DNA of 64,000 bases from Kudoa neothunni. Its lineage: Eukaryota; Animalia; Cnidaria. This document shows, in pieces, positions 1 to 64,000 of this stretch. The notes beneath the pieces are model-generated. The model saw only the letters and a program-made list of their open reading frames with translations. It was not told the DNA's origin and ran no database searches. A program made the translations under genes and the position numbers. The stretch is from positions 8,999,209 through 9,063,208 of the forward strand of contig OZ199840.1 in assembly GCA_964304625.1 (NCBI GenBank), in the 5' to 3' direction. Every line of letters begins with the position of its first letter. The stretch's first letter is position 1.

Positions 1-1896
1 ATAGTTGCTGTGAGACATTTCATCATATCAATTATAGAAGTCCTAAATGACCTCTGAAGAAAAAAGAACTAAATTTTCTCTCTAATTCGAAAAAATTAAT
101 ATCGTTTTCGATCATTTTTAGAATTGGAAATTGATTCGTATATGTCCTATTTTTGTCAAAATATGACAAAAACCAAAATTAGTGATTTTTTCAAAAATTG
201 AAACTAGCAATTTTATTCCTAAATTCCAAACACAAGGGAATATATAATTATTATGCGCCTGCGCGAAAATATGAGAAATTGATTCTGGATCGATTTTACA
301 CACTTTTTTCATGGTTGGGGAGGGATTGTGCAAAATCAATTACCTACTGTATGATATAATGTGTAAGTTTGCGAATAAGCTTTGAAGAAATATTCTCATA
401 GGAAATTAAAAATAAGTCAAGTTGTTTATTATTTAAAAAGTTTTTAAATTGCCAACATGTAATTGGAAAAACAATGCATTTAATACATTAATTCTGAGAT
501 CGGCAATAACGAGCTAGCGGACCAAATTTTTCCCGGGAGATTTACTCATCAACCCTGCGATGGGGATCAGTGATATAGTTTATTATTTTCTGTTAGACAG
601 AATTTGTATTATTTTCCTAATTTTCCTAATTGATCTTTTCAATATGTAAAAACACTTTATAGCAATATAAATGAAATTAAATATTAAGCTACCTTTTTAT
701 AAATATACATTTGTCAAAAAACAAAATAAATCCCCAAATCAGATTTCATACTTATTTTTACTTAATGTGATATATGGAAACGTTTAGTTATCGTTTTTAA
801 CGCTTTAGAATAATCATTTAAGTATACGAAATATTAAATCCAATATAATATTTTTGAAAATCAATTATATAAAACTAACCATTTCCTCATAAAAATGTCA
901 AACTGTCGTTATTTTTTTAGCAATCCAATGGAAATATATTCTTTTAAAGTTCAAAATTTTAATTTTACTAAGCTAATTTTCAATTATTTTCCGAGAAAGT
1001 CATTACATTTAAAGATTTATATAGATTTATATATATTCTGACCCACCTTCTTTCTGACTTAGCACGCATGAATAACCGAATAACCGGCGGGGCAATCTAA
1101 TGGGGTTTCCGACCCCTACACTAATTAATAAGTATTGAATCATTTATATCATGTTTTCTTACAATTTTAGATTGTAAAACTAATATTGTATGAAGATGAG
1201 AGATGTAAAATTTAATTCATAATTTTTAAATAGAGAAAATATTTTTCGTAGTTGTATTTTGTAGAATTTTCGATTAATTTCTATGTAAAATATAAATTAA
1301 TAAATGAAAATATCGTTAAAATATTTCATTTATATTAAGCGATAATATCGTTATGAAATTAGAATCAGAATTCAGAAAAATAGAGTATATGAAGCAGTTT
1401 CTTTAAATAATTTACACTATAAATAATTTTATATTGAGAAATTTATACGAATAATTTTATAATTATTAAATTTTAATATATTTAATAATTTGAGTTACTT
1501 TTTAGAAAAGACTCCTTCTTTATTTTTTTATTATTTCGTAATAATCATTTTGCTTTCGAAAATTTATTGGAAAATTTATTTAATGATCCCTCTCATAATT
1601 CAAAAGGATGTGATGAACATATACTACATAAATGGGTGTAAAAACTTGATCTCGTGACTTTATGATTCAAGACTCCACATCTCACCGCATCTGCCCAAAG
1701 TACGTTAAAAAGTTATTAGTCTTATTCTGACGAAAACCAGTAATTCACCTGAAGTACTTTACCATGTAAACAAAAATTTATTTTTTCTAATAATATCAAA
1801 TCAATCTCATTTTTAGTTATGCTGGATAAAATAATAAATAAAAACAATTTTCAAATAAATTGCTAATAAATAGCAAATAAATCAGTTGAACGTATT

Positions 1897-3003
1897 TCAA
1901 ATGACATTGCTGGGCGGTTTAGTGGCCTCATGAACCGCAACAATCCCATTGGCCCAATTTTGGTATATTACATTGTGGAAGTTGTTAGCCTCTAGCAACC
2001 TACACAGCTCATCCTGTGTATAAAACATTTGGATGCTTTCCACAAGATATTGATAAGAATCTCGATCATTGGCTACAATTTTCCCCATCAAAGGTATCAC
2101 ATTATTGCTATAGAATTTGTACAAACTAAATTAATGGTTAGAGATTAAAAAATTGAGCATAATCTTAAAAATTAACCCGGAAACCATGAAATTGGTTGGA
2201 TGAGAGAACTCAAGTATGAGCAATCTACCGTTGGGTTTTAGGACTCGATTCAGTTCTTTAAGCACCTTAAAAATAAATATAAATTAATAAATTAACAGAA
2301 TACAACTACTGTGGGGACATTAGACATATTTCTTAGTCCAAAAGAGACAGTAACTGTGTGAAAAGTATTGTCGGCAAACGGCATCTGTTCGGCATTGGAT
2401 ATCACCCAATCAATTCCAGCCTCATTCAGTTTAAGTTCTTTCATTCGATATTTACCATATTCAATCATTTTCTCTGACACATCACACACAGTGACAATAG
2501 GGGATGAATCATGAGAGTTGTTGGATAGAAATCCCTTGTACATGTCTTGGGTTGTGTTGGCATCATTAAGAATTTTGAGAGCCAAACGATCAACAATTCT
2601 AAATGCAATATCACCTAAAATAATTAAAATAGAAAATCCGCATACATAATAAATTAAATCACCTGTCCCCCCTGCAAGATCCAAAATTTTCTGCCCAAAT
2701 TGTGGATCAACAACCTCATTAACAAAAGTATTTTTCCATATACGATGAACACCAAGCGACATAAAATCATTCATTGTATCATAATACGTGGATACTTTAT
2801 TAAATAATCGATTCACTAGATTTAATCCAATAAAAACAAAGGGCTGTATTAATTATACCCATTTGTTGACGCTCGCCCTTTTTAACAGACCTATACCCGA
2901 AATATTCATTCGAATCGGGCGATGGATGTGTATTTGTGCACATTAAGCGATATTTGTTTTCAAATTTTAAATTTCTAGATTTCGAAGCAACTCGTGATAG
3001 CAT
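1897..3003 (-). CDS. COQ5: Ubiquinone biosynthesis C-methyltransferase (COQ5/UbiE family), 5 exons
   Basis: Motifs YFGYRSV, YDTMNDFMSLGVHRIWK, ILDLAGGTGD-IAF, NAEQMPFADNTF, SFGLRN, RVLKPNGRLLILEFS and SYQYLVESI. GT-AG introns at 2816-2858 (43 nt), 2615-2662 (48), 2266-2309 (44) and 2126-2176 (51) join the ORF fragments into one frame. The basic N-terminus resembles a mitochondrial transit peptide. Confidence 0.96.
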
Positions 3004-3821
3004 TTGATTTGTAATCCGCGCTTGCGCAGTGTAGTGATTGAAAAATACTTTTGCTGTTCTTAATTTTATTTCTCACCAAAATGGTTAAATAATATAATTT
3101 ATCACTAAGATAAATAGTGGAGAACACTTTTTACGAATAAAATTATTGTGTATTTTTTTAAAAATATGTTGGAAAAAAATTTAACGTAAAGTAATTTTAT
3201 AAAAAGGATTGAGATATACCCACAGAAAACTTATTGTTGAATAATTATAAAATTATCCAGATCATCCATTAATTCTAGTAAACGATACAATGACCTCCAG
3301 GTAATCACTGATATTTTATTGGCGGTAAAATATTCACAAATACTAATAAAAAAAAGAAATGACTGTTGGTACGGTAAATATTATTCAGGTGGCATTAGTT
3401 TTGACTACATTTAGTTATTCTAGGCTATTAAGAACGAAAAAGTGAGTCAGAAATATGTAATTTAGCAGAATCTACGAAAATAAATTTGTATATAGTTGGT
3501 TAGTAGGAATTTTAATGATTTAAAATATTCATCTCTCAACCATGCATGCTATTTAGGACAAGATGTCAAATGAGACTATGGGAAAAAATCCAAGGTTGAA
3601 CTCTTAAAAACTCCAAGGTTTGGTGAAGAAACCACAATAATTTTATTAGAATAATGAAATTTTTATTTTAAACGCGTTTTCTAATTATTGTCGTCAATCT
3701 ATTCGACTTCATCGTATTCACAATCCTCAGTTAGGAAGTTTGATCTATTTTTTCAAGCGCTCAAGGTATCGTTGGCTCACGTCATACATTAGTTTATTTG
3801 TTGGATGAGACGTCAAACACC

Positions 3822-3852
<31 letters not shown>

Positions 3853-3862
3853 GTTATTATTA
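3822..3862. repeat. (TAT)n microsatellite
   Basis: Direct reading; one TGT interruption. Confidence 0.9.
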
Positions 3863-3947
3863 CTTCTGATTAATTGATCTGTGAGAAGTTTATATTTTAG
3901 AGTTTCAACCTTTAATGGGTTTGTTTAGTTTATACTGCTTTCATTAA

Positions 3948-4978
3948 CCCTTTAAGAATTTTGGGGTGTAAGTCACCCCCAAACAAGTATTAATCCTATC
4001 ATATATTCTTTCATTGTTTTTAATGTGTATGAAATTATTGCTATAAATATAAATTTTAAATAAAATTTATGAGTGTTGGGTTTTTAATAAAAATATAGGA
4101 AGTTATTAAAAATTAAAAAAACACCCTCCAAAGTTTTTGGAATGAAATTCATCCCGGCATAATTTTTACTTAATTATTCATCCAAAAATGTGTTTATTGA
4201 TCAAAATGAATTCAATCTTAGCTGGTTTTATTAAAAAAATAAATTCAGTTAGAAATTATAATAAAATACACCGTAGTTACATATTTTCCTTTTGTACGTT
4301 ACCGATGAATTAATGACTTATGTCGTATAATGTTTTACGAATAAGTTTATCACAATTTCTTAGTTAAATTGACTTAACAAAACTCTAAGGTTAATTTCAC
4401 CCCAATTTCTTCGGAGATAGTTTACTTTTTGATACATTATAGCAGATTCTCAACAGTTTTTTCAAATTTACCCCCTTAACTTGGAAGCCAAATTCATATT
4501 TATCCTAAGGTTTTACGAAAGTTAAGCTATAGCAGAAGCTACTTGAGGGGTAAATTCTGATCCTAAATAACACGTAAGCTTGCATAATGATAATTTTTAA
4601 TCCTATCAACTCTTACCCACAAACTGTACACAGATTTAATTTTTTAGATTTCGCTAAACAAAATTGTTTCTTTCCAAATCCTCCATTCTAAGAGACTTGA
4701 ATAATTAAAAATAGTTAAAACTAATGTCATTTGAATATTATTATTTTTTTTATTAGGTTACACCACTAAAAGATAAATGTGATATAAAACAAAGAGACAG
4801 AATATTTTTATAGGTAGCTGTTAAAAAAAATTTAAATAATTATTACTTAATTATTATTGAGTTTATAGCCTTGAATAATATGATTACTTCGAAATCGGGA
4901 AGTACGTCACAAACCCGTATTCCAGAAATTCTCCCTATCTAATTTTGATGTTATTTAATTTACCCCTAAATTCGAGGG
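3948..4978. mobile_element. Non-autonomous piggyBac-like element (~1.03 kb)
   Basis: TTAA at 3944-3947 and 4979-4982. Ends CCCTTTAAGAATTTTGGGGTGTAA and TTACCCCTAAATTCGAGGG form imperfect inverted repeats. Internal GGGGTAAATT/AATTTACCCC motifs; no ORF. Confidence 0.7.
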
Positions 4979-6674
4979 TTAATGAAAAAATTCGTTAAAC
5001 ATTTTCAGTTTCTGGAATTTTTGTCTTTAGCATATTGCTCAAATTAATCTTTAAAATCATCTACTTTTAACCTATCTTGATTGAAGCGCATATTATCCCA
5101 CGGATACTTTTCAATAATATAAATCAATGACTTCAAGATAAGTTATTAAAAAAACTAGAAAATTTTATGATACAATTGAAATACCTAAACACAATCACAG
5201 AATAATAAGAAAAATTGGTTAAATAACAATTATCCAAGGGTTGGAATACAGCGCGTTGCCTCCGATCATGAGACCTTTTTTAAATTTCGAATAATTATAA
5301 TTCTCTTCATTATTAAAACAATAAATATGATTATTTTGTCTAATTCTAAAACTTCTTATTTAAAACCAATCTCAAAGGATTCAATAATCTACAAGTTTTG
5401 TAAATAAATAAAAAACCCCCCAAGAACCCAAGGTTATTCGAAAAATCCCAAGATCTTAGGGTAAACCCCAACGTTTGGACGCCCTGGTTTAGGAAAATAA
5501 TTTAGTGTGATAAAGAAGTTTCATGTTCTGTCATATCTATTAATAGTTTATATACAATAATTATAACATTTTATAATCGGCACATTCTTTCGTAATGAAC
5601 GTATGAAAAATAAATATAATATTTCAACAGAAATACGTATTATTAAAAAAGGATCATTCCACATTACCGACTCTACAACAAAAACCGCTATATCATATGA
5701 CTAATGGCGAAAATATTTGAACTTGATATATTATTAAAATCGAAATTACTAAATAAATAGATTTTAAAAGTATTAGTTGCCTATTGTAGATTCATATATT
5801 CAAATAGTATTATACTAAAAAAGAGTGTAGATTGGAACGTGAGTAAACCGGGTACTGACTATATTATATTAAAAAATTTCTTTATGAATGTTTCTGATTA
5901 AAAAACGGAAAATTAATAAAAATGTCGATTTTAGACTTTATAGTACAGAGACGTGTTGTCAATTGATCGCGATTTTTATAAAAAAATTTAACAGAACGTT
6001 ATTTATTTATTTAAAAAATAATATTATGTTAATTCATAGGTTAGAAACTTTAGTTTCCCATTTTCTAATAGGGATTTGACTCCTAATATTTAAAAGGATC
6101 AAATGACAATTTTTTAGAGCCATCGGCATAATTCAGTTAGGGGTTAATTGTTAAAAATTCGAACGAATTTTTTTCATTTAAAAATAAATTTCTATCTTTG
6201 GGGAAGGAAATAATGGATGTATTATTTTTTTCCAATTTAATAATCCATTATGACTGGTACTGTTCAATTACTAATCAACAACCCTATATTTTAGACTTTT
6301 ACATTTAGAGTCTGAAAACGAAGCCACTCACTCCATCGTTACTTATTATCAAATCAAAACTAACTCTCACCTCGGAATTAACCACGCAAATCCAAATTAT
6401 TAATACACTTTTAGTAGTCATTTTTTACTGAATTATATAAAAATATATTTAAAAATAACTCGATTTATAAGAAATTAAACTTTATTTAATGATAAATAGA
6501 ACAAACTGTTATTTGTCTACTTCACAAAAACTCGTAGAGCTAAAGCGAGATGACGAATATCTAATTAGAAAATGCATGCAACTATACTTGATAACGACTC
6601 CGCACTTATAGACCATTAGGATAATATTAATAAAAAATTAATTGGTTTAGATCAAATAATAACACGATCTAACT

Positions 6675-7580
6675 TTATTCAAATTCTAAATTATCATTTC
6701 TCTTTTTTATTAGTTTATAGATTATGACGAATAATATTATTGCCCCAACTACTGAGGCGATTACAATCCCCGCAATAGCGCCAGCAGAAAGAGGCTTTGT
6801 GTCTTTATTTTCATCGGTTACTTCCTTATCAGGGGATTTCGTACTCGTTTCATCTCCTCCAGTTTTATCAGATTGAGTTGTATCAGAGGGACTGGTTTCT
6901 TTGTCTGGAGTAGTGATCGTTTCTTCAGTAGTAATAGTGGTTAGAGTAGTAACAATAGTCGGAATAGTAACAGTGGTTGGAGTAGTAACAGTGGTTGGAG
7001 TAGTAACAGTGGTTGGAGTAGTAACAGTGGTTGGAGTAGTAACAGTGGTTGGAGTAGTAACAGTGGTCGGAGTAGTAACAGTGGTTGGAGTAGTATCAGT
7101 AGTGGAAATTTCGTCGGTTGAACCTAAGGGAATATACTCGATGATATGGACAGGAGTATACACGTTCATACCATGGAAAGTTTCGCCTGTGTTACTAATG
7201 GAATTTGCTGCCTCAATATCATTATCCAAAATCCTCTCATGTTTTGGAATAAGCCCAATAAATATATTAGTGGGGGTGGTTTCGGTCAGGTTGTTCTTCT
7301 TGGTTATCATTGAAGCTACTTCCTCATTATCGGTACTAGCTGATTGCTAATTATTTATATGGTTCCAATTAGATTTTGATATCAGCTATTGTATTTGTTA
7401 AGTTTGATTGTATTACCTTAACATCGTGAGTTATTTTGTAATTATTTGTTTGGTCTGGATTGTTGGGAATTTTGGCTAGAGCGATACTCTATTTAACTAT
7501 TATTAAGGAATCAAAATAAAGTATACAGTAAATTTTTCTTTTTGAAGAATCAAAAGAAAGCATATAATCACTGTAATCAT
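6675..7580 (-). CDS. Mucin-like type I membrane protein 1 (signal peptide, TTPTTV stalk, TM, short tail)
   Basis: Exon 1 MITVIICFLLILQKEKFT (ATG 7580), a 38-nt phase-0 intron, exon 2 SIALAKIP..HDVK and a ~70-nt intron lead into ORF 6675-7310. Possible extra 48-nt intron at 7124-7171. TM LSAGAIAGIVIASVVGAIILFVIIY followed by KLIKKR. Confidence 0.85.
6950..7100 (-). repeat. 18-nt coding tandem repeat (TTPTTV, about 8 copies)
   Basis: GGAGTAGTAACAGTGGTT repeated on the + strand. Confidence 0.95.
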
Positions 7581-8172
7581 TTTATGATGGCTTACGTACT
7601 AATCGTAGAGTGTAAGAAACCCTAAGACAACAAATAATCCTCCTACGAGTAGATTGAAGTACACCCAAAAAATTTTCGCACCTTTGAGAAATTTTTAATT
7701 GCAAAACGGAATCCGATGTAAACATTTAACTAATATTTTAAATAAAATATGGGCTTAAAAGGGGAATATTTTAAAGGCCAGGTTTTAAAAAATGTCATCC
7801 AACGTAAAAACACCTGTGTGAGCTTATATTATTATGCTCTCCCATAAAGATCATCTTTTCATCTATCTTTTGAATGTTAATCACACATTCATTTTATATA
7901 ATGAAAATAATTTGATTAAAGTTTCATTTTAAGATATATTTCTATGGAGAGGAAAATTAAAACGAGGTCAATAATGCGATTAAAATTTCTACTCTCTAAG
8001 AATGTTCTGAGTAATGTCAATAAATTGATTTACTATTTGATCACTCCAAAATCTATCAATGTGAAACTTTCAAAAATATATAAGAATGATGGTTCTACTA
8101 GAAGTGAGTCTTAACTTGATAGAATTTTGGACAATTATGTTATTCTGAATGGATTACTCGAAATAAAAAATA

Positions 8173-11169
8173 GGAAGTGGCTGTATCTCAGGTAACTGAT
8201 AATCCGGTCGGCCTCAGGCTATATCTCAGATAATCAATATCTCTAAAACCACTCAATATTGTATGCCCATATTCCACATATCATCTAATGTTTATCTAAC
8301 TTAATTTTTCGTAAAGCTTTGAAAAATTAAAAAAAAATATATTTTTTCTTTGTGTGACCATACACAAATCCAACAGCAGCTGGGCACGATTTTTTATTTT
8401 TTTAATATAATTTCATCAATTAGCATCATTATACACAAAATACAGAAATAATAATAAATTTCTGAGTTATCTGTAACTTGAGAGCGCAATTTTTCTTTCT
8501 AAATTAGCTTGGCACAGAATGAGTTCAAATATGTTTGCGATTGGAAAACGATTTCATTCTTTCGAAGAACTCGATAATGCTATAAAAAATTACGAAGAGT
8601 CAAACTTATGCAATCTTTATAAATATCAAGCGAGGGCTATTTCGAATATTCGAAATAGAATTACAAAATCAATTAACCAATCTCTGCGGTATTATGAAAT
8701 TACATATCGTTGTATTTTCAGTGGCATGAATAAAACAAAATCCGATGGAATTAGAAAGAAACCGGTATTAATGGGAAACTGCCCCGTGGTTTTATCTCTT
8801 AGGACCTCTGTTGATGGTGTAGCACTTGAAGTACGTTCTGGTATATTAGAACATAATCATGATTTAAGTTCAGTGCTATATCGAAATCTCCCAAAACAAC
8901 GAAAAATTGACCTAAATGACCCAAATCTCGTGGAATTAATTCACTTTAAGGTCAATAAAAAATTAATTCAAAGTAAAATTTACAACGAAACGGGTAAAAA
9001 CATCCGTTTGAAGTCCATCCACAATATTAGAGCAAACAAAGACTCATTCTGTGAAAACCTATATGTAATAGAGAAAATGTTGAAAGAAGATTTCAATTGT
9101 TGCGTTAAGATTTTATATGATAAACATAAAGTCGTTAATTGTTAATGGAATTTTTTTCGCTGACGACCAAATGAAATCATTTTTGGAATTTTATCCTGAG
9201 GTTATGTTCATTGATGCAACTTATAAACTCCTTAATTCGGGGTAACTTTTGCAAATGGATGAATAATTTTATAATATTAGGGCTCCGTTATACATATATT
9301 CTGGGGAGGTTCTTTTGATTTGACTCATATTTCGAGTGCCTGCATTCTCTACGAAGAGACGGAAGATTCCATCCAATGGTTTTGTAATACTTTGGCAGAA
9401 TTGATACCAAACTTATCAAAAAATGTACATACCATTGTTACAGACAAGGATGAAAAGCTAAGAAAATGTCTCAAATTAAGTTTTCCACAATCATCATCCA
9501 TTTTATGTAAATTTCATGTGAATCAAATTTTTCAAAGACATCGCCGTTAACAAATTTGAAATATTTTCTACTAAAAGACAAGAGATTTTAAGTTGTTTAC
9601 AAAAAATGATGTACCCGACTGACTACAATAAATATTTACATTACGTTGACCAGATTCACGATTTTAAAAATCCCAAATTAAGTGAATACTTCAAAAGAAA
9701 TTGGGAAGAAATATACAATGAATGGGTTATTGGTATTAGCAACACGAAAAATTTTTACGACAACGAATCCAATAATCGCCTTGAGGTAATAAATTCCAAA
9801 ATTAAAAGTGTTGTCCAAAAATTCAGCTCGTTGGACAACTTCATCCAAGGTTTTTTTTAAATTCTAAGTTCACTTAGAATTGAAAGGGAAGTTTCTTCAA
9901 TTGGTCAACTGTATTATGAATCAAACGAGATTCTCAACAACAAGCAGGTTCTACACTATAAAGAATGTCTGACGAAGTATGCGTTTATCATGCTTCAAAA
10001 AGAACATAAATTCTTGAACAATGCTGCATTATCCTCTAACTCAAATGAAACCACAAGTCGATCAACGTGTCTTTGTTTATTTTATCGCTCATTTTCATTA
10101 CCATGTCGCCATATTCTAAGCTATAGGTTATCAGAAAAACTTCCGTTATTCTGTGAAACATTGTGCAATGATCGATGGAGAAAGGCATATGGAATGAAGT
10201 TTTTAAATGCGGAATCTACAACTCAAAATAATACAGAAATTCTTCCTACTGTTGTTCTTGAAAAAAAAATTAACATAAAGACATTTGGACAAAAGTTGAA
10301 GTACGTGTCAAATTTTACAACCAAACTAGCCAACTTAACGTCCGAATTTTTCGAAAAATCAATAAATCTATTGGAAAAAATTATTAAAAGTCACGATGTC
10401 ATGGTTATCGATCAGTTCCTTGATACATGTGATTTTTGTTTATAAATGAAATATTAAATTTTATATAATTAAAGATGAAACTGAATTTCAAGAAAACATA
10501 TAAAATTTATAATTTGACTTTAACTAATAAAAATTAGGGGTCATTGATAAATTTAATAGAAATATCACTTACCAAAATACCAAAACTCAATTCCAGTGAT
10601 GATTTTGTTTCTCTGGAAGAACAAATTGATTGTAACGATGAATCAAACGTCATCTTATGAGAACCTCAATTAAAAGGTTAAACTTAATAAAAATATGTTA
10701 AATTTTGTTTAGATCTAGCGATTCCTTCGAAAGTTAAATCGATTGGTCGACCACGGGGAAGTCGTTTAACTGCAATCAGAATTATAAAGAAAAAGAAATA
10801 AAATTAAATATATAAAAAAATTTAATTTTGAGAATAATTCCCTACATATGTCATATGAAAACTGTTTTATTGAGTGATCGCTTAAACCAATATTTAAATC
10901 CATTATTATTTTATTTCATATAACGTGAAGAATATTAATTTCTTAAAAAAAGACAAACATTATTATTATTTCTATATTTTTTGTATAATGATGCTAATTG
11001 ATGAAATTATATTAAAAAAATAAAAAATCGTATCCAGCTGCTGTTGGACTTGTGTATGGTTACACAAATAAAAAATTAAGTTAGATAAACACTAGATGAT
11101 ATGTGGAATATGGGAAAACATTATTGAGTAGTTTTAGAGATATTGATTACCTGAGATATTGCCACTACT
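8173..11169 (+). mobile_element. Full-length Mutator-like (MULE, SWIM-type) DNA transposon, 2,997 bp
   Basis: Long TIRs (about 8173-8457 vs 10960-11169) and an exact 9-bp TSD TAAAAAATA at 8164-8172 and 11170-11178. Confidence 0.93.
8519..10801 (+). pseudogene. Disrupted MULE transposase
   Basis: FAR1-like N-terminus (F.SFEE..; C..C..HNH), DDE core (FIDATY, TIVTDKD, LCKFH, NNRLE..N), SWIM finger CLC..PCRH and C-terminal GRPRG. Frameshifts near 9140, 9545 and 9855. Short introns at 9242-9280 and 10677-10712. Confidence 0.88.
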
Positions 11170-11576
11170 TAAAAAATATGTCGTTTCAAATTATAAATAC
11201 AAAGCAGCTAAATATTCAAAATTTGTCACTCCAAATAAATATATTCTTAACTAATGTGATATGTTTTAAATTAGTTCTTCAGTTAATATAAATTCAGTCC
11301 AACATTAGCATTACCTGTCAAAATGTTTTTATTAGTGTTTAATTTCTTCGTACTTTCGTATCGCAGGAAATATTTTAGGTTGAACGTTAAATATTACATT
11401 TATTATATTTAATGATCAAATTTCCTTTGCTTTAACCTTTAGTTGATGAAGCATAATCTCCCGAGTAAAAATTGTTCAAAAAATATTATGAACCTTATGG
11501 AGATGGAGATATAAACATAGTTTCTGAGTAAGCCCCTCTATCATTGCCTAAGTTTTCCCTAAAAATATGTTATAAT

Positions 11577-12176
11577 TAGAGGTCGTAATCTTCGACGACT
11601 ATTTTTAAAAATTTCGACGTTTATTTTAAAAACTAACGTAAGTGCACATAAAACTTTATTATCAAGATAATTGTCAATTAAATAAACATAAATATACTTT
11701 TTTATAAAATTATCCCTTAGAATATAATATTCAAGGCATTCTCATTCGTTCAAACACTAGGTTCATTGTACAACTTTTTAGAAAATGCTTTAATTTTGAG
11801 AAACTTCTTCCCACGGCTGTGGATGATACCGATGTATGCATCAAATCTTGGCCTACCTTAGATAATATGAAATATTACGATTTGCTTATTCACTAAAATC
11901 CAGGACCTAACATTTTATCTCTGTATGGAGTGAAATTTTTAACAACTCTTACTGTGGAATTTCTCGTTAATTGACGTTACCAAATTTTGGTGTATATTTT
12001 AGATCAATTTCCTCATATTAATCTGTTTATTTGGCTATAAAATTGTCAATTCGTTTTCTTTTTCTCTACATAATAAAAATAATAATGAACGAATTATCTC
12101 TATTGTAACCATAAAATGTAGAAATATTGAAAAAAAATCGACGTTTATTGATTTTAATCGAAAATTACAACCTCTA
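11577..12176 (-). mobile_element. Internally deleted hAT element (600 bp)
   Basis: TIRs TAGAGGTCGTAATCTTCGA and TAGAGGTTGTAATTTTCGA; 8-bp TSD GTTATAAT/ATTATAAT. Minus-strand remnant SVSSTAVGRSFSKLK resembles the hAT dimerisation domain (about 11760-11850). Confidence 0.8.
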
Positions 12177-13289
12177 ATTATAATCCAAAACAGATATATA
12201 ATATAAGAAAATCTATGGGGGAAAACTATAACTATCCTATCATTAAATCATTAATCATTACTGATCTGGTTTGATATCATTCAGCAATAATCAGTACAAA
12301 TTCTTAATGACTCAACTTTAAGTTCTTATATTTCTAGCTGGTAAGAATCAACATATAAATTTTTCAGTAAACATGGTCCTACTCAAAAATACAATGATAA
12401 GATTTGATTATTCATGGACTTGGTAACGGAGGTTACTCAATCCAAATATCCTTCATTAAATTGATCTTCCGATGAATGGGGTCGATTGATTCGTTTGCCA
12501 AGGATTACGGTATTGATAGAGGGAATTTACACCTGTATGATAAAATCATAATCAAAACCATGTGAACATTTTAATAAAGAAAATAAGCAATGTTTCTAAA
12601 TATTTTAAGTCCTTTTTATATTAAAACAAAATAAAGATATGGCAGTTAAAATTTATTAGCAATCTCAGGGTATGTAACCTCCGGAAAAATCTGTGTGAAT
12701 ATTTTGCATTAACATGCTTAGGAAATTTATTTCATTAAAAAATAATTATAAGGATCAAAAATCGCAAGCTATATTTTAAATAAAATCTATGCCGAATTTG
12801 AGCAAATTCGGGTGTAAGTTTTTCAGTCATAATCCAAAGATCATTAAAAATCACCAATCGAAAATAAACGCTAAAATTTGTTGTGTGTTATATATATATT
12901 GACTTGACCATTCATCTTTTTGACCACTTTATTCAAAAAAGTCTTATTTAATATTTAACCTCCGGATATATGGAACTTTTTACCCCTTAATTACCGAACA
13001 ATCAAAAATTTTAGATATTATAAGAATGTTTTAATAAAGAATTCGTAAAATATAAGAACCGCTATAATATTTCAACTTTTAAGTTAAAAAAAATTAAGCT
13101 TTGATGAGAAAAGTCTAGAACGTTTTCATGAGGGAAATATGTTTATGTACTCATATACTTAGACATGGAAAACAGGTTTTTTCATTTGGTCTTAACTTAT
13201 TACACTCCATAAGATAAGCGAATTAATCTCCAAAATTAGAATTTTTTGTACTATAGAAAAATTCATGAAACTCAAAAACCATAAAAATA

Positions 13290-14520
13290 TCATAACGATT
13301 GGATAAATTAACTGATGTGCCCAATTGTAGTCAACTGATAGTTTTAGTCCGCTAGGCTAATTCAGATGATATCGGAAAAGAATTTCTCTTTAGTAAACAT
13401 CAAACAACAACAACTACTACTGAGAGGTATATTCGCAACATTACCCGTAGTTTTTATGAATGAAACTGCATTCTTCTACAAGTTATTGGTTCCATTTTTA
13501 TTGATTGTGTTCCTATTATAGCAGGAAATCGGTGTGGATTTGTTATTCTGGAGAGAAATTAAATTCTAGATTTTGTTGTTACTCGACATAACTTTTGTCG
13601 ACAAGCTGTCGGGACGAAAATTATGTCAATAACATTGAGAAAGGTTATGGAATCCTGTGTCAAATTTGCGAGCTTTATCAAAGAAAGATCATTAATTTAA
13701 AGACTTTTCATAGCATTGTGAGGTGACTTTGGTAAAGAAACAACTGTTTTATCATATTATACAGAAATCAGATGGTTTTTACAAGGAAAGGTTGTATCAA
13801 AGGTTTTTAAACGCAGAAATTAAATAAACGAGTTTCTTTTAGGATAAAAATTCGATCTTATAAAAATTAAAAGTTTTTCTTAAATTCTTATGCACTTGTC
13901 GGATATATTCAGTCATTTTAATTATTTGAATTGTTTCAATCAAATAATCAGAATAAATAATATATATGCTCTTTATTTATTTTAACTTTCAGAGAAAAAT
14001 TAATGCTTTGGAGATCTTGCATAAACAACCAAAATTTCAAATATTCTGTCGCTAGAGAAAGTAATTTTCATGGATAAAATTAGGGTCCATGAAGAATTAA
14101 AGTGAATATCTCTGAGCGTAATGAACGATTGAGAGACTCTTTTGATGGTTATTTCCCTTTTGAAGTACTACAAGAGTCCCAAAGTTAGTTTATCACTCAT
14201 TTCACTTTTAAGACGAAGAGTAAGAACGATGAAAATGGAAACATGGACAGTTAAATTTTGTTAGGTGATGTCATTATATAAGTAGATATTTGACTCTAGC
14301 ATGTTTGAAAAACGTTTTTTAATATCCAACCTTTACAAAAAAAATATTTAATGTATTAATTCTATTTTCGACAATTAGACTTTATGAATCTGGGGTTTCT
14401 TCTCTAATTTACCTGAAAAAAATACCGGAAGTTGCTGAATCCAGAAAACGGTTAATGCATATTTTACTCCAAAAAGCATTGTTTTGACTAAATTATAAAA
14501 TAAACAAGAAAAAAAGTTAA
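13290..14520 (+). mobile_element. Highly degenerate hAT transposase (Buster/ZBED5-like)
   Basis: Decayed motifs LDKLTDVPNCSQLIVLVR (cf. LDESTD..QL..FVR), YTEIRWFLQGKVV (cf. HTEVRWLS.GKVL) and LYESGVSSL (cf. LCESGFS); many stops. Boundaries approximate. Confidence 0.75.
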
Positions 14521-16304
14521 AACATGCCGTTTATAATCAATTATGTTTATTTAATTTACATTGATTTACTCGTTTAAATATTAAATAGACTGCTTTTTTT
14601 CTTTTTAGTCTAATTTTAGCAGAAATATTATTTCTGTCTAAAAAAAATCCTCAATATAAAATCTATTTTAAAATGGGGTGCGGAGTAGTCCTCATAGGTG
14701 GTTAGTTGATAGTGGTCAGTGGAAGGGCTGCGGAAATTAAAATGGATCGTGACGCGCGGCTATATGCCATTATTCAATAGGGGTTGGTTATTCATGAAGA
14801 ATATTGACTTTATTTTTAAAGTAAAAAAATCAAATTGAAAGTAAAGAAACCTATAATATTTCAAAATGTTGAAAAATCAGACGATAAAACACATTGGATG
14901 ACGAAACATTAAAAAAACCTTACTACTGGTCGATGATGAGTTATCTTAAAATGAGAATAATTCGGAAATTCTTGATATTGATCCTAAATGAATCTTACGA
15001 CAATGAAAAGTCGTGTGCATTGGAATCTGTTTTCAATGAATTGATAGTGATATTTTTGAACCATTTTATGATTTCAACAGGTTTTTTATCGACGACCATT
15101 TTGAATTGATTCTGAATGAAATAAATATATACGCTTGAACATTAAAAGCGTCAGTTAAAAATTCCATTGAAGAAATCCGGCGGCCCACTGGTGTTCTCAT
15201 TCGAATAATTACGGTAATCTGTCCAGATGATGTAATTACTGTTCGACAAAAATTAATTACAACATTATATCCGATAGATTCGAATCTTTGTTAAGGTATT
15301 TAATGTTCTGTGGCAATTAAAAGGATGCGTTATATCTTGATAACAATAACTAGAAAGATTTTACAAAATAAGACAAGTTCTTGATATAATTCTATAATAC
15401 ATTAGACTTATTTAGCTATCGAATCTGAATATCACCATCCGTTGATCAAAAAATTATTCCTTTCTAACAAAATTTTTTAAAAAAATTTTACTTTTAGATG
15501 AAACAAACTAAAGAATGAGTTAAAGCTTATACAAGGAATAGTCCTCGTGGAAAATACTCATGGTTCTGTTTTTAATTGCGAAAAACTGTACGAGGAATAA
15601 GTCATTACGCGTAGTGTCGAAAGTATGTGAAAAAGTGAATATTGCCGATTAACATATATTTTATGATAATTATTTTTCAAGTTTTAATTTAAATGCAAAG
15701 CTTTTAGAACTTGATTACTTTTATACAAGAACAGTAGGAAAGATCCTTTTGAAAAAATGTTATTGTAAAAAGAAGAAAAATCAAAAAATCAGTCTGGAAG
15801 AAGCTTTGATTTTGGAATCTGTCATCTAAATGATTCCAAATAAATGAACTACTTTGGCAAGATGGATCGTGTGTGAATATATCATCCACATTTTATTCCG
15901 CTATTACAGTATCTTTCGTGCAAATTGACGAGAAAAAAACAACAAAAATGTTTTTAATAAAGTTTTTTTTGATAAAAATGTATAACAAATAAATGGATGA
16001 GGTTAATGTATTTTGTTTGCTGATGGCATTTTATCGACTGGTTCATAATCCAAAATAATGATACACGGGAATATTATTTTAGTCCTTAAATTTCTGCTTA
16101 CTTAATGGATGAATTTCTTATCGCAAGTAATGTAAATAAAGGGAATTGCCAATAAAACAATTATCTAGATTTACACTATTTTAAACTGGAAGTTAGAGGA
16201 CAATTGTTATTATACTATCAAAAATTCAGGAGATCCAATTAGAGCAAAGAAATTATATAAGTGTCCATGAATCAAATCATGCTCTTCTTATCTAAGGAGT
16301 AAAT

Positions 16305-19300
16305 CTTTTTCCTTTGTTCCATATAGACGCAATGAATTTAATCGCATAAAACCAAGAAAATATTAATCAATATTCATATTGTTATATTTAATATGTTTTA
16401 TTCTTTGGAAATAAAAAATATAAGCTTAAAAAAATAATTTGTTCGATGCGCGGTAACATCAAATTAATTTCCATTATTTTCAATGGGGAAAAATTATTCG
16501 GAGTACTAACACAGAACTAGAATTAATAATAATAGAGATTCGAGGTCGCACTGTATATACGTCATTAATTTTATTTTGATATATTAAATTAAAATATGAG
16601 TTATTTCTTTCATGGATATTAAAAATTAGCTCTAATTGTTTATTGGAATTGTGGCGGTAATAATAAAATAGATATTCTATATTTTCAAATAACAAAAAAT
16701 AAAATAAATTTCAATATTCATTCATGAAAGAAATCAATTTATGAATAGTTATTATTTTCACGAAACTTCGGAGTATTCATTTTAAAGGACTGAATAGGAA
16801 CCAATGAATCTATCTATTTAAAGTAATATACATAATGTATGTTCTTCGTTAATTCTCTATAAAGAAAATGATAGTTATGAGGATAAATCTTAGATTTGTC
16901 TCATCAATATTTCTTCTATTTTTTGTTTGTAATTTTTATTTAAATTATAAATTTTAATAATTATTTAGTATGTGAAAGGCATGTTCTTCCCATTAATATT
17001 GATAATAATATTATGAAATTGAGATATTCGAGCAAGCAAAACAAATATATTATCTCCCTTTCAGGATATGATATTGAAAATAGTTACAAAAAATGTGCAC
17101 TCCAATATTATGATCATAAAGGAGCACCTACTAGCATCGCTTCTACTTGCAATTATATAACTGATGCTGCTATGGAGTCAACTGCAAAGATATGCATTTT
17201 TAACTGCAAAAAAATAGAATTAATGTCGGCCGGGGAAGAATTAAAATCCGTTAAATTTTTAAAATGGTGCCAAGGAACTGATGATAATAATGTTAAAGTA
17301 TGTCCTAATAAAAAGACTTTCACGATCAAAGGTATGTACTTAAAAAATCGTTTTTAAAGTAGCATCTAATAGATCTTTACCTAAAAAGTGAGTTTAATGT
17401 CACAAAAACAAAATAATATATTCAATGTTAACGTTAAAACTAAAGTCAATGGAGGTTTCGCTGTTAAAGAAGACTCTGTAAAAAAATCTGAACAGCGGTC
17501 AGATGAGGATTTTTATGAAAAAAAATATGTTACATTTAAAACTAAATCATACCAATCTACGTATTCTGTTGAATTTATTGATCGGTCACCAGAAATATTA
17601 TTAAATCCACAAATACCTGAGGTGGATTGGTTTATTGCAACTGGCTCTAAAAGTAACAACTATTATACAATTACACTCCAAAATCCAAAACCATCTCTGT
17701 TATGTTACTTTGGAATAAAAGACATATATGAAGTTCATTTTTCTTCTAATTGTTCGAGTATGAAAAAAGCTGGGCCATGTATTCAGCCATGCTATAAAGC
17801 AACATTATTTCACGATTCAAACTTGAATTATGCCCAAGTACTTGTGAAACATTATGAAAAGATAATTCCGAAAGAATTTATTCAAACTATAACATGTAAG
17901 TTCTAACTAATTTAATTTATTCTAATCCATTTCACAGTTACTACTGATCAACCTGCTGTCACTACAACTGGAAAAAACGAAGCCACCGTTAGTTTAGCTA
18001 ATTTAAATAAGAATGGAAATGGTGCTGTAGAAAATGGAGCAGAGATAAAAGAAATTAAATTATTTGAAAAAAAACTTGGAATTGAAAGTAATGGAAAAGA
18101 TCTTACATCAAATAGTGGCTCTAAAGAATTCGGTGCAATAACTATAAATTCGCTTGAGCCATTAACAGAGTATATTTTAAAGGTTAAAATAACTGGACTT
18201 ACAACCGTAGATTCACCAGAAGTTAAATATTATCACTGCTATATTTATTTCAAAACTAGGGGTAATTTCAAATTTCTAAAAAACTTATTAATATAAAATA
18301 GGTGATGCATTAACGGGGGATAGTAGTCTTAATCCCACTGCTGTGCCAGGAGACAATACTAGGCTAACTTTGAATCTTGAAAATTTATTCTCAAATGGTA
18401 GTGGTAGTGGCATAACATGTGAGCTATATTATTCAATTGATGGAAGTGAGACTTCAAAATTGCCTGCTACATGTGAAGACACAAGTGGTAAAAAATTTTG
18501 TTCCGGTGCTTGTAATGGGAACTTTGAAATTATTAACCTCGATCCTAAAACTAACTACAGAATAACTGTATGTTCCAGGGGATATACATGCGTTGAAAAT
18601 TCTCAGGCTGAGAGTAATGTTTTCAAATGATAATGTAATAATCAGTAAAAAATAGCTGGCGGAATCGAAATATCATTAAATCCTACCAAAAATGGATCAG
18701 ATAAGATAACTTCAATAACAGTGACAAAATCCGGAAGTGAAATTGCCGATTTTGGAGAATCATGGGGATACGTTCTACTGGAAGAAGCATCCAACCGAAT
18801 AATAACAGATTGCTTGAATAGCGTGTGCAATCCCGCTATCAATACTCAATCCGGGACTGTTAAGATAGAGATTTCATGTGCTGATCTTAACGCAGACGTC
18901 TCATATAAAATAGTTATTATTAATAAAGATTATTCCAAGCCAAAGAAAGCCAAATTTAAGTGTATTTATTTTTATTTTGTAACATTCTCTTTATTTCCAT
19001 AGATGACTTCGAAGAAGGTTCTCAGGATATGATTTTATCCTCTAGTAACTCGGGACAAAATTATAAGGTCAAATTCAAGGGTGAATTGTCAACGAAAGGT
19101 GAATTAGTGTGCACTGTCAAAGAATCAAAAGATGACCTAACTGCCTACGAAGATTTTGAAAACAACGGAGAAGGAATTAAGAAGAAGTGCAAAGAACTTT
19201 CAACAGAATTTGGTATTAATATCAACATTCAGAATAAATTTAAATATATTTCCGTTACTTATCCAGATTCTAAACCAGTAACCACATTAGATTTAGTAAC

Positions 19301-22300
19301 ATTCGTTGTGATTGAAAAATTTTTTTCAATGTTGAGCCTATTTCTAAGCAATTTCGACTAGGATGAAAATAAAACCCAAGGATTAACGTCAGATGGATCT
19401 CAACCACAAAAATCATTAACGTCACAACCAATAACTTTTAATTCTGGGAAAGTTTATTCCTACTATATGGGTAAAAAATAATTTAATAATAAGTTTAACA
19501 TCTTTTTAGATTTGTACGAAGAAATAACGCACATGGCTAAATTGGATGGAGACAAAATTAAGTTATCTTTAAATAAATGTCCATCGTCCTGTAAAGCGTA
19601 CAAAGATGAAAATATAGTAAATCCTACATCAGAAACATGTAATGGTGACCAAACAACGCTAAAATATTATTCTATTCAATTCGATGAGCTTGTTAAAGAT
19701 TATTATATAAGTTGTCCGGAATATTTTGATTTTCATTATTTTTACGATAATACATTTGTTCAAAATCACGCACCGGTTTTCAGTAGATTTTACTACGAAT
19801 TAAGCGACAATGGTGAGAATAATGCATTATCAGTTAAACTGGTTAACGAAGAGCCATCTAAAATGTGCACGTTTGAATGGATTGATGCCACAGCATCCGC
19901 TTCGAATAATTTTTTCTCAAACGTGTGCGAGAATAAGAACAACTGTTTTTATAGTATGTGTAGTAGCTATAAATTTGGAAGTTTGCCAACAACCGTAAAG
20001 GCAGTGAAAATACGAGTCCTAAAATTAGGAATGAAACCTTCGATTGGTTATCAAAATAATATATACTTACGTAATACCTATAAATATCTAATAAATATAT
20101 CGTAATTTCTAGTGAAACAAGGAGAGGATGTTTCGGTTGAATCATCAGGAACAAAAATTAAGATCAACATTAGTGCTAATAATAAAAATGAACATGGTGG
20201 GACTATTACTGGTACAGATGATGTTAAATGCACCCTAACTTTATGGAACACATATGCTCCATTGGTTAGCGAAACTGGAAGGATATCTGTAAAGGATCCA
20301 TCATCTTGCGAATTTAAGGAAATGGAAATAACGCCGGTTCTGATTCATTTACCTAACGACATTATGGTGTCTATAACAAATATACCAGATTATTCACCTA
20401 GGAAATATTTTTTCAATAAAGCGAGTATTTTTTATATTAAAATTGTTTTAAAATATTTTTTAGGCCAAATTACTGAACTTTCCTCTGGTGATATTTCAGT
20501 TACTGCTACTTATAGTGGCTTCAGAATCGCTCAAAATACATTCAGCGCAACAGCCACCTGCACTATTTACGTTAGGGAACACAACAAATTATATTACCCT
20601 GCTATTTGTTCAGGCAATGTGTTATGTGTAAAACCTTGCAGCTCGGATTTTACCATCATTGGGCTTTATTCAGATACCACCTATGAGCTCAAAATTGTTC
20701 CTAGTGGAGCAAACAATATTAAAACTATTTCCAGCATAAAGACAGGTAAATAATATTAATATTTAGTTAAATAACAAATAATAGTCGGAAAAAATGTTCA
20801 ATTTGAAATTTCAAATGATTCTAAGAAGAATACTCTTATAATACAACCTCACCCATCTTTCGATGATGCTGGTAGTATAGACTGCTATTATCAGTTGTAT
20901 AAACACGATGGAAACCAAAGTAAGGACACCGGGTTATTTTTATTAACATTTTTGTAGCTTCACCTACAAAAATCATAAAGTCCTACATCGGTTGCACAGA
21001 TAGTGAAAATATTAAAAAATGCGATAAAATTCAGTTTGATAAGAACATATACGATAATAACTATAACTACAGATTGATGATATATGTACCTGATAAATTG
21101 AAACCTGTCAAACTATCAATACCAGGTAACATATGTATCTACTCTCAATCAACATATTTTTATAGCTTTTACTCGAAGAGGAAAACTTGAACAAAAGCTT
21201 ATTCCTTATAATGTTAACGCTGCTGAGAAGTTTTCTATTACATTGTTAGAATTTCCCGTGAATTATAAATGTGCCATAAAGATATCGAGTTTAACAACAA
21301 CTCCTGAATTCAACAAACCAACAGGTTGTACGGGATTAAATGGAGATGACTGCATAATGGAATGCGTTAAAAATGAACTTGAAATTGGGAACATAAATTC
21401 AAAATTAGATCGATATTTATCAGTTTGTTACGGAAAAAAACGACGAGGAAGCAAAAAAATGTAAAAAAGTTCAGGTTTTTCCAATAATAATGAGTAATTA
21501 ATATATATCATATCACCTTTTGAATTATATGGTTAAAATATACATAATAAATAAATGAACTAACAATAATCTTTAATATAAAATTTATTCAATTAAGGTA
21601 ATCCTATTTTTAGATTATAATCAAAAAAACACTTATTCAATATCTCATATTGATGGAAAAATTACTTTGTCCTTCAAAACAAACTCAGTTTCGGATTGGA
21701 AAGTTGAGTATGACGGAAAAAATGACACACATAGTGATAAGTCTGTAAAGGACTTAGAAGTTACAACGTATTCCGACACTATAGACAGCAAATCTGCTAC
21801 ATTTTCAACTGACAGGTCAATGGATTATTACAAATTTAGTTCAACTTTACTGTGGCCTGGTTTATTCTATTTTTTAAATAATAGTTATTTGTATGATAAG
21901 ACACTCCTAAAATCTCAGATTATTTATTCTGTTTCAAAGACTGATAGCCCTAAAAAAATACAATTAAAATTCTCTCCTGGTCCATATAACGATGAGATTT
22001 GTCATATCAAAGTATTTGAGGTCGATGGTAATGGAGCCGAACAAAAAGATAAAGTTCTGAATGGATGCACAAATGCAGAAAAAGAATGTTTTCGACTTTG
22101 TCAAGACAGCATTATCAATTTGACAGAAGAAATAAATAAAGTTGGTGTTACAATAAAACGAAGATTTGATGCGAATGGATTCAAACAATTCTTTATAAGT
22201 AACATTTAATTAAAATTCATTAATAAAACTTTATAGGAGGTGATAGTGGTATCGATTTAAGTGATATTACTAATCAGGGGGTCACAATTCGGAGACTTAA

Positions 22301-24243
22301 CGTTTACAAAGCTATTAATGGGGGAGGTGCAGATATTGCATGTATCATTAAAGTATACAGAGCAACTACTTTTTCTAATGAAGAAAACGCTCGATGCAAT
22401 GACAATGGTGAATGCAATACTACATGTGGAGAGTCATTTTCTATTAATAAATTGGAAGTTGGAACAAATTACATCGTTTCTGTATCGATAAGCAATATTG
22501 GAATTAGTGACTATACAAAGAAAATAGCATTTCGAACAAGTATCTGTACATTCTAATAATAATATTTCAAAAGTGTTTAGCTGGGGGAACAGATATAAAT
22601 GGAAATAATTCAATTCCCGACATAAAGGGCGGAAACGCCACTATAACACCATTTTCTGCAGATGGTTCGTTACCAATATGCAGAATTTATCTTAACAAGA
22701 ATGGTGACTCCAATCCTAAATATATGGCTACTTGTGACGAAATTGGAGCGTGCGAACATAAATGCGACAATGAGTTCAAAATTATAAATCTAATATTAGG
22801 AGCAACTTACGAAATGATTGTTGAACCATCCGATGGTAGAAAGGAGAAGAAATATGAAGTTCAAACGAGTATTTTACTTAAAAAGTCTTATTATTAATAA
22901 AACTTTTTAGCAAATACCGATGTTACTATCACATCTACGTTAAACGGAGATAGTGATTTGAAAGTTGAAGTGACTTGGGCTGAAAAAGATGATAATTCAA
23001 GGTGTCCGTTTTTCTTGCAGGAAAAAAAAGATGAAGGTGTGTCGGGAGAAACTGTTACATGGTGTAATGATGATGCAGAATGTTCGGCTAATAATTGTAG
23101 TATCAACATCAATAAATTGTCAAAAGAAAAAGATTACATATTGAAACTGAAAGTGAAGGATTATTCACTCTATAAAGATACAATTATTCTATGTAAATGC
23201 ACTTTTTGACAATTTTATAATTTGTATAATCGAATAATATTTATAAAAAAGACTCAAAAATGGTTCAAAGGATTGGGTAATAGAGTTTCAATAATATTGT
23301 TTTATTATAATAATTTTTTAGTAAATTAAATACAAAAATTCAACAAGTTAATATATTTATAGAAGGTGAAAATGTTAGGAGCGATTACACCAATATTGAC
23401 GTGGATGATATCGCACAAAAAAATAAAAGTTGCGGAAGAAAGGTGAATAATTTGTCCAATATTTTTATAACGATTTATTTAGTATAATTTCTGTCTAAAA
23501 AAATACAATATAAATATAAAATGTTTAGAGAATAAAAAAGTAGACGATTATGAAGCTGCAAAGAACAGTCATTCGTAATTTTTGGTGAAATTTTCAAATT
23601 TTAACATTGTTAAGGTCATTGGGCCCTTACATGTAATAAAGTAAGCAATATGAAATTTTATAACCATTTTTAGATTGTATGCGATGATACCCATCGTGGC
23701 CTCACTATTTATGGTGATAGGACTGGTAGTTCACAGAAAAAATTCCAAAGATACTACTCATGATCTCTAAAAATTAACGGTCCATCCTGCAGACATGTAG
23801 TTTTTAAGAATATATTTTATTAGAATAAAACTATTATATATTTAATTTTCTTGAGATTTCTTTCAATAGTTAAATTATGTAAATGTCCATGCTTATTCTA
23901 AAATTGGGATTGTATGGGTATTGTATATATATATATATACAATTTATACATTCAAAAAACGCAAGGATTGTTTTTATTAAATAAATGTATACATTTCTTG
24001 AATAAAATTATAAGTAAAGTCCTAAGTTTGTGTTATAAATTATAAAAAATTAAATTTGAAGATTATTTAGATATATGAGTATTAGATTTACTAAAAAATC
24101 ATTTTAGAAGTAATAACTTTGTCTAGTGCTTATAATTAGTCCAAAAGTAATTCTGCATTAGAAATAATTTTAATAATATAATTATTAAACACATTAATAA
24201 ATTTACTGAATCAAATATAAATAATTTCTACGTGGTATTTAAT
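16305..24243 (+). repeat. Segmental duplication, copy A (~7.9 kb)
   Basis: Colinear with 38585-46574, from the upstream TTTCCTTTGTTCCA motif through the 3' flank. Ends approximate. Confidence 0.95.
16868..23770 (+). CDS. Large Cys-rich, FN3-like multi-module type I membrane protein, copy A (~23 exons, ~1,900 aa)
   Basis: Signal peptide MIVMRINLRFVSSIFLLFFVLC. Modules of ~95-105 aa, mostly one per phase-1 exon, with C..C..CxxxC and LxPxTxY-type motifs (LEPLTEY, LDPKTNY, LYSDTTY, LEVGTNY, LILGATY). TM YILYAMIPIVASLFMVIGLVV, tail HRKNSKDTTHDL*. Two +1 A-run frameshifts (17404-17408, 21434-21440) are absent from copy B. Confidence 0.85.
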
Positions 24244-24704
24244 TCATTTGGCTGCTTTCTCGCTCTCGCCGTTAGTTGATAAGTAACATAACGCGTGGAG
24301 TATTATTAGTAAATGACACTTGCATATCGTATGGTAATTTAGGAGATTCCGATACGTTTTATTTGTATACAATAAAGTCGTGGAGACTGTCTCATTTATC
24401 ACCTTGTGCAGAAAAATCTAGCTAATTCCATATTTTATAAGGAGTCTGATTTTAATTTAATTATTGATGCAATGGGTTTAGAAAAATTCAGAAAATTCAA
24501 AACACACGCCTAATTAATGTACCTGAATAATAATAATAATAACTAATTATTCTGTTATAATCTACATTCATATATTCAAGTGTATACATGAATTCTTTGA
24601 TTTTTTTTATACCAAAATTTTTAAAGTCAATTTGGCTAAAATTCATATCAAAGGTCAGATACAAACTCGAGAATGTAACATAAAATGCAACATAATAGAT
24701 AATA

Positions 24705-26517
24705 GAGAGTGGCTATTTGCATGGATGAGAATATCTCCTAGAATACGTGAGTTATTTAAAAAATTGATCTAACAATTACAATAGACTATACATGCCCTAT
24801 AAAATTTTATAATTTTTTATAACCGGGGAATTTGTCCATTAAAACCATATTTAAATCATCTCTCATGTACCAAAATCGTACTTTTCTTGATTTAATAACA
24901 TTATTAAATGCTTATAAACAATATGTTAGTGAATTAAGTTTTATTGCCTCCAATAAAATTGATTGCTGTCATGTTAGACTTTGCGCACACAAACCATTCG
25001 CTGCCAGCCTTGCGTGGTCTCACAATTTTATGATTGTCGTACACTGAGCGTTAATTCTCATATGATCTAAATTGTATCAAAATTCATAGATTTTATTATT
25101 CTGCGAAATAATTTTATGCACTAAATCATTTGGTTACGTTGAATCTATGCAGAATTTAAAATGTGAATCTCCTCTAACACCCTTTTTGAGAACTGTACTA
25201 TTTAACTCACGTTTCACTTAAATTAAAATATGCTAGATGTATCTATATTTATTTCTAGCGCATCTTTCGTCATAACGACTATACAAGATTCATTTAACTT
25301 GACTCATAATAAATGCATGTATCGTATGATGAATCTAAAAATTCGATCAAATGGTTATTAAATTAATTAGTTGATGTTTCCCTTGGCTGAAGATATAAAT
25401 ATGAACAATTATAACAGATAAATACCAATGCCTAAGAAAATTCCTTAGGATGACGTTTGAACCTGTTCACTTCTTATATGTTAGTTTCATCACTGTCAAA
25501 TATTCCAACGTGAAGATAAAATAGGAATATATGGAATAAAATCGGATAAAAAAACTTTAAAATGGAAAAGTTTCGATGAAATAGTTTGCAGTATTAGCGA
25601 CGGTAAAATTGCTTCAATATGTGATGAATTTTATGGGTACGGATTTTACAATCTCGATATTTATTTTGATAAAAGATAGAAACTAATCGTAAGTGAATGG
25701 ATAAATTGCTAAGTTATGCTGAAAATTATTTTGATAACTGCAAGAATTCTTCATATCGTCCTTCTTTTTCTTGAAGTCCATCAGAATTGAAAGAAAACAT
25801 ATAATGGTTACCAAATATTTACAGTCATATGATACAATAAGTAACAACGAAACTTTCCAGCAATATTATGTTCGCCTGGCACTTTACTGATCTAATATTA
25901 TTATGTAGGAAATATCCAAAATAAAAATTATAGGGAGGAGGAAAATGAGTAGAGCGTCTGTTATTGAGCTCCCGAAAAGATTATCAAGAATTTAATTAAA
26001 TATTTTACTGATAAAATTTTGATTTAATATTGATTTAAACAATTTGACACCCAATGATTTTATAAAACTAGCATTTTAATAAATCGATAAAATGATTTTC
26101 AAGCCAAAGAGCATAGAATTAAAACATTAAATTGATAATAACAACCGACCGATAAAAACATCATTTCATTAAAAAATAAGAGGTATTTCGGTAATCTCAT
26201 TTTTTTATTATTTTTAGCCACCGGAATTAAGTGTGAAAATTCGTCTCGTATGCATGCCTCATTTGAGTTTATAACGTACGATTTGGTAGCTAATTTGAAT
26301 TAATTGGACCGAATACCGTAAATAACCTTTGAATATAGTTATTAACTCCAGAAAAGTACGATTTTTATGCATAAGAGGTGATTAAAATATGCATTTAATA
26401 AACAAATTCTCCAATTAAAATCATTAAAAAAATATAGCCTATCGTAATTGTGAAATCAAATTTTTAATATCCCACATATTCTAGGAGATATTCCCATCCA
26501 CGCAAATAACCACGTCC
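24705..26517 (+). mobile_element. Degenerate Mutator-like element (1.8 kb) related to the 8173-11169 element
   Basis: ~190-bp TIRs (24705-24899 vs 26338-26517); 9-bp TSD TAGATAATA/TAAATAATA. Terminus GAGAGTGGCTA resembles GGAAGTGGCTG. Remnants TIITDK and LIC*FHHCQIFQR at about 25405-25510. Confidence 0.85.
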
Positions 26518-26942
26518 TAAATAATATACAGTTTAATTATAGATATCAAAATTAGACAGAAGACAGTTTAAACAACATCGTAGTTTTTTTGAAGATATGG
26601 ATTATTTCTAAATAACCAAAAATGTCGACACTTAATTACAGCCTCTGTATAAAACTGTGTTTCTTTAAAAGATAACAAAGCTACGATTTTACATGAAAAT
26701 ATCGAGCAATAGACTATGTAGGTTGAATAGATCTAATATAAACTATTGTTTAATTGCCCTGTTTCGTAGGATTAAGCAAAATAAATTATGAATTAAATAA
26801 ATTTTGATATCTCATTTTTTGAATAGAAAATAATTAATAAAAAACAACCGATAATATTACTATACGCATTACATGATTTAAGCCAGGACTAGCGAAAATT
26901 GCGAAATGAATATATTATGATTGATTTTTAAATTTATTCAAG

Positions 26943-29517
26943 AACTAGCGCAAAAACCCCGCGGACTAAAGCTTTGAATAGGCCAAGGTCAGTTTATGTT
27001 AAAAATAAATTATAATTAGGTTATCGTTCTTTTGACAACAGAGTCGATCAAACTATACAGCAATAATATGATCATCTTCATTTTCTTCTTTATTGGACTT
27101 TATCTACACTTAGAAATCATAAGTTCTTACAACTCACGTGGCGTATTAAGCGCTTTAACCAAACCGTTTATGAACTAACAAATCTGAAAGTTTGTTAAAA
27201 TTGTTGCATTTAATTATAACATGCTAACATCACTTTATGTTTATTTAAAAAATATTTAAAACTTTTTTTTAATTAAGCGTGCAAAGTGAATATTTTATTC
27301 ACGTGTATTAATATTAATCTCTTGTTTAAACAAAAAATCTTCGTATACACCGAGTTCCCGCCTATGCACGAACGAACGTTGTAGAACTTGTTAACTTAGT
27401 TTAAAGTGTAGAAAAGAGTAAAGTTTAAATTACAATTGTATTTAAATAATATAAATTGAAGTTATATACGCATATCACCGAACATTATAGCGAATCGCGT
27501 GCTGTGGTAATCTTATTATTATCAACGCTAATCTATTTACTAAAAGTTGACATTACCAATTCACCACTTTATAACAATGCAGACAATCCAGTTATATTTT
27601 CGTGATTAATTTTGTATTTTTTAAAGTTCAAAAATAAGCTCAAATACTAAATAAAGTCTCTGTGTGAAGAGAAGATTAGTGCACACACACACAAGGACAC
27701 TACAAATTTATACTTTAGGTAACCGATATTCGATAAATTCGGACCTTCTTCTATTAGAATGTTGTTTTAATATTTTAAACCGTATATTTTATTTTTTTGG
27801 TTGGTTTTAATAATAATTTACGAATATTTTAAAAATTGAATATTGGAAAATGATTTTTTCCTATTATTAGCGCTTAACCGCTTTTCCGGAACTTTTCTGC
27901 TCTAGGCGTATTTAGTGGTGTGCCTTTTTTTACAATTATGTCTTGAAAATTTAAAAATGGGGAAATAATTAAACTCAAATATAAGTATATTGATTTTATT
28001 TAAAGAATATTAAACAGGAATGTAAAAATACTACTTTTCATAAATTTAAGCTCAATTCTATTTCTACTCTAGATATCATCTTGATTAAGAAGAAAGATAT
28101 AGTTTTATCTTATAAACGGGCTTGGCTAGTTTAGAGAGAAAAATTTTTAAGCAATGTTCAAAGCACGACATCGATACTTTAGTATATGACTGGGTGAATT
28201 ACTTGAGATAAAACAAATTGGACTATCTGCTCATGATATCATACATGAAAGAAACTAATTGACCAAAGAATTGAACCTAAACGTAATAATGACCCATGAT
28301 TGTTTTCTTGGTTTTAAATCACGATTTAATTTAAAAAGATCACTGCTTATGATAATGTTGCTTATGCTGACTAAGATTTTGTAGAAAATTGGTAATCTAA
28401 ATTGAATGACTAAATCAAAGGTAACAACGATGACTGTATCATTAAGCTCGATGAAATTGCACTATTTTATTAACAACATAGAGGTCCATTACTTTTAATG
28501 CTATGTTTTGTCGAGAGAAAAAAATCTAAAATATAGTTATTGTTTTGCGGAATGCATCTATGCCTGGAGGTTGCATTGAATCTCTTGTGATCGGGAATCA
28601 CAAATACCAGGTTGTTTTAAAAATCCTAAAGCATTTATAGTAAATTACAACTCAAATAGGGAAGAATAGATGACTATGGAAACATTAACAAATATCCTTC
28701 TAATTTTGACAACGTATTCAAATCGAAGTACAAGAAAGTTTTGCTACTTCTTAATGATGCCATTTGTCACGCCAAAATTCATTTATCCAATATCTCTCTT
28801 ATATTCCTTACAAAAAATTCGTCCAGCGTTTTGCAACTATTGGCCCATGGAACTATTTATTATACAAATCAAAATTACAAAAATTATTCAATAGAAAATC
28901 ATATTGCTGCAGTTAGCAGTGACATAAATGCATCCTCCCTAGATTCGCTTAAAACCTTGTTCCTAAATAAAAAATAATGGGACGGTGTTTCAAAGGATAT
29001 TGTATTTAACTGATTCAGAAAATATGAGTTACCGGCAGCTGATAAATACGAGCGTTCATTAAATATTAATTTAAGCAATCAAGAATTCTCAGCTGGAAAT
29101 TCCGAGATTATTAATTAAAGGGGAAGTCATTATGCCTACATCAAAACACTATGAAAAGCCTGCTCCTTTGATCGTTGAACCTTCTAATTTTAAAACTGAA
29201 GATTTAGGAGTGGCAGAATTTATATCAGAAAAAAAGTCTTTAAATATTTAAAAAAAACAGAATCAATAATAAATATACGACAGAGGAATTGATTATTTAA
29301 ACGAAATAATGACTTAAGGTGATAAAATTACAACATATGCCTTTAAAAATATAAATAAAATAACATTAAATAATATATTATTTCAATAAAGGGAGATAAA
29401 CGTATAAACGAAATTAATTTCTATAAAATAAATATATTTTTTAATTTTTTTGTGCGCAGAAAGTTACGGAAAATCGGTTACCTATTATATATATATATAG
29501 ATAGATAGATAGATAGA
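26943..29517 (+). mobile_element. Helitron-like non-autonomous element interrupted by a Tigger element
   Basis: One end reads ACTAGCGCAAAAACCCCGCGG. The other has (CA)n..TTTATACTTTA before the insertion and TATTATATATATATAGATAGATAG after it, an end structure resembling Lep1/DINE-type elements. Confidence 0.45.
27718..29482 (+). mobile_element. Degenerate Tigger/pogo (CENP-B HTH + DDE_1) transposon
   Basis: TIRs GGTAACCGATATTCGATAAATTC and GGTAACCGATTTTCCGTAACTTTC flanked by TA. Remnants LDEIALFY, RKVLLLLNDA..H, FLTKNSSSVLQLLAHGTI (cf. FLPPNTTS.LQPLDQGII) and WDGVS..FRK. Confidence 0.85.
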
Positions 29518-30466
29518 CCTCATGAAGAAATATAATGAAATTTGTTTTTACCCAATATTTATCTGTTCATTATCAACATGGTTGTATTTTTCGCACTAAA
29601 TACTATATTATCTACGTTATCTTGTTTCTAATAACCAAGCATAAACTAAAATTTAATCAATAACGAACATAAGTAGCATAAAAATAAATGTAGATGTCAC
29701 TTTAACCATGCATTAATCCAGATTTCAAGGCAATTTTATCCGAAAATTCGAGCATAATTTTGTTTCGAGTTACGGTCGCTGAAGTTTCGGTTAAGCGACT
29801 TTTTTTTATTTAGAATCTATATCATTTTTAAATCAATTTTAAAAAATCATTCGGATTAACGAATTTTGGGGAAAACGGGTTCGATAGTATATAGATACCT
29901 TGAATGACAAATTAAATTAACGTTATTATAAAGACGTGATCATCTAGTGGTTGATTGTCATGGAGATAGTCGATTTCTGTTTGAATTTACCCAAACCTTG
30001 GAAATTTTCTAACGTAAATTTACATTTGTCTCGACTTAATGAATCAAAAAGTTTAATTAAGGTTTTATATTTTAATTTCATTGGTTTTAATGATTTTATA
30101 TGTGGTGATAATTCGTTAAGAGTTTCAAATTATTAAACTGTAAAAATAATGCAACTAGAAACATTATTACAAAACATGCCATAATTTATTATTTGTTATT
30201 TTCCGATAAAATGAATTCTTTAAAAATAAGGAAGTTGATATTATATTGGTGGTTAAAGAAAAACGCAAATGAACTATCAGCGAACACATTTTCAACTTCA
30301 ATAAACACACACTTGCAACATAACAAACCTATTAAAGAATTTGTTTGAAGTCTTATTCATGTTCAAAAAATTGTATGTGATTATTTATATATAAGAAATC
30401 AATAAGTAGAAACTTGATTAATAAAAGTAATAATGATTTTAACATGAAAATGTGATATGTTTTTAT

Positions 30467-31963
30467 TCATTCTTCTGCATCTTCTTCTTCTCGATCGTTT
30501 TCTATCGTCTCCTCTATTCCAACATCTTCACCATTGTCATAATGGCCACTACAGATCGCTTTGCATTTCTCCCCTGTTTCAAAATTGTTGGAATTCCCAT
30601 CATATCCTTTGTAATAAAACGCGTGGCATTTATGGTCAGATTGTTTATAATAGTATCTCTTGACTTTAAATATATTTGAGTCGTTGCCCGAGTTGTTGAC
30701 CACAACTCCCTTTTTCTTTCTAACACAAGTTTCTTGGATTACAATTTTCTTTTCATAATTCTCTAAATTTTTTCCGAATTCAAAATAGTTTTAAGCACAA
30801 TGTAAATATGAAAATTCTATATAATTTGAATTTTTTGAATGAATTAAAAATGTACCTGCCCCGCAATAGCTATGGCACATTTCCATGGTGGGGAAATTAT
30901 TTTTCTCTGGATCAAAGTCCGCTTTTCCTGCGTGTTTCCCTGTTTCCATGCGTTTACACACTTTTTTCGTTTTGTCATAATAATATCTGAACTCAACATC
31001 ATCTTTCGGTTCATCTGGTTTAGTTATAGCAGTTTGAGATGGACCAATATCGCATGCAGCTACTCTCTTTTTATGTTGTGGCACATCACTAGTATGTGTG
31101 CTTGGGTATGCTAAAATACATGAGACATTGATGTAAATAATAAATATACGAAAACATTTTTTAACACATTCACCAAACGAGCCGAAAACCCCTCTTGTGT
31201 TTGAGTCTAATGAGACTGCTGCATAAGCACATTTACTTTTACCTTTATCAGCAATAATTGCTGTGCTTGGATCTTTGTCTTTAACATCGGGTCTAAGGTC
31301 GCAGTCCAATATATTCGGAACTTCGTAATGTGTACGATTCTGAAGTGTAACTATTTTATCATCAGCATTTGTAAGCCCACCATTCCTTTTATCTACAAAA
31401 CATGATTTAATTCTCTAGAGATGCTCATATTTTTTTTACTTAAACAATAAAACCTGCATTCTTCTAGATCGTTGTAACGATTAAAGCTCCCTCCGCATCC
31501 ATTATATTGAAAAGGAACACAATCGGCTTTAGTTTGATCAAAATAGAACTGCGGATTTGTATTTGTATTTTTCACGCAATGTCCTGGATGATGTGGTTTT
31601 TTGCACCCTTGAAGCTTTTCTTTTGTCGTCAACTGTCCTACTATAATTGGTCATAAATTTACATTAATTTAAAAAAATACAATGCATCTCGCATAGTCCT
31701 TTTGATGCGAAATTGTTATAATTTCCTTTGATACCTCGGTATTCAAGAGGTTTGCATTTAGCATCTTGGATGTCTATGAACCATCGATCGATGACATTAT
31801 TCATATTTCTTTCTCCATCTACAGGCCAATCTCCCTCATCTCTTTCATAAGAGGGTAATATAGGATCTAAAGGATTATCAAAACGAGATGAAAATGTTTA
31901 TTTACCTGACAAAAAAGTGGGAAAATATAGCACAACAAGTATCTTGAATAACATCAGATTCAT
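30467..31963 (-). CDS. Secreted multi-Kunitz/BPTI protein (5 domains, acidic C-terminal tail), 6 exons
   Basis: Signal peptide MNLMLFKILVVLYFPTFLS. Domain 2 is canonical (C..PGHC..FYFD..C.PFQYNGCGGSFNRY..C...C). Domains 1, 4 and 5 keep R(W/Y)(F/Y)..C..NNF..C; domain 3 is the most degenerate. Phase-1 introns separate the domains. Tail ..EETIENDREEEDAEE*. Confidence 0.88.
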
Positions 31964-32099
31964 TCATGACAGACAATCCGAGTAATAAAAATTATGACGA
32001 AGATGGATTATCAAGTGCACATAAAAAATTAAATCAATAGTTTATTGGATAATAAGATTAAAACAAATTAATTAAGAGGTCACGAACTTTTTTTGTTCG

Positions 32100-33142
32100 T
32101 CGACCCCCCTTCAGAGATGTTATTAAAAATATCAGAACATTCTCAACTTTTCGGATTAACAACGCGAAACATCTACTCTGTTGGAACCATAAGAAGGAAT
32201 AGAATTCAAGACTGTCCATTAACCCCAGTAAAATAATTCAGCAAGAAAGGTCGCGGTTCTTACGTTATCTTTCAGGATACCAATAATGGAACAATATTAA
32301 CTCAACGGTGTGACGGTTCTGTTGCTAAGCCTTCTTCTACTCATTCTTCATCCCAACCTCTTCGTGTGGTTAAAAGATTCGATAGAAGGACTAAAAAGAC
32401 AACAAATATTGACTACCCAAATGTAGTTTCAGAATATAATAAAAACACGGGTGGAGTTGATTTGTCAGACATGATGGCACTGTACAAGTCAAACCACAAA
32501 TGACGAAAGTTTTATATGCGAATATTATTTTTGGGGTGCAACATCGCCATAATCAATGCTTGGTTATTATGTAGACGAAATACAAAGGACAATGATGACA
32601 ACAACCAAGTAATGGACTTTATGTCCTTTAATCAGTCTATAAGTGAAAGTTTGATTCACTTCAAAAAATCCAATATGATAACAAGCGGTGAGCGTCCTTC
32701 ATTGGGTGATTTTAAAGTTATAGCTGTTGATCATTTGTAAAAAAAACAATTGAAACCCCCTATCGGAGTCAATAAGATTCGATAACGTCGGACATTATAC
32801 TGAAATAGTGGATACAAAAGGAATGTGCAGATTGTATATAAAAGAACAAAATTCAGCTACATTAAATATGGGATACAATGTTGTATTGTTAAACAGAGAA
32901 ACTATTTCTATTTAATTTACAACAGATAATTTTATGTTGTATTTTTAAAACTCGAACCGGATTCGATGGAAATATTTTATCGCGCGAATGCCCAATGGGC
33001 ATTCTGGTGACCACGACGAAAAATGTTATAAAATAATATTTAAACATTTATTTGGATTCGACATTTTTTTTATAAAATAAAAATGAAATCTTTATTTAAT
33101 ATAATTTTTATAACTCTAATTAAAAATTTGCAAACGAAAGGG
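32100..33142 (+). mobile_element. 5'-truncated degenerate piggyBac
   Basis: VSEYNKNTGGVDLSDMM, KFYMRILF..NIAIINAWLL, decayed C-terminal Cys region; right end AAAGGG|TTAA (33143-33146). Confidence 0.85.
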
Positions 33143-34070
33143 TTAAAACGGGGCATGTGCAAATTAGATTTTCGTACTTCGGTCATTAAATTTATAAAAT
33201 CTACTGTTAAGTTCTAGATATACTTTAATCCATATGCATAGTCACGTGTTTCGGTAGTTTATAAAATGAGCGTTTATGGTGGCATTAACATCTACTTGAT
33301 AGAATTATCCTAAATTTTTTTAAAACAGAGCATATACTATAACGGTTATAATAAATAAAAAAAAATCTGAGGTGTCACATCCCCAAATCAATTCGTTTAA
33401 GTGTTAATATCCATTATTGATTTCACATTAAAATACTTAAAAATCGTATATTGGGATTAGTGACGATTGCTCTAATATATAATTAATTTAAAATAAAAAT
33501 AACTATTGAATATTTTGGTTTTTAGTTACTTAATGTATGTAAATATAAATATACCTTAATAAAATAAAGTAAATATTTTCACGTTGGAATTTTGGAACAA
33601 ATATTATTATAAAATTTTTTTAATCGTGAATTATCTATCCAATAAAATTTATAAACTAAAACCCACTTTAAGAGATTTCATCGTTAAATTTAAATATTTT
33701 CATTCTAATTTTAAATATAATAAATCAGAAAGATCTGGTTTTAAAAAACGAAGTCACAAGATTGAACATTTACAAATTTATTATTAACATATACAAATAA
33801 AAAAAATTCAGCGAACAATTGACGACTTTGAATTTGTTAAAATTATAGAGAATTAATCATTTTTTTGATGTATTTATCAACAACATAGAGATTCTACGTG
33901 AATCCCAATGTGGTTGACATAAGATTAACTTATAGTCTATAGCTTAATTTTTTTCAGTTGAATTGAACTATAAATGTAATTTTTTGTCATAAGAATAAAA
34001 ATGAAAAAACTTTTGAAAAAGAAGTGAAATAATAGGACGAATTGTAGGAAACGACACTATTTCCGATTTT

Positions 34071-36903
34071 GTATGCGACACCGCCCGAGGTTCGTGCACA
34101 GATACTGTAGTACTGAATTTTAGCTAAATTTTAAAAGAAATAAAATATTTTATTCAAAAAAAATGCGCTGTCGAATTTGATAAGAAAATTTCTCCTAACT
34201 TTTATTACAAAAATCCACTGTGAACGTATCACACGATTTTGTTAATACATTGACTTAATCCGGGGGTCGTCAAACTACGACCAACTTACGTTTCCATAAT
34301 GACTTGTAAAATTTAGTTATTTAGTGTTACTCTGTAATTAAATGGTACTCAACTTCTATAAAAATTGTCTTGTTAGATTCATAGTTAAGTTCTTTCTTAA
34401 TAATTGTTATTATTAAAATTAATCATAAAAATTGAAAAACTTGCATTCTCGATACTCGTATAGTAATATTACCCTTTATTCGTTTTCAAATATCAAAATA
34501 TTTAATGATATATGTATAAGAAATCGTAATTTTGTCAGAAAACTTAAAAACTTGGATTTAAATATTGAATCTTTTATTGGTTTCATGACTGTTTAGTGAC
34601 GTATGCAACAATCAGGGTTTCAATCATTCTTATTGATTTGTGTTCATTTTCACGCGCCCTGTCTCTTCGATTTATCGTGCGAAAATGGCGGGTTATGGAA
34701 GAAAGAGAAAAATCGACCTTGAGTGTCGAATGTTTAACGATGAGTGGAATATAAAGTACTTTGTTATTAAATTTGGCAAAAAAGCAATATGTGTTATTTG
34801 TGACAACACTGTCGCAGTACTGGAAGAATTTAATATTCGCAGACATAACGAGACAAAACATTCGTCGAAGTATTCAAGATAAAATGGAATACTCCGTACG
34901 GAGAAATTCAGATCATTAAAAAATAATTTGTCGTCGAGGCAATTGATCTTCAAAAAAATTATCCATAAAAATGAAGCTACCACAAGAGGTAGTTTTCATG
35001 TGGCCTATTTGGTAGCCAAAAAGGGAACCATTTTCTAATGATGAAATTTCCAAGGAGGCTCTAAAGGACGTGGTGAATGAGGTATGTCCGGAAAAAGCCA
35101 GCTCATTTTCCGAGATAAGTCTTTCGACAAACACAATAGGTCATAGAGTGGAGAATAAGGGTGAAAATATTATTTCGTAATTACGAGATAAAATAGATGA
35201 ATTTGTCTGCTTTTCTATCACCCTGGATGAATCCACTGATGTATCAAACACCTCTTAAATTTTATTTTTCATTAGAGGGGTTAATACTGAGTTGATAGTT
35301 ACAGAAGAACTCCTCTCGGTACATAGCATTAGCATACATGGAACTACAAGGGGTCTCGATTTATTTAACGAGATTGAAAAGTCATTCAAAAATTCCAACC
35401 TAGACTGGAATAAACTTAAATGCGTCACTACTGATAGGGTTAGAACTATGAGTGGAAAAACAAAAGGTTTAGTTGGACAAATATGTAATACGATTGAAAA
35501 CTCTGGTGGACAAAAACCTTTGGCGCCTCATTGTATTATTCATCAACAAGCTCTCTACGTGGAAAATATAGTTACCTGTCATCAGTATTAAATCCCGTTG
35601 TTTCCATTGTTAGTTTTGCCCGGTCACATGGATTCCATCGTAGACAATTTAAGGAATTTTTGGAAGATTCACATGCTGAATACTCGAGTTTGCCATATTA
35701 CACAAATACGAGATGGCTTAGCTGTAGAAAGGTTTTAAGTCGATACTTTGACTCAAGAACAGAAATTGGGTTTTTTTTCTTACTGAACATAAAAATCCTC
35801 TAAATTTGTTAAAAAATGATGATTGAATCTGGAAATTTTCTTTTTTTGCAGATTTGACAGTACATCCGCACGATTTTAATCTTAAATTGCAAAGCAAAAC
35901 AATGTTAATAAACGATTTTTATTCATTAATGAAAGCGCTTCGACAGAAATTGATTTTTTTTAATTCGCAATGAAATAGTAATTGTTTCACTCATTTTTCA
36001 CGTGATAAACATGCCCAACAAAGAAATGTATCTTTTCCAACTACTGTCGCCCTAGACACTTTCCGATTTAACGCTGCGGTTTGATGAGCGTTTCAACGAT
36101 ATTGAGACAATTTCCTCGAATATTTCAATGTTAGAAAATCTTTTTAGATGTCACATCGACCAATTACTTGCAGAGTTGAAAATGGAAATCATTGACCATC
36201 AAGCTAATGAAATATACAAACGTAAATATAATGAAATCAATTTATTACAATTTTAAAAGCTTTTGCCTCATCATGATTTTCCGAATCTTTTATCTTTTAC
36301 TAGTAGATATATTTCAATATTAACACAACGTATTTTCGCGAGAAAAACATTTTCAGAAATGAAATATATGAAATCCGCATACGGAACACAGTTGTGTAAT
36401 GATCGCTAAAATTAAATATTGATGATAAGGATGTCAAAGTTCATATCACAGTGGGATATTATTATACCAGATCTGAAACGACTTCACTTTTCACATAATT
36501 GAAAATAAACTTATTATTTTTTCTGTTATAATTATTTATTTTTATTATTTCGTCCCAAGAATTTTTTATGCGAAGTTATTCAGTTTTCCAAGTTTTTTTG
36601 TTTGAATTTTTAATTCGACCCTCCGAGTAATATCAACAACCCAATCTGACCTTAGCCTCAAAAAGTTTGGAGACCCCTGATCTATATGTTTTCATAAATC
36701 CTCAAATCATACCAATCATATCACGTGAAAATGTTTTTAGTCACTTTGTAGGATGTAAATCTTTTATAAGTTTTTACATATTTTTCTGCGTTAAAATTTT
36801 TTCTTTCCATACGTGTGTCCAAATGGAGCGATATGCCTCTTTATAAAGAATGAAAAATATGTACGCACTCACACGGATTTTCGGTTTACTCTATATAGTA
36901 GAT
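34071..36903 (+). mobile_element. Helitron-like non-autonomous element interrupted by a hAT element
   Basis: One end GCGACACCGCCCGAGGTTCGTGCAC, the other ..CACACGG..CTCTATATAGTAGAT. The same TATATAGTAGAT end occurs inverted at about 57793-57804. Confidence 0.4.
34261..36679 (+). mobile_element. hAT transposon, Buster/SPIN (GTF2IRD2-like) type, with pseudogenised transposase at about 34685-36500
   Basis: TIRs CGGGGGTCGTCAAACT and CAGGGGTCTCCAAACT. Motifs KRKIDLECRMFNDEW, CVIC..NIRRH..H, LDESTD, GTTRG.D, CVTTD, HCIIHQQAL and TRWLS; multiple stops and frameshifts. Confidence 0.93.
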
Positions 36904-37018
36904 GAATTGATTTTGGCATTATCGATCCAAATATCAACTGTTAAGTACATACTATGATGATTGATTATTTTAGTTAATGTATCCATTCTTATATACATAC
37001 GCTCATACCCATTCATAA

Positions 37019-37324
37019 TTATTTTTTAACGCATTTTTTGATTAAAATCTTAAGTCTAGCACTAGGTTCATTGAACTTTTTGCCTAAGTTAAATGTAAAG
37101 TTTATTGTCTCTGTAAACGATGCACTTTCCCTTATTGTAAACGGGGAGATTGTTTCAGCTACAATATTAGCAATTTTAATGTCAAACATTACTTGATCTG
37201 ATACACTTAAATTTACATTGGAGGGAGGTGAAACAAATAATTCATTAATTTTAATATTTTTATTTGTTTTAGCATGTAAATTATATAAGTTTATTTTGTT
37301 TACAATGTCAAACCCCTGGCGCAA
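37019..37324 (-). mobile_element. Possible hAT (Ac/hobo-type) transposase fragment
   Basis: IVAETISPFTIRESASF resembles the hAT PF..VE..GF block; no termini found. Confidence 0.35.
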
Positions 37325-38584
37325 CTTGTTAGGTTGTGAAGATGGGGCTAGTTAGACCTTCTTCATATACGCTTTAGGCACCGCATCGTCATATTAAGGC
37401 AACTTAGATTTATGCGGTAGTGTGGGATTTTAACCCATTAAACATCCTCGTTTTGGAACAACCATTTCCTCAATCATACTCTGGACTAACCCAAAATTAG
37501 TCTGGGAAAGTCGTCTGAGTGCGGGCGTCGGCTCTACAGAAACCCCCTAATGGGTTATTTTTCATTCTTGTACTTTGTCGTTTATGAGCACAAAAGATCT
37601 ACCCTTCCGCCAGTGTTCCCTCCCATTTGGAAGAAAGGCCACGATAAATCGTAGATCCTTGCGATTACTACAGCCTTCCTACTTAATTTTGGATTAGGAG
37701 TACAGGAACGCATGGATCAGACCTCGAAATCGCAACCTCACGGATGTGAGCTCCACCTAACACCACTATGCCATATTGTCCAGGCTATTTAGTAATAATG
37801 GAAAACGCCTTTGCTCATCCTGCTGATAAAATGGGTATTTATTGGATAAGTTCAGTTTCATCAAAGTAACATTTTTACCCCCAATACCATCCTGATACTT
37901 CATCCTATGGGTTGTTAAGTCATTTATAACTTCAAGAAACTTTACACCAAAACCATTTCCGTATTTTCTTGTGGACTATGGAATACAGTTAAAGCTGTTG
38001 GAATTGTTTTATAATAAAATTTTTCCACTTAAATTGCATATAAATAATTGGCAGTGCTTGGCGTTAAGTCACGTACCGAACTCTGATAGTAGCATGGATA
38101 TAACAAAGGTCAAAGTGTATATTAAAACATTACTTTGAGAGATTTTAGTCTTATAGATTTTAGACATTCCATTCATTGAAAATTAACCCGTTGGACATAA
38201 TATTTCAATTAGAAACCAATGGGGCTCAAATTAAACAATGAAGACATCGAGGAGATAGTAGGGATCATTCGGAAGAATTATTTACTGCAGAGCTGCTACA
38301 TTTACGATATAAGGGGTAAAAATACTTGTTTAAAAACGACGTTTAATGAATTTATTTTGATACTTTTTATAAAGATACAGTACTGATGAAAGGAGCAGTC
38401 GAATTTTTTAAAGATATAATTATAAATTTTGTGAGAAAATTTCTGAAATCAAGGAAAAACAATCATAATGTTTTTAACAACTAAACAAGAATAGCTAACT
38501 CAGAAAAAGATCAGACTGGAATCAAATTTTTTTAGAAGTATCCCACAATCAAATAATTCGCCTCTTAACGAACGTGTAAACCTA

Positions 38585-41500
38585 TTTCCTTTGTTCCACA
38601 GAGAACCATTGAATCTGAAGCGTAAAAGCCAAAAAATATTAATCAATATATTCATTTTCTATATTTAATATTTTTTTCTTATTTATAATTAAAAGATATG
38701 CGTTTCTTACATAAATAATAATTAAATTTGTAATTTATTTTATGCGCGGTAACAAATAAAACTAATTTCCATTATCATCCATGCTCAAAAATTATCCGGT
38801 GTACAGACACATTTCTGTGACTGATAAGAGTCTGAGTCTGTGGATAAACTGTATGTACATTAATAATATTATTTTTATATATTCAATAAAAACATAAGTT
38901 GTTTCTTTTGTGGTTTTTAAAAATTAGCTCTAGTTATTTTTTGGAATTGTGGCGGTAATAATAAAATAGACATTCTATATTTTCATATAACACCAATGCA
39001 ACAAAATATCCATATTTATTCATGAAAGAAATCAATTTATGAATAGTTATTATTTTCATGAAACTTCGGAGTTTTCAGTTTAAAGAACTGAATAGGAACC
39101 AATGAATATCTAATCCGATGAATCTATCTATTTAAAGTAATATATATAATGTATGTTCTTCGTTAATTCGCTATAAGGAAAATGATAGTTGTGAGGATAA
39201 ATCTTAGATTTGTCTCATCAACATTTCTTCTATTTTTTGTTTGTAATTTTTGTTTTAATTATAAATTTTAATAATTATTGTAGTATGTGAAAAACATGTT
39301 CTTACCATTAACATAGACAATAATATTATGAAATTGAGATATTCGAACAAGCAAAACAAATATATTATCTCTCTTTCAGGATATGATATTGAAAATAGTT
39401 ATAAGAAATGTGCACTCCAATATTATGATCATAGAGGAACAATTATTGACACCATCCTTACGTGCACTGAAATAACTGATGCGAGCATGGACTCAACTTC
39501 AAAGATGTGCATTTTTGATTGCAAAAAAATAGAATTAAAGTCAACGGGCGAAGAATTCAAAGTCGTTAAATTTTTAAAGTGGTGCCAAGGAACTGATGAT
39601 AATAATGTTAAAGTGTGTCCTAATAAAAAGACTTTCACGATCAAAGGTATGTACTTAAAAAATCGTTTTTAAATTAGCATCTAATAGATCTTTACATAAA
39701 AAGTGAGTTTAATGTCACGAAACAAAATAATATATTCAATGTTACCGTTAAAACTAAAGTCAATGGAGGTTTCGCTGTTAAAGGGGAATCTAGCGAACAA
39801 TCTAGACAATCGTCGGATAGTGCTTTTTATATAGAAAAATCGATTAAAATATATACTAAATCACATAAAACTAATTATGTTGTTGAATTTCTCGATCGGT
39901 CACCAGAAATATTATTAAATCCACAAATACCTGATGTGGATTGGTTTATTGCAACTGGCTCCAAAAGTGAAAACTATTATACAATAACACTCCAAAATCC
40001 AAAACCATCTCATTTATGTTACTTTGGAATAAAAGACATTAATGAAGTTCATTTCTCTTCTAATTGTTCGAGTATGAAAAAAGCTGGGCCATGTATTCAG
40101 CCATGCTATAAAGCAACATTATTTCACGATTCAAACTTGAATTATGCCCAAGTACTTGTGAAACATTATGAAAAGATAATTCCGAAAGAATTTATTCAAA
40201 CTATAACATGTAAGTTCTAACTAATTTAATTTATTCTAATCCATTTCACAGTTACTACTGATCAACCTGCTGTCACTACAACTGGAAAAAACGAAGCCAC
40301 CGTTAGTTTAGCTAATTTAAATAAGAATGGAAATGGTGCTGTAGAAAATGGAGCAGAGATAAAAGAAATTAAATTATTTGAAAAAAAACTTGGAATTGAA
40401 AGTAATGGAAAAGATCTTACATCAAATAGTGGCTCTAAAGAATTTGGTGCAATAACTATAAATTCGCTTGAGCCACTAACAGAATATATTTTAAAGGTTA
40501 AAATAAGTGGACTTACAACCGTAGATTCACCAGAAGTTAAATATTACCATCGATATTTTTATTTCATGACCGCAGGTAATCTCAAATTTACAAATGATAA
40601 AATAATTTAAAATAGGAGCTGAATTAACGGGGGCAAGTAGTTTCACTCCGACTCTTGTGTCAAGCGAACACACTAAATTAACTCTGGATCTTAAAAATTT
40701 ATTCTCAAATGGTAGTGGTAGTGGCAAAACATGTGAGCTATATTATTCAACTGATGGAAGTGAGACTTCAAAATTTCCTGCCACATGTGAAAACAATAGT
40801 GTTAAAAAATTTTGTTCTGGTGCTTGTAGTGAGAATTTTGAAATTATTAACCTTGATCCAAAAACCAACTATAAAATAATTATATGTTCCAGAGGATATA
40901 CATGTGCCGAAACAGCTACGAAAGCGAGTAATTCTTAAGATAATAATGTTATAATCAGTTTAAAATAGCTAGTGGAATCGAACTTACATTAAGTTCTACA
41001 AAATGTGAAGGACAAAAAAAAACTACAATAACAGTGACAAAATCCGGAGGTAAAAGTGACGATTTTAGGGAATCATGGGGTTACATTCTACTGGAAGAAA
41101 ATTCTAAGCGAATAATAAATGATTGTTTGAATGGCAATTGCAACCCTATCATTAATATTGAATCCGGAACAATTACAGTCGATCTTTTATGGTCTAAACT
41201 TGACGCTGACGTCTCTTATAAAGTTGTTGTTGTGAATAAAGATAAAGCAAAGCCAAAGGATACAACCTTTGAATGTATTGGTTTATTGTGAGATATTCTC
41301 TTTATTTTTATAGTTGATATCGAAAAAAATACTCAGGGTATGATTTTATACCACGACAAATCAAAAAAAATGCATATGGTTAAATTTGAAGACAAACTTA
41401 AAGAAAAAAATGATAAGAAATGCACCGTCAAAAAATCCAAAGATGACCTAACTGCCTACGAAAATTTTGCAAATGACAGCAAAGAAATTAAAACGATGTG

Positions 41501-44500
41501 TAACGAACTTTCAACAGAATTTGATATTGATATTAATATTCAAAATAAATTTAAATATATTTCCGTAACTTATCCAGATTCCAAACCTGCTATCGTATCA
41601 CATTCAGAAACATCGGTCGTTATCGAAATAATTTTTTCATTGTTGAACCTAACTCTAATTGCTTAGGATGTAAACGCCCACAATGTCAGAGAAACACTGC
41701 CAGTTAAGGGTAAAGATCAGACACAATTAACAACAGAAAAAAAATTTAACTCTGGAAAAGTTTATTCCTATTATATGGGTATAAAATAATATAATGATAA
41801 GTTTAACAACTTTTTAGATTTTTACGAAGAAATAAGTCATATAGCTAAATTGGATGGAGACAAAATTAAGTTATCTATAAATAAATGTCCATCGTCCTGT
41901 AAAGCGTACAAAGATGAAAATATAGTAAATCCTACATCAGAAACATGTAATGGTGACCAAACAACGCTAAAATATTATTCTATTCAATTCGATGAGCTTG
42001 TTAAAGATTATTATATAAGTTGTCCGGAATATTTTGATTTTCATTATTTTTACGATAATACATTTGTTCAAAATCACGCACCGGTTTTCAGTAGATTTTA
42101 CTACGAATTAAGCGACAATGGTGAGAATAATGCATTATCAGTTAAACTGGTTAACGAAGAGCCATCTAAAATGTGCACGTTTGAATGGATTGATGCCACA
42201 GCATCCGCTTCGAATAATTTTTTCTCAAACGTGTGCGAGAATAAGAACAACTGTTTTTATAGTATGTGTAGTAGCTATAAATTTGGAAGTTTGCCAACAA
42301 CCGTAAAGGCAGTGAAAATACGAGTCCTAAAATTAGGAATGAAACCTTCGATTGGTTATCAAAATAATATATACTTACGTAATACCTATAAATATCTAAT
42401 AAATATATCGTAATTTCTAGTGAAACAAGGAGAGGATGTTTCGGTTGAATCATCAGGAACAAAAATTAAGATCAACATTAGTGCTAATAATAAAAATGAA
42501 CATGGTGGGACTATTACTGGTACAGATGATGTTAAATGCACCCTAACTTTATGGAACACATATGCTCCATTGGTTAGCGAAACTGGAAGGATATCTGTAA
42601 AGGATCCATCATCTTGCGAATTTAAGGAAATGGAAATAACGCCGGTTCTGATTCATTTACCTAACGACATTATGGTGTCTATAACAAATATACCAGATTA
42701 TTCACCTAGGAAATATTTTTTCAATAAAGCGAGTATTTTTTATATTAAAATTGTTTTAAAATATTTTTTAGGCCAAATTACTGAACTTTCCTCTGGTGAT
42801 ATTTCAGTTACTGCTACTTATAGTGGCTTCAGAATCGCTCAAAATACATTCAGCGCAACAGCCACCTGCACTATTTACGTTAGGGAACACAACAAATTAT
42901 ATTACCCTGCTATTTGTTCAGGCAATGTGTTATGTGTAAAACCTTGCAGCTCGGATTTTACCATCATTGGGCTTTATTCAGATACCACCTATGAGCTCAA
43001 AATTGTTCCTAGTGGAGCAAACAATATTAAAACTATTTCCAGCATAAAGACAGGTAAAAAAATAATTTTTAGATCAACTAACATATAATAGATGGTCAAA
43101 CAATTCAATTTGAAGTTTCAAATGATTCAACGAAGAATGATCTCATAATAGAACCTCAAAAAGCTTTAAATGACATTAGTGGTAGTGACTGCTATTATCA
43201 GTTGTATAAACACGATGGAAACCAAAGTAAGGACACCGGGTTATTTTTATTAACATTTTTGTAGCTTCACCTACAAAAATCATAAAGTCCTACATCGGTT
43301 GCACAGATGCAAACATACAAAAATGCAATAAAATTCAGTTTGATAAGAACATATACGATAATAACTATAACTACAGATTGATGATATATGTACCTGATAA
43401 ATTGAAACCTGTCAAACTATCAATACCAGGTAACATATGTATCTACTCTCAATCAACATATTTTTATAGCTTTTACTCGAAGAGGAAAACTTGAACAAAA
43501 GCTTATTCCTTATAATGTTAACGCTGCTGAGAAGTTTTCTATTACATTGTTAGAATTTCCCGTGAATTATAAATGTGCCATAAAGATATCGAGTTTAACA
43601 ACAACTCCTGAATTCAACAAACCAACAGGTTGTACGGGATTAAATGGAGATGACTGCATAATGGAATGCGTTAAAAATGAACTTGAAATTGGGAACATAA
43701 ATTCAAAATTAGATCGATATTTATCAGTTTGTTACGGAAAAAACGACGAGGAAGCAAAAAAATGTAAAAAAGTTCAGGTTTTCCCAATAATAATGAGTAA
43801 TTAATATACATTATATCACCTTTTGAAATATATAGTTAAAATATAATTTATAAAAAATAGAACTAACAATAATCTTCAATATAAAATTCATTCAACTTAT
43901 ATAAACAATTTTGTAGATTTAAATCAGAAAAACACTTATTCAATATCTCACTCTGATGGACAAATTACATTTACCTACAAAACAAATTCTGTTTCAGATT
44001 GGATTATTGAGTACGATGGGAAGAATGACCAACATAGTGAAACGTTTAAAAATGGATTTGAAGTAGAAAATTATTCCGACACAATACAAAGAAAATCTGA
44101 TATATTTTCAATTGATAGATCCATGGATTATTACAAATTTAGTTCAACACTACTGTGGCCTGGTTTATTCTATTATTTGAATAATAGTTATTTGTATGAT
44201 AAGACACTCCTAAAATCTCAGATTATTTATTCTGTTTCAAGGACTGATAGCCCTAAAAAAATACAATTAAAATTCTCTCCTGGTCCATATAACGATGAGA
44301 TTTTGTCATATCAAAGTATTTGAGGTCGATGGTAATGGAGCCGAACAAAAAGATAAAGTTCTGAATGGATGCACAAATGCAGAAAAAGAATGTTTTCGAC
44401 TTTGTCAAGACAGCATTATCAATTTGACAGAAGAAATAAATAAAGTTGGTGTTACAATAAAACGAAGATTTGATGCGAATGGATTCAAACAATTCTTTAT

Positions 44501-46574
44501 AAGTAACATTTAATTAAAATTCATTAATAAAACTATATAGGAGGTGATAGTGTATCGATTTAAGTGATATTACTAATCAGGGGGTCACAATTCGGAGACT
44601 TAACGTTTACAAAGCTATTAATGGAGGAGGTGCAGATATTGCATGTATCATTAAAGTATACAGAGCAAATACATATTCCACCGAAACAAATGCTCAGTGC
44701 AATAACAATGCCAATGAAAATGGTGAATGCAATACTAAATGTGAAGAGTCATATTCTATTACTAAATTGGAAGCTGGAACAAATTACGTCATTTCTGTAT
44801 CGATAAGCAATATTGGATTTAGTGACTATACAAAGAAAATATCATTTCGAACAAGTATCTGTACATTCTAATAATAATATTTCAAAAGTGTTTAGCTGGG
44901 GGAACAGATATAAATGGAAATAATTCAATTCCCGACATAAAGGGCGGAAACGCCACTATAAACACCATTTTCTGCAGATGGTTCGTTACCAATATGCAGA
45001 ATTTATCTTAACAAGAATGGTGACTCCAATCCTAAATATATGGCTACTTGTGACGAAATTGGAGCGTGCGAACATAAATGCGACAATGAGTTCAAAATTA
45101 TAAATCTAATATTAGGAGCAACTTACGAAATGATTGTTGAACCATCCGATGGTAGAAAGGAGAAGAAATATGAAGTTCAAACGAGTATTTTACTTAAAAA
45201 GTCTTATTATTAATAAAACTTTTTAGCAAATACCGATGTTACTATCACATCTACGTTAAACGGAGATAGTGATTTGAAAGTTGAAGTGACTTGGGCTGAA
45301 AAAGATGATAATTCAAGGTGTCCGTTTTTCTTGCAGGAAAAAAAAGATGAAGGTGTGTCGGGAGAAACTGTTACATGGTGTAATGATGATGCAGAATGTT
45401 CGGCTAATAACTGTAGTATCAACATCAATAAATTGTCAAAAGAAAAAGATTACATATTGAAACTGAAAGTGAAGGATTATTCACTCTATAAAGATACAAT
45501 TATTCTATGTAAATGCACTTTTTGACAATTTTATAATTTGTATAATCGAATAATATTTATAAAAAAGACTCAAAAATGGTTCAAAGGATTGGGTAATAGA
45601 GTTTCAATAATATTGTTTTATTATAATAATTTTTTAGTAAATTAAATACAAAAATTCAACAAATTAATAGATTTATAGAAGGTGAAAATGTTAGGAGCGA
45701 TTACACCAATATTGACGTGGATGATATCGCACAAAAAATAAAAGTTGCTGAAGAAAGGTAATTAGTTTGTCCAATATTTTTATAACAATTTATTTAGTAT
45801 AATTTCTATCCAAAAAATACAATATAAATATAAAATGTTTAGAGAATAAAAAAGTAGACGATTATGAAGCTGCAAAGAACAGTCATTCGTAATTTTTGGT
45901 AAAATTTTCAAATTTTAACATTGTTAAGGTCATTGGGCACTTACATGTAATAAAGTAAGCAATATGAAATTTTATAACCATTTTTAGATTGTATGCGATG
46001 ATACCCATCGTGGCCTCACTATTTATGGTGATAGGACTGGTAGTTCACAGAAAAAATTCCAAAGATACTACTCATGATCTCTAAAAATTAACGGTCCATC
46101 CTGCAGACATGTAGTTTTTAAGAATATATTTTATTAGAATAAAACTATTATATATTTAATTTTCTTGATATTTCTTTCAATAGTTAAATTATGTAAATGT
46201 CCATGCTTATTCTAAAATTGGGATTGTATGGGTATTGTATATATATTATTTACACAATTTTTAAAATTCGATGTCATTGGAGTCGACAAACACAAGGATT
46301 CTTTTTATTGAATAAATGTCTATATCAGATCAATATAATTATAATGAAAGTCTTAGTTTATTTTAATAATTAATAAAAGATAGAATTGAAAATTATTTAA
46401 ATATTTCAGTATTAGATTTACTAAATAAATCATTTTAGAAGTAATAACTTATATCTAGTGCTTATAATTAGTCCAAAAGAAATTCTACATTAAAAATAAT
46501 TTTAATATTATAATTGTTAAACAGATTAATAAAGCTACTGAACCAAATATAAAAATTTCTACATGGAATTTAAT
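38585..46574 (+). repeat. Segmental duplication, copy B (~8.0 kb)
   Basis: Colinear with 16305-24243 at an offset of about 22.3 kb. Confidence 0.95.
39182..46084 (+). CDS. Large Cys-rich, FN3-like multi-module type I membrane protein, copy B
   Basis: Same exon structure, signal peptide and TM/tail as copy A. Single-base homopolymer differences at 44301-44304, 44552, 44960-44962 and 45733-45738, and a TGA at 45749-45751 in copy A's frame. Confidence 0.8.
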
Positions 46575-48179
46575 ATCCTCCACCTTTATATTATAAATAT
46601 AATGGAGTTTCTCGAATTGAACGTAAACGATTCCAGGATGAATGTATTTAAACTTTAGCTTTACTGATTTGCGTATCATAGATCAGTAATTTAAAAACTA
46701 GATTATTTATTTAAAAATGAACTTTAAATTGCAATTATTTTTAAAAAAAAATTTTTATTATTCTGTTTCTTGTAATTTAGATAGATTACTAATTCTAACC
46801 AATAAAAATTTATTTTTCATATTAATTTCTGGTAAAACATAAATATTTTAACTTATCTGAGGGTGACAACATAAATGAAGTAACCTCTCACGAAACACTC
46901 TAACATTATTGGCTTTTAATTATAATTGAAACTTTTCAGTCTAAATAAAACTTATTACAATTAAACCTTATTTTTAGGCTTTATAAATTATCAAAAAAAA
47001 TTATAAAAAATTTCTAACAAAAGTTTATGCTGATACGATCCTTAATGGTTTAACCTAAAAAGTGCCTTAAATTCATTGAAATGTAAAGTGAACAAAAGAA
47101 AAAATCGAATCTAAGGCGCTCTGTTTAAAGTATTATCTGCAAAATAATTTAAATATATTATATTACTTTATGTCTATTAAAAAACAATATAAATTATTTT
47201 GGCCAATTCTAAATATGGATCGCCGTTTATTTTCAAAAAATTTGATGACTAAAATTGATGTTAATCAAAGACGACAATCCCAAATTAAACATTAAAATAC
47301 CTATTCGGAAATTTGGAATAACGCCACTTTAAAGAATTTAAGTTATTTGTAGAAATAATCGTAATATATTCTCTAAAAAATTTCTTGTTAAAATATAATT
47401 TGTCATAGTTTAAATATATTTATGTATATTTATAAAATCAAGAAATTAATTTAAATGAAATATACAAAAATTCTTGTTGTCTATTTTCTTGTAAATCATT
47501 ATTTGTAATTATATAATATATCTACTTCAGGAAAAAATAGATATACTAAAACCCAATCCGGTTTATTTCTTGTTAAAAGCGTAAACATTAAATATATTTA
47601 TAAATGGATATAATTTAATGAAAATGTTCGTATAACTACTTTTCTATGTAAAAATTGATTAAACAATATTTTTAAAATGGAAAAACTATCAATACATTCA
47701 TGAGTTTAATTTTAAGATTAGTGAAAATTGTGCATATAAACAGATAAGTCGTATTTTGTATAATACTCGAAAAATTTGTTTGAGTAGTTTCAGTTTAATA
47801 ATAACGTTTTTATTAAGGAGAAATTTTGAATAATGATAAAAAATAATTTTTTGATACAAACTCACAGATAAAATTGAGAACATTTAAAGTTATTGTGTCT
47901 CGTTAATAATTGCGTATGTATATTGTGTATAACAATGTTCCATGAGAAATTTTTAATATTTGTAAGTTATTTTTTTTGGCTGAATCTTTTATTTCTATAT
48001 TTAACTTGTAAGCTGCGAGTAAAGATAATTAATTCAATTTTGTAATGTTGGAGTGCCATACATTGTTTTATTCCCCATAAATTACCATTTAAAAATGATT
48101 TATGTCTAATGATAATTCAAAATTTGAACGCAATAGTGACTTTAGCGACTAAGAATTATACGATTTCTTCGCGTTTTAA

Positions 48180-48383
48180 CCTTTGATACTGTAGTTTATT
48201 TTATACATACGAGGTGGGGGCCGCAGGTTTCCGACCTCTGTATTAAGTAAATTAAAAAACATTGTTATATTAGTATAATTTAAAATCAACAAAGTGTTTA
48301 GTATTTTATAAGATCAAATTTTCTAACTTATTACCTATGAAACCGGTTAAAATATAAATGTTTATGGGTAAGTCATTCAAAGG
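48180..48383. mobile_element. piggyBac-like MITE (204 bp)
   Basis: TTAA|CCTTTGA ... TCAAAGG|TTAA. Confidence 0.55.
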
Positions 48384-50001
48384 TTAAATTGATATGAAAT
48401 ATCAAAAAGAATAATTTATCGCTTCACGATTCTTTTTAGTTTCCGCATCTTTTCACAAAATGATAAAATAAAAAATATTTGTTTGGTCGGAATCATATTT
48501 CTGTCAAATCACATGTGATAAAAAAAGAAAATTACTTAAACGAAGAGAATGTGAATAAAATAATACAATTAAAGATAAATAAAAAAATTTTTCTTTTTTG
48601 ACAATAATTTATCGAAACAGTGATCTTTATTAATAAAAATACTAATAAAATATAGTTTATAAATGACATGATATTTTATATAGTAGCGCAAAATATATAT
48701 GATAATTACGCGTGCGTGGAATATGGATTTCTTAGTTTTTTGTTTTAACCATAAATTTAAAATCAAACGAAGAAAATAAACATGTGACCCAATTTTGAAT
48801 AGAAACTTTTAGTTTATATAATTACTTAATGCAATTTGATTTTAACTTATGGTATAAAAATTAAAAATAATTCAACAAGAAAGATATAAAACATATTTTT
48901 ACGCTAATAAGGGTTTCATTCTTATTTGTCTTACGGTTTATTAAAATAAATCTGGAATAAAATTGTAAAGAACATAGAGATTTAATAAATCTTATGTGTC
49001 TTTTTCATAAAGACAAATATTTTATCATTTATTGATTTGATATTTTTAAATGAAACAAATAAAATTATCATTTTGTATATTACATTAACATATAGAAAAT
49101 AATAAATTGAAAACGTAATTCAACTTTTCTATAAAATTCATCCAATAATTATTGTTTACCAGATTTATTTCAGCTTCAAGGGCAGATAAACCGTACATAA
49201 TATACATTCGAACAAGAATCTCATTGGGTTTAAGGTTCTTTCCCACAAGTAATCCTTTTCTATTCATCAATTCAAAAAACAAAGTTATTGCAATCTGATT
49301 TCCATTCATTCTACCATTGCTACTAACAACTACTTTCCCATACTTTATCCTAAACGTATTTTTCTACAAAATGGAAGAAGAAATTACATTGACAACTTTA
49401 TCCATACTTTCCATTCTTGCCGTAGGAAATGCCCTTATCCCGCTCTACCACAATTTCAATAATGCAGCTACGGCGTTAAAAAAGAGCCACCCCTCTATAA
49501 CCACCCTAGTTTACTTAATACTCGAATCTATCTATTCTAATGCCTTATTTTTCCTTAGTTGCTAATTGTATTTTTTGCGCGGATAGAAAAATATGAACTT
49601 AGCATTCTGTGCCTCGAAAATTTAGCATGGACTCATGTTATGAGATTCACGCCCCTTGGAGGCATGTGTAACACTCCTATAAGGAGGTTCATAATCTATT
49701 TCATTGCATCAAATCATTGATACGGAAGATAACATAATTATAACTATATTTTTAATAAATGCATTAAATTTCCAGACAATTAACTATATAAATATATATA
49801 TATATATAATTTATCGCAAAACATTATTTAAGGCCAAAAACAAAAACATCCTAAATTTCACATAACTGATGAACGTCATAAAGATACGATGTAGTAATTA
49901 TGAGATGTTTATAATAAATCAATGATCCAGATATCGAAAGAGAAATCCCGGAAAGCTAAAAATAATAGGTAAAAATATTATACATAAATAATTGAAAAAC
50001 C

Positions 50002-52013
50002 TTATAAATATTCAATCTTTCCAGCCCTCCTCTTAAATAATATGTATATTGCAACAATAATTATTCCCACTCCGACTATCGTGGATATAACAATTGCTAC
50101 AATTGAACCAGTGGAAAGTGATTTTGAAATTTTACTCCCAGTAGAATTTTTTCCAATTAGAGGTTTGATAACAGTAGCTACTGTTGTCTCATGTTTATCG
50201 ACTATACGACGCTGGCGCGTGTTACTAGTGCGGGTATCATCAGATACGACAATGAATGTTTCCTTGCTAATATTTTTCAAAGTAGTAGGAGTTGGAGTAG
50301 TTGTTAAAGTAGTAGGAGTAGGTGTAGTTGTCAAAGTAATAGGGGTGGGTCTAGTTGTCAACGTAGTGGGAGCAGGTGTAGTTGTCAAAATAATGGGGGT
50401 AGGTCTAGTTTTCAACGTAGTGGGAGTTGATTTCGTTGTCAAAGTAGTAGGAGTTGGAGTAGTTGTCAAAGTAATAGGGGTGGGTCTAGTTTTCAAAGTA
50501 GTAGGAGTTGGAGTAGTTGTCAAAGTAATAGGGGTGGGTCTAGTTGTCAACGTAGTGGGAGTTGATTTCGTTGTCAAAGTAGTAGGAGTAGGTGTAGTTG
50601 TCAAAGTAATGGGGGTAGGTCTAGTTTTCAACGTAGTAGGAGTTGGAGTAGTTGTCAAAATAATGGGGGTAGGTCTAGTTTTCAAAGTAGTAGGAGTTGG
50701 AGTAGTTGTCAAAGTAATAGGGGTGGGTCTAGTTGTCAACGTAGTGGGAGTTGATTTCGTTGTCAAAGTAGTGGAAGTAGGTGTAGTTGTCAAAATAATG
50801 GGGGTAGGTCTAGTTTTCAACGTAGTGGGAGTTGATTTCGTTGTCAAAGTAATAGGAGTGGGTCTAGTTGTCAAAGTAGTAGGAGTAGGTGTAGTTGTCA
50901 AAATAATGGGGGTAGGTCTAGTTTTCAACGTAGTAGGGGTAGATGTAGTTATCAAAGTAGTAGGAGTAGGTGTAGTTGTCAAAGTAATGGGGGTAGGTCT
51001 AGTTTTCAACGTAATGGGAGTTGATTTCGTTGTCAAAGTAGTGGGAGTAGGTGTAGTTGTCAAAATAATGGGAGTGGGTCTAGTTGTCAAAGTAGTAGGA
51101 GTAGGTGTAGTTGTCAAAATAATGGGGGTAGGTCTAGTTTTCAAAGTAGTAGGAGTTGGAGTAGTTGTCAAAGTAATAGGGGTGGGTCTAGTTGTCAACG
51201 TAGTGGGGGTAGATGTAGTTATCAAAGTAGTAGGAGTAGGTGTAGTTGTCAAAGTAATGGGGGTAGGTCTAGTTTTCAACGTAATGGGAGTTGATTTCGT
51301 TGTCAAAATAATGGGAGTGGGTCTAGTTGTCAAAGTAGTAGGAGTAGGTGTAGTTGTCAAAATAATGGGGGTAGGTCTAGTTTTCAACGTAATGGGAGTT
51401 GATTTCGTTGTCAAAGTAGTAGGAGTAGGTGTAGTTGTCAAAGTAATGGGGGTAGGTCTAGTTTTCAACGTAGTAGGAGTTGGAGTAGTTGTCAAAGTAA
51501 TAGGAGTGGGTCTAGTTGTCAAAGTAGTAGGAGTAGGTGTAGTTGTCAAAGTAATGGGGGTAGGTCTAGTTTTCAACGTAGTGGGAGTTGATTTCGTTGT
51601 CAAAGTAGTAGGAGTAGGTGTAGTTGTCAAAGTAATGGGGGTAGGTCTAGTTTTCAACGTAGTGGGAGTTGATTTCGTTGTCAAAGTAGTAGGAGTAGAA
51701 GTTGTGGGTGATTTTGCTATAATGGAGTCATCGGAATCCTCTTCCTCCCTATAAGTAACATTTATCGGATGATGACTTAGGTATGGTCCTTAAAAAATGA
51801 AAACAGTAGTGGTATCATACTTTCGATATATCGAAATTAGGTTTACATCTTTCTCTTCATGTAGTCTTTTGACATTATTTATTTTTCCTGATTTTTTTTT
51901 AATTTCATCTATGCGATTATTCTAAAAAGATGTTATTAGAATAATTAATCTCAAAGAACTTCAATCGTTTTTAATTGGGAAATCAACAGAAAAACTGCTA
52001 TAACTTTAATCAT
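50002..52013 (-). CDS. Mucin-like type I membrane protein 2 (long Thr/Pro stalk)
   Basis: Exon 1 MIKVIAVFLLISQLKTIE (ATG 52013), a 38-nt phase-0 intron, exon 2 NNRIDEIKK.. and a probable 72-nt intron lead into ORF 50002-51684. TM LSTGSIVAIVISTIVGVGIIIVAIYILF followed by KRR. Confidence 0.85.
50275..51700 (-). repeat. 27-nt (9-aa) coding minisatellite, about 52 units
   Basis: Variants TTKSTP(T/I)TL, KTRPTPI(T/I)L, TTRPTPI(T/I)L, TTTPTPTTL and ITTSTPTTL. Confidence 0.95.
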
Positions 52014-53435
52014 TTATAAGTGAATTATTTTTTAATCGCATACTAATGATGTTAAGGTAATGAAATATCACATTGCTTTAACTAAGTTCAATATAAAATA
52101 ACTAAAGCAAAGTTTTGAGTAATTAAAATTTGCGTTATTGCTAATCTTTACGTTTAAAATGATAATCAATTAGAACGATTAATTATTCTAGATAAATGAA
52201 TCAGTTAGATGGTATTTCCATGTTAAGTAATAAATATCATTAACTTTACACTTAAATGTAAAAGTTAAATTCGTTTATGTCGTAAGTATGATCTTTAAAT
52301 CGATGCATTTGTCGTTGAATTCTTTTAATTACAGGTAAAATTATTATTTTAGAACAATAAAATAGTGAGAAAAATGTTTAACGTATAAATCTTCGTGAAA
52401 TATGAAGTATATACCACAATAGTTAGAGTAATCTCGATGCTGAATATTCTCATTGATAATTCGAAATGTAGTAGATTTTAGGTTCATAAAAATATTTTTC
52501 TATGTTATATTTGGTCTTTTAATCATTTGAGATATTGTTTTTTTCTTACTTAATTAATATGAAGAACGTATGGATATTATAATAATAGATGTAATAATTT
52601 AAGTAATGAAATTCCATTTTTACACTTCTCTAATCATTAGAGAGTTTTTATTAACACATTTAATAATAAAAATGAGATTATTATATCAGAATAAAGCCTT
52701 CAAGTAATACCTACAAAGCATTATTTTTTCATAATTTACTTGCACTCCTATATTTGTTTCAGTGAATTATTTTGTTGCAATATAAACTTAATAATAATAT
52801 CAGAAACTACTTAAGTTCAGATCAATATCCATGCTACACTTATTTTTAAATCTGTATTTTCAAGAAATTAAATATAAAAATTCTAATTTCTCTACTTAGA
52901 CGAGTGTATAACATACCTTATCATATTCTTCTATTGGAAAAACTTTCAAACTATGCAGTATAAATCATTACATTACGCTAATATTCGTCTCTTGGTGATA
53001 TTAACACCTACAAACCTTAATCTTTATCAATAAACACTAAAATGTTCAAATAATCACTTAATCGTAATTTTGTAACCAGAACTAATGATTTCGTTCAAAA
53101 TATCTCTATAAAGGGTATAAAAATTCTTCTCCACTTTCAAAATAAGATTCGGTTTAAGATTTTCTAATTAAATCATTTCTCGTAATATACAGTAACTATA
53201 CACGGCATTGTCCTTAGGGTTGTAATGTGATTACACTAATACAAACACTACATTAGTCATGTCTTGTGCAAGCGTATGGATTAATTATTATTTCATATTA
53301 ATAAATTAATTATATTTCTACAATTATGATGTTGGCTATTTCTTACATAAGGGGACTATAGTCGGAAAATATCGGGTAAATCGTACAAAAACAACAAAAT
53401 AAATTTATTTCAATAATTCTTCATTATTTCTTTAA

Positions 53436-54340
53436 CTCCCCAATGGATTTAGGATAAAAATACCCCAATAGTATATTATTACTCTAATTCTCCATATTTT
53501 TAAGGTCGTTAATGTTTGAAATCCATCTATTCCTCAAAAATATCATTGTTACTTGTAAATTATATATTTATGCAAATATATAAAAAATAGCGGAGTTAGA
53601 GAATTTCCATCCTACGATGTATATTGGCATAAAAAAATACCTCAACTTTTTCTCTGCCAGATTTAAAATAAATAATGTTATAGACTATTTTTACTAAATT
53701 TAGTACTTTCTGGTGGTAAAATTTTAAAATGTTCTTAATTCTTGCCAAATCACGTCATTAAGTTCATTAGACTTGCACACATCGTCTCCCCTCCAAAAAT
53801 AGATTATCTGGATAGCAGCTGCAGTGATACTACGGATATTTCTCGTAGTGAATATGATGATAATTCCACAGATTCTGGAGAAGAATCAGATATTTTGAAG
53901 TGGAACCGTTTGATCAATTTACAATGAGTAAAAAGGGAATTATGGGGAGATATCAAAAACCATCAACTTCTAAAGCATCAAAATGTAATATTATGCAGCT
54001 GACACCTGGTCTTACTGCCATTGCACATCAAGAGTCAAAACCCAACTCGATTGTTTTTTATATTTTTTACGGAAGAAATCATTTCGACGATAATAAAATA
54101 TACTAATCAGTTTGGTGCTTCGAAATTTGACAATTGACATGACGTTGACGAGATTGAATTTAAAGGTTTTGGGGGATTTTAATTCTTATGGCCGTTCATA
54201 AAGCCTGCGTTGAACCTGTTGGCGAATTTTTTAGTACCTCCGAGGGCATGTGTGTTTATAGGCAACTGTTCAGTTACTATAGATTTCGACAGATATCTAA
54301 GGCAATTCATTTTAATGATTATAATACATGAGAAGACCGA
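53436..54340 (+). mobile_element. 3'-truncated degenerate piggyBac
   Basis: TTAA|CTCCC end and an acidic N-terminus, then remnants EEII..IIKYTNQ, DEIEFKGF..LILMA and YRFRQISKAIHFND. Confidence 0.7.
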
Positions 54341-54608
54341 AAAACGAAAGACAAATTTTGTAAGATTCGTGACATTTTTAGTTAATGGACCAGACAGTGC
54401 ATTTTCGTGAATTCGTTCGTCTTTTCATGAACTAAACATCGTGCTTAAATTTTTTCACGAAACAATCGAAATTTAATTCAAAAAAAAATTCAGTCGCGAA
54501 TCGGGAACGAAACCATATTCATGGGGTTTGTATGGGGAGGTTTAATTTTTGAGATATATCGAAATTATGACTCTGTAAATTTTATACTAGTAATAGATCA
54601 ATCCTTAA

Positions 54609-56936
54609 CCCTCCGAACATGCCAAAATCGACTCTACACCTAGCCGTTTTGGGGTCTAGAAGATCTCACATTTTTCTTTCACAGTTTTAAAGATAAAATT
54701 ATAATATATCGATTTTTGAATTATAAAATAAATCTATCGACTAGATAGGGAGGAAATGAACAAAGACGTTAATGCGAAGATTGCCGATCCAACTCGAATA
54801 AATAGTTAGCTCCATTTAGATTTTAAGTTTTATTAAAATTAGATAACTACATCCCAAATCGTAAATTTAAATTATTCTGTGCTTATTTTATCATTTCAGG
54901 TATCTCAGACCTGTTATAATCTTTAAAATGCAGGATACTAATATTACATTTTCCATTATTGTATATTACAAATTATTACATCATTTATAATTTTTTGATA
55001 GAATAAAAAATTAGAAATGTCTTTAAGATATATTTTTTAAGATGTGTGATATATCCATTAATTGAAACATATAACCTCTTATCAATATAAATATAATCTA
55101 GCTTCATATTATCGAATCAATTAAAACACTCTGATTTAAGAAGGAACAAGACCAGTGATAAATAAAACAATAACTATTAACAGATGGATAACTAATGTTT
55201 GTATTTTATTACACAATTACAACAAATAATTTCAGAGTGATTATTGCAATAATATTTTGAACATCAAAAACACATTGATTTAGTTTTTATATCCGAATCT
55301 CGCATACACAGATTGCGCATTTTTAGCTTTAGAAGTGAAGCTTTCATTATTCGAAATAGGAAGACCATCATTGAGAAAACGTGTCACTAATAAATCAGTT
55401 AACTCTTCTAGATATTTGGCTTTCGAAATGTTAGGCTTATTAAATCTAATTTTTTACAAGTAAAACGAGCTGACCAACTGTAAGTCAATCATATTAAAAC
55501 AAACTACCGTCGATCATCTTCTGGTATAACGTTTTACACTAGAGATAGATAGATAGAATACGTTCCACCATATCTACACCGCCTTTGGTTTTGTTATAAT
55601 CAATTATAACCTGAGGTTTTTTAGTATGATCCGGATGCAACCTCCCATTTTTTGATGAAGAAGCCAACAAAATGATAGCCTTGATATTTTTGGCACATAG
55701 GATAACATCTTTATCTTGTGATAAACAAAAATCGAATTAAAGATTTCCCTAATTTTGTCTGGCTTCATAATCGGCGGAATTCCTCTTTTATTGAAACGAA
55801 GAGTTCCAAGCATTTTAATCCAAGATCAAGAAGTTTGTCAGCCAATTCGATCGACGTAAAGAAATTATCGCATACTATATTTCTACCAGATCCTTTTAGA
55901 TATGACGACAACCTTTTCTCCTACAATCTTGTTAACCTCATTAGTAGTTTTTCGCAGATGGAAATATTATGGGTATAATTGATGTGTGGATAAGTTAATA
56001 GAAAAAACTGCAAACCTATATGACATATACTGTTTAAACGAGCACCTACCACGAGATGCTACCAGTTACTCATCAACTGTCAGATTTGGGGGAATGTCAA
56101 ATGTCAAATACATTGAAAGAATGCTTTTCAATTTATTAAAGATATCAGTTATTCGACAAAATCTATTATTTTCACGTCATACGGTCTTAGTCTCAAAATC
56201 AGAAAGGTGAATGATTCTACTGATTTGTGTAGATCTTTCCAAAGACATTATTTTTATAAAAATTGTGGAACTTTATTCAAGTTCCGCAATTGTTTGAGGA
56301 ATCCCATCATGGATTTAAAAATAAACATATATACAAGAATCCCCATGTACGCTTCCATTTCAACTATGATTAGTTCGTTCCATTTATGGCTGTAATGGAA
56401 CGACCCAAATTTATTTGTATTAGCAATAATGATTTTATACAATTCGTCATCAAAAAATAACAAAAAACAATCTATTAAGCAACAGATTTCTGATAAAAAG
56501 AATGCGATAATACATGAGGATCTATTTAAAATAGGTACTTTTGGTGTTTTGATATTTGAGGGAATATCGGGAGACCATATAACATTGTTTTTATCCTTGT
56601 ACATGACAATTGACTCAAACTCATCAGAGCTTTCACAACTAATAGAAGGAAAATTATCTTATACATTATTGTCTATTTAAGTGCAATTTGATTCTTCACT
56701 TGATGGAAATTCAGTAAACAAATTATCCATTTTGTATATCGGCTGGAATCGTAGACTGTCGGAATTGATCGACGGTCATAAAATCGTGTTTTTATCAATA
56801 TCTATTTGACCAAACTCTTTAATAATGCAGTATTTAATTCTATATGATTTTATACGTGTTTTAATGAAATAAAAACCTAGGGTCTGTCTGGACCCCAAAA
56901 CAACTAGATGTATAAAAAATATTTTTCGAGTTCTTT
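54609..56936 (-). mobile_element. Degenerate near-full-length piggyBac (PGBD4-like)
   Basis: TTAA|CCCTCCGAAC left end; subterminal inverted repeats 54634-54668 vs 56878-56913. Motifs TVDE*LV..RGRCSFKQYM, GRNIVCDNFFTS, GTLRFNKRGIP and YNKTKGGVD, plus a C-terminal Cys cluster. Right end approximate. Confidence 0.9.
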
Positions 56937-57428
56937 TTAAATTAGTTTTAAATTATCAAGCCCTTTTTTTGTTCTTCGTAGCATATTTGAAGAATAGCGC
57001 CAGATTCCACTAAATAAAACTTATTGAACAATTAGTAAATTGCCTCAAAATTTGGGTTAAGAAATCAATAACAAATATTTTATGCCATTTACATTAAAAC
57101 CCCGTATTCTTATTAATTTTTCTCTATTCGAATTATATATTATATTAAAATCGATCTAATTGATTCTAAAACATAAATTTACTATCACAATTTCTAAAAA
57201 TTGTGAACGTGATTCAAATTGTAATGCGTGATGCCGACAGATGTAAACGACAAAATAGTGTGATCTCCTAATAATAGAAATTTCTAGCGCTTGTTACTAT
57301 ATAACTATTGTCACCGTTTGATTTGAACTTAATTATTACGAGTTTATGTTTTAAAAAATGTTTGAATTATGTTTCTATTTTATTAAAAGCCTAGAAAAAA
57401 ATTGTTTACCGTGAGTAAATTTTAATAT

Positions 57429-57617
57429 TTATGTAAATTTTAACTTGCGACGAAATATATTCTGGTTGATGGGTTGACTATTGCCAACCATAGATTTATA
57501 TCTAAACAATCTATTGCATTTCGTGCAAATAATAATGTCAAGACGGGAGATTTCGTCTCCATCTTTGGTAAATATGGATGGAAAATTGTCTAATTTTTTG
57601 GTCTTAATGCTGAACAT
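57429..57617 (-). mobile_element. Possible BED-finger fragment of a hAT transposase
   Basis: IICTKCNRLFRYKSMVGNS resembles the BED CxxC..Y..GTS pattern; isolated. Confidence 0.35.
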
Positions 57618-59085
57618 CTTCAGTGAGTAGAGAGCACCATTATCTAAACTTTTTTCACATCGTCAATATTCCAGGAAAACATCTCGAATAGAGGTTTAAC
57701 ATGCGAGTGTCGAGACTATTGAATATTCGAAATTTCACTACTGAGAGAGTAATTCAAATTTCGTGGGATTAGCTAAAACAGCGTGCCTTTACATCTACTA
57801 TATAAGCATACTAGTGTCATTAACGCAACTTAGTACGATATCGAAAATACTTAACATTGAAAAATCTCTTATGATAACTCAAAAAATACGCTAATCCACT
57901 CAAGTAATCTGTATAAGTTAATTACGTATTTTTTACATACGTAATAAAAAATAGAAACCTTAAAATATTATAGTTAGGTGTGAAAATATTAGATCCGATT
58001 AAATATAAATTTGTATAAGCCATGCTTATAAACAAACATACAGGTAAACATATATAGTTAACAACGTATTGTCGTAGTTGAACACCATTTTTATTGTATT
58101 ATATTTCTTGAATTGAGCTTTTTAAAAAATAAGTATAGAAAAATTAATTGATAATAAACTTTATTTCCACATTTTTAATGTAGTGAAATTAAATAGCTAA
58201 TCACTGAATTATTATAAAAATTTAATAAAAAAAATTTAATGATAAAATGACTCTAACTCCTTTTATTGCAAATAAATTGTCACCTAAAAAATATATAAAC
58301 TAAAAAATATATTAATTAATCGAACTAATTTTTTAAAAAATTTATAGTAGATACATAAGATAATTTACTATTATTAAAAATGTTTTTACAACACAATTAA
58401 TTTGAAAGTGCCTATGTTGTTGTATTTGGGATTTAGTGGCAAAATTATGAGTTACAACCATTAGCTGAATTCTTGCTTTAGAAATTCATCTATTTAATTA
58501 TGAATGATCGCTTAAGAATAGGTAGAAAATGACGCTGAAAATGTTGTTTTTAGATTCTTAATCCTATCTTATTACTTGTTCTAGAACTCAATTATTTCGA
58601 TTTTAATAAACATCTACTAACGTAAATTCTCTAATTCAAAGGGTTATCACATATTTTTGAGAAATTAATTACTATACTTCTTATCACGTGATTAAAATTA
58701 TTCTCCAACAATATCCCCAGTAAATTCAGCACGACAATAATACGTCATATAATAATTCCATAATATTTCTGAATCATTTCCAATTTTTAATACTTATTAA
58801 TCACAAAAGTGATATTATCGGCGGATTCAATGTGTTCCACTTTGATATTATTATAAGCTTAATATAATTATTAAAAATATTAAACCACATCAAACAGCCA
58901 TTTTATATATTTTAGAAAACAAAAAATATGACAACAAATAAATATAAGGGTTTCAAAATTAGAAAAGATAAATTAAAACAAACTCAGAAAAATTAACTCT
59001 CGAAGACATTTTAAAATATATTAAGATATTTATTAAATGCGCCAAAAGAATAAAGTATAGCTATGTGTAAGAAAAGAATGATTGA

Positions 59086-61990
59086 TCAATAAGAGTCCAT
59101 GCAACGCCTAATTTTTTCTCCAATATTGAGTACCATATCCTATTTTCCATGGAAATAAAGAAAATTAAATAACAATAAACAGAGAAATATCAATTCAATA
59201 CCTCGGTGCCAGCTCTAACACGAACAATTCCACCAATCGAAGGTGAACCTTTTGTGTCGGATAATTCCATGCTGATGTTCACGAGGGCTTCTTCATTGAA
59301 AGAGCTAATAATCCCCGAATTACACACAAGAAACTTGCAGTCACCATCCATAGCCTATGCAGTATAATAATTTTATTAAATAAAAATCGAAGGGTAGAAC
59401 GAAAATAATTTTGAAAAAATTACTTTTTTTGGTGTTAAATTGATCATTTTGGTGGATTTGAGTATGCTATCCATGAATTGTAACATATCGGAGCATTCGG
59501 TTTTGATATGGATCTAACGTAAATAGAAAATACGTACTATTTACAATGTAACAAATAAAATTAGATAATACAGTATTTTCCCAATCTAAATCTTTCCATT
59601 TGGTTAAAAATTCGCTTTGAGAACATTGGAAAGGCTTGGTGTAATCGGTGACATCAAGATAGATGGGATTCAATACAATACAGTTTCTGTCACTTTGACT
59701 ACTGGAAATATCATAAACTAAAATTGAGAAAAATGTTGTGTAAATACATTAAAAGCGTTATAAATAATTTTGAATTTACAGAGATTTCCGTAGAGAGTAC
59801 CATTTTCAAGAGACATAACTTTTATAGGTAACTGAAAATGGTTCAAAGATTAGAAGTTACTAGTGTAAGTAGAATCTATTACTTTGGTTGCAGAAAAAGC
59901 AAATGGGCCCAACATCATGGGATTCGACTTGGCAAATGTGGAATTTTTGCCTACATCCAAAAAAATCAATAATCATCACCAAAATACAGTAATTTCATCA
60001 CTAACCATGTGAAACAACCTCAACAACCACATTTTGCAGTGTGTCGTTGGTTCGATTAACAATTAAAATATCCAGAGTGACTTCGAATGATTTGATAATA
60101 GTGATAGTTTCAACATAGATCGAATCGGAGAGACCAGTCAATTGTATAACCTAATAGATTGGAATTAGAATTCGACTAGAGTTAGAGTTAGTTAGAATTA
60201 ATGACAGCAAAATTGTGATTGAAATTTTCCCAATTAATACTTACATTATTGAGTGAGTAAGTGGATTGGTGTTGGTTGTTCACCAAGTCAACACTGCTGG
60301 TATCAAAGTTGAATTCAACTCCGCTGGTCGTGGTGGGTGAATAAAACTGTTGTTGATTGTCTTCATCGTCCGCTACTGCAACAGAGAATTGTCGAGAAAT
60401 CCACCTGATCGTTCACCTTGACACAGGCGTTATGTGATTGGCTGTACCATTGTCGGCCCAATTCCATTGCTCATCGTTAGGAGAGTTAAGCAAATTACTG
60501 TTTTGGTTAATCTAAGATCAAATAATGATAACTAAAACAAATCCAATCAATTCACAATCATACAATAGTTTCCAAGTTGACAACATTTTGATTTTCCTCA
60601 AAAAATTTGCTATAGAGTGTGAGTTTTTGTTGGAATTCCTCGCCATTTTCAGCCAGCAAACTGTCATTTAAGCTACTAATGAGATGGAGATTTGCATGGA
60701 TTTTTTCGCGCCAATAACCCTTATTTCCTAAAGAATGTTTTTTCAGAGATCACAAATTTTTCCGTACTAAAATATGACCATATAATATAATCAATTACGT
60801 TTTTTTGTTGTTTAGCATTTTCCAACAATGTAGTGATAATAAAATTGCCATAGCAAGAATTTCTAAGTCACAAAATTTCTTGTTATTAATTTAAATACAA
60901 CCACCAAGTTACATTAATATCTGTGGTGTTTTGAACGTCAATTGCAACAAGCAAGACTGAATGAACCATTAAAAATGACACAAGAGGGTGAAAGAGTCCA
61001 TAACAATATCTTTAATGTCGACAAACTTGAAAAGACTATTTTTGGTAGACGATAAAGTGTGAGTGGTTGATTGGGGTGGTGAGTGAGTTTTGAAACGCGT
61101 ACGTGCCATCAGGAAGAATTAAATTGGATTTTTGAGTAGTTTTTGGTGAGTGGCTACTATCCACATCAGCGAGTGTCTTATCGTTCGATTCTGTCAAAAT
61201 GTAATAAAGTTTTGAAAGTAATTTTTTGACAATGGCAGCATTTTTGCAATGGAAAATAAAATTATAAAAAATCTCCTGAACAATCCTATTAATACAGTAG
61301 AAATTAAGGAGAATGATAAAAATTAACGTCCCATACATCAAACTGGGCACAACCCAACAATATCAATCAACTGCTCCAATACAAGTTCATATCCACTTGA
61401 ATTGTTGATGATGTGGAGTTTGATCAAATTTAAAACATTCGTGGCATTGGCTTGATGACTGGAATACACGGTCTCAATCAAAATGGGAATAATTTGAGGA
61501 GATATGTCCGCACATTTCTCCGAAAAATGATACAAAGTATCAATCAACAGCTAGATGACGATAAAACAGTATTAAATAAACAGGTGTAACGTATAACTTA
61601 ACGAATGATTACATTCATATATTTGACTGTGTGAATTTCGGAAGGCGTTAATTTGCCCATGCCCACACTGCGTCGATTGGCATTAGTTTTCGAATGTAAC
61701 TTAACAATCTCGCGAGTAATAATCTCAGTGGCTCTGCTGTAGGATGCGGTATCGATAATGAGAAATTGCACTCCCGAAAGAATACACTGAGCCACACTCA
61801 AGTCAACAACAGCATCCTCACCAGATTGTGTCAACAATGACAGGATATCCATCGAAAAGGTCGATATCATGGTTTTCAATTCGTTCGATTGGCATTGCTT
61901 TATTAGGCTTTTAATTTTGTTTAGTAACACCAACCGAATATTATTATCGGTTTCTTGAAACATCAGTTGTACGTAACATTCTACTACTCG
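59086..61990 (-). CDS. COPB1: Coatomer subunit beta (beta-COP), multi-exon, N-terminal part not seen
   Basis: Motifs CYVQLMFQETDNNIRLVLL, LPDGTYAFQNSL, VIQLTGLSDPIYVE, LDILIVNRTNDTLQN, ENGTLYGNL, SDRNCIVLNPI, SEFLTKWKDLDWEN and IVRVRA..MVLNIGEKI; many short GT-AG introns. Confidence 0.93.
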
Positions 61991-62194
61991 CTAAAATAAC
62001 GATATATTATATCATTATTTTATTTAAATGTCAAAAAATATATTGTTCTTTTATTAATTGTCGCAGCTGTTAAAATTGATATTATCCGTCTGAAGACATT
62101 AGGAAATTTCATCATAAATCAGTGTTTTCCTATTCGAATCCGACGCACACCTTCATTCGAAGAGAAACCAAAATACACACTCTCTTTTAACACG

Positions 62195-62197
<3 letters not shown>

Positions 62198-62229
<32 letters not shown>
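62198..62229. repeat. (TA)n microsatellite
   Basis: Direct reading. Confidence 0.9.
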
Positions 62230-62232
<3 letters not shown>

Positions 62233-63303
62233 AACGTGTATCTCATTCAAGGAATCTTGATAGTAATTATTCTTACATGCATATAGAACTAGTTTTAAGA
62301 ATTAAGAAAAGATAATTTCGCATTACGTTTCAGTGTTATTTTACTATTTTTAAAATCATTAAAAATATTAGCGAACCTTTTAATAAGTAAAATAACCAAG
62401 GTACACAAGACCGGTCCATTACTGTCTATTCGCTTGCTCGATACGTTATTATAAATATTTTAATCTACATTGACTTTCATACGTAAAAACTGTTACAACT
62501 ACTTAAATAATATAATTATTTTATAAGATTAAAGCTCTTAATGACCTAATTATTAGTTTCTATCCTAAAACTTCAACTTTAATATTCCAATAAATACTGA
62601 GTTTTCCTTGGGCTCAAAATAATTTAGTATGATATAAAAATTGCGTTGAAAAACGTTATACCCCATGTTATAGTAGTTTGAAATTTTATATTCACGATTA
62701 CTTTTGCACCAAAATACAGTCCATTCACATTACGTGTTACGTAAGTTAATAAGAGTTAATTATTCAAATATTCGGTCTAATCGATATTTTTAAAAATACT
62801 CAATTAATCTGTTAACAGTTAATAAATAAATAAATTAATTATATCGATAATATCAAATAATACGTTCATTATTAAAAACAAAAAGCATCTCAACACTTCA
62901 GATTTAATCATATTAAGTTAATTCAATTTGAATCTTATTAAAAACTTATATAAAAATCGGAAAATTGTGTTAAAATAACCAATCTATAATTTTCCATTCA
63001 CAGATTTTTAAAACCTGATTAATATCCTTCACAAAATCATAAGAAAGGAATAATAATTAATATTTTTATTATATAAATTTCTTATAATTTTTAAACCAAT
63101 AATAATATTTATAATTAAAATATTTATTCTTATCACAGAATTTTTTAAAAGAACAGAAAATTCTACGTTATGTTACATAATGGTTTAATTTGGTAAATAA
63201 ATTTTGATCATTAATTAGATTGCTCATAAAATTAAAGTCATTTTCACTTAATACCACTATTTATATTTTTATGGAAAGTGCATGCCTATTTAAGTGTATT
63301 TAA

Positions 63304-64000
63304 CCTTCGGAATGCTTTTGGGGTCTATTAGACTCCAAGCCATATTAAAGATTAGTTTTTGCACCCTTCCAATTTTCTAAATATTCCAAATAAATGTTCT
63401 AAAACTTGGTCTATTCTTATAAAATTTCTTACACTGTATGTATATCGAATAAGTGTTGAATTATCATTAATGAATGAAAAACAAAATAAAAATTATACAC
63501 TTGGTGCTTTTAGGGTTGAATAGACCCTAAATTTTATTTTATCGTTTTATGTATAAAATTATAATAAAATGTATCGACGAAATTAAGATTAAAATGAGGT
63601 TAGTTTATATTATTATACACGAACCGTGCTTATTACATATATTATTCTTAATATAGGCCTTTAACGAAATATATTCCATTGAATATAATTCCAACTTCAG
63701 TGAAATCATTGATTCCTCTGATTTTATTGATTCTGCCACTGATTTATCTGAATATGATGACAAAAATCTCGGATTTGGGTTGGAGAAGCTTTAAAAACCT
63801 CCAAAATACGAGAAGAAATCTTTTTAAATAAGCCTATGATCTTACGAATGTTTCAGCTCTAATTATATTTCATATTTCATATAACGGATTTTTTGGCATT
63901 TTTTACAGAAATGTTGCCTGCAATGCCAATACGTTTGAGTTTTATTATTATAATCTTATAATCATTGCTGCAAAGAGTTTTCAGTGATTGAAAATGGTTA
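63304..64000. mobile_element. piggyBac-like element end, cut by the window edge
   Basis: TTAA|CCTTCGGAATGCTTTTGGGGTCTATTAGACTCCAA carries the same subterminal GGGGTC..AGAC motif as the 54609 element; a second copy lies at about 63510-63530. Confidence 0.65.

What the first reader, a model, noticed from the sequence alone, without database searches (positions are those of the whole stretch)
16868..46084. Tandem pair of giant surface-protein genes with a mosaic of identical and hypervariable blocks: candidate variant-antigen or self/non-self recognition locus
Seen: copies A and B alternate abruptly between identical and diverged segments. Blocks that look identical by eye, including introns, are A 19572-20749 = B 41880-43057, A ~17745-18130 = B ~40060-40445, and most of A ~22530-23345. 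Blocks with dense amino-acid change but mostly retained Cys framework and frame are A 17120-17255, 17465-17580, 18235-19570, 20750-20880, 21500-21820 and 22360-22530. One example is KGAPTSIASTCNYITDAAMESTAKIC vs RGTIIDTILTCTEITDASMDSTSKMC. A single old duplication would give uniform divergence. Inference: segmental gene conversion or unequal crossing-over shuffles variable ectodomain modules among paralogs on a constant TM/tail. This is the logic of parasite variant surface antigens and of Hydractinia Alr-type allorecognition clusters.
Basis: partly seen in the sequence, partly recalled or inferred. Interest (0 to 1): 0.88.

Follow-up and report, generated by a model that had tools for sequence, protein, structure and literature searches.

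The report
Gene-converted Kudoa surface-protein gene pair
Two neighbouring genes of a tuna-muscle parasite (a myxozoan) belong to an apparently undescribed family of about 70 giant surface proteins, and they copy stretches of DNA onto each other, so the patchwork is real, but nothing yet shows that it serves immune escape or self-recognition.

Summary
The mosaic is real. Copies A (16868-23770) and B (39182-46084) share identical runs of up to 1,182 nt, 52% of the gene, between blocks 15-30% divergent. The genome matches the published Kudoa neothunni assembly. The genes encode ~1,900-aa type-I membrane proteins built of Cys-rich FN3-fold modules, in a family of ~70 loci that I found no paper on. 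The 'hypervariable' blocks are old background divergence: the same level as dispersed paralogs, introns included, dN/dS 0.55 vs 0.42-0.44. The identical blocks are recent conversion tracts, and their ends ignore module borders. A third copy C lies just past a 200-N gap and is probably B's other haplotype, since its 23 kb flank is ~99.8% identical. It is an almost pure A/B patchwork and differs from B at 102 of 1,285 residues. Short-read contigs support A-, B- and C-type blocks. Older tracts occur family-wide, also between chromosomes. Conversion therefore makes mosaic alleles. Antigenic variation is untested, and Alr membership fails. The scan noted similar mosaics and twin introns at other loci of this genome.

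The parts
16868..23770 (+). Gene A: signal peptide, ~1,800-aa ectodomain (at least 10 FN3-like Cys modules plus unassigned domains), stalk micro-exons, one TM helix, 12-aa tail; ~21 introns, mostly 38-42 nt
   Evidence: Exon map from frames and GT-AG sites conserved in 11 aligned copies; no RNA support available
39182..46084 (+). Gene B, tandem paralog 22.3 kb downstream, same exon structure
16253..16867 (.). 5' flank of A, homologous to B 38530-39181; 13-28% divergent in its distal part, which marks an old duplication
17742..18130 (.). Identical tract 1 (= B 40056-40444), spans intron 3
18235..19569 (+). Largest unconverted block; A-B dS ~0.5, dN/dS 0.47 for 18235-19274, the same as D/E/F pairs. 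C is A-like at 18910-19448 and B-like at 19463-19569
19275..19445 (+). Linker, 58-90% amino-acid divergent in every pair, dN/dS ~1, with in-frame TAG at 19359-19361 (aligned TAG in B 41666-41668); may be partly an in-frame intron
19512..20069 (+). Most conserved exon (186 aa, dN/dS ~0.2), fold unassigned; used as family marker
19570..20749 (.). Identical tract 2 (= B 41878-43057; C differs at 1 site), spans two introns
   Evidence: its join to B/C-type sequence is seen in an independent contig (X3 record 15)
21024..21479 (.). Identical tract (= B 43328-43782)
22190..22293 (.). Block where A=B but C carries a private, family-like state (17 substitutions)
   Evidence: contig X3 record 18 fits C
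22239..22538 (+). Representative module exon: FN3 fold with a 4-Cys pattern
   Evidence: AlphaFold pLDDT 76.8; Z 11.1, rmsd 2.2 A over 85 residues to sDscam FNIII 7y8s; Foldseek prob 1.0
22528..23346 (.). Identical tract (= B 44843-45662, one SNP)
23276..23362 (+). Candidate [D1,2] twin intron 1 (internal 45 nt, external 42 nt)
   Evidence: Pattern found in all 10 copies covering it; required by reading frame; no RNA
23442..23528 (+). Candidate [D1,2] twin intron 2 (internal 40 nt, external ~46 nt)
   Evidence: required by reading frame; no RNA
23674..23770 (+). Last exon: TM helix and 12-aa cytoplasmic tail without tyrosine
41221..64000 (.). Stretch repeated just after the 200-N gap that ends the window (G000:C3:9063409-9086190); its first 4.9 kb is copy C, probably the second haplotype of B

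Best explanation
A and B are old tandem paralogs in a ~70-member family of giant FN3-repeat type-I surface proteins of the myxozoan Kudoa neothunni. They began about as divergent as their dispersed relatives (~20% nt, dS ~0.45). Ectopic gene conversion, and possibly unequal crossing-over, between the two neighbours 22 kb apart has recently overwritten about half of the gene in tracts of tens of nt to 1.2 kb, without regard to exon or module borders. Identical blocks are these tracts. Divergent blocks are what has not yet been overwritten, and they evolve under moderate purifying selection. Different haplotypes carry different tracts, so B and its probable allele C differ at ~8% of residues while their flank differs at ~0.1-0.3%. 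The same process left older tracts across the family, also between chromosomes. Shown here: mosaic, recombination signal, FN3 fold, family size, dN/dS. Inferred: C is allelic to B; the proteins reach the surface. Most likely role (inferred, ~55%): host-facing adhesins or coat proteins whose repertoire diversity comes from duplication plus conversion.
For: C switches state among blocks of 165, 11, 37, 5, 74, 17, 22 and 29 informative sites with no three-allele site. Quartet A,B,C,D autocorrelation is 0.78 vs 0.46 null. A-B divergence in variable blocks (20-32%) equals A or B vs D/E/F. Introns follow the blocks: 0 differences inside tracts, 18-26% outside. D/E/F differ equally in AB-identical and AB-divergent codons (0.29-0.30 vs 0.28-0.33). 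In the distant subfamily, L009/L013 (C1 vs C3) are 1% apart in one 300-nt window and 19-26% in several neighbouring windows, and 52 of 70 quartets show clustered signal at P<=0.01. Read contigs match A-type (X4 r26), B-type (X3 r13) and C-type (X3 r18) blocks, and the divergent contig inside the big tract is exactly paralog D. Flank identity B/C is 9709/9741 and 17002/17135 bits. The assembly paper reports haplotypic duplication (PMC12239612).
Against: The assembly rests on ~7x HiFi k-mer coverage (PMC12239612), and I could not see long reads. Short-read contigs cannot phase blocks across identical runs longer than ~31 nt. Contig depth on the identical tract is only 1.1-1.5x that of single paralogs (the tool warns against reading depth), which fits three copies or fewer better than four. 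The in-frame TAG in A, B and C leaves open whether full-length protein is made. No RNA run holds the sequence.
Confidence: 0.8

Rival explanations
1. A true antigenic-variation system: the family is a repertoire expressed one or a few at a time, and conversion is selected because it makes new surface variants under fish antibody pressure. This can coexist with the best explanation.
For: About 70 loci, which is large against 5,316 predicted proteins (PMC12239612). Signal peptide, TM and short tail. Family dN/dS ~0.4 with ~35% of sites near neutral and a small class at omega ~6 (M2a vs M1a P=0.0008). Mosaic alleles differ at 102 residues. Stage-specific antigens are reported for myxozoans including K. 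thyrsites (PMC8481699).
Against: Divergent blocks show no positive selection. The genes are intron-rich and intact-looking (57 full open copies of the marker exon), and are spread along all three chromosomes rather than at telomeres. No expression site or promoterless archive was seen. The site test used 4 sequences and a star tree and is sensitive to recombination.
Confidence: 0.2
2. C is not a second B allele beside an intact A. It is the only gene on the other haplotype, an A/B fusion left by unequal crossing-over that deleted the 14-kb spacer (copy-number polymorphism), or it comes from another parasite genotype in the fish. This is a variant of the best explanation.
For: C starts A-like (18910-19448) and ends in B's flank. 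Depth on the shared tract is low (weak).
Against: One crossover cannot give the repeated switches, so conversion is needed anyway. Contig X4 r21 is A-like at four isolated sites and B-like next to them, and X4 r28 (16 differences in 352 nt) fits no assembled copy, which hints at further alleles.
Confidence: 0.3
3. Assembly artefact: the identical blocks or the switches come from collapse, mis-correction or haplotypes joined in tandem at low coverage.
For: Coverage is low, there are six 1-nt errors in 14 kb, and C itself looks like an unpurged haplotype overlap.
Against: A and B have unrelated outer flanks and no gap between them, and B's upstream 2.3 kb is single-copy. Long-read correction cannot turn 20% divergence into identity (own knowledge of the method). 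Switches lie <1 kb apart, below read length. Independent contigs carry the junctions, including C-private to A-type sites 29 nt apart. No hidden divergent version of the big tract appears among the listed contig pieces.
Confidence: 0.06
4. Alr-type allorecognition locus inherited from cnidarian ancestors.
For: Cnidarian lineage; Alr proteins have one FN3-like segment and exon-per-domain structure (PMC9546547); allelic polymorphism at B.
Against: Alr proteins have 1-3 Ig domains plus one FN3-like segment, and many have ITAM/ITIM tails. Here there are ten or more FN3-like modules, no Ig family hit, a 12-aa tail without tyrosine, and a genome-wide spread.
Confidence: 0.04
5. A and B are decaying pseudogenes (in-frame TAG) whose patchwork is neutral turnover.
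For: TAG in A, B and C at the linker; about 10 family loci look broken in the marker exon.
Against: The TAG sits at the same aligned place in two ~40%-divergent contexts. All other exons are stop-free, with dN/dS <1 up- and downstream. The TAG could be the acceptor of an in-frame intron, since phase-0 GT donors lie upstream in both genes.
Confidence: 0.12

Closest known systems
Pneumocystis msg (major surface glycoprotein) family
   Same: About 80 paralogous surface-protein genes with mosaicism from segmental exchange (PMC10622565)
   Different: msg genes are subtelomeric and silent, with one retrieved for mutually exclusive expression. Here the genes are interstitial, intron-rich, FN3-based, and their expression is unknown.
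Ordinary interlocus gene conversion between tandem duplicates (e.g. RPP8 NLR family PMC6771003, human segmental duplications PMC3790853; abstracts only)
   Same: Patchwork of identical tracts on old divergence; conversion feeds allelic polymorphism
   Different: Occurs in a very large surface-protein family of a reduced animal parasite, with older tracts between chromosomes
Hydractinia Alr genes
   Same: Cnidarian single-pass membrane proteins, one domain per exon, FN3-like fold present, polymorphic
   Different: No Ig domains detected, far longer, no ITAM/ITIM tail, not one chromosomal complex
Multi-FN3 ectodomains (sDscam FNIII, LAR/DEP-1 type phosphatases, fibronectin, tenascin)
   Same: FN3 fold, Z 10-11; shared 'L.P.T.Y' end motif
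   Different: 10-21% identity; four conserved Cys per module; no catalytic or signalling tail; whole-module sequence matches of similar length come only from unnamed fragments of two other samples
Sphaerospora molnari VSP-, RIFIN/STEVOR- and ETRAMP-like genes
   Same: Expanded myxozoan surface proteins proposed for immune evasion (bioRxiv 10.64898/2026.02.11.705288)
   Different: VSPs have >10% Cys, CXXC motifs and 300-700 aa; this protein has ~3% Cys, ~1,900 aa and FN3 modules

Membership tests
FN3 domain | Seven-strand FN3 beta-sandwich | tested here: met
   Model of 22239-22538 (pLDDT 76.8) matches FN3 domains at Z up to 11.1, rmsd 2.2 A, 85 residues; tested for one module type only
FN3 domain | Pfam fn3 (PF00041) above gathering score | tested here: inconclusive
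   16 of 54 modules hit at E<=0.1, best E 1.1e-4; the A exon scores 14.2 bits vs cut-off 25
Interlocus gene conversion | Clustered identity with incompatible partitions, covering introns and silent sites | tested here: met
Interlocus gene conversion | Phase confirmed on single long molecules | not testable with these tools
   Only Logan contigs were served
Variant surface antigen system (msg/VSG/var type) | Large paralog repertoire of surface-anchored proteins | tested here: met
   57 full open marker exons (one is C), ~10 broken, 5 distant; signal peptide and TM read from sequence
Variant surface antigen system (msg/VSG/var type) | Hypervariable regions under diversifying selection | tested here: not met
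   dN/dS 0.55 [0.43-0.72] in the divergent blocks; M2a not favoured there (P=1; 0.62); only a weak family-wide site class
Variant surface antigen system (msg/VSG/var type) | Mutually exclusive, switching expression | not testable with these tools
   No RNA holder; RNA too sparse in the assembly study
Variant surface antigen system (msg/VSG/var type) | Subtelomeric archive or expression site | tested here: not met
   Loci spread along C1, C2 and C3 in interstitial clusters; an expression site was not searched for specifically
Hydractinia Alr | 1-3 Ig domains plus one FN3-like segment | tested here: not met
   At least 10 FN3-like modules, no Ig family hit; N-terminal exons not folded
Hydractinia Alr | ITAM/ITIM in many tails | tested here: not met
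   12-aa tail without tyrosine in A, B and C
Hydractinia Alr | Allele-specific homophilic binding | not testable with these tools
   Needs a bench assay
Diplomonad-type VSP | >10% Cys with CXXC repeats | tested here: not met
   62 Cys in 1,900 codons
[D1,2] stwintron | Internal intron splits the external donor between G and T; two-step splicing shown on RNA | tested here: inconclusive
   Sequence pattern and frame requirement met in 10 of 10 copies; no RNA intermediates available

The most novel reading that the evidence does not exclude
Kudoa has its own variant-surface-protein system: ~70 giant Cys-FN3 genes, diversified by ongoing segmental conversion that is visible between the two haplotypes of one infection. 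They are expressed selectively, with membrane anchoring gated by two twin introns of a type described mainly from fungi. This would give myxozoan antigenic variation a molecular basis in an animal parasite.
Probability: 0.2. Interest if true: 0.85.

Novelty: new member of a known kind. Interest (0 to 1): 0.55.

Why it matters
Antigenic change in myxozoans is reported from immunology, but its genes are largely unknown (PMC8481699; S. molnari preprint). This locus points to a concrete, large surface-protein family. The K. neothunni genome paper never mentions fibronectin or surface proteins, and no held paper links myxozoans to an expanded FN3 membrane family. The locus shows conversion turning paralog divergence into allelic diversity, about 8% of residues between probable alleles. 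That makes the question testable by long reads and RNA. The mechanism itself, conversion between tandem duplicates, is ordinary. It also flags a 23-kb probable haplotype duplication in the public assembly.

Tried and rejected
Hypervariable or positively selected blocks: rejected. Module-wise exon shuffling: most tract ends are inside exons; about 4 of 14 lie within ~15 nt of a junction, near what intron density predicts (counted by hand). D, E or F as donors of the A/B divergent blocks: no tract over 60 nt. A and B as two haplotypes in tandem: rejected (unrelated flanks). Searches lacked even the self-hit, so I did not use them for absence. Organism guesses: S. molnari does not fit (40 contigs, 7 chromosomes); no nematode cuticle collagen (weak, no positive control); a COQ5 homolog search gave only bacterial hits. 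Word-index protein search with one exon found nothing. The conserved 186-aa exon could not be folded (pLDDT 40.6) and had no PDB or Pfam match; the Atlas hint of an F5/8-type domain (0.90, low recognition) is a lead only. The MACPF hint for exon 3 (0.82) is at chance level. Codons at 1-nt breaks and at the TAG were skipped, not repaired.
Full report
Observation. A self-comparison of the window shows one long direct repeat, A 16253-24243 against B 38530-46574, at 89.8% identity. Runs of 80 nt or more cover 52% of the gene. The longest covers 737 polymorphic columns, where permutation gives at most about 61. The pattern is far beyond chance.

Organism. The genome has 40,260,978 bases in 4 contigs and one (TAAACC)n array at one chromosome end. 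This matches the Kudoa neothunni assembly recovered from yellowfin tuna data: 40.2 Mb, three chromosomes plus a mitochondrion, GC 30.4%, the same telomere motif at one end. It was built with hifiasm-meta and Hi-C from about 7x HiFi k-mer coverage, and the authors saw haplotypic duplication before purging (PMC12239612). The identification is an inference from these matches.

Gene. Frames and splice sites conserved across 11 aligned copies give about 21 introns, mostly 38-42 nt, and about 1,900 codons. The protein has a signal peptide, a long ectodomain, stalk micro-exons, one TM helix and a 12-residue tail. At least ten exon-sized modules align with a shared Cys pattern and an FN3-type end motif. 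One module, folded with a 54-row alignment (pLDDT 76.8), matches FN3 domains at Z 11.1 and rmsd 2.2 A. The best-conserved exon (19512-20069) and the N-terminal exons remain unassigned. The joined protein was not searched or folded; all searches were exon by exon. There is no RNA evidence.

Family. A profile of the conserved exon finds 57 full-length open copies (including C), about 10 broken or split ones and 5 distant ones, on all three chromosomes (counted by hand). Three dispersed copies (D, E, F) are about 80% identical to A, and many others 65-70%. Fragments with the same exon order occur in two unrelated public samples, at 23-64% amino-acid identity, so the family is not private to this assembly. 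The genome paper does not mention it, and a literature search found nothing on it.

Third copy. The window ends exactly at a 200-N gap. The next contig begins inside a third copy, C, and repeats window 41221-64000 at an offset of 22,980 nt. Its flank scores 9709 vs 9741 bits and 17002 vs 17135 bits against self, roughly 0.1-0.3% difference. C is most simply the other haplotype of B left as a contig overlap. It equals A at 18910-19448 (165 sites), B at 19463-20879, A at 21006-21023, B at 21480-21938, is private at 22190-22293, equals A at 22322-22527 and equals B from 23095 into the flank. There is one stray SNP and no three-allele site. The private block resembles D, E and F. All three partitions in long blocks require repeated exchange. 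B and C differ at 102 of 1,285 residues.

Read check. Contigs of four public runs of one sample, laid on B, were compared with the assembled copies. A-type (40 of 40 expected differences), B-type (0 differences over 253 nt) and C-type pieces (28 vs 30 expected, joining C-private and A-type sites 29 nt apart) are all present. One piece runs from the big identical tract into B/C-specific sequence without a substitution. The divergent piece inside that tract is exactly paralog D (28/22/15 differences). The extra base at B44301 is absent in all four runs, so it is an assembly error. One piece fits no assembled copy. Limits: such contigs cannot phase across long identical runs. B's own state at 44625-44842 was not seen, as expected if minority bubbles are dropped. 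Depth is only a hint, and it favours three copies or fewer over four.

Polarity. Introns follow the blocks: none differ inside tracts, 18-26% differ outside. D, E and F are equally divergent in AB-identical and AB-divergent codons. A site model on A, D, E and F finds 1.6% of sites at omega about 6 (P=0.0008). All of that signal is in the AB-identical part and none in the AB-divergent part (star tree, four sequences, so weak). Only the 57-codon linker has dN/dS near 1, and it may be partly intron. The identical blocks are therefore the derived state, and the divergent ones are unconverted background.

Scope of exchange. A/B share no tract over 60 nt with D, E or F, so recent conversion is local. 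In the more distant subfamily, identical runs of 93-208 nt occur, and pairwise divergence drops to 1-4% in single 300-nt windows against about 20% nearby. This includes a pair on different chromosomes, and 52 of 70 quartets show clustered tree signal. Segmental exchange is a standing feature of the family.

Mechanism. Best reading (0.8): ectopic conversion between old tandem paralogs homogenises A and B while producing mosaic alleles and new combinations of old variation. Whether this is selected for immune evasion is open (0.2). The family size, topology and parasitic setting fit, and stage-specific antigens are known in myxozoans (PMC8481699). The hallmarks that could be tested here, selected hypervariable regions and a subtelomeric archive as in Pneumocystis msg (PMC10622565), are not met. 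Alr membership fails on domain content and tail (PMC9546547). C as a fused single gene (0.3), pseudogene decay (0.12) and artefact (0.06) remain as stated rivals.

Oddities. An in-frame TAG sits at the same aligned place in A, B and C but not in D, E, F or the distant members read. It may be the acceptor of an in-frame intron, the end of a short product with a hydrophobic tail, or a lesion. Two stalk introns need a G|T donor split by an inner intron to keep the frame to the TM exon; the pattern holds in all ten copies covering it. An earlier scan note gave me this lead for one of the two, and other notes report both at other loci. These notes are not independent evidence.

Verdict. Real feature, ordinary mechanism, apparently undescribed and large gene family, function untested. 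New member of a known kind; interest 0.55.

Noticed in passing
window 23276-23362 and 23442-23528 (and B 45592-45678, 45757-45842 approx.): Two candidate [D1,2] twin introns before the TM exon, conserved in 10 of 10 copies and required by frame; the papers found on such introns are nearly all fungal. Partial splicing would leave a stop before the anchor.
   Followed up: partly
window 19359-19361 and 41666-41668: In-frame TAG at the same aligned site in A, B and C after a hydrophobic, T-rich stretch; open in D, E, F. Possible intron gain, short anchored or secreted form, or lesion.
   Followed up: partly
window 41221-64000 vs G000:C3:9063409-9086190: Probable unpurged haplotype overlap of ~23 kb across a 200-N scaffold gap in the public assembly.
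   Followed up: yes
window 45113-45464 (X4 record 28): A read contig with 16 differences in 352 nt fits none of the copies compared: a further allele or partly converted paralog.
   Followed up: partly
window 30467-31963 (-): Multi-Kunitz gene between A and B (PF00014 hit); the region has many 76-81% copies genome-wide, so it is another expanded family.
   Followed up: partly
window 50002-51684 (-) and 6675-7310 (-): Two mucin-like Thr/Pro-rich single-pass membrane ORFs with similar TM/tail ends; the first has a 27-nt tandem array of ~1.4 kb.
   Followed up: no
window 8217-11163: Transposase-like ORFs in pieces (8519-10445) between ~240-nt inverted repeats, MULE-like by eye; further transposon remnants at 24709-26513 and 34640-35803.
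   Followed up: no
window 1897-2816 (-): COQ5/UbiE methyltransferase gene (PF01209, E 7.7e-35) with an in-frame intron.
   Followed up: partly
window 21494-21613 and 23193-23251: Unusually long introns (120 and 59 nt) in a gene whose others are ~40 nt; the first is short in several distant paralogs.
   Followed up: no
L021-L024: Homologous gene fragments with the same exon order in ENA metagenome ERZ28624939 and run SRR33849685, probably other myxozoans in unrelated samples.
   Followed up: partly
G000:C1:10453513-10454001 (L006/L007, paralog F): Paralog F lacks ~100 nt at the end of the conserved exon and has a stop there; possibly a pseudogene.
   Followed up: no
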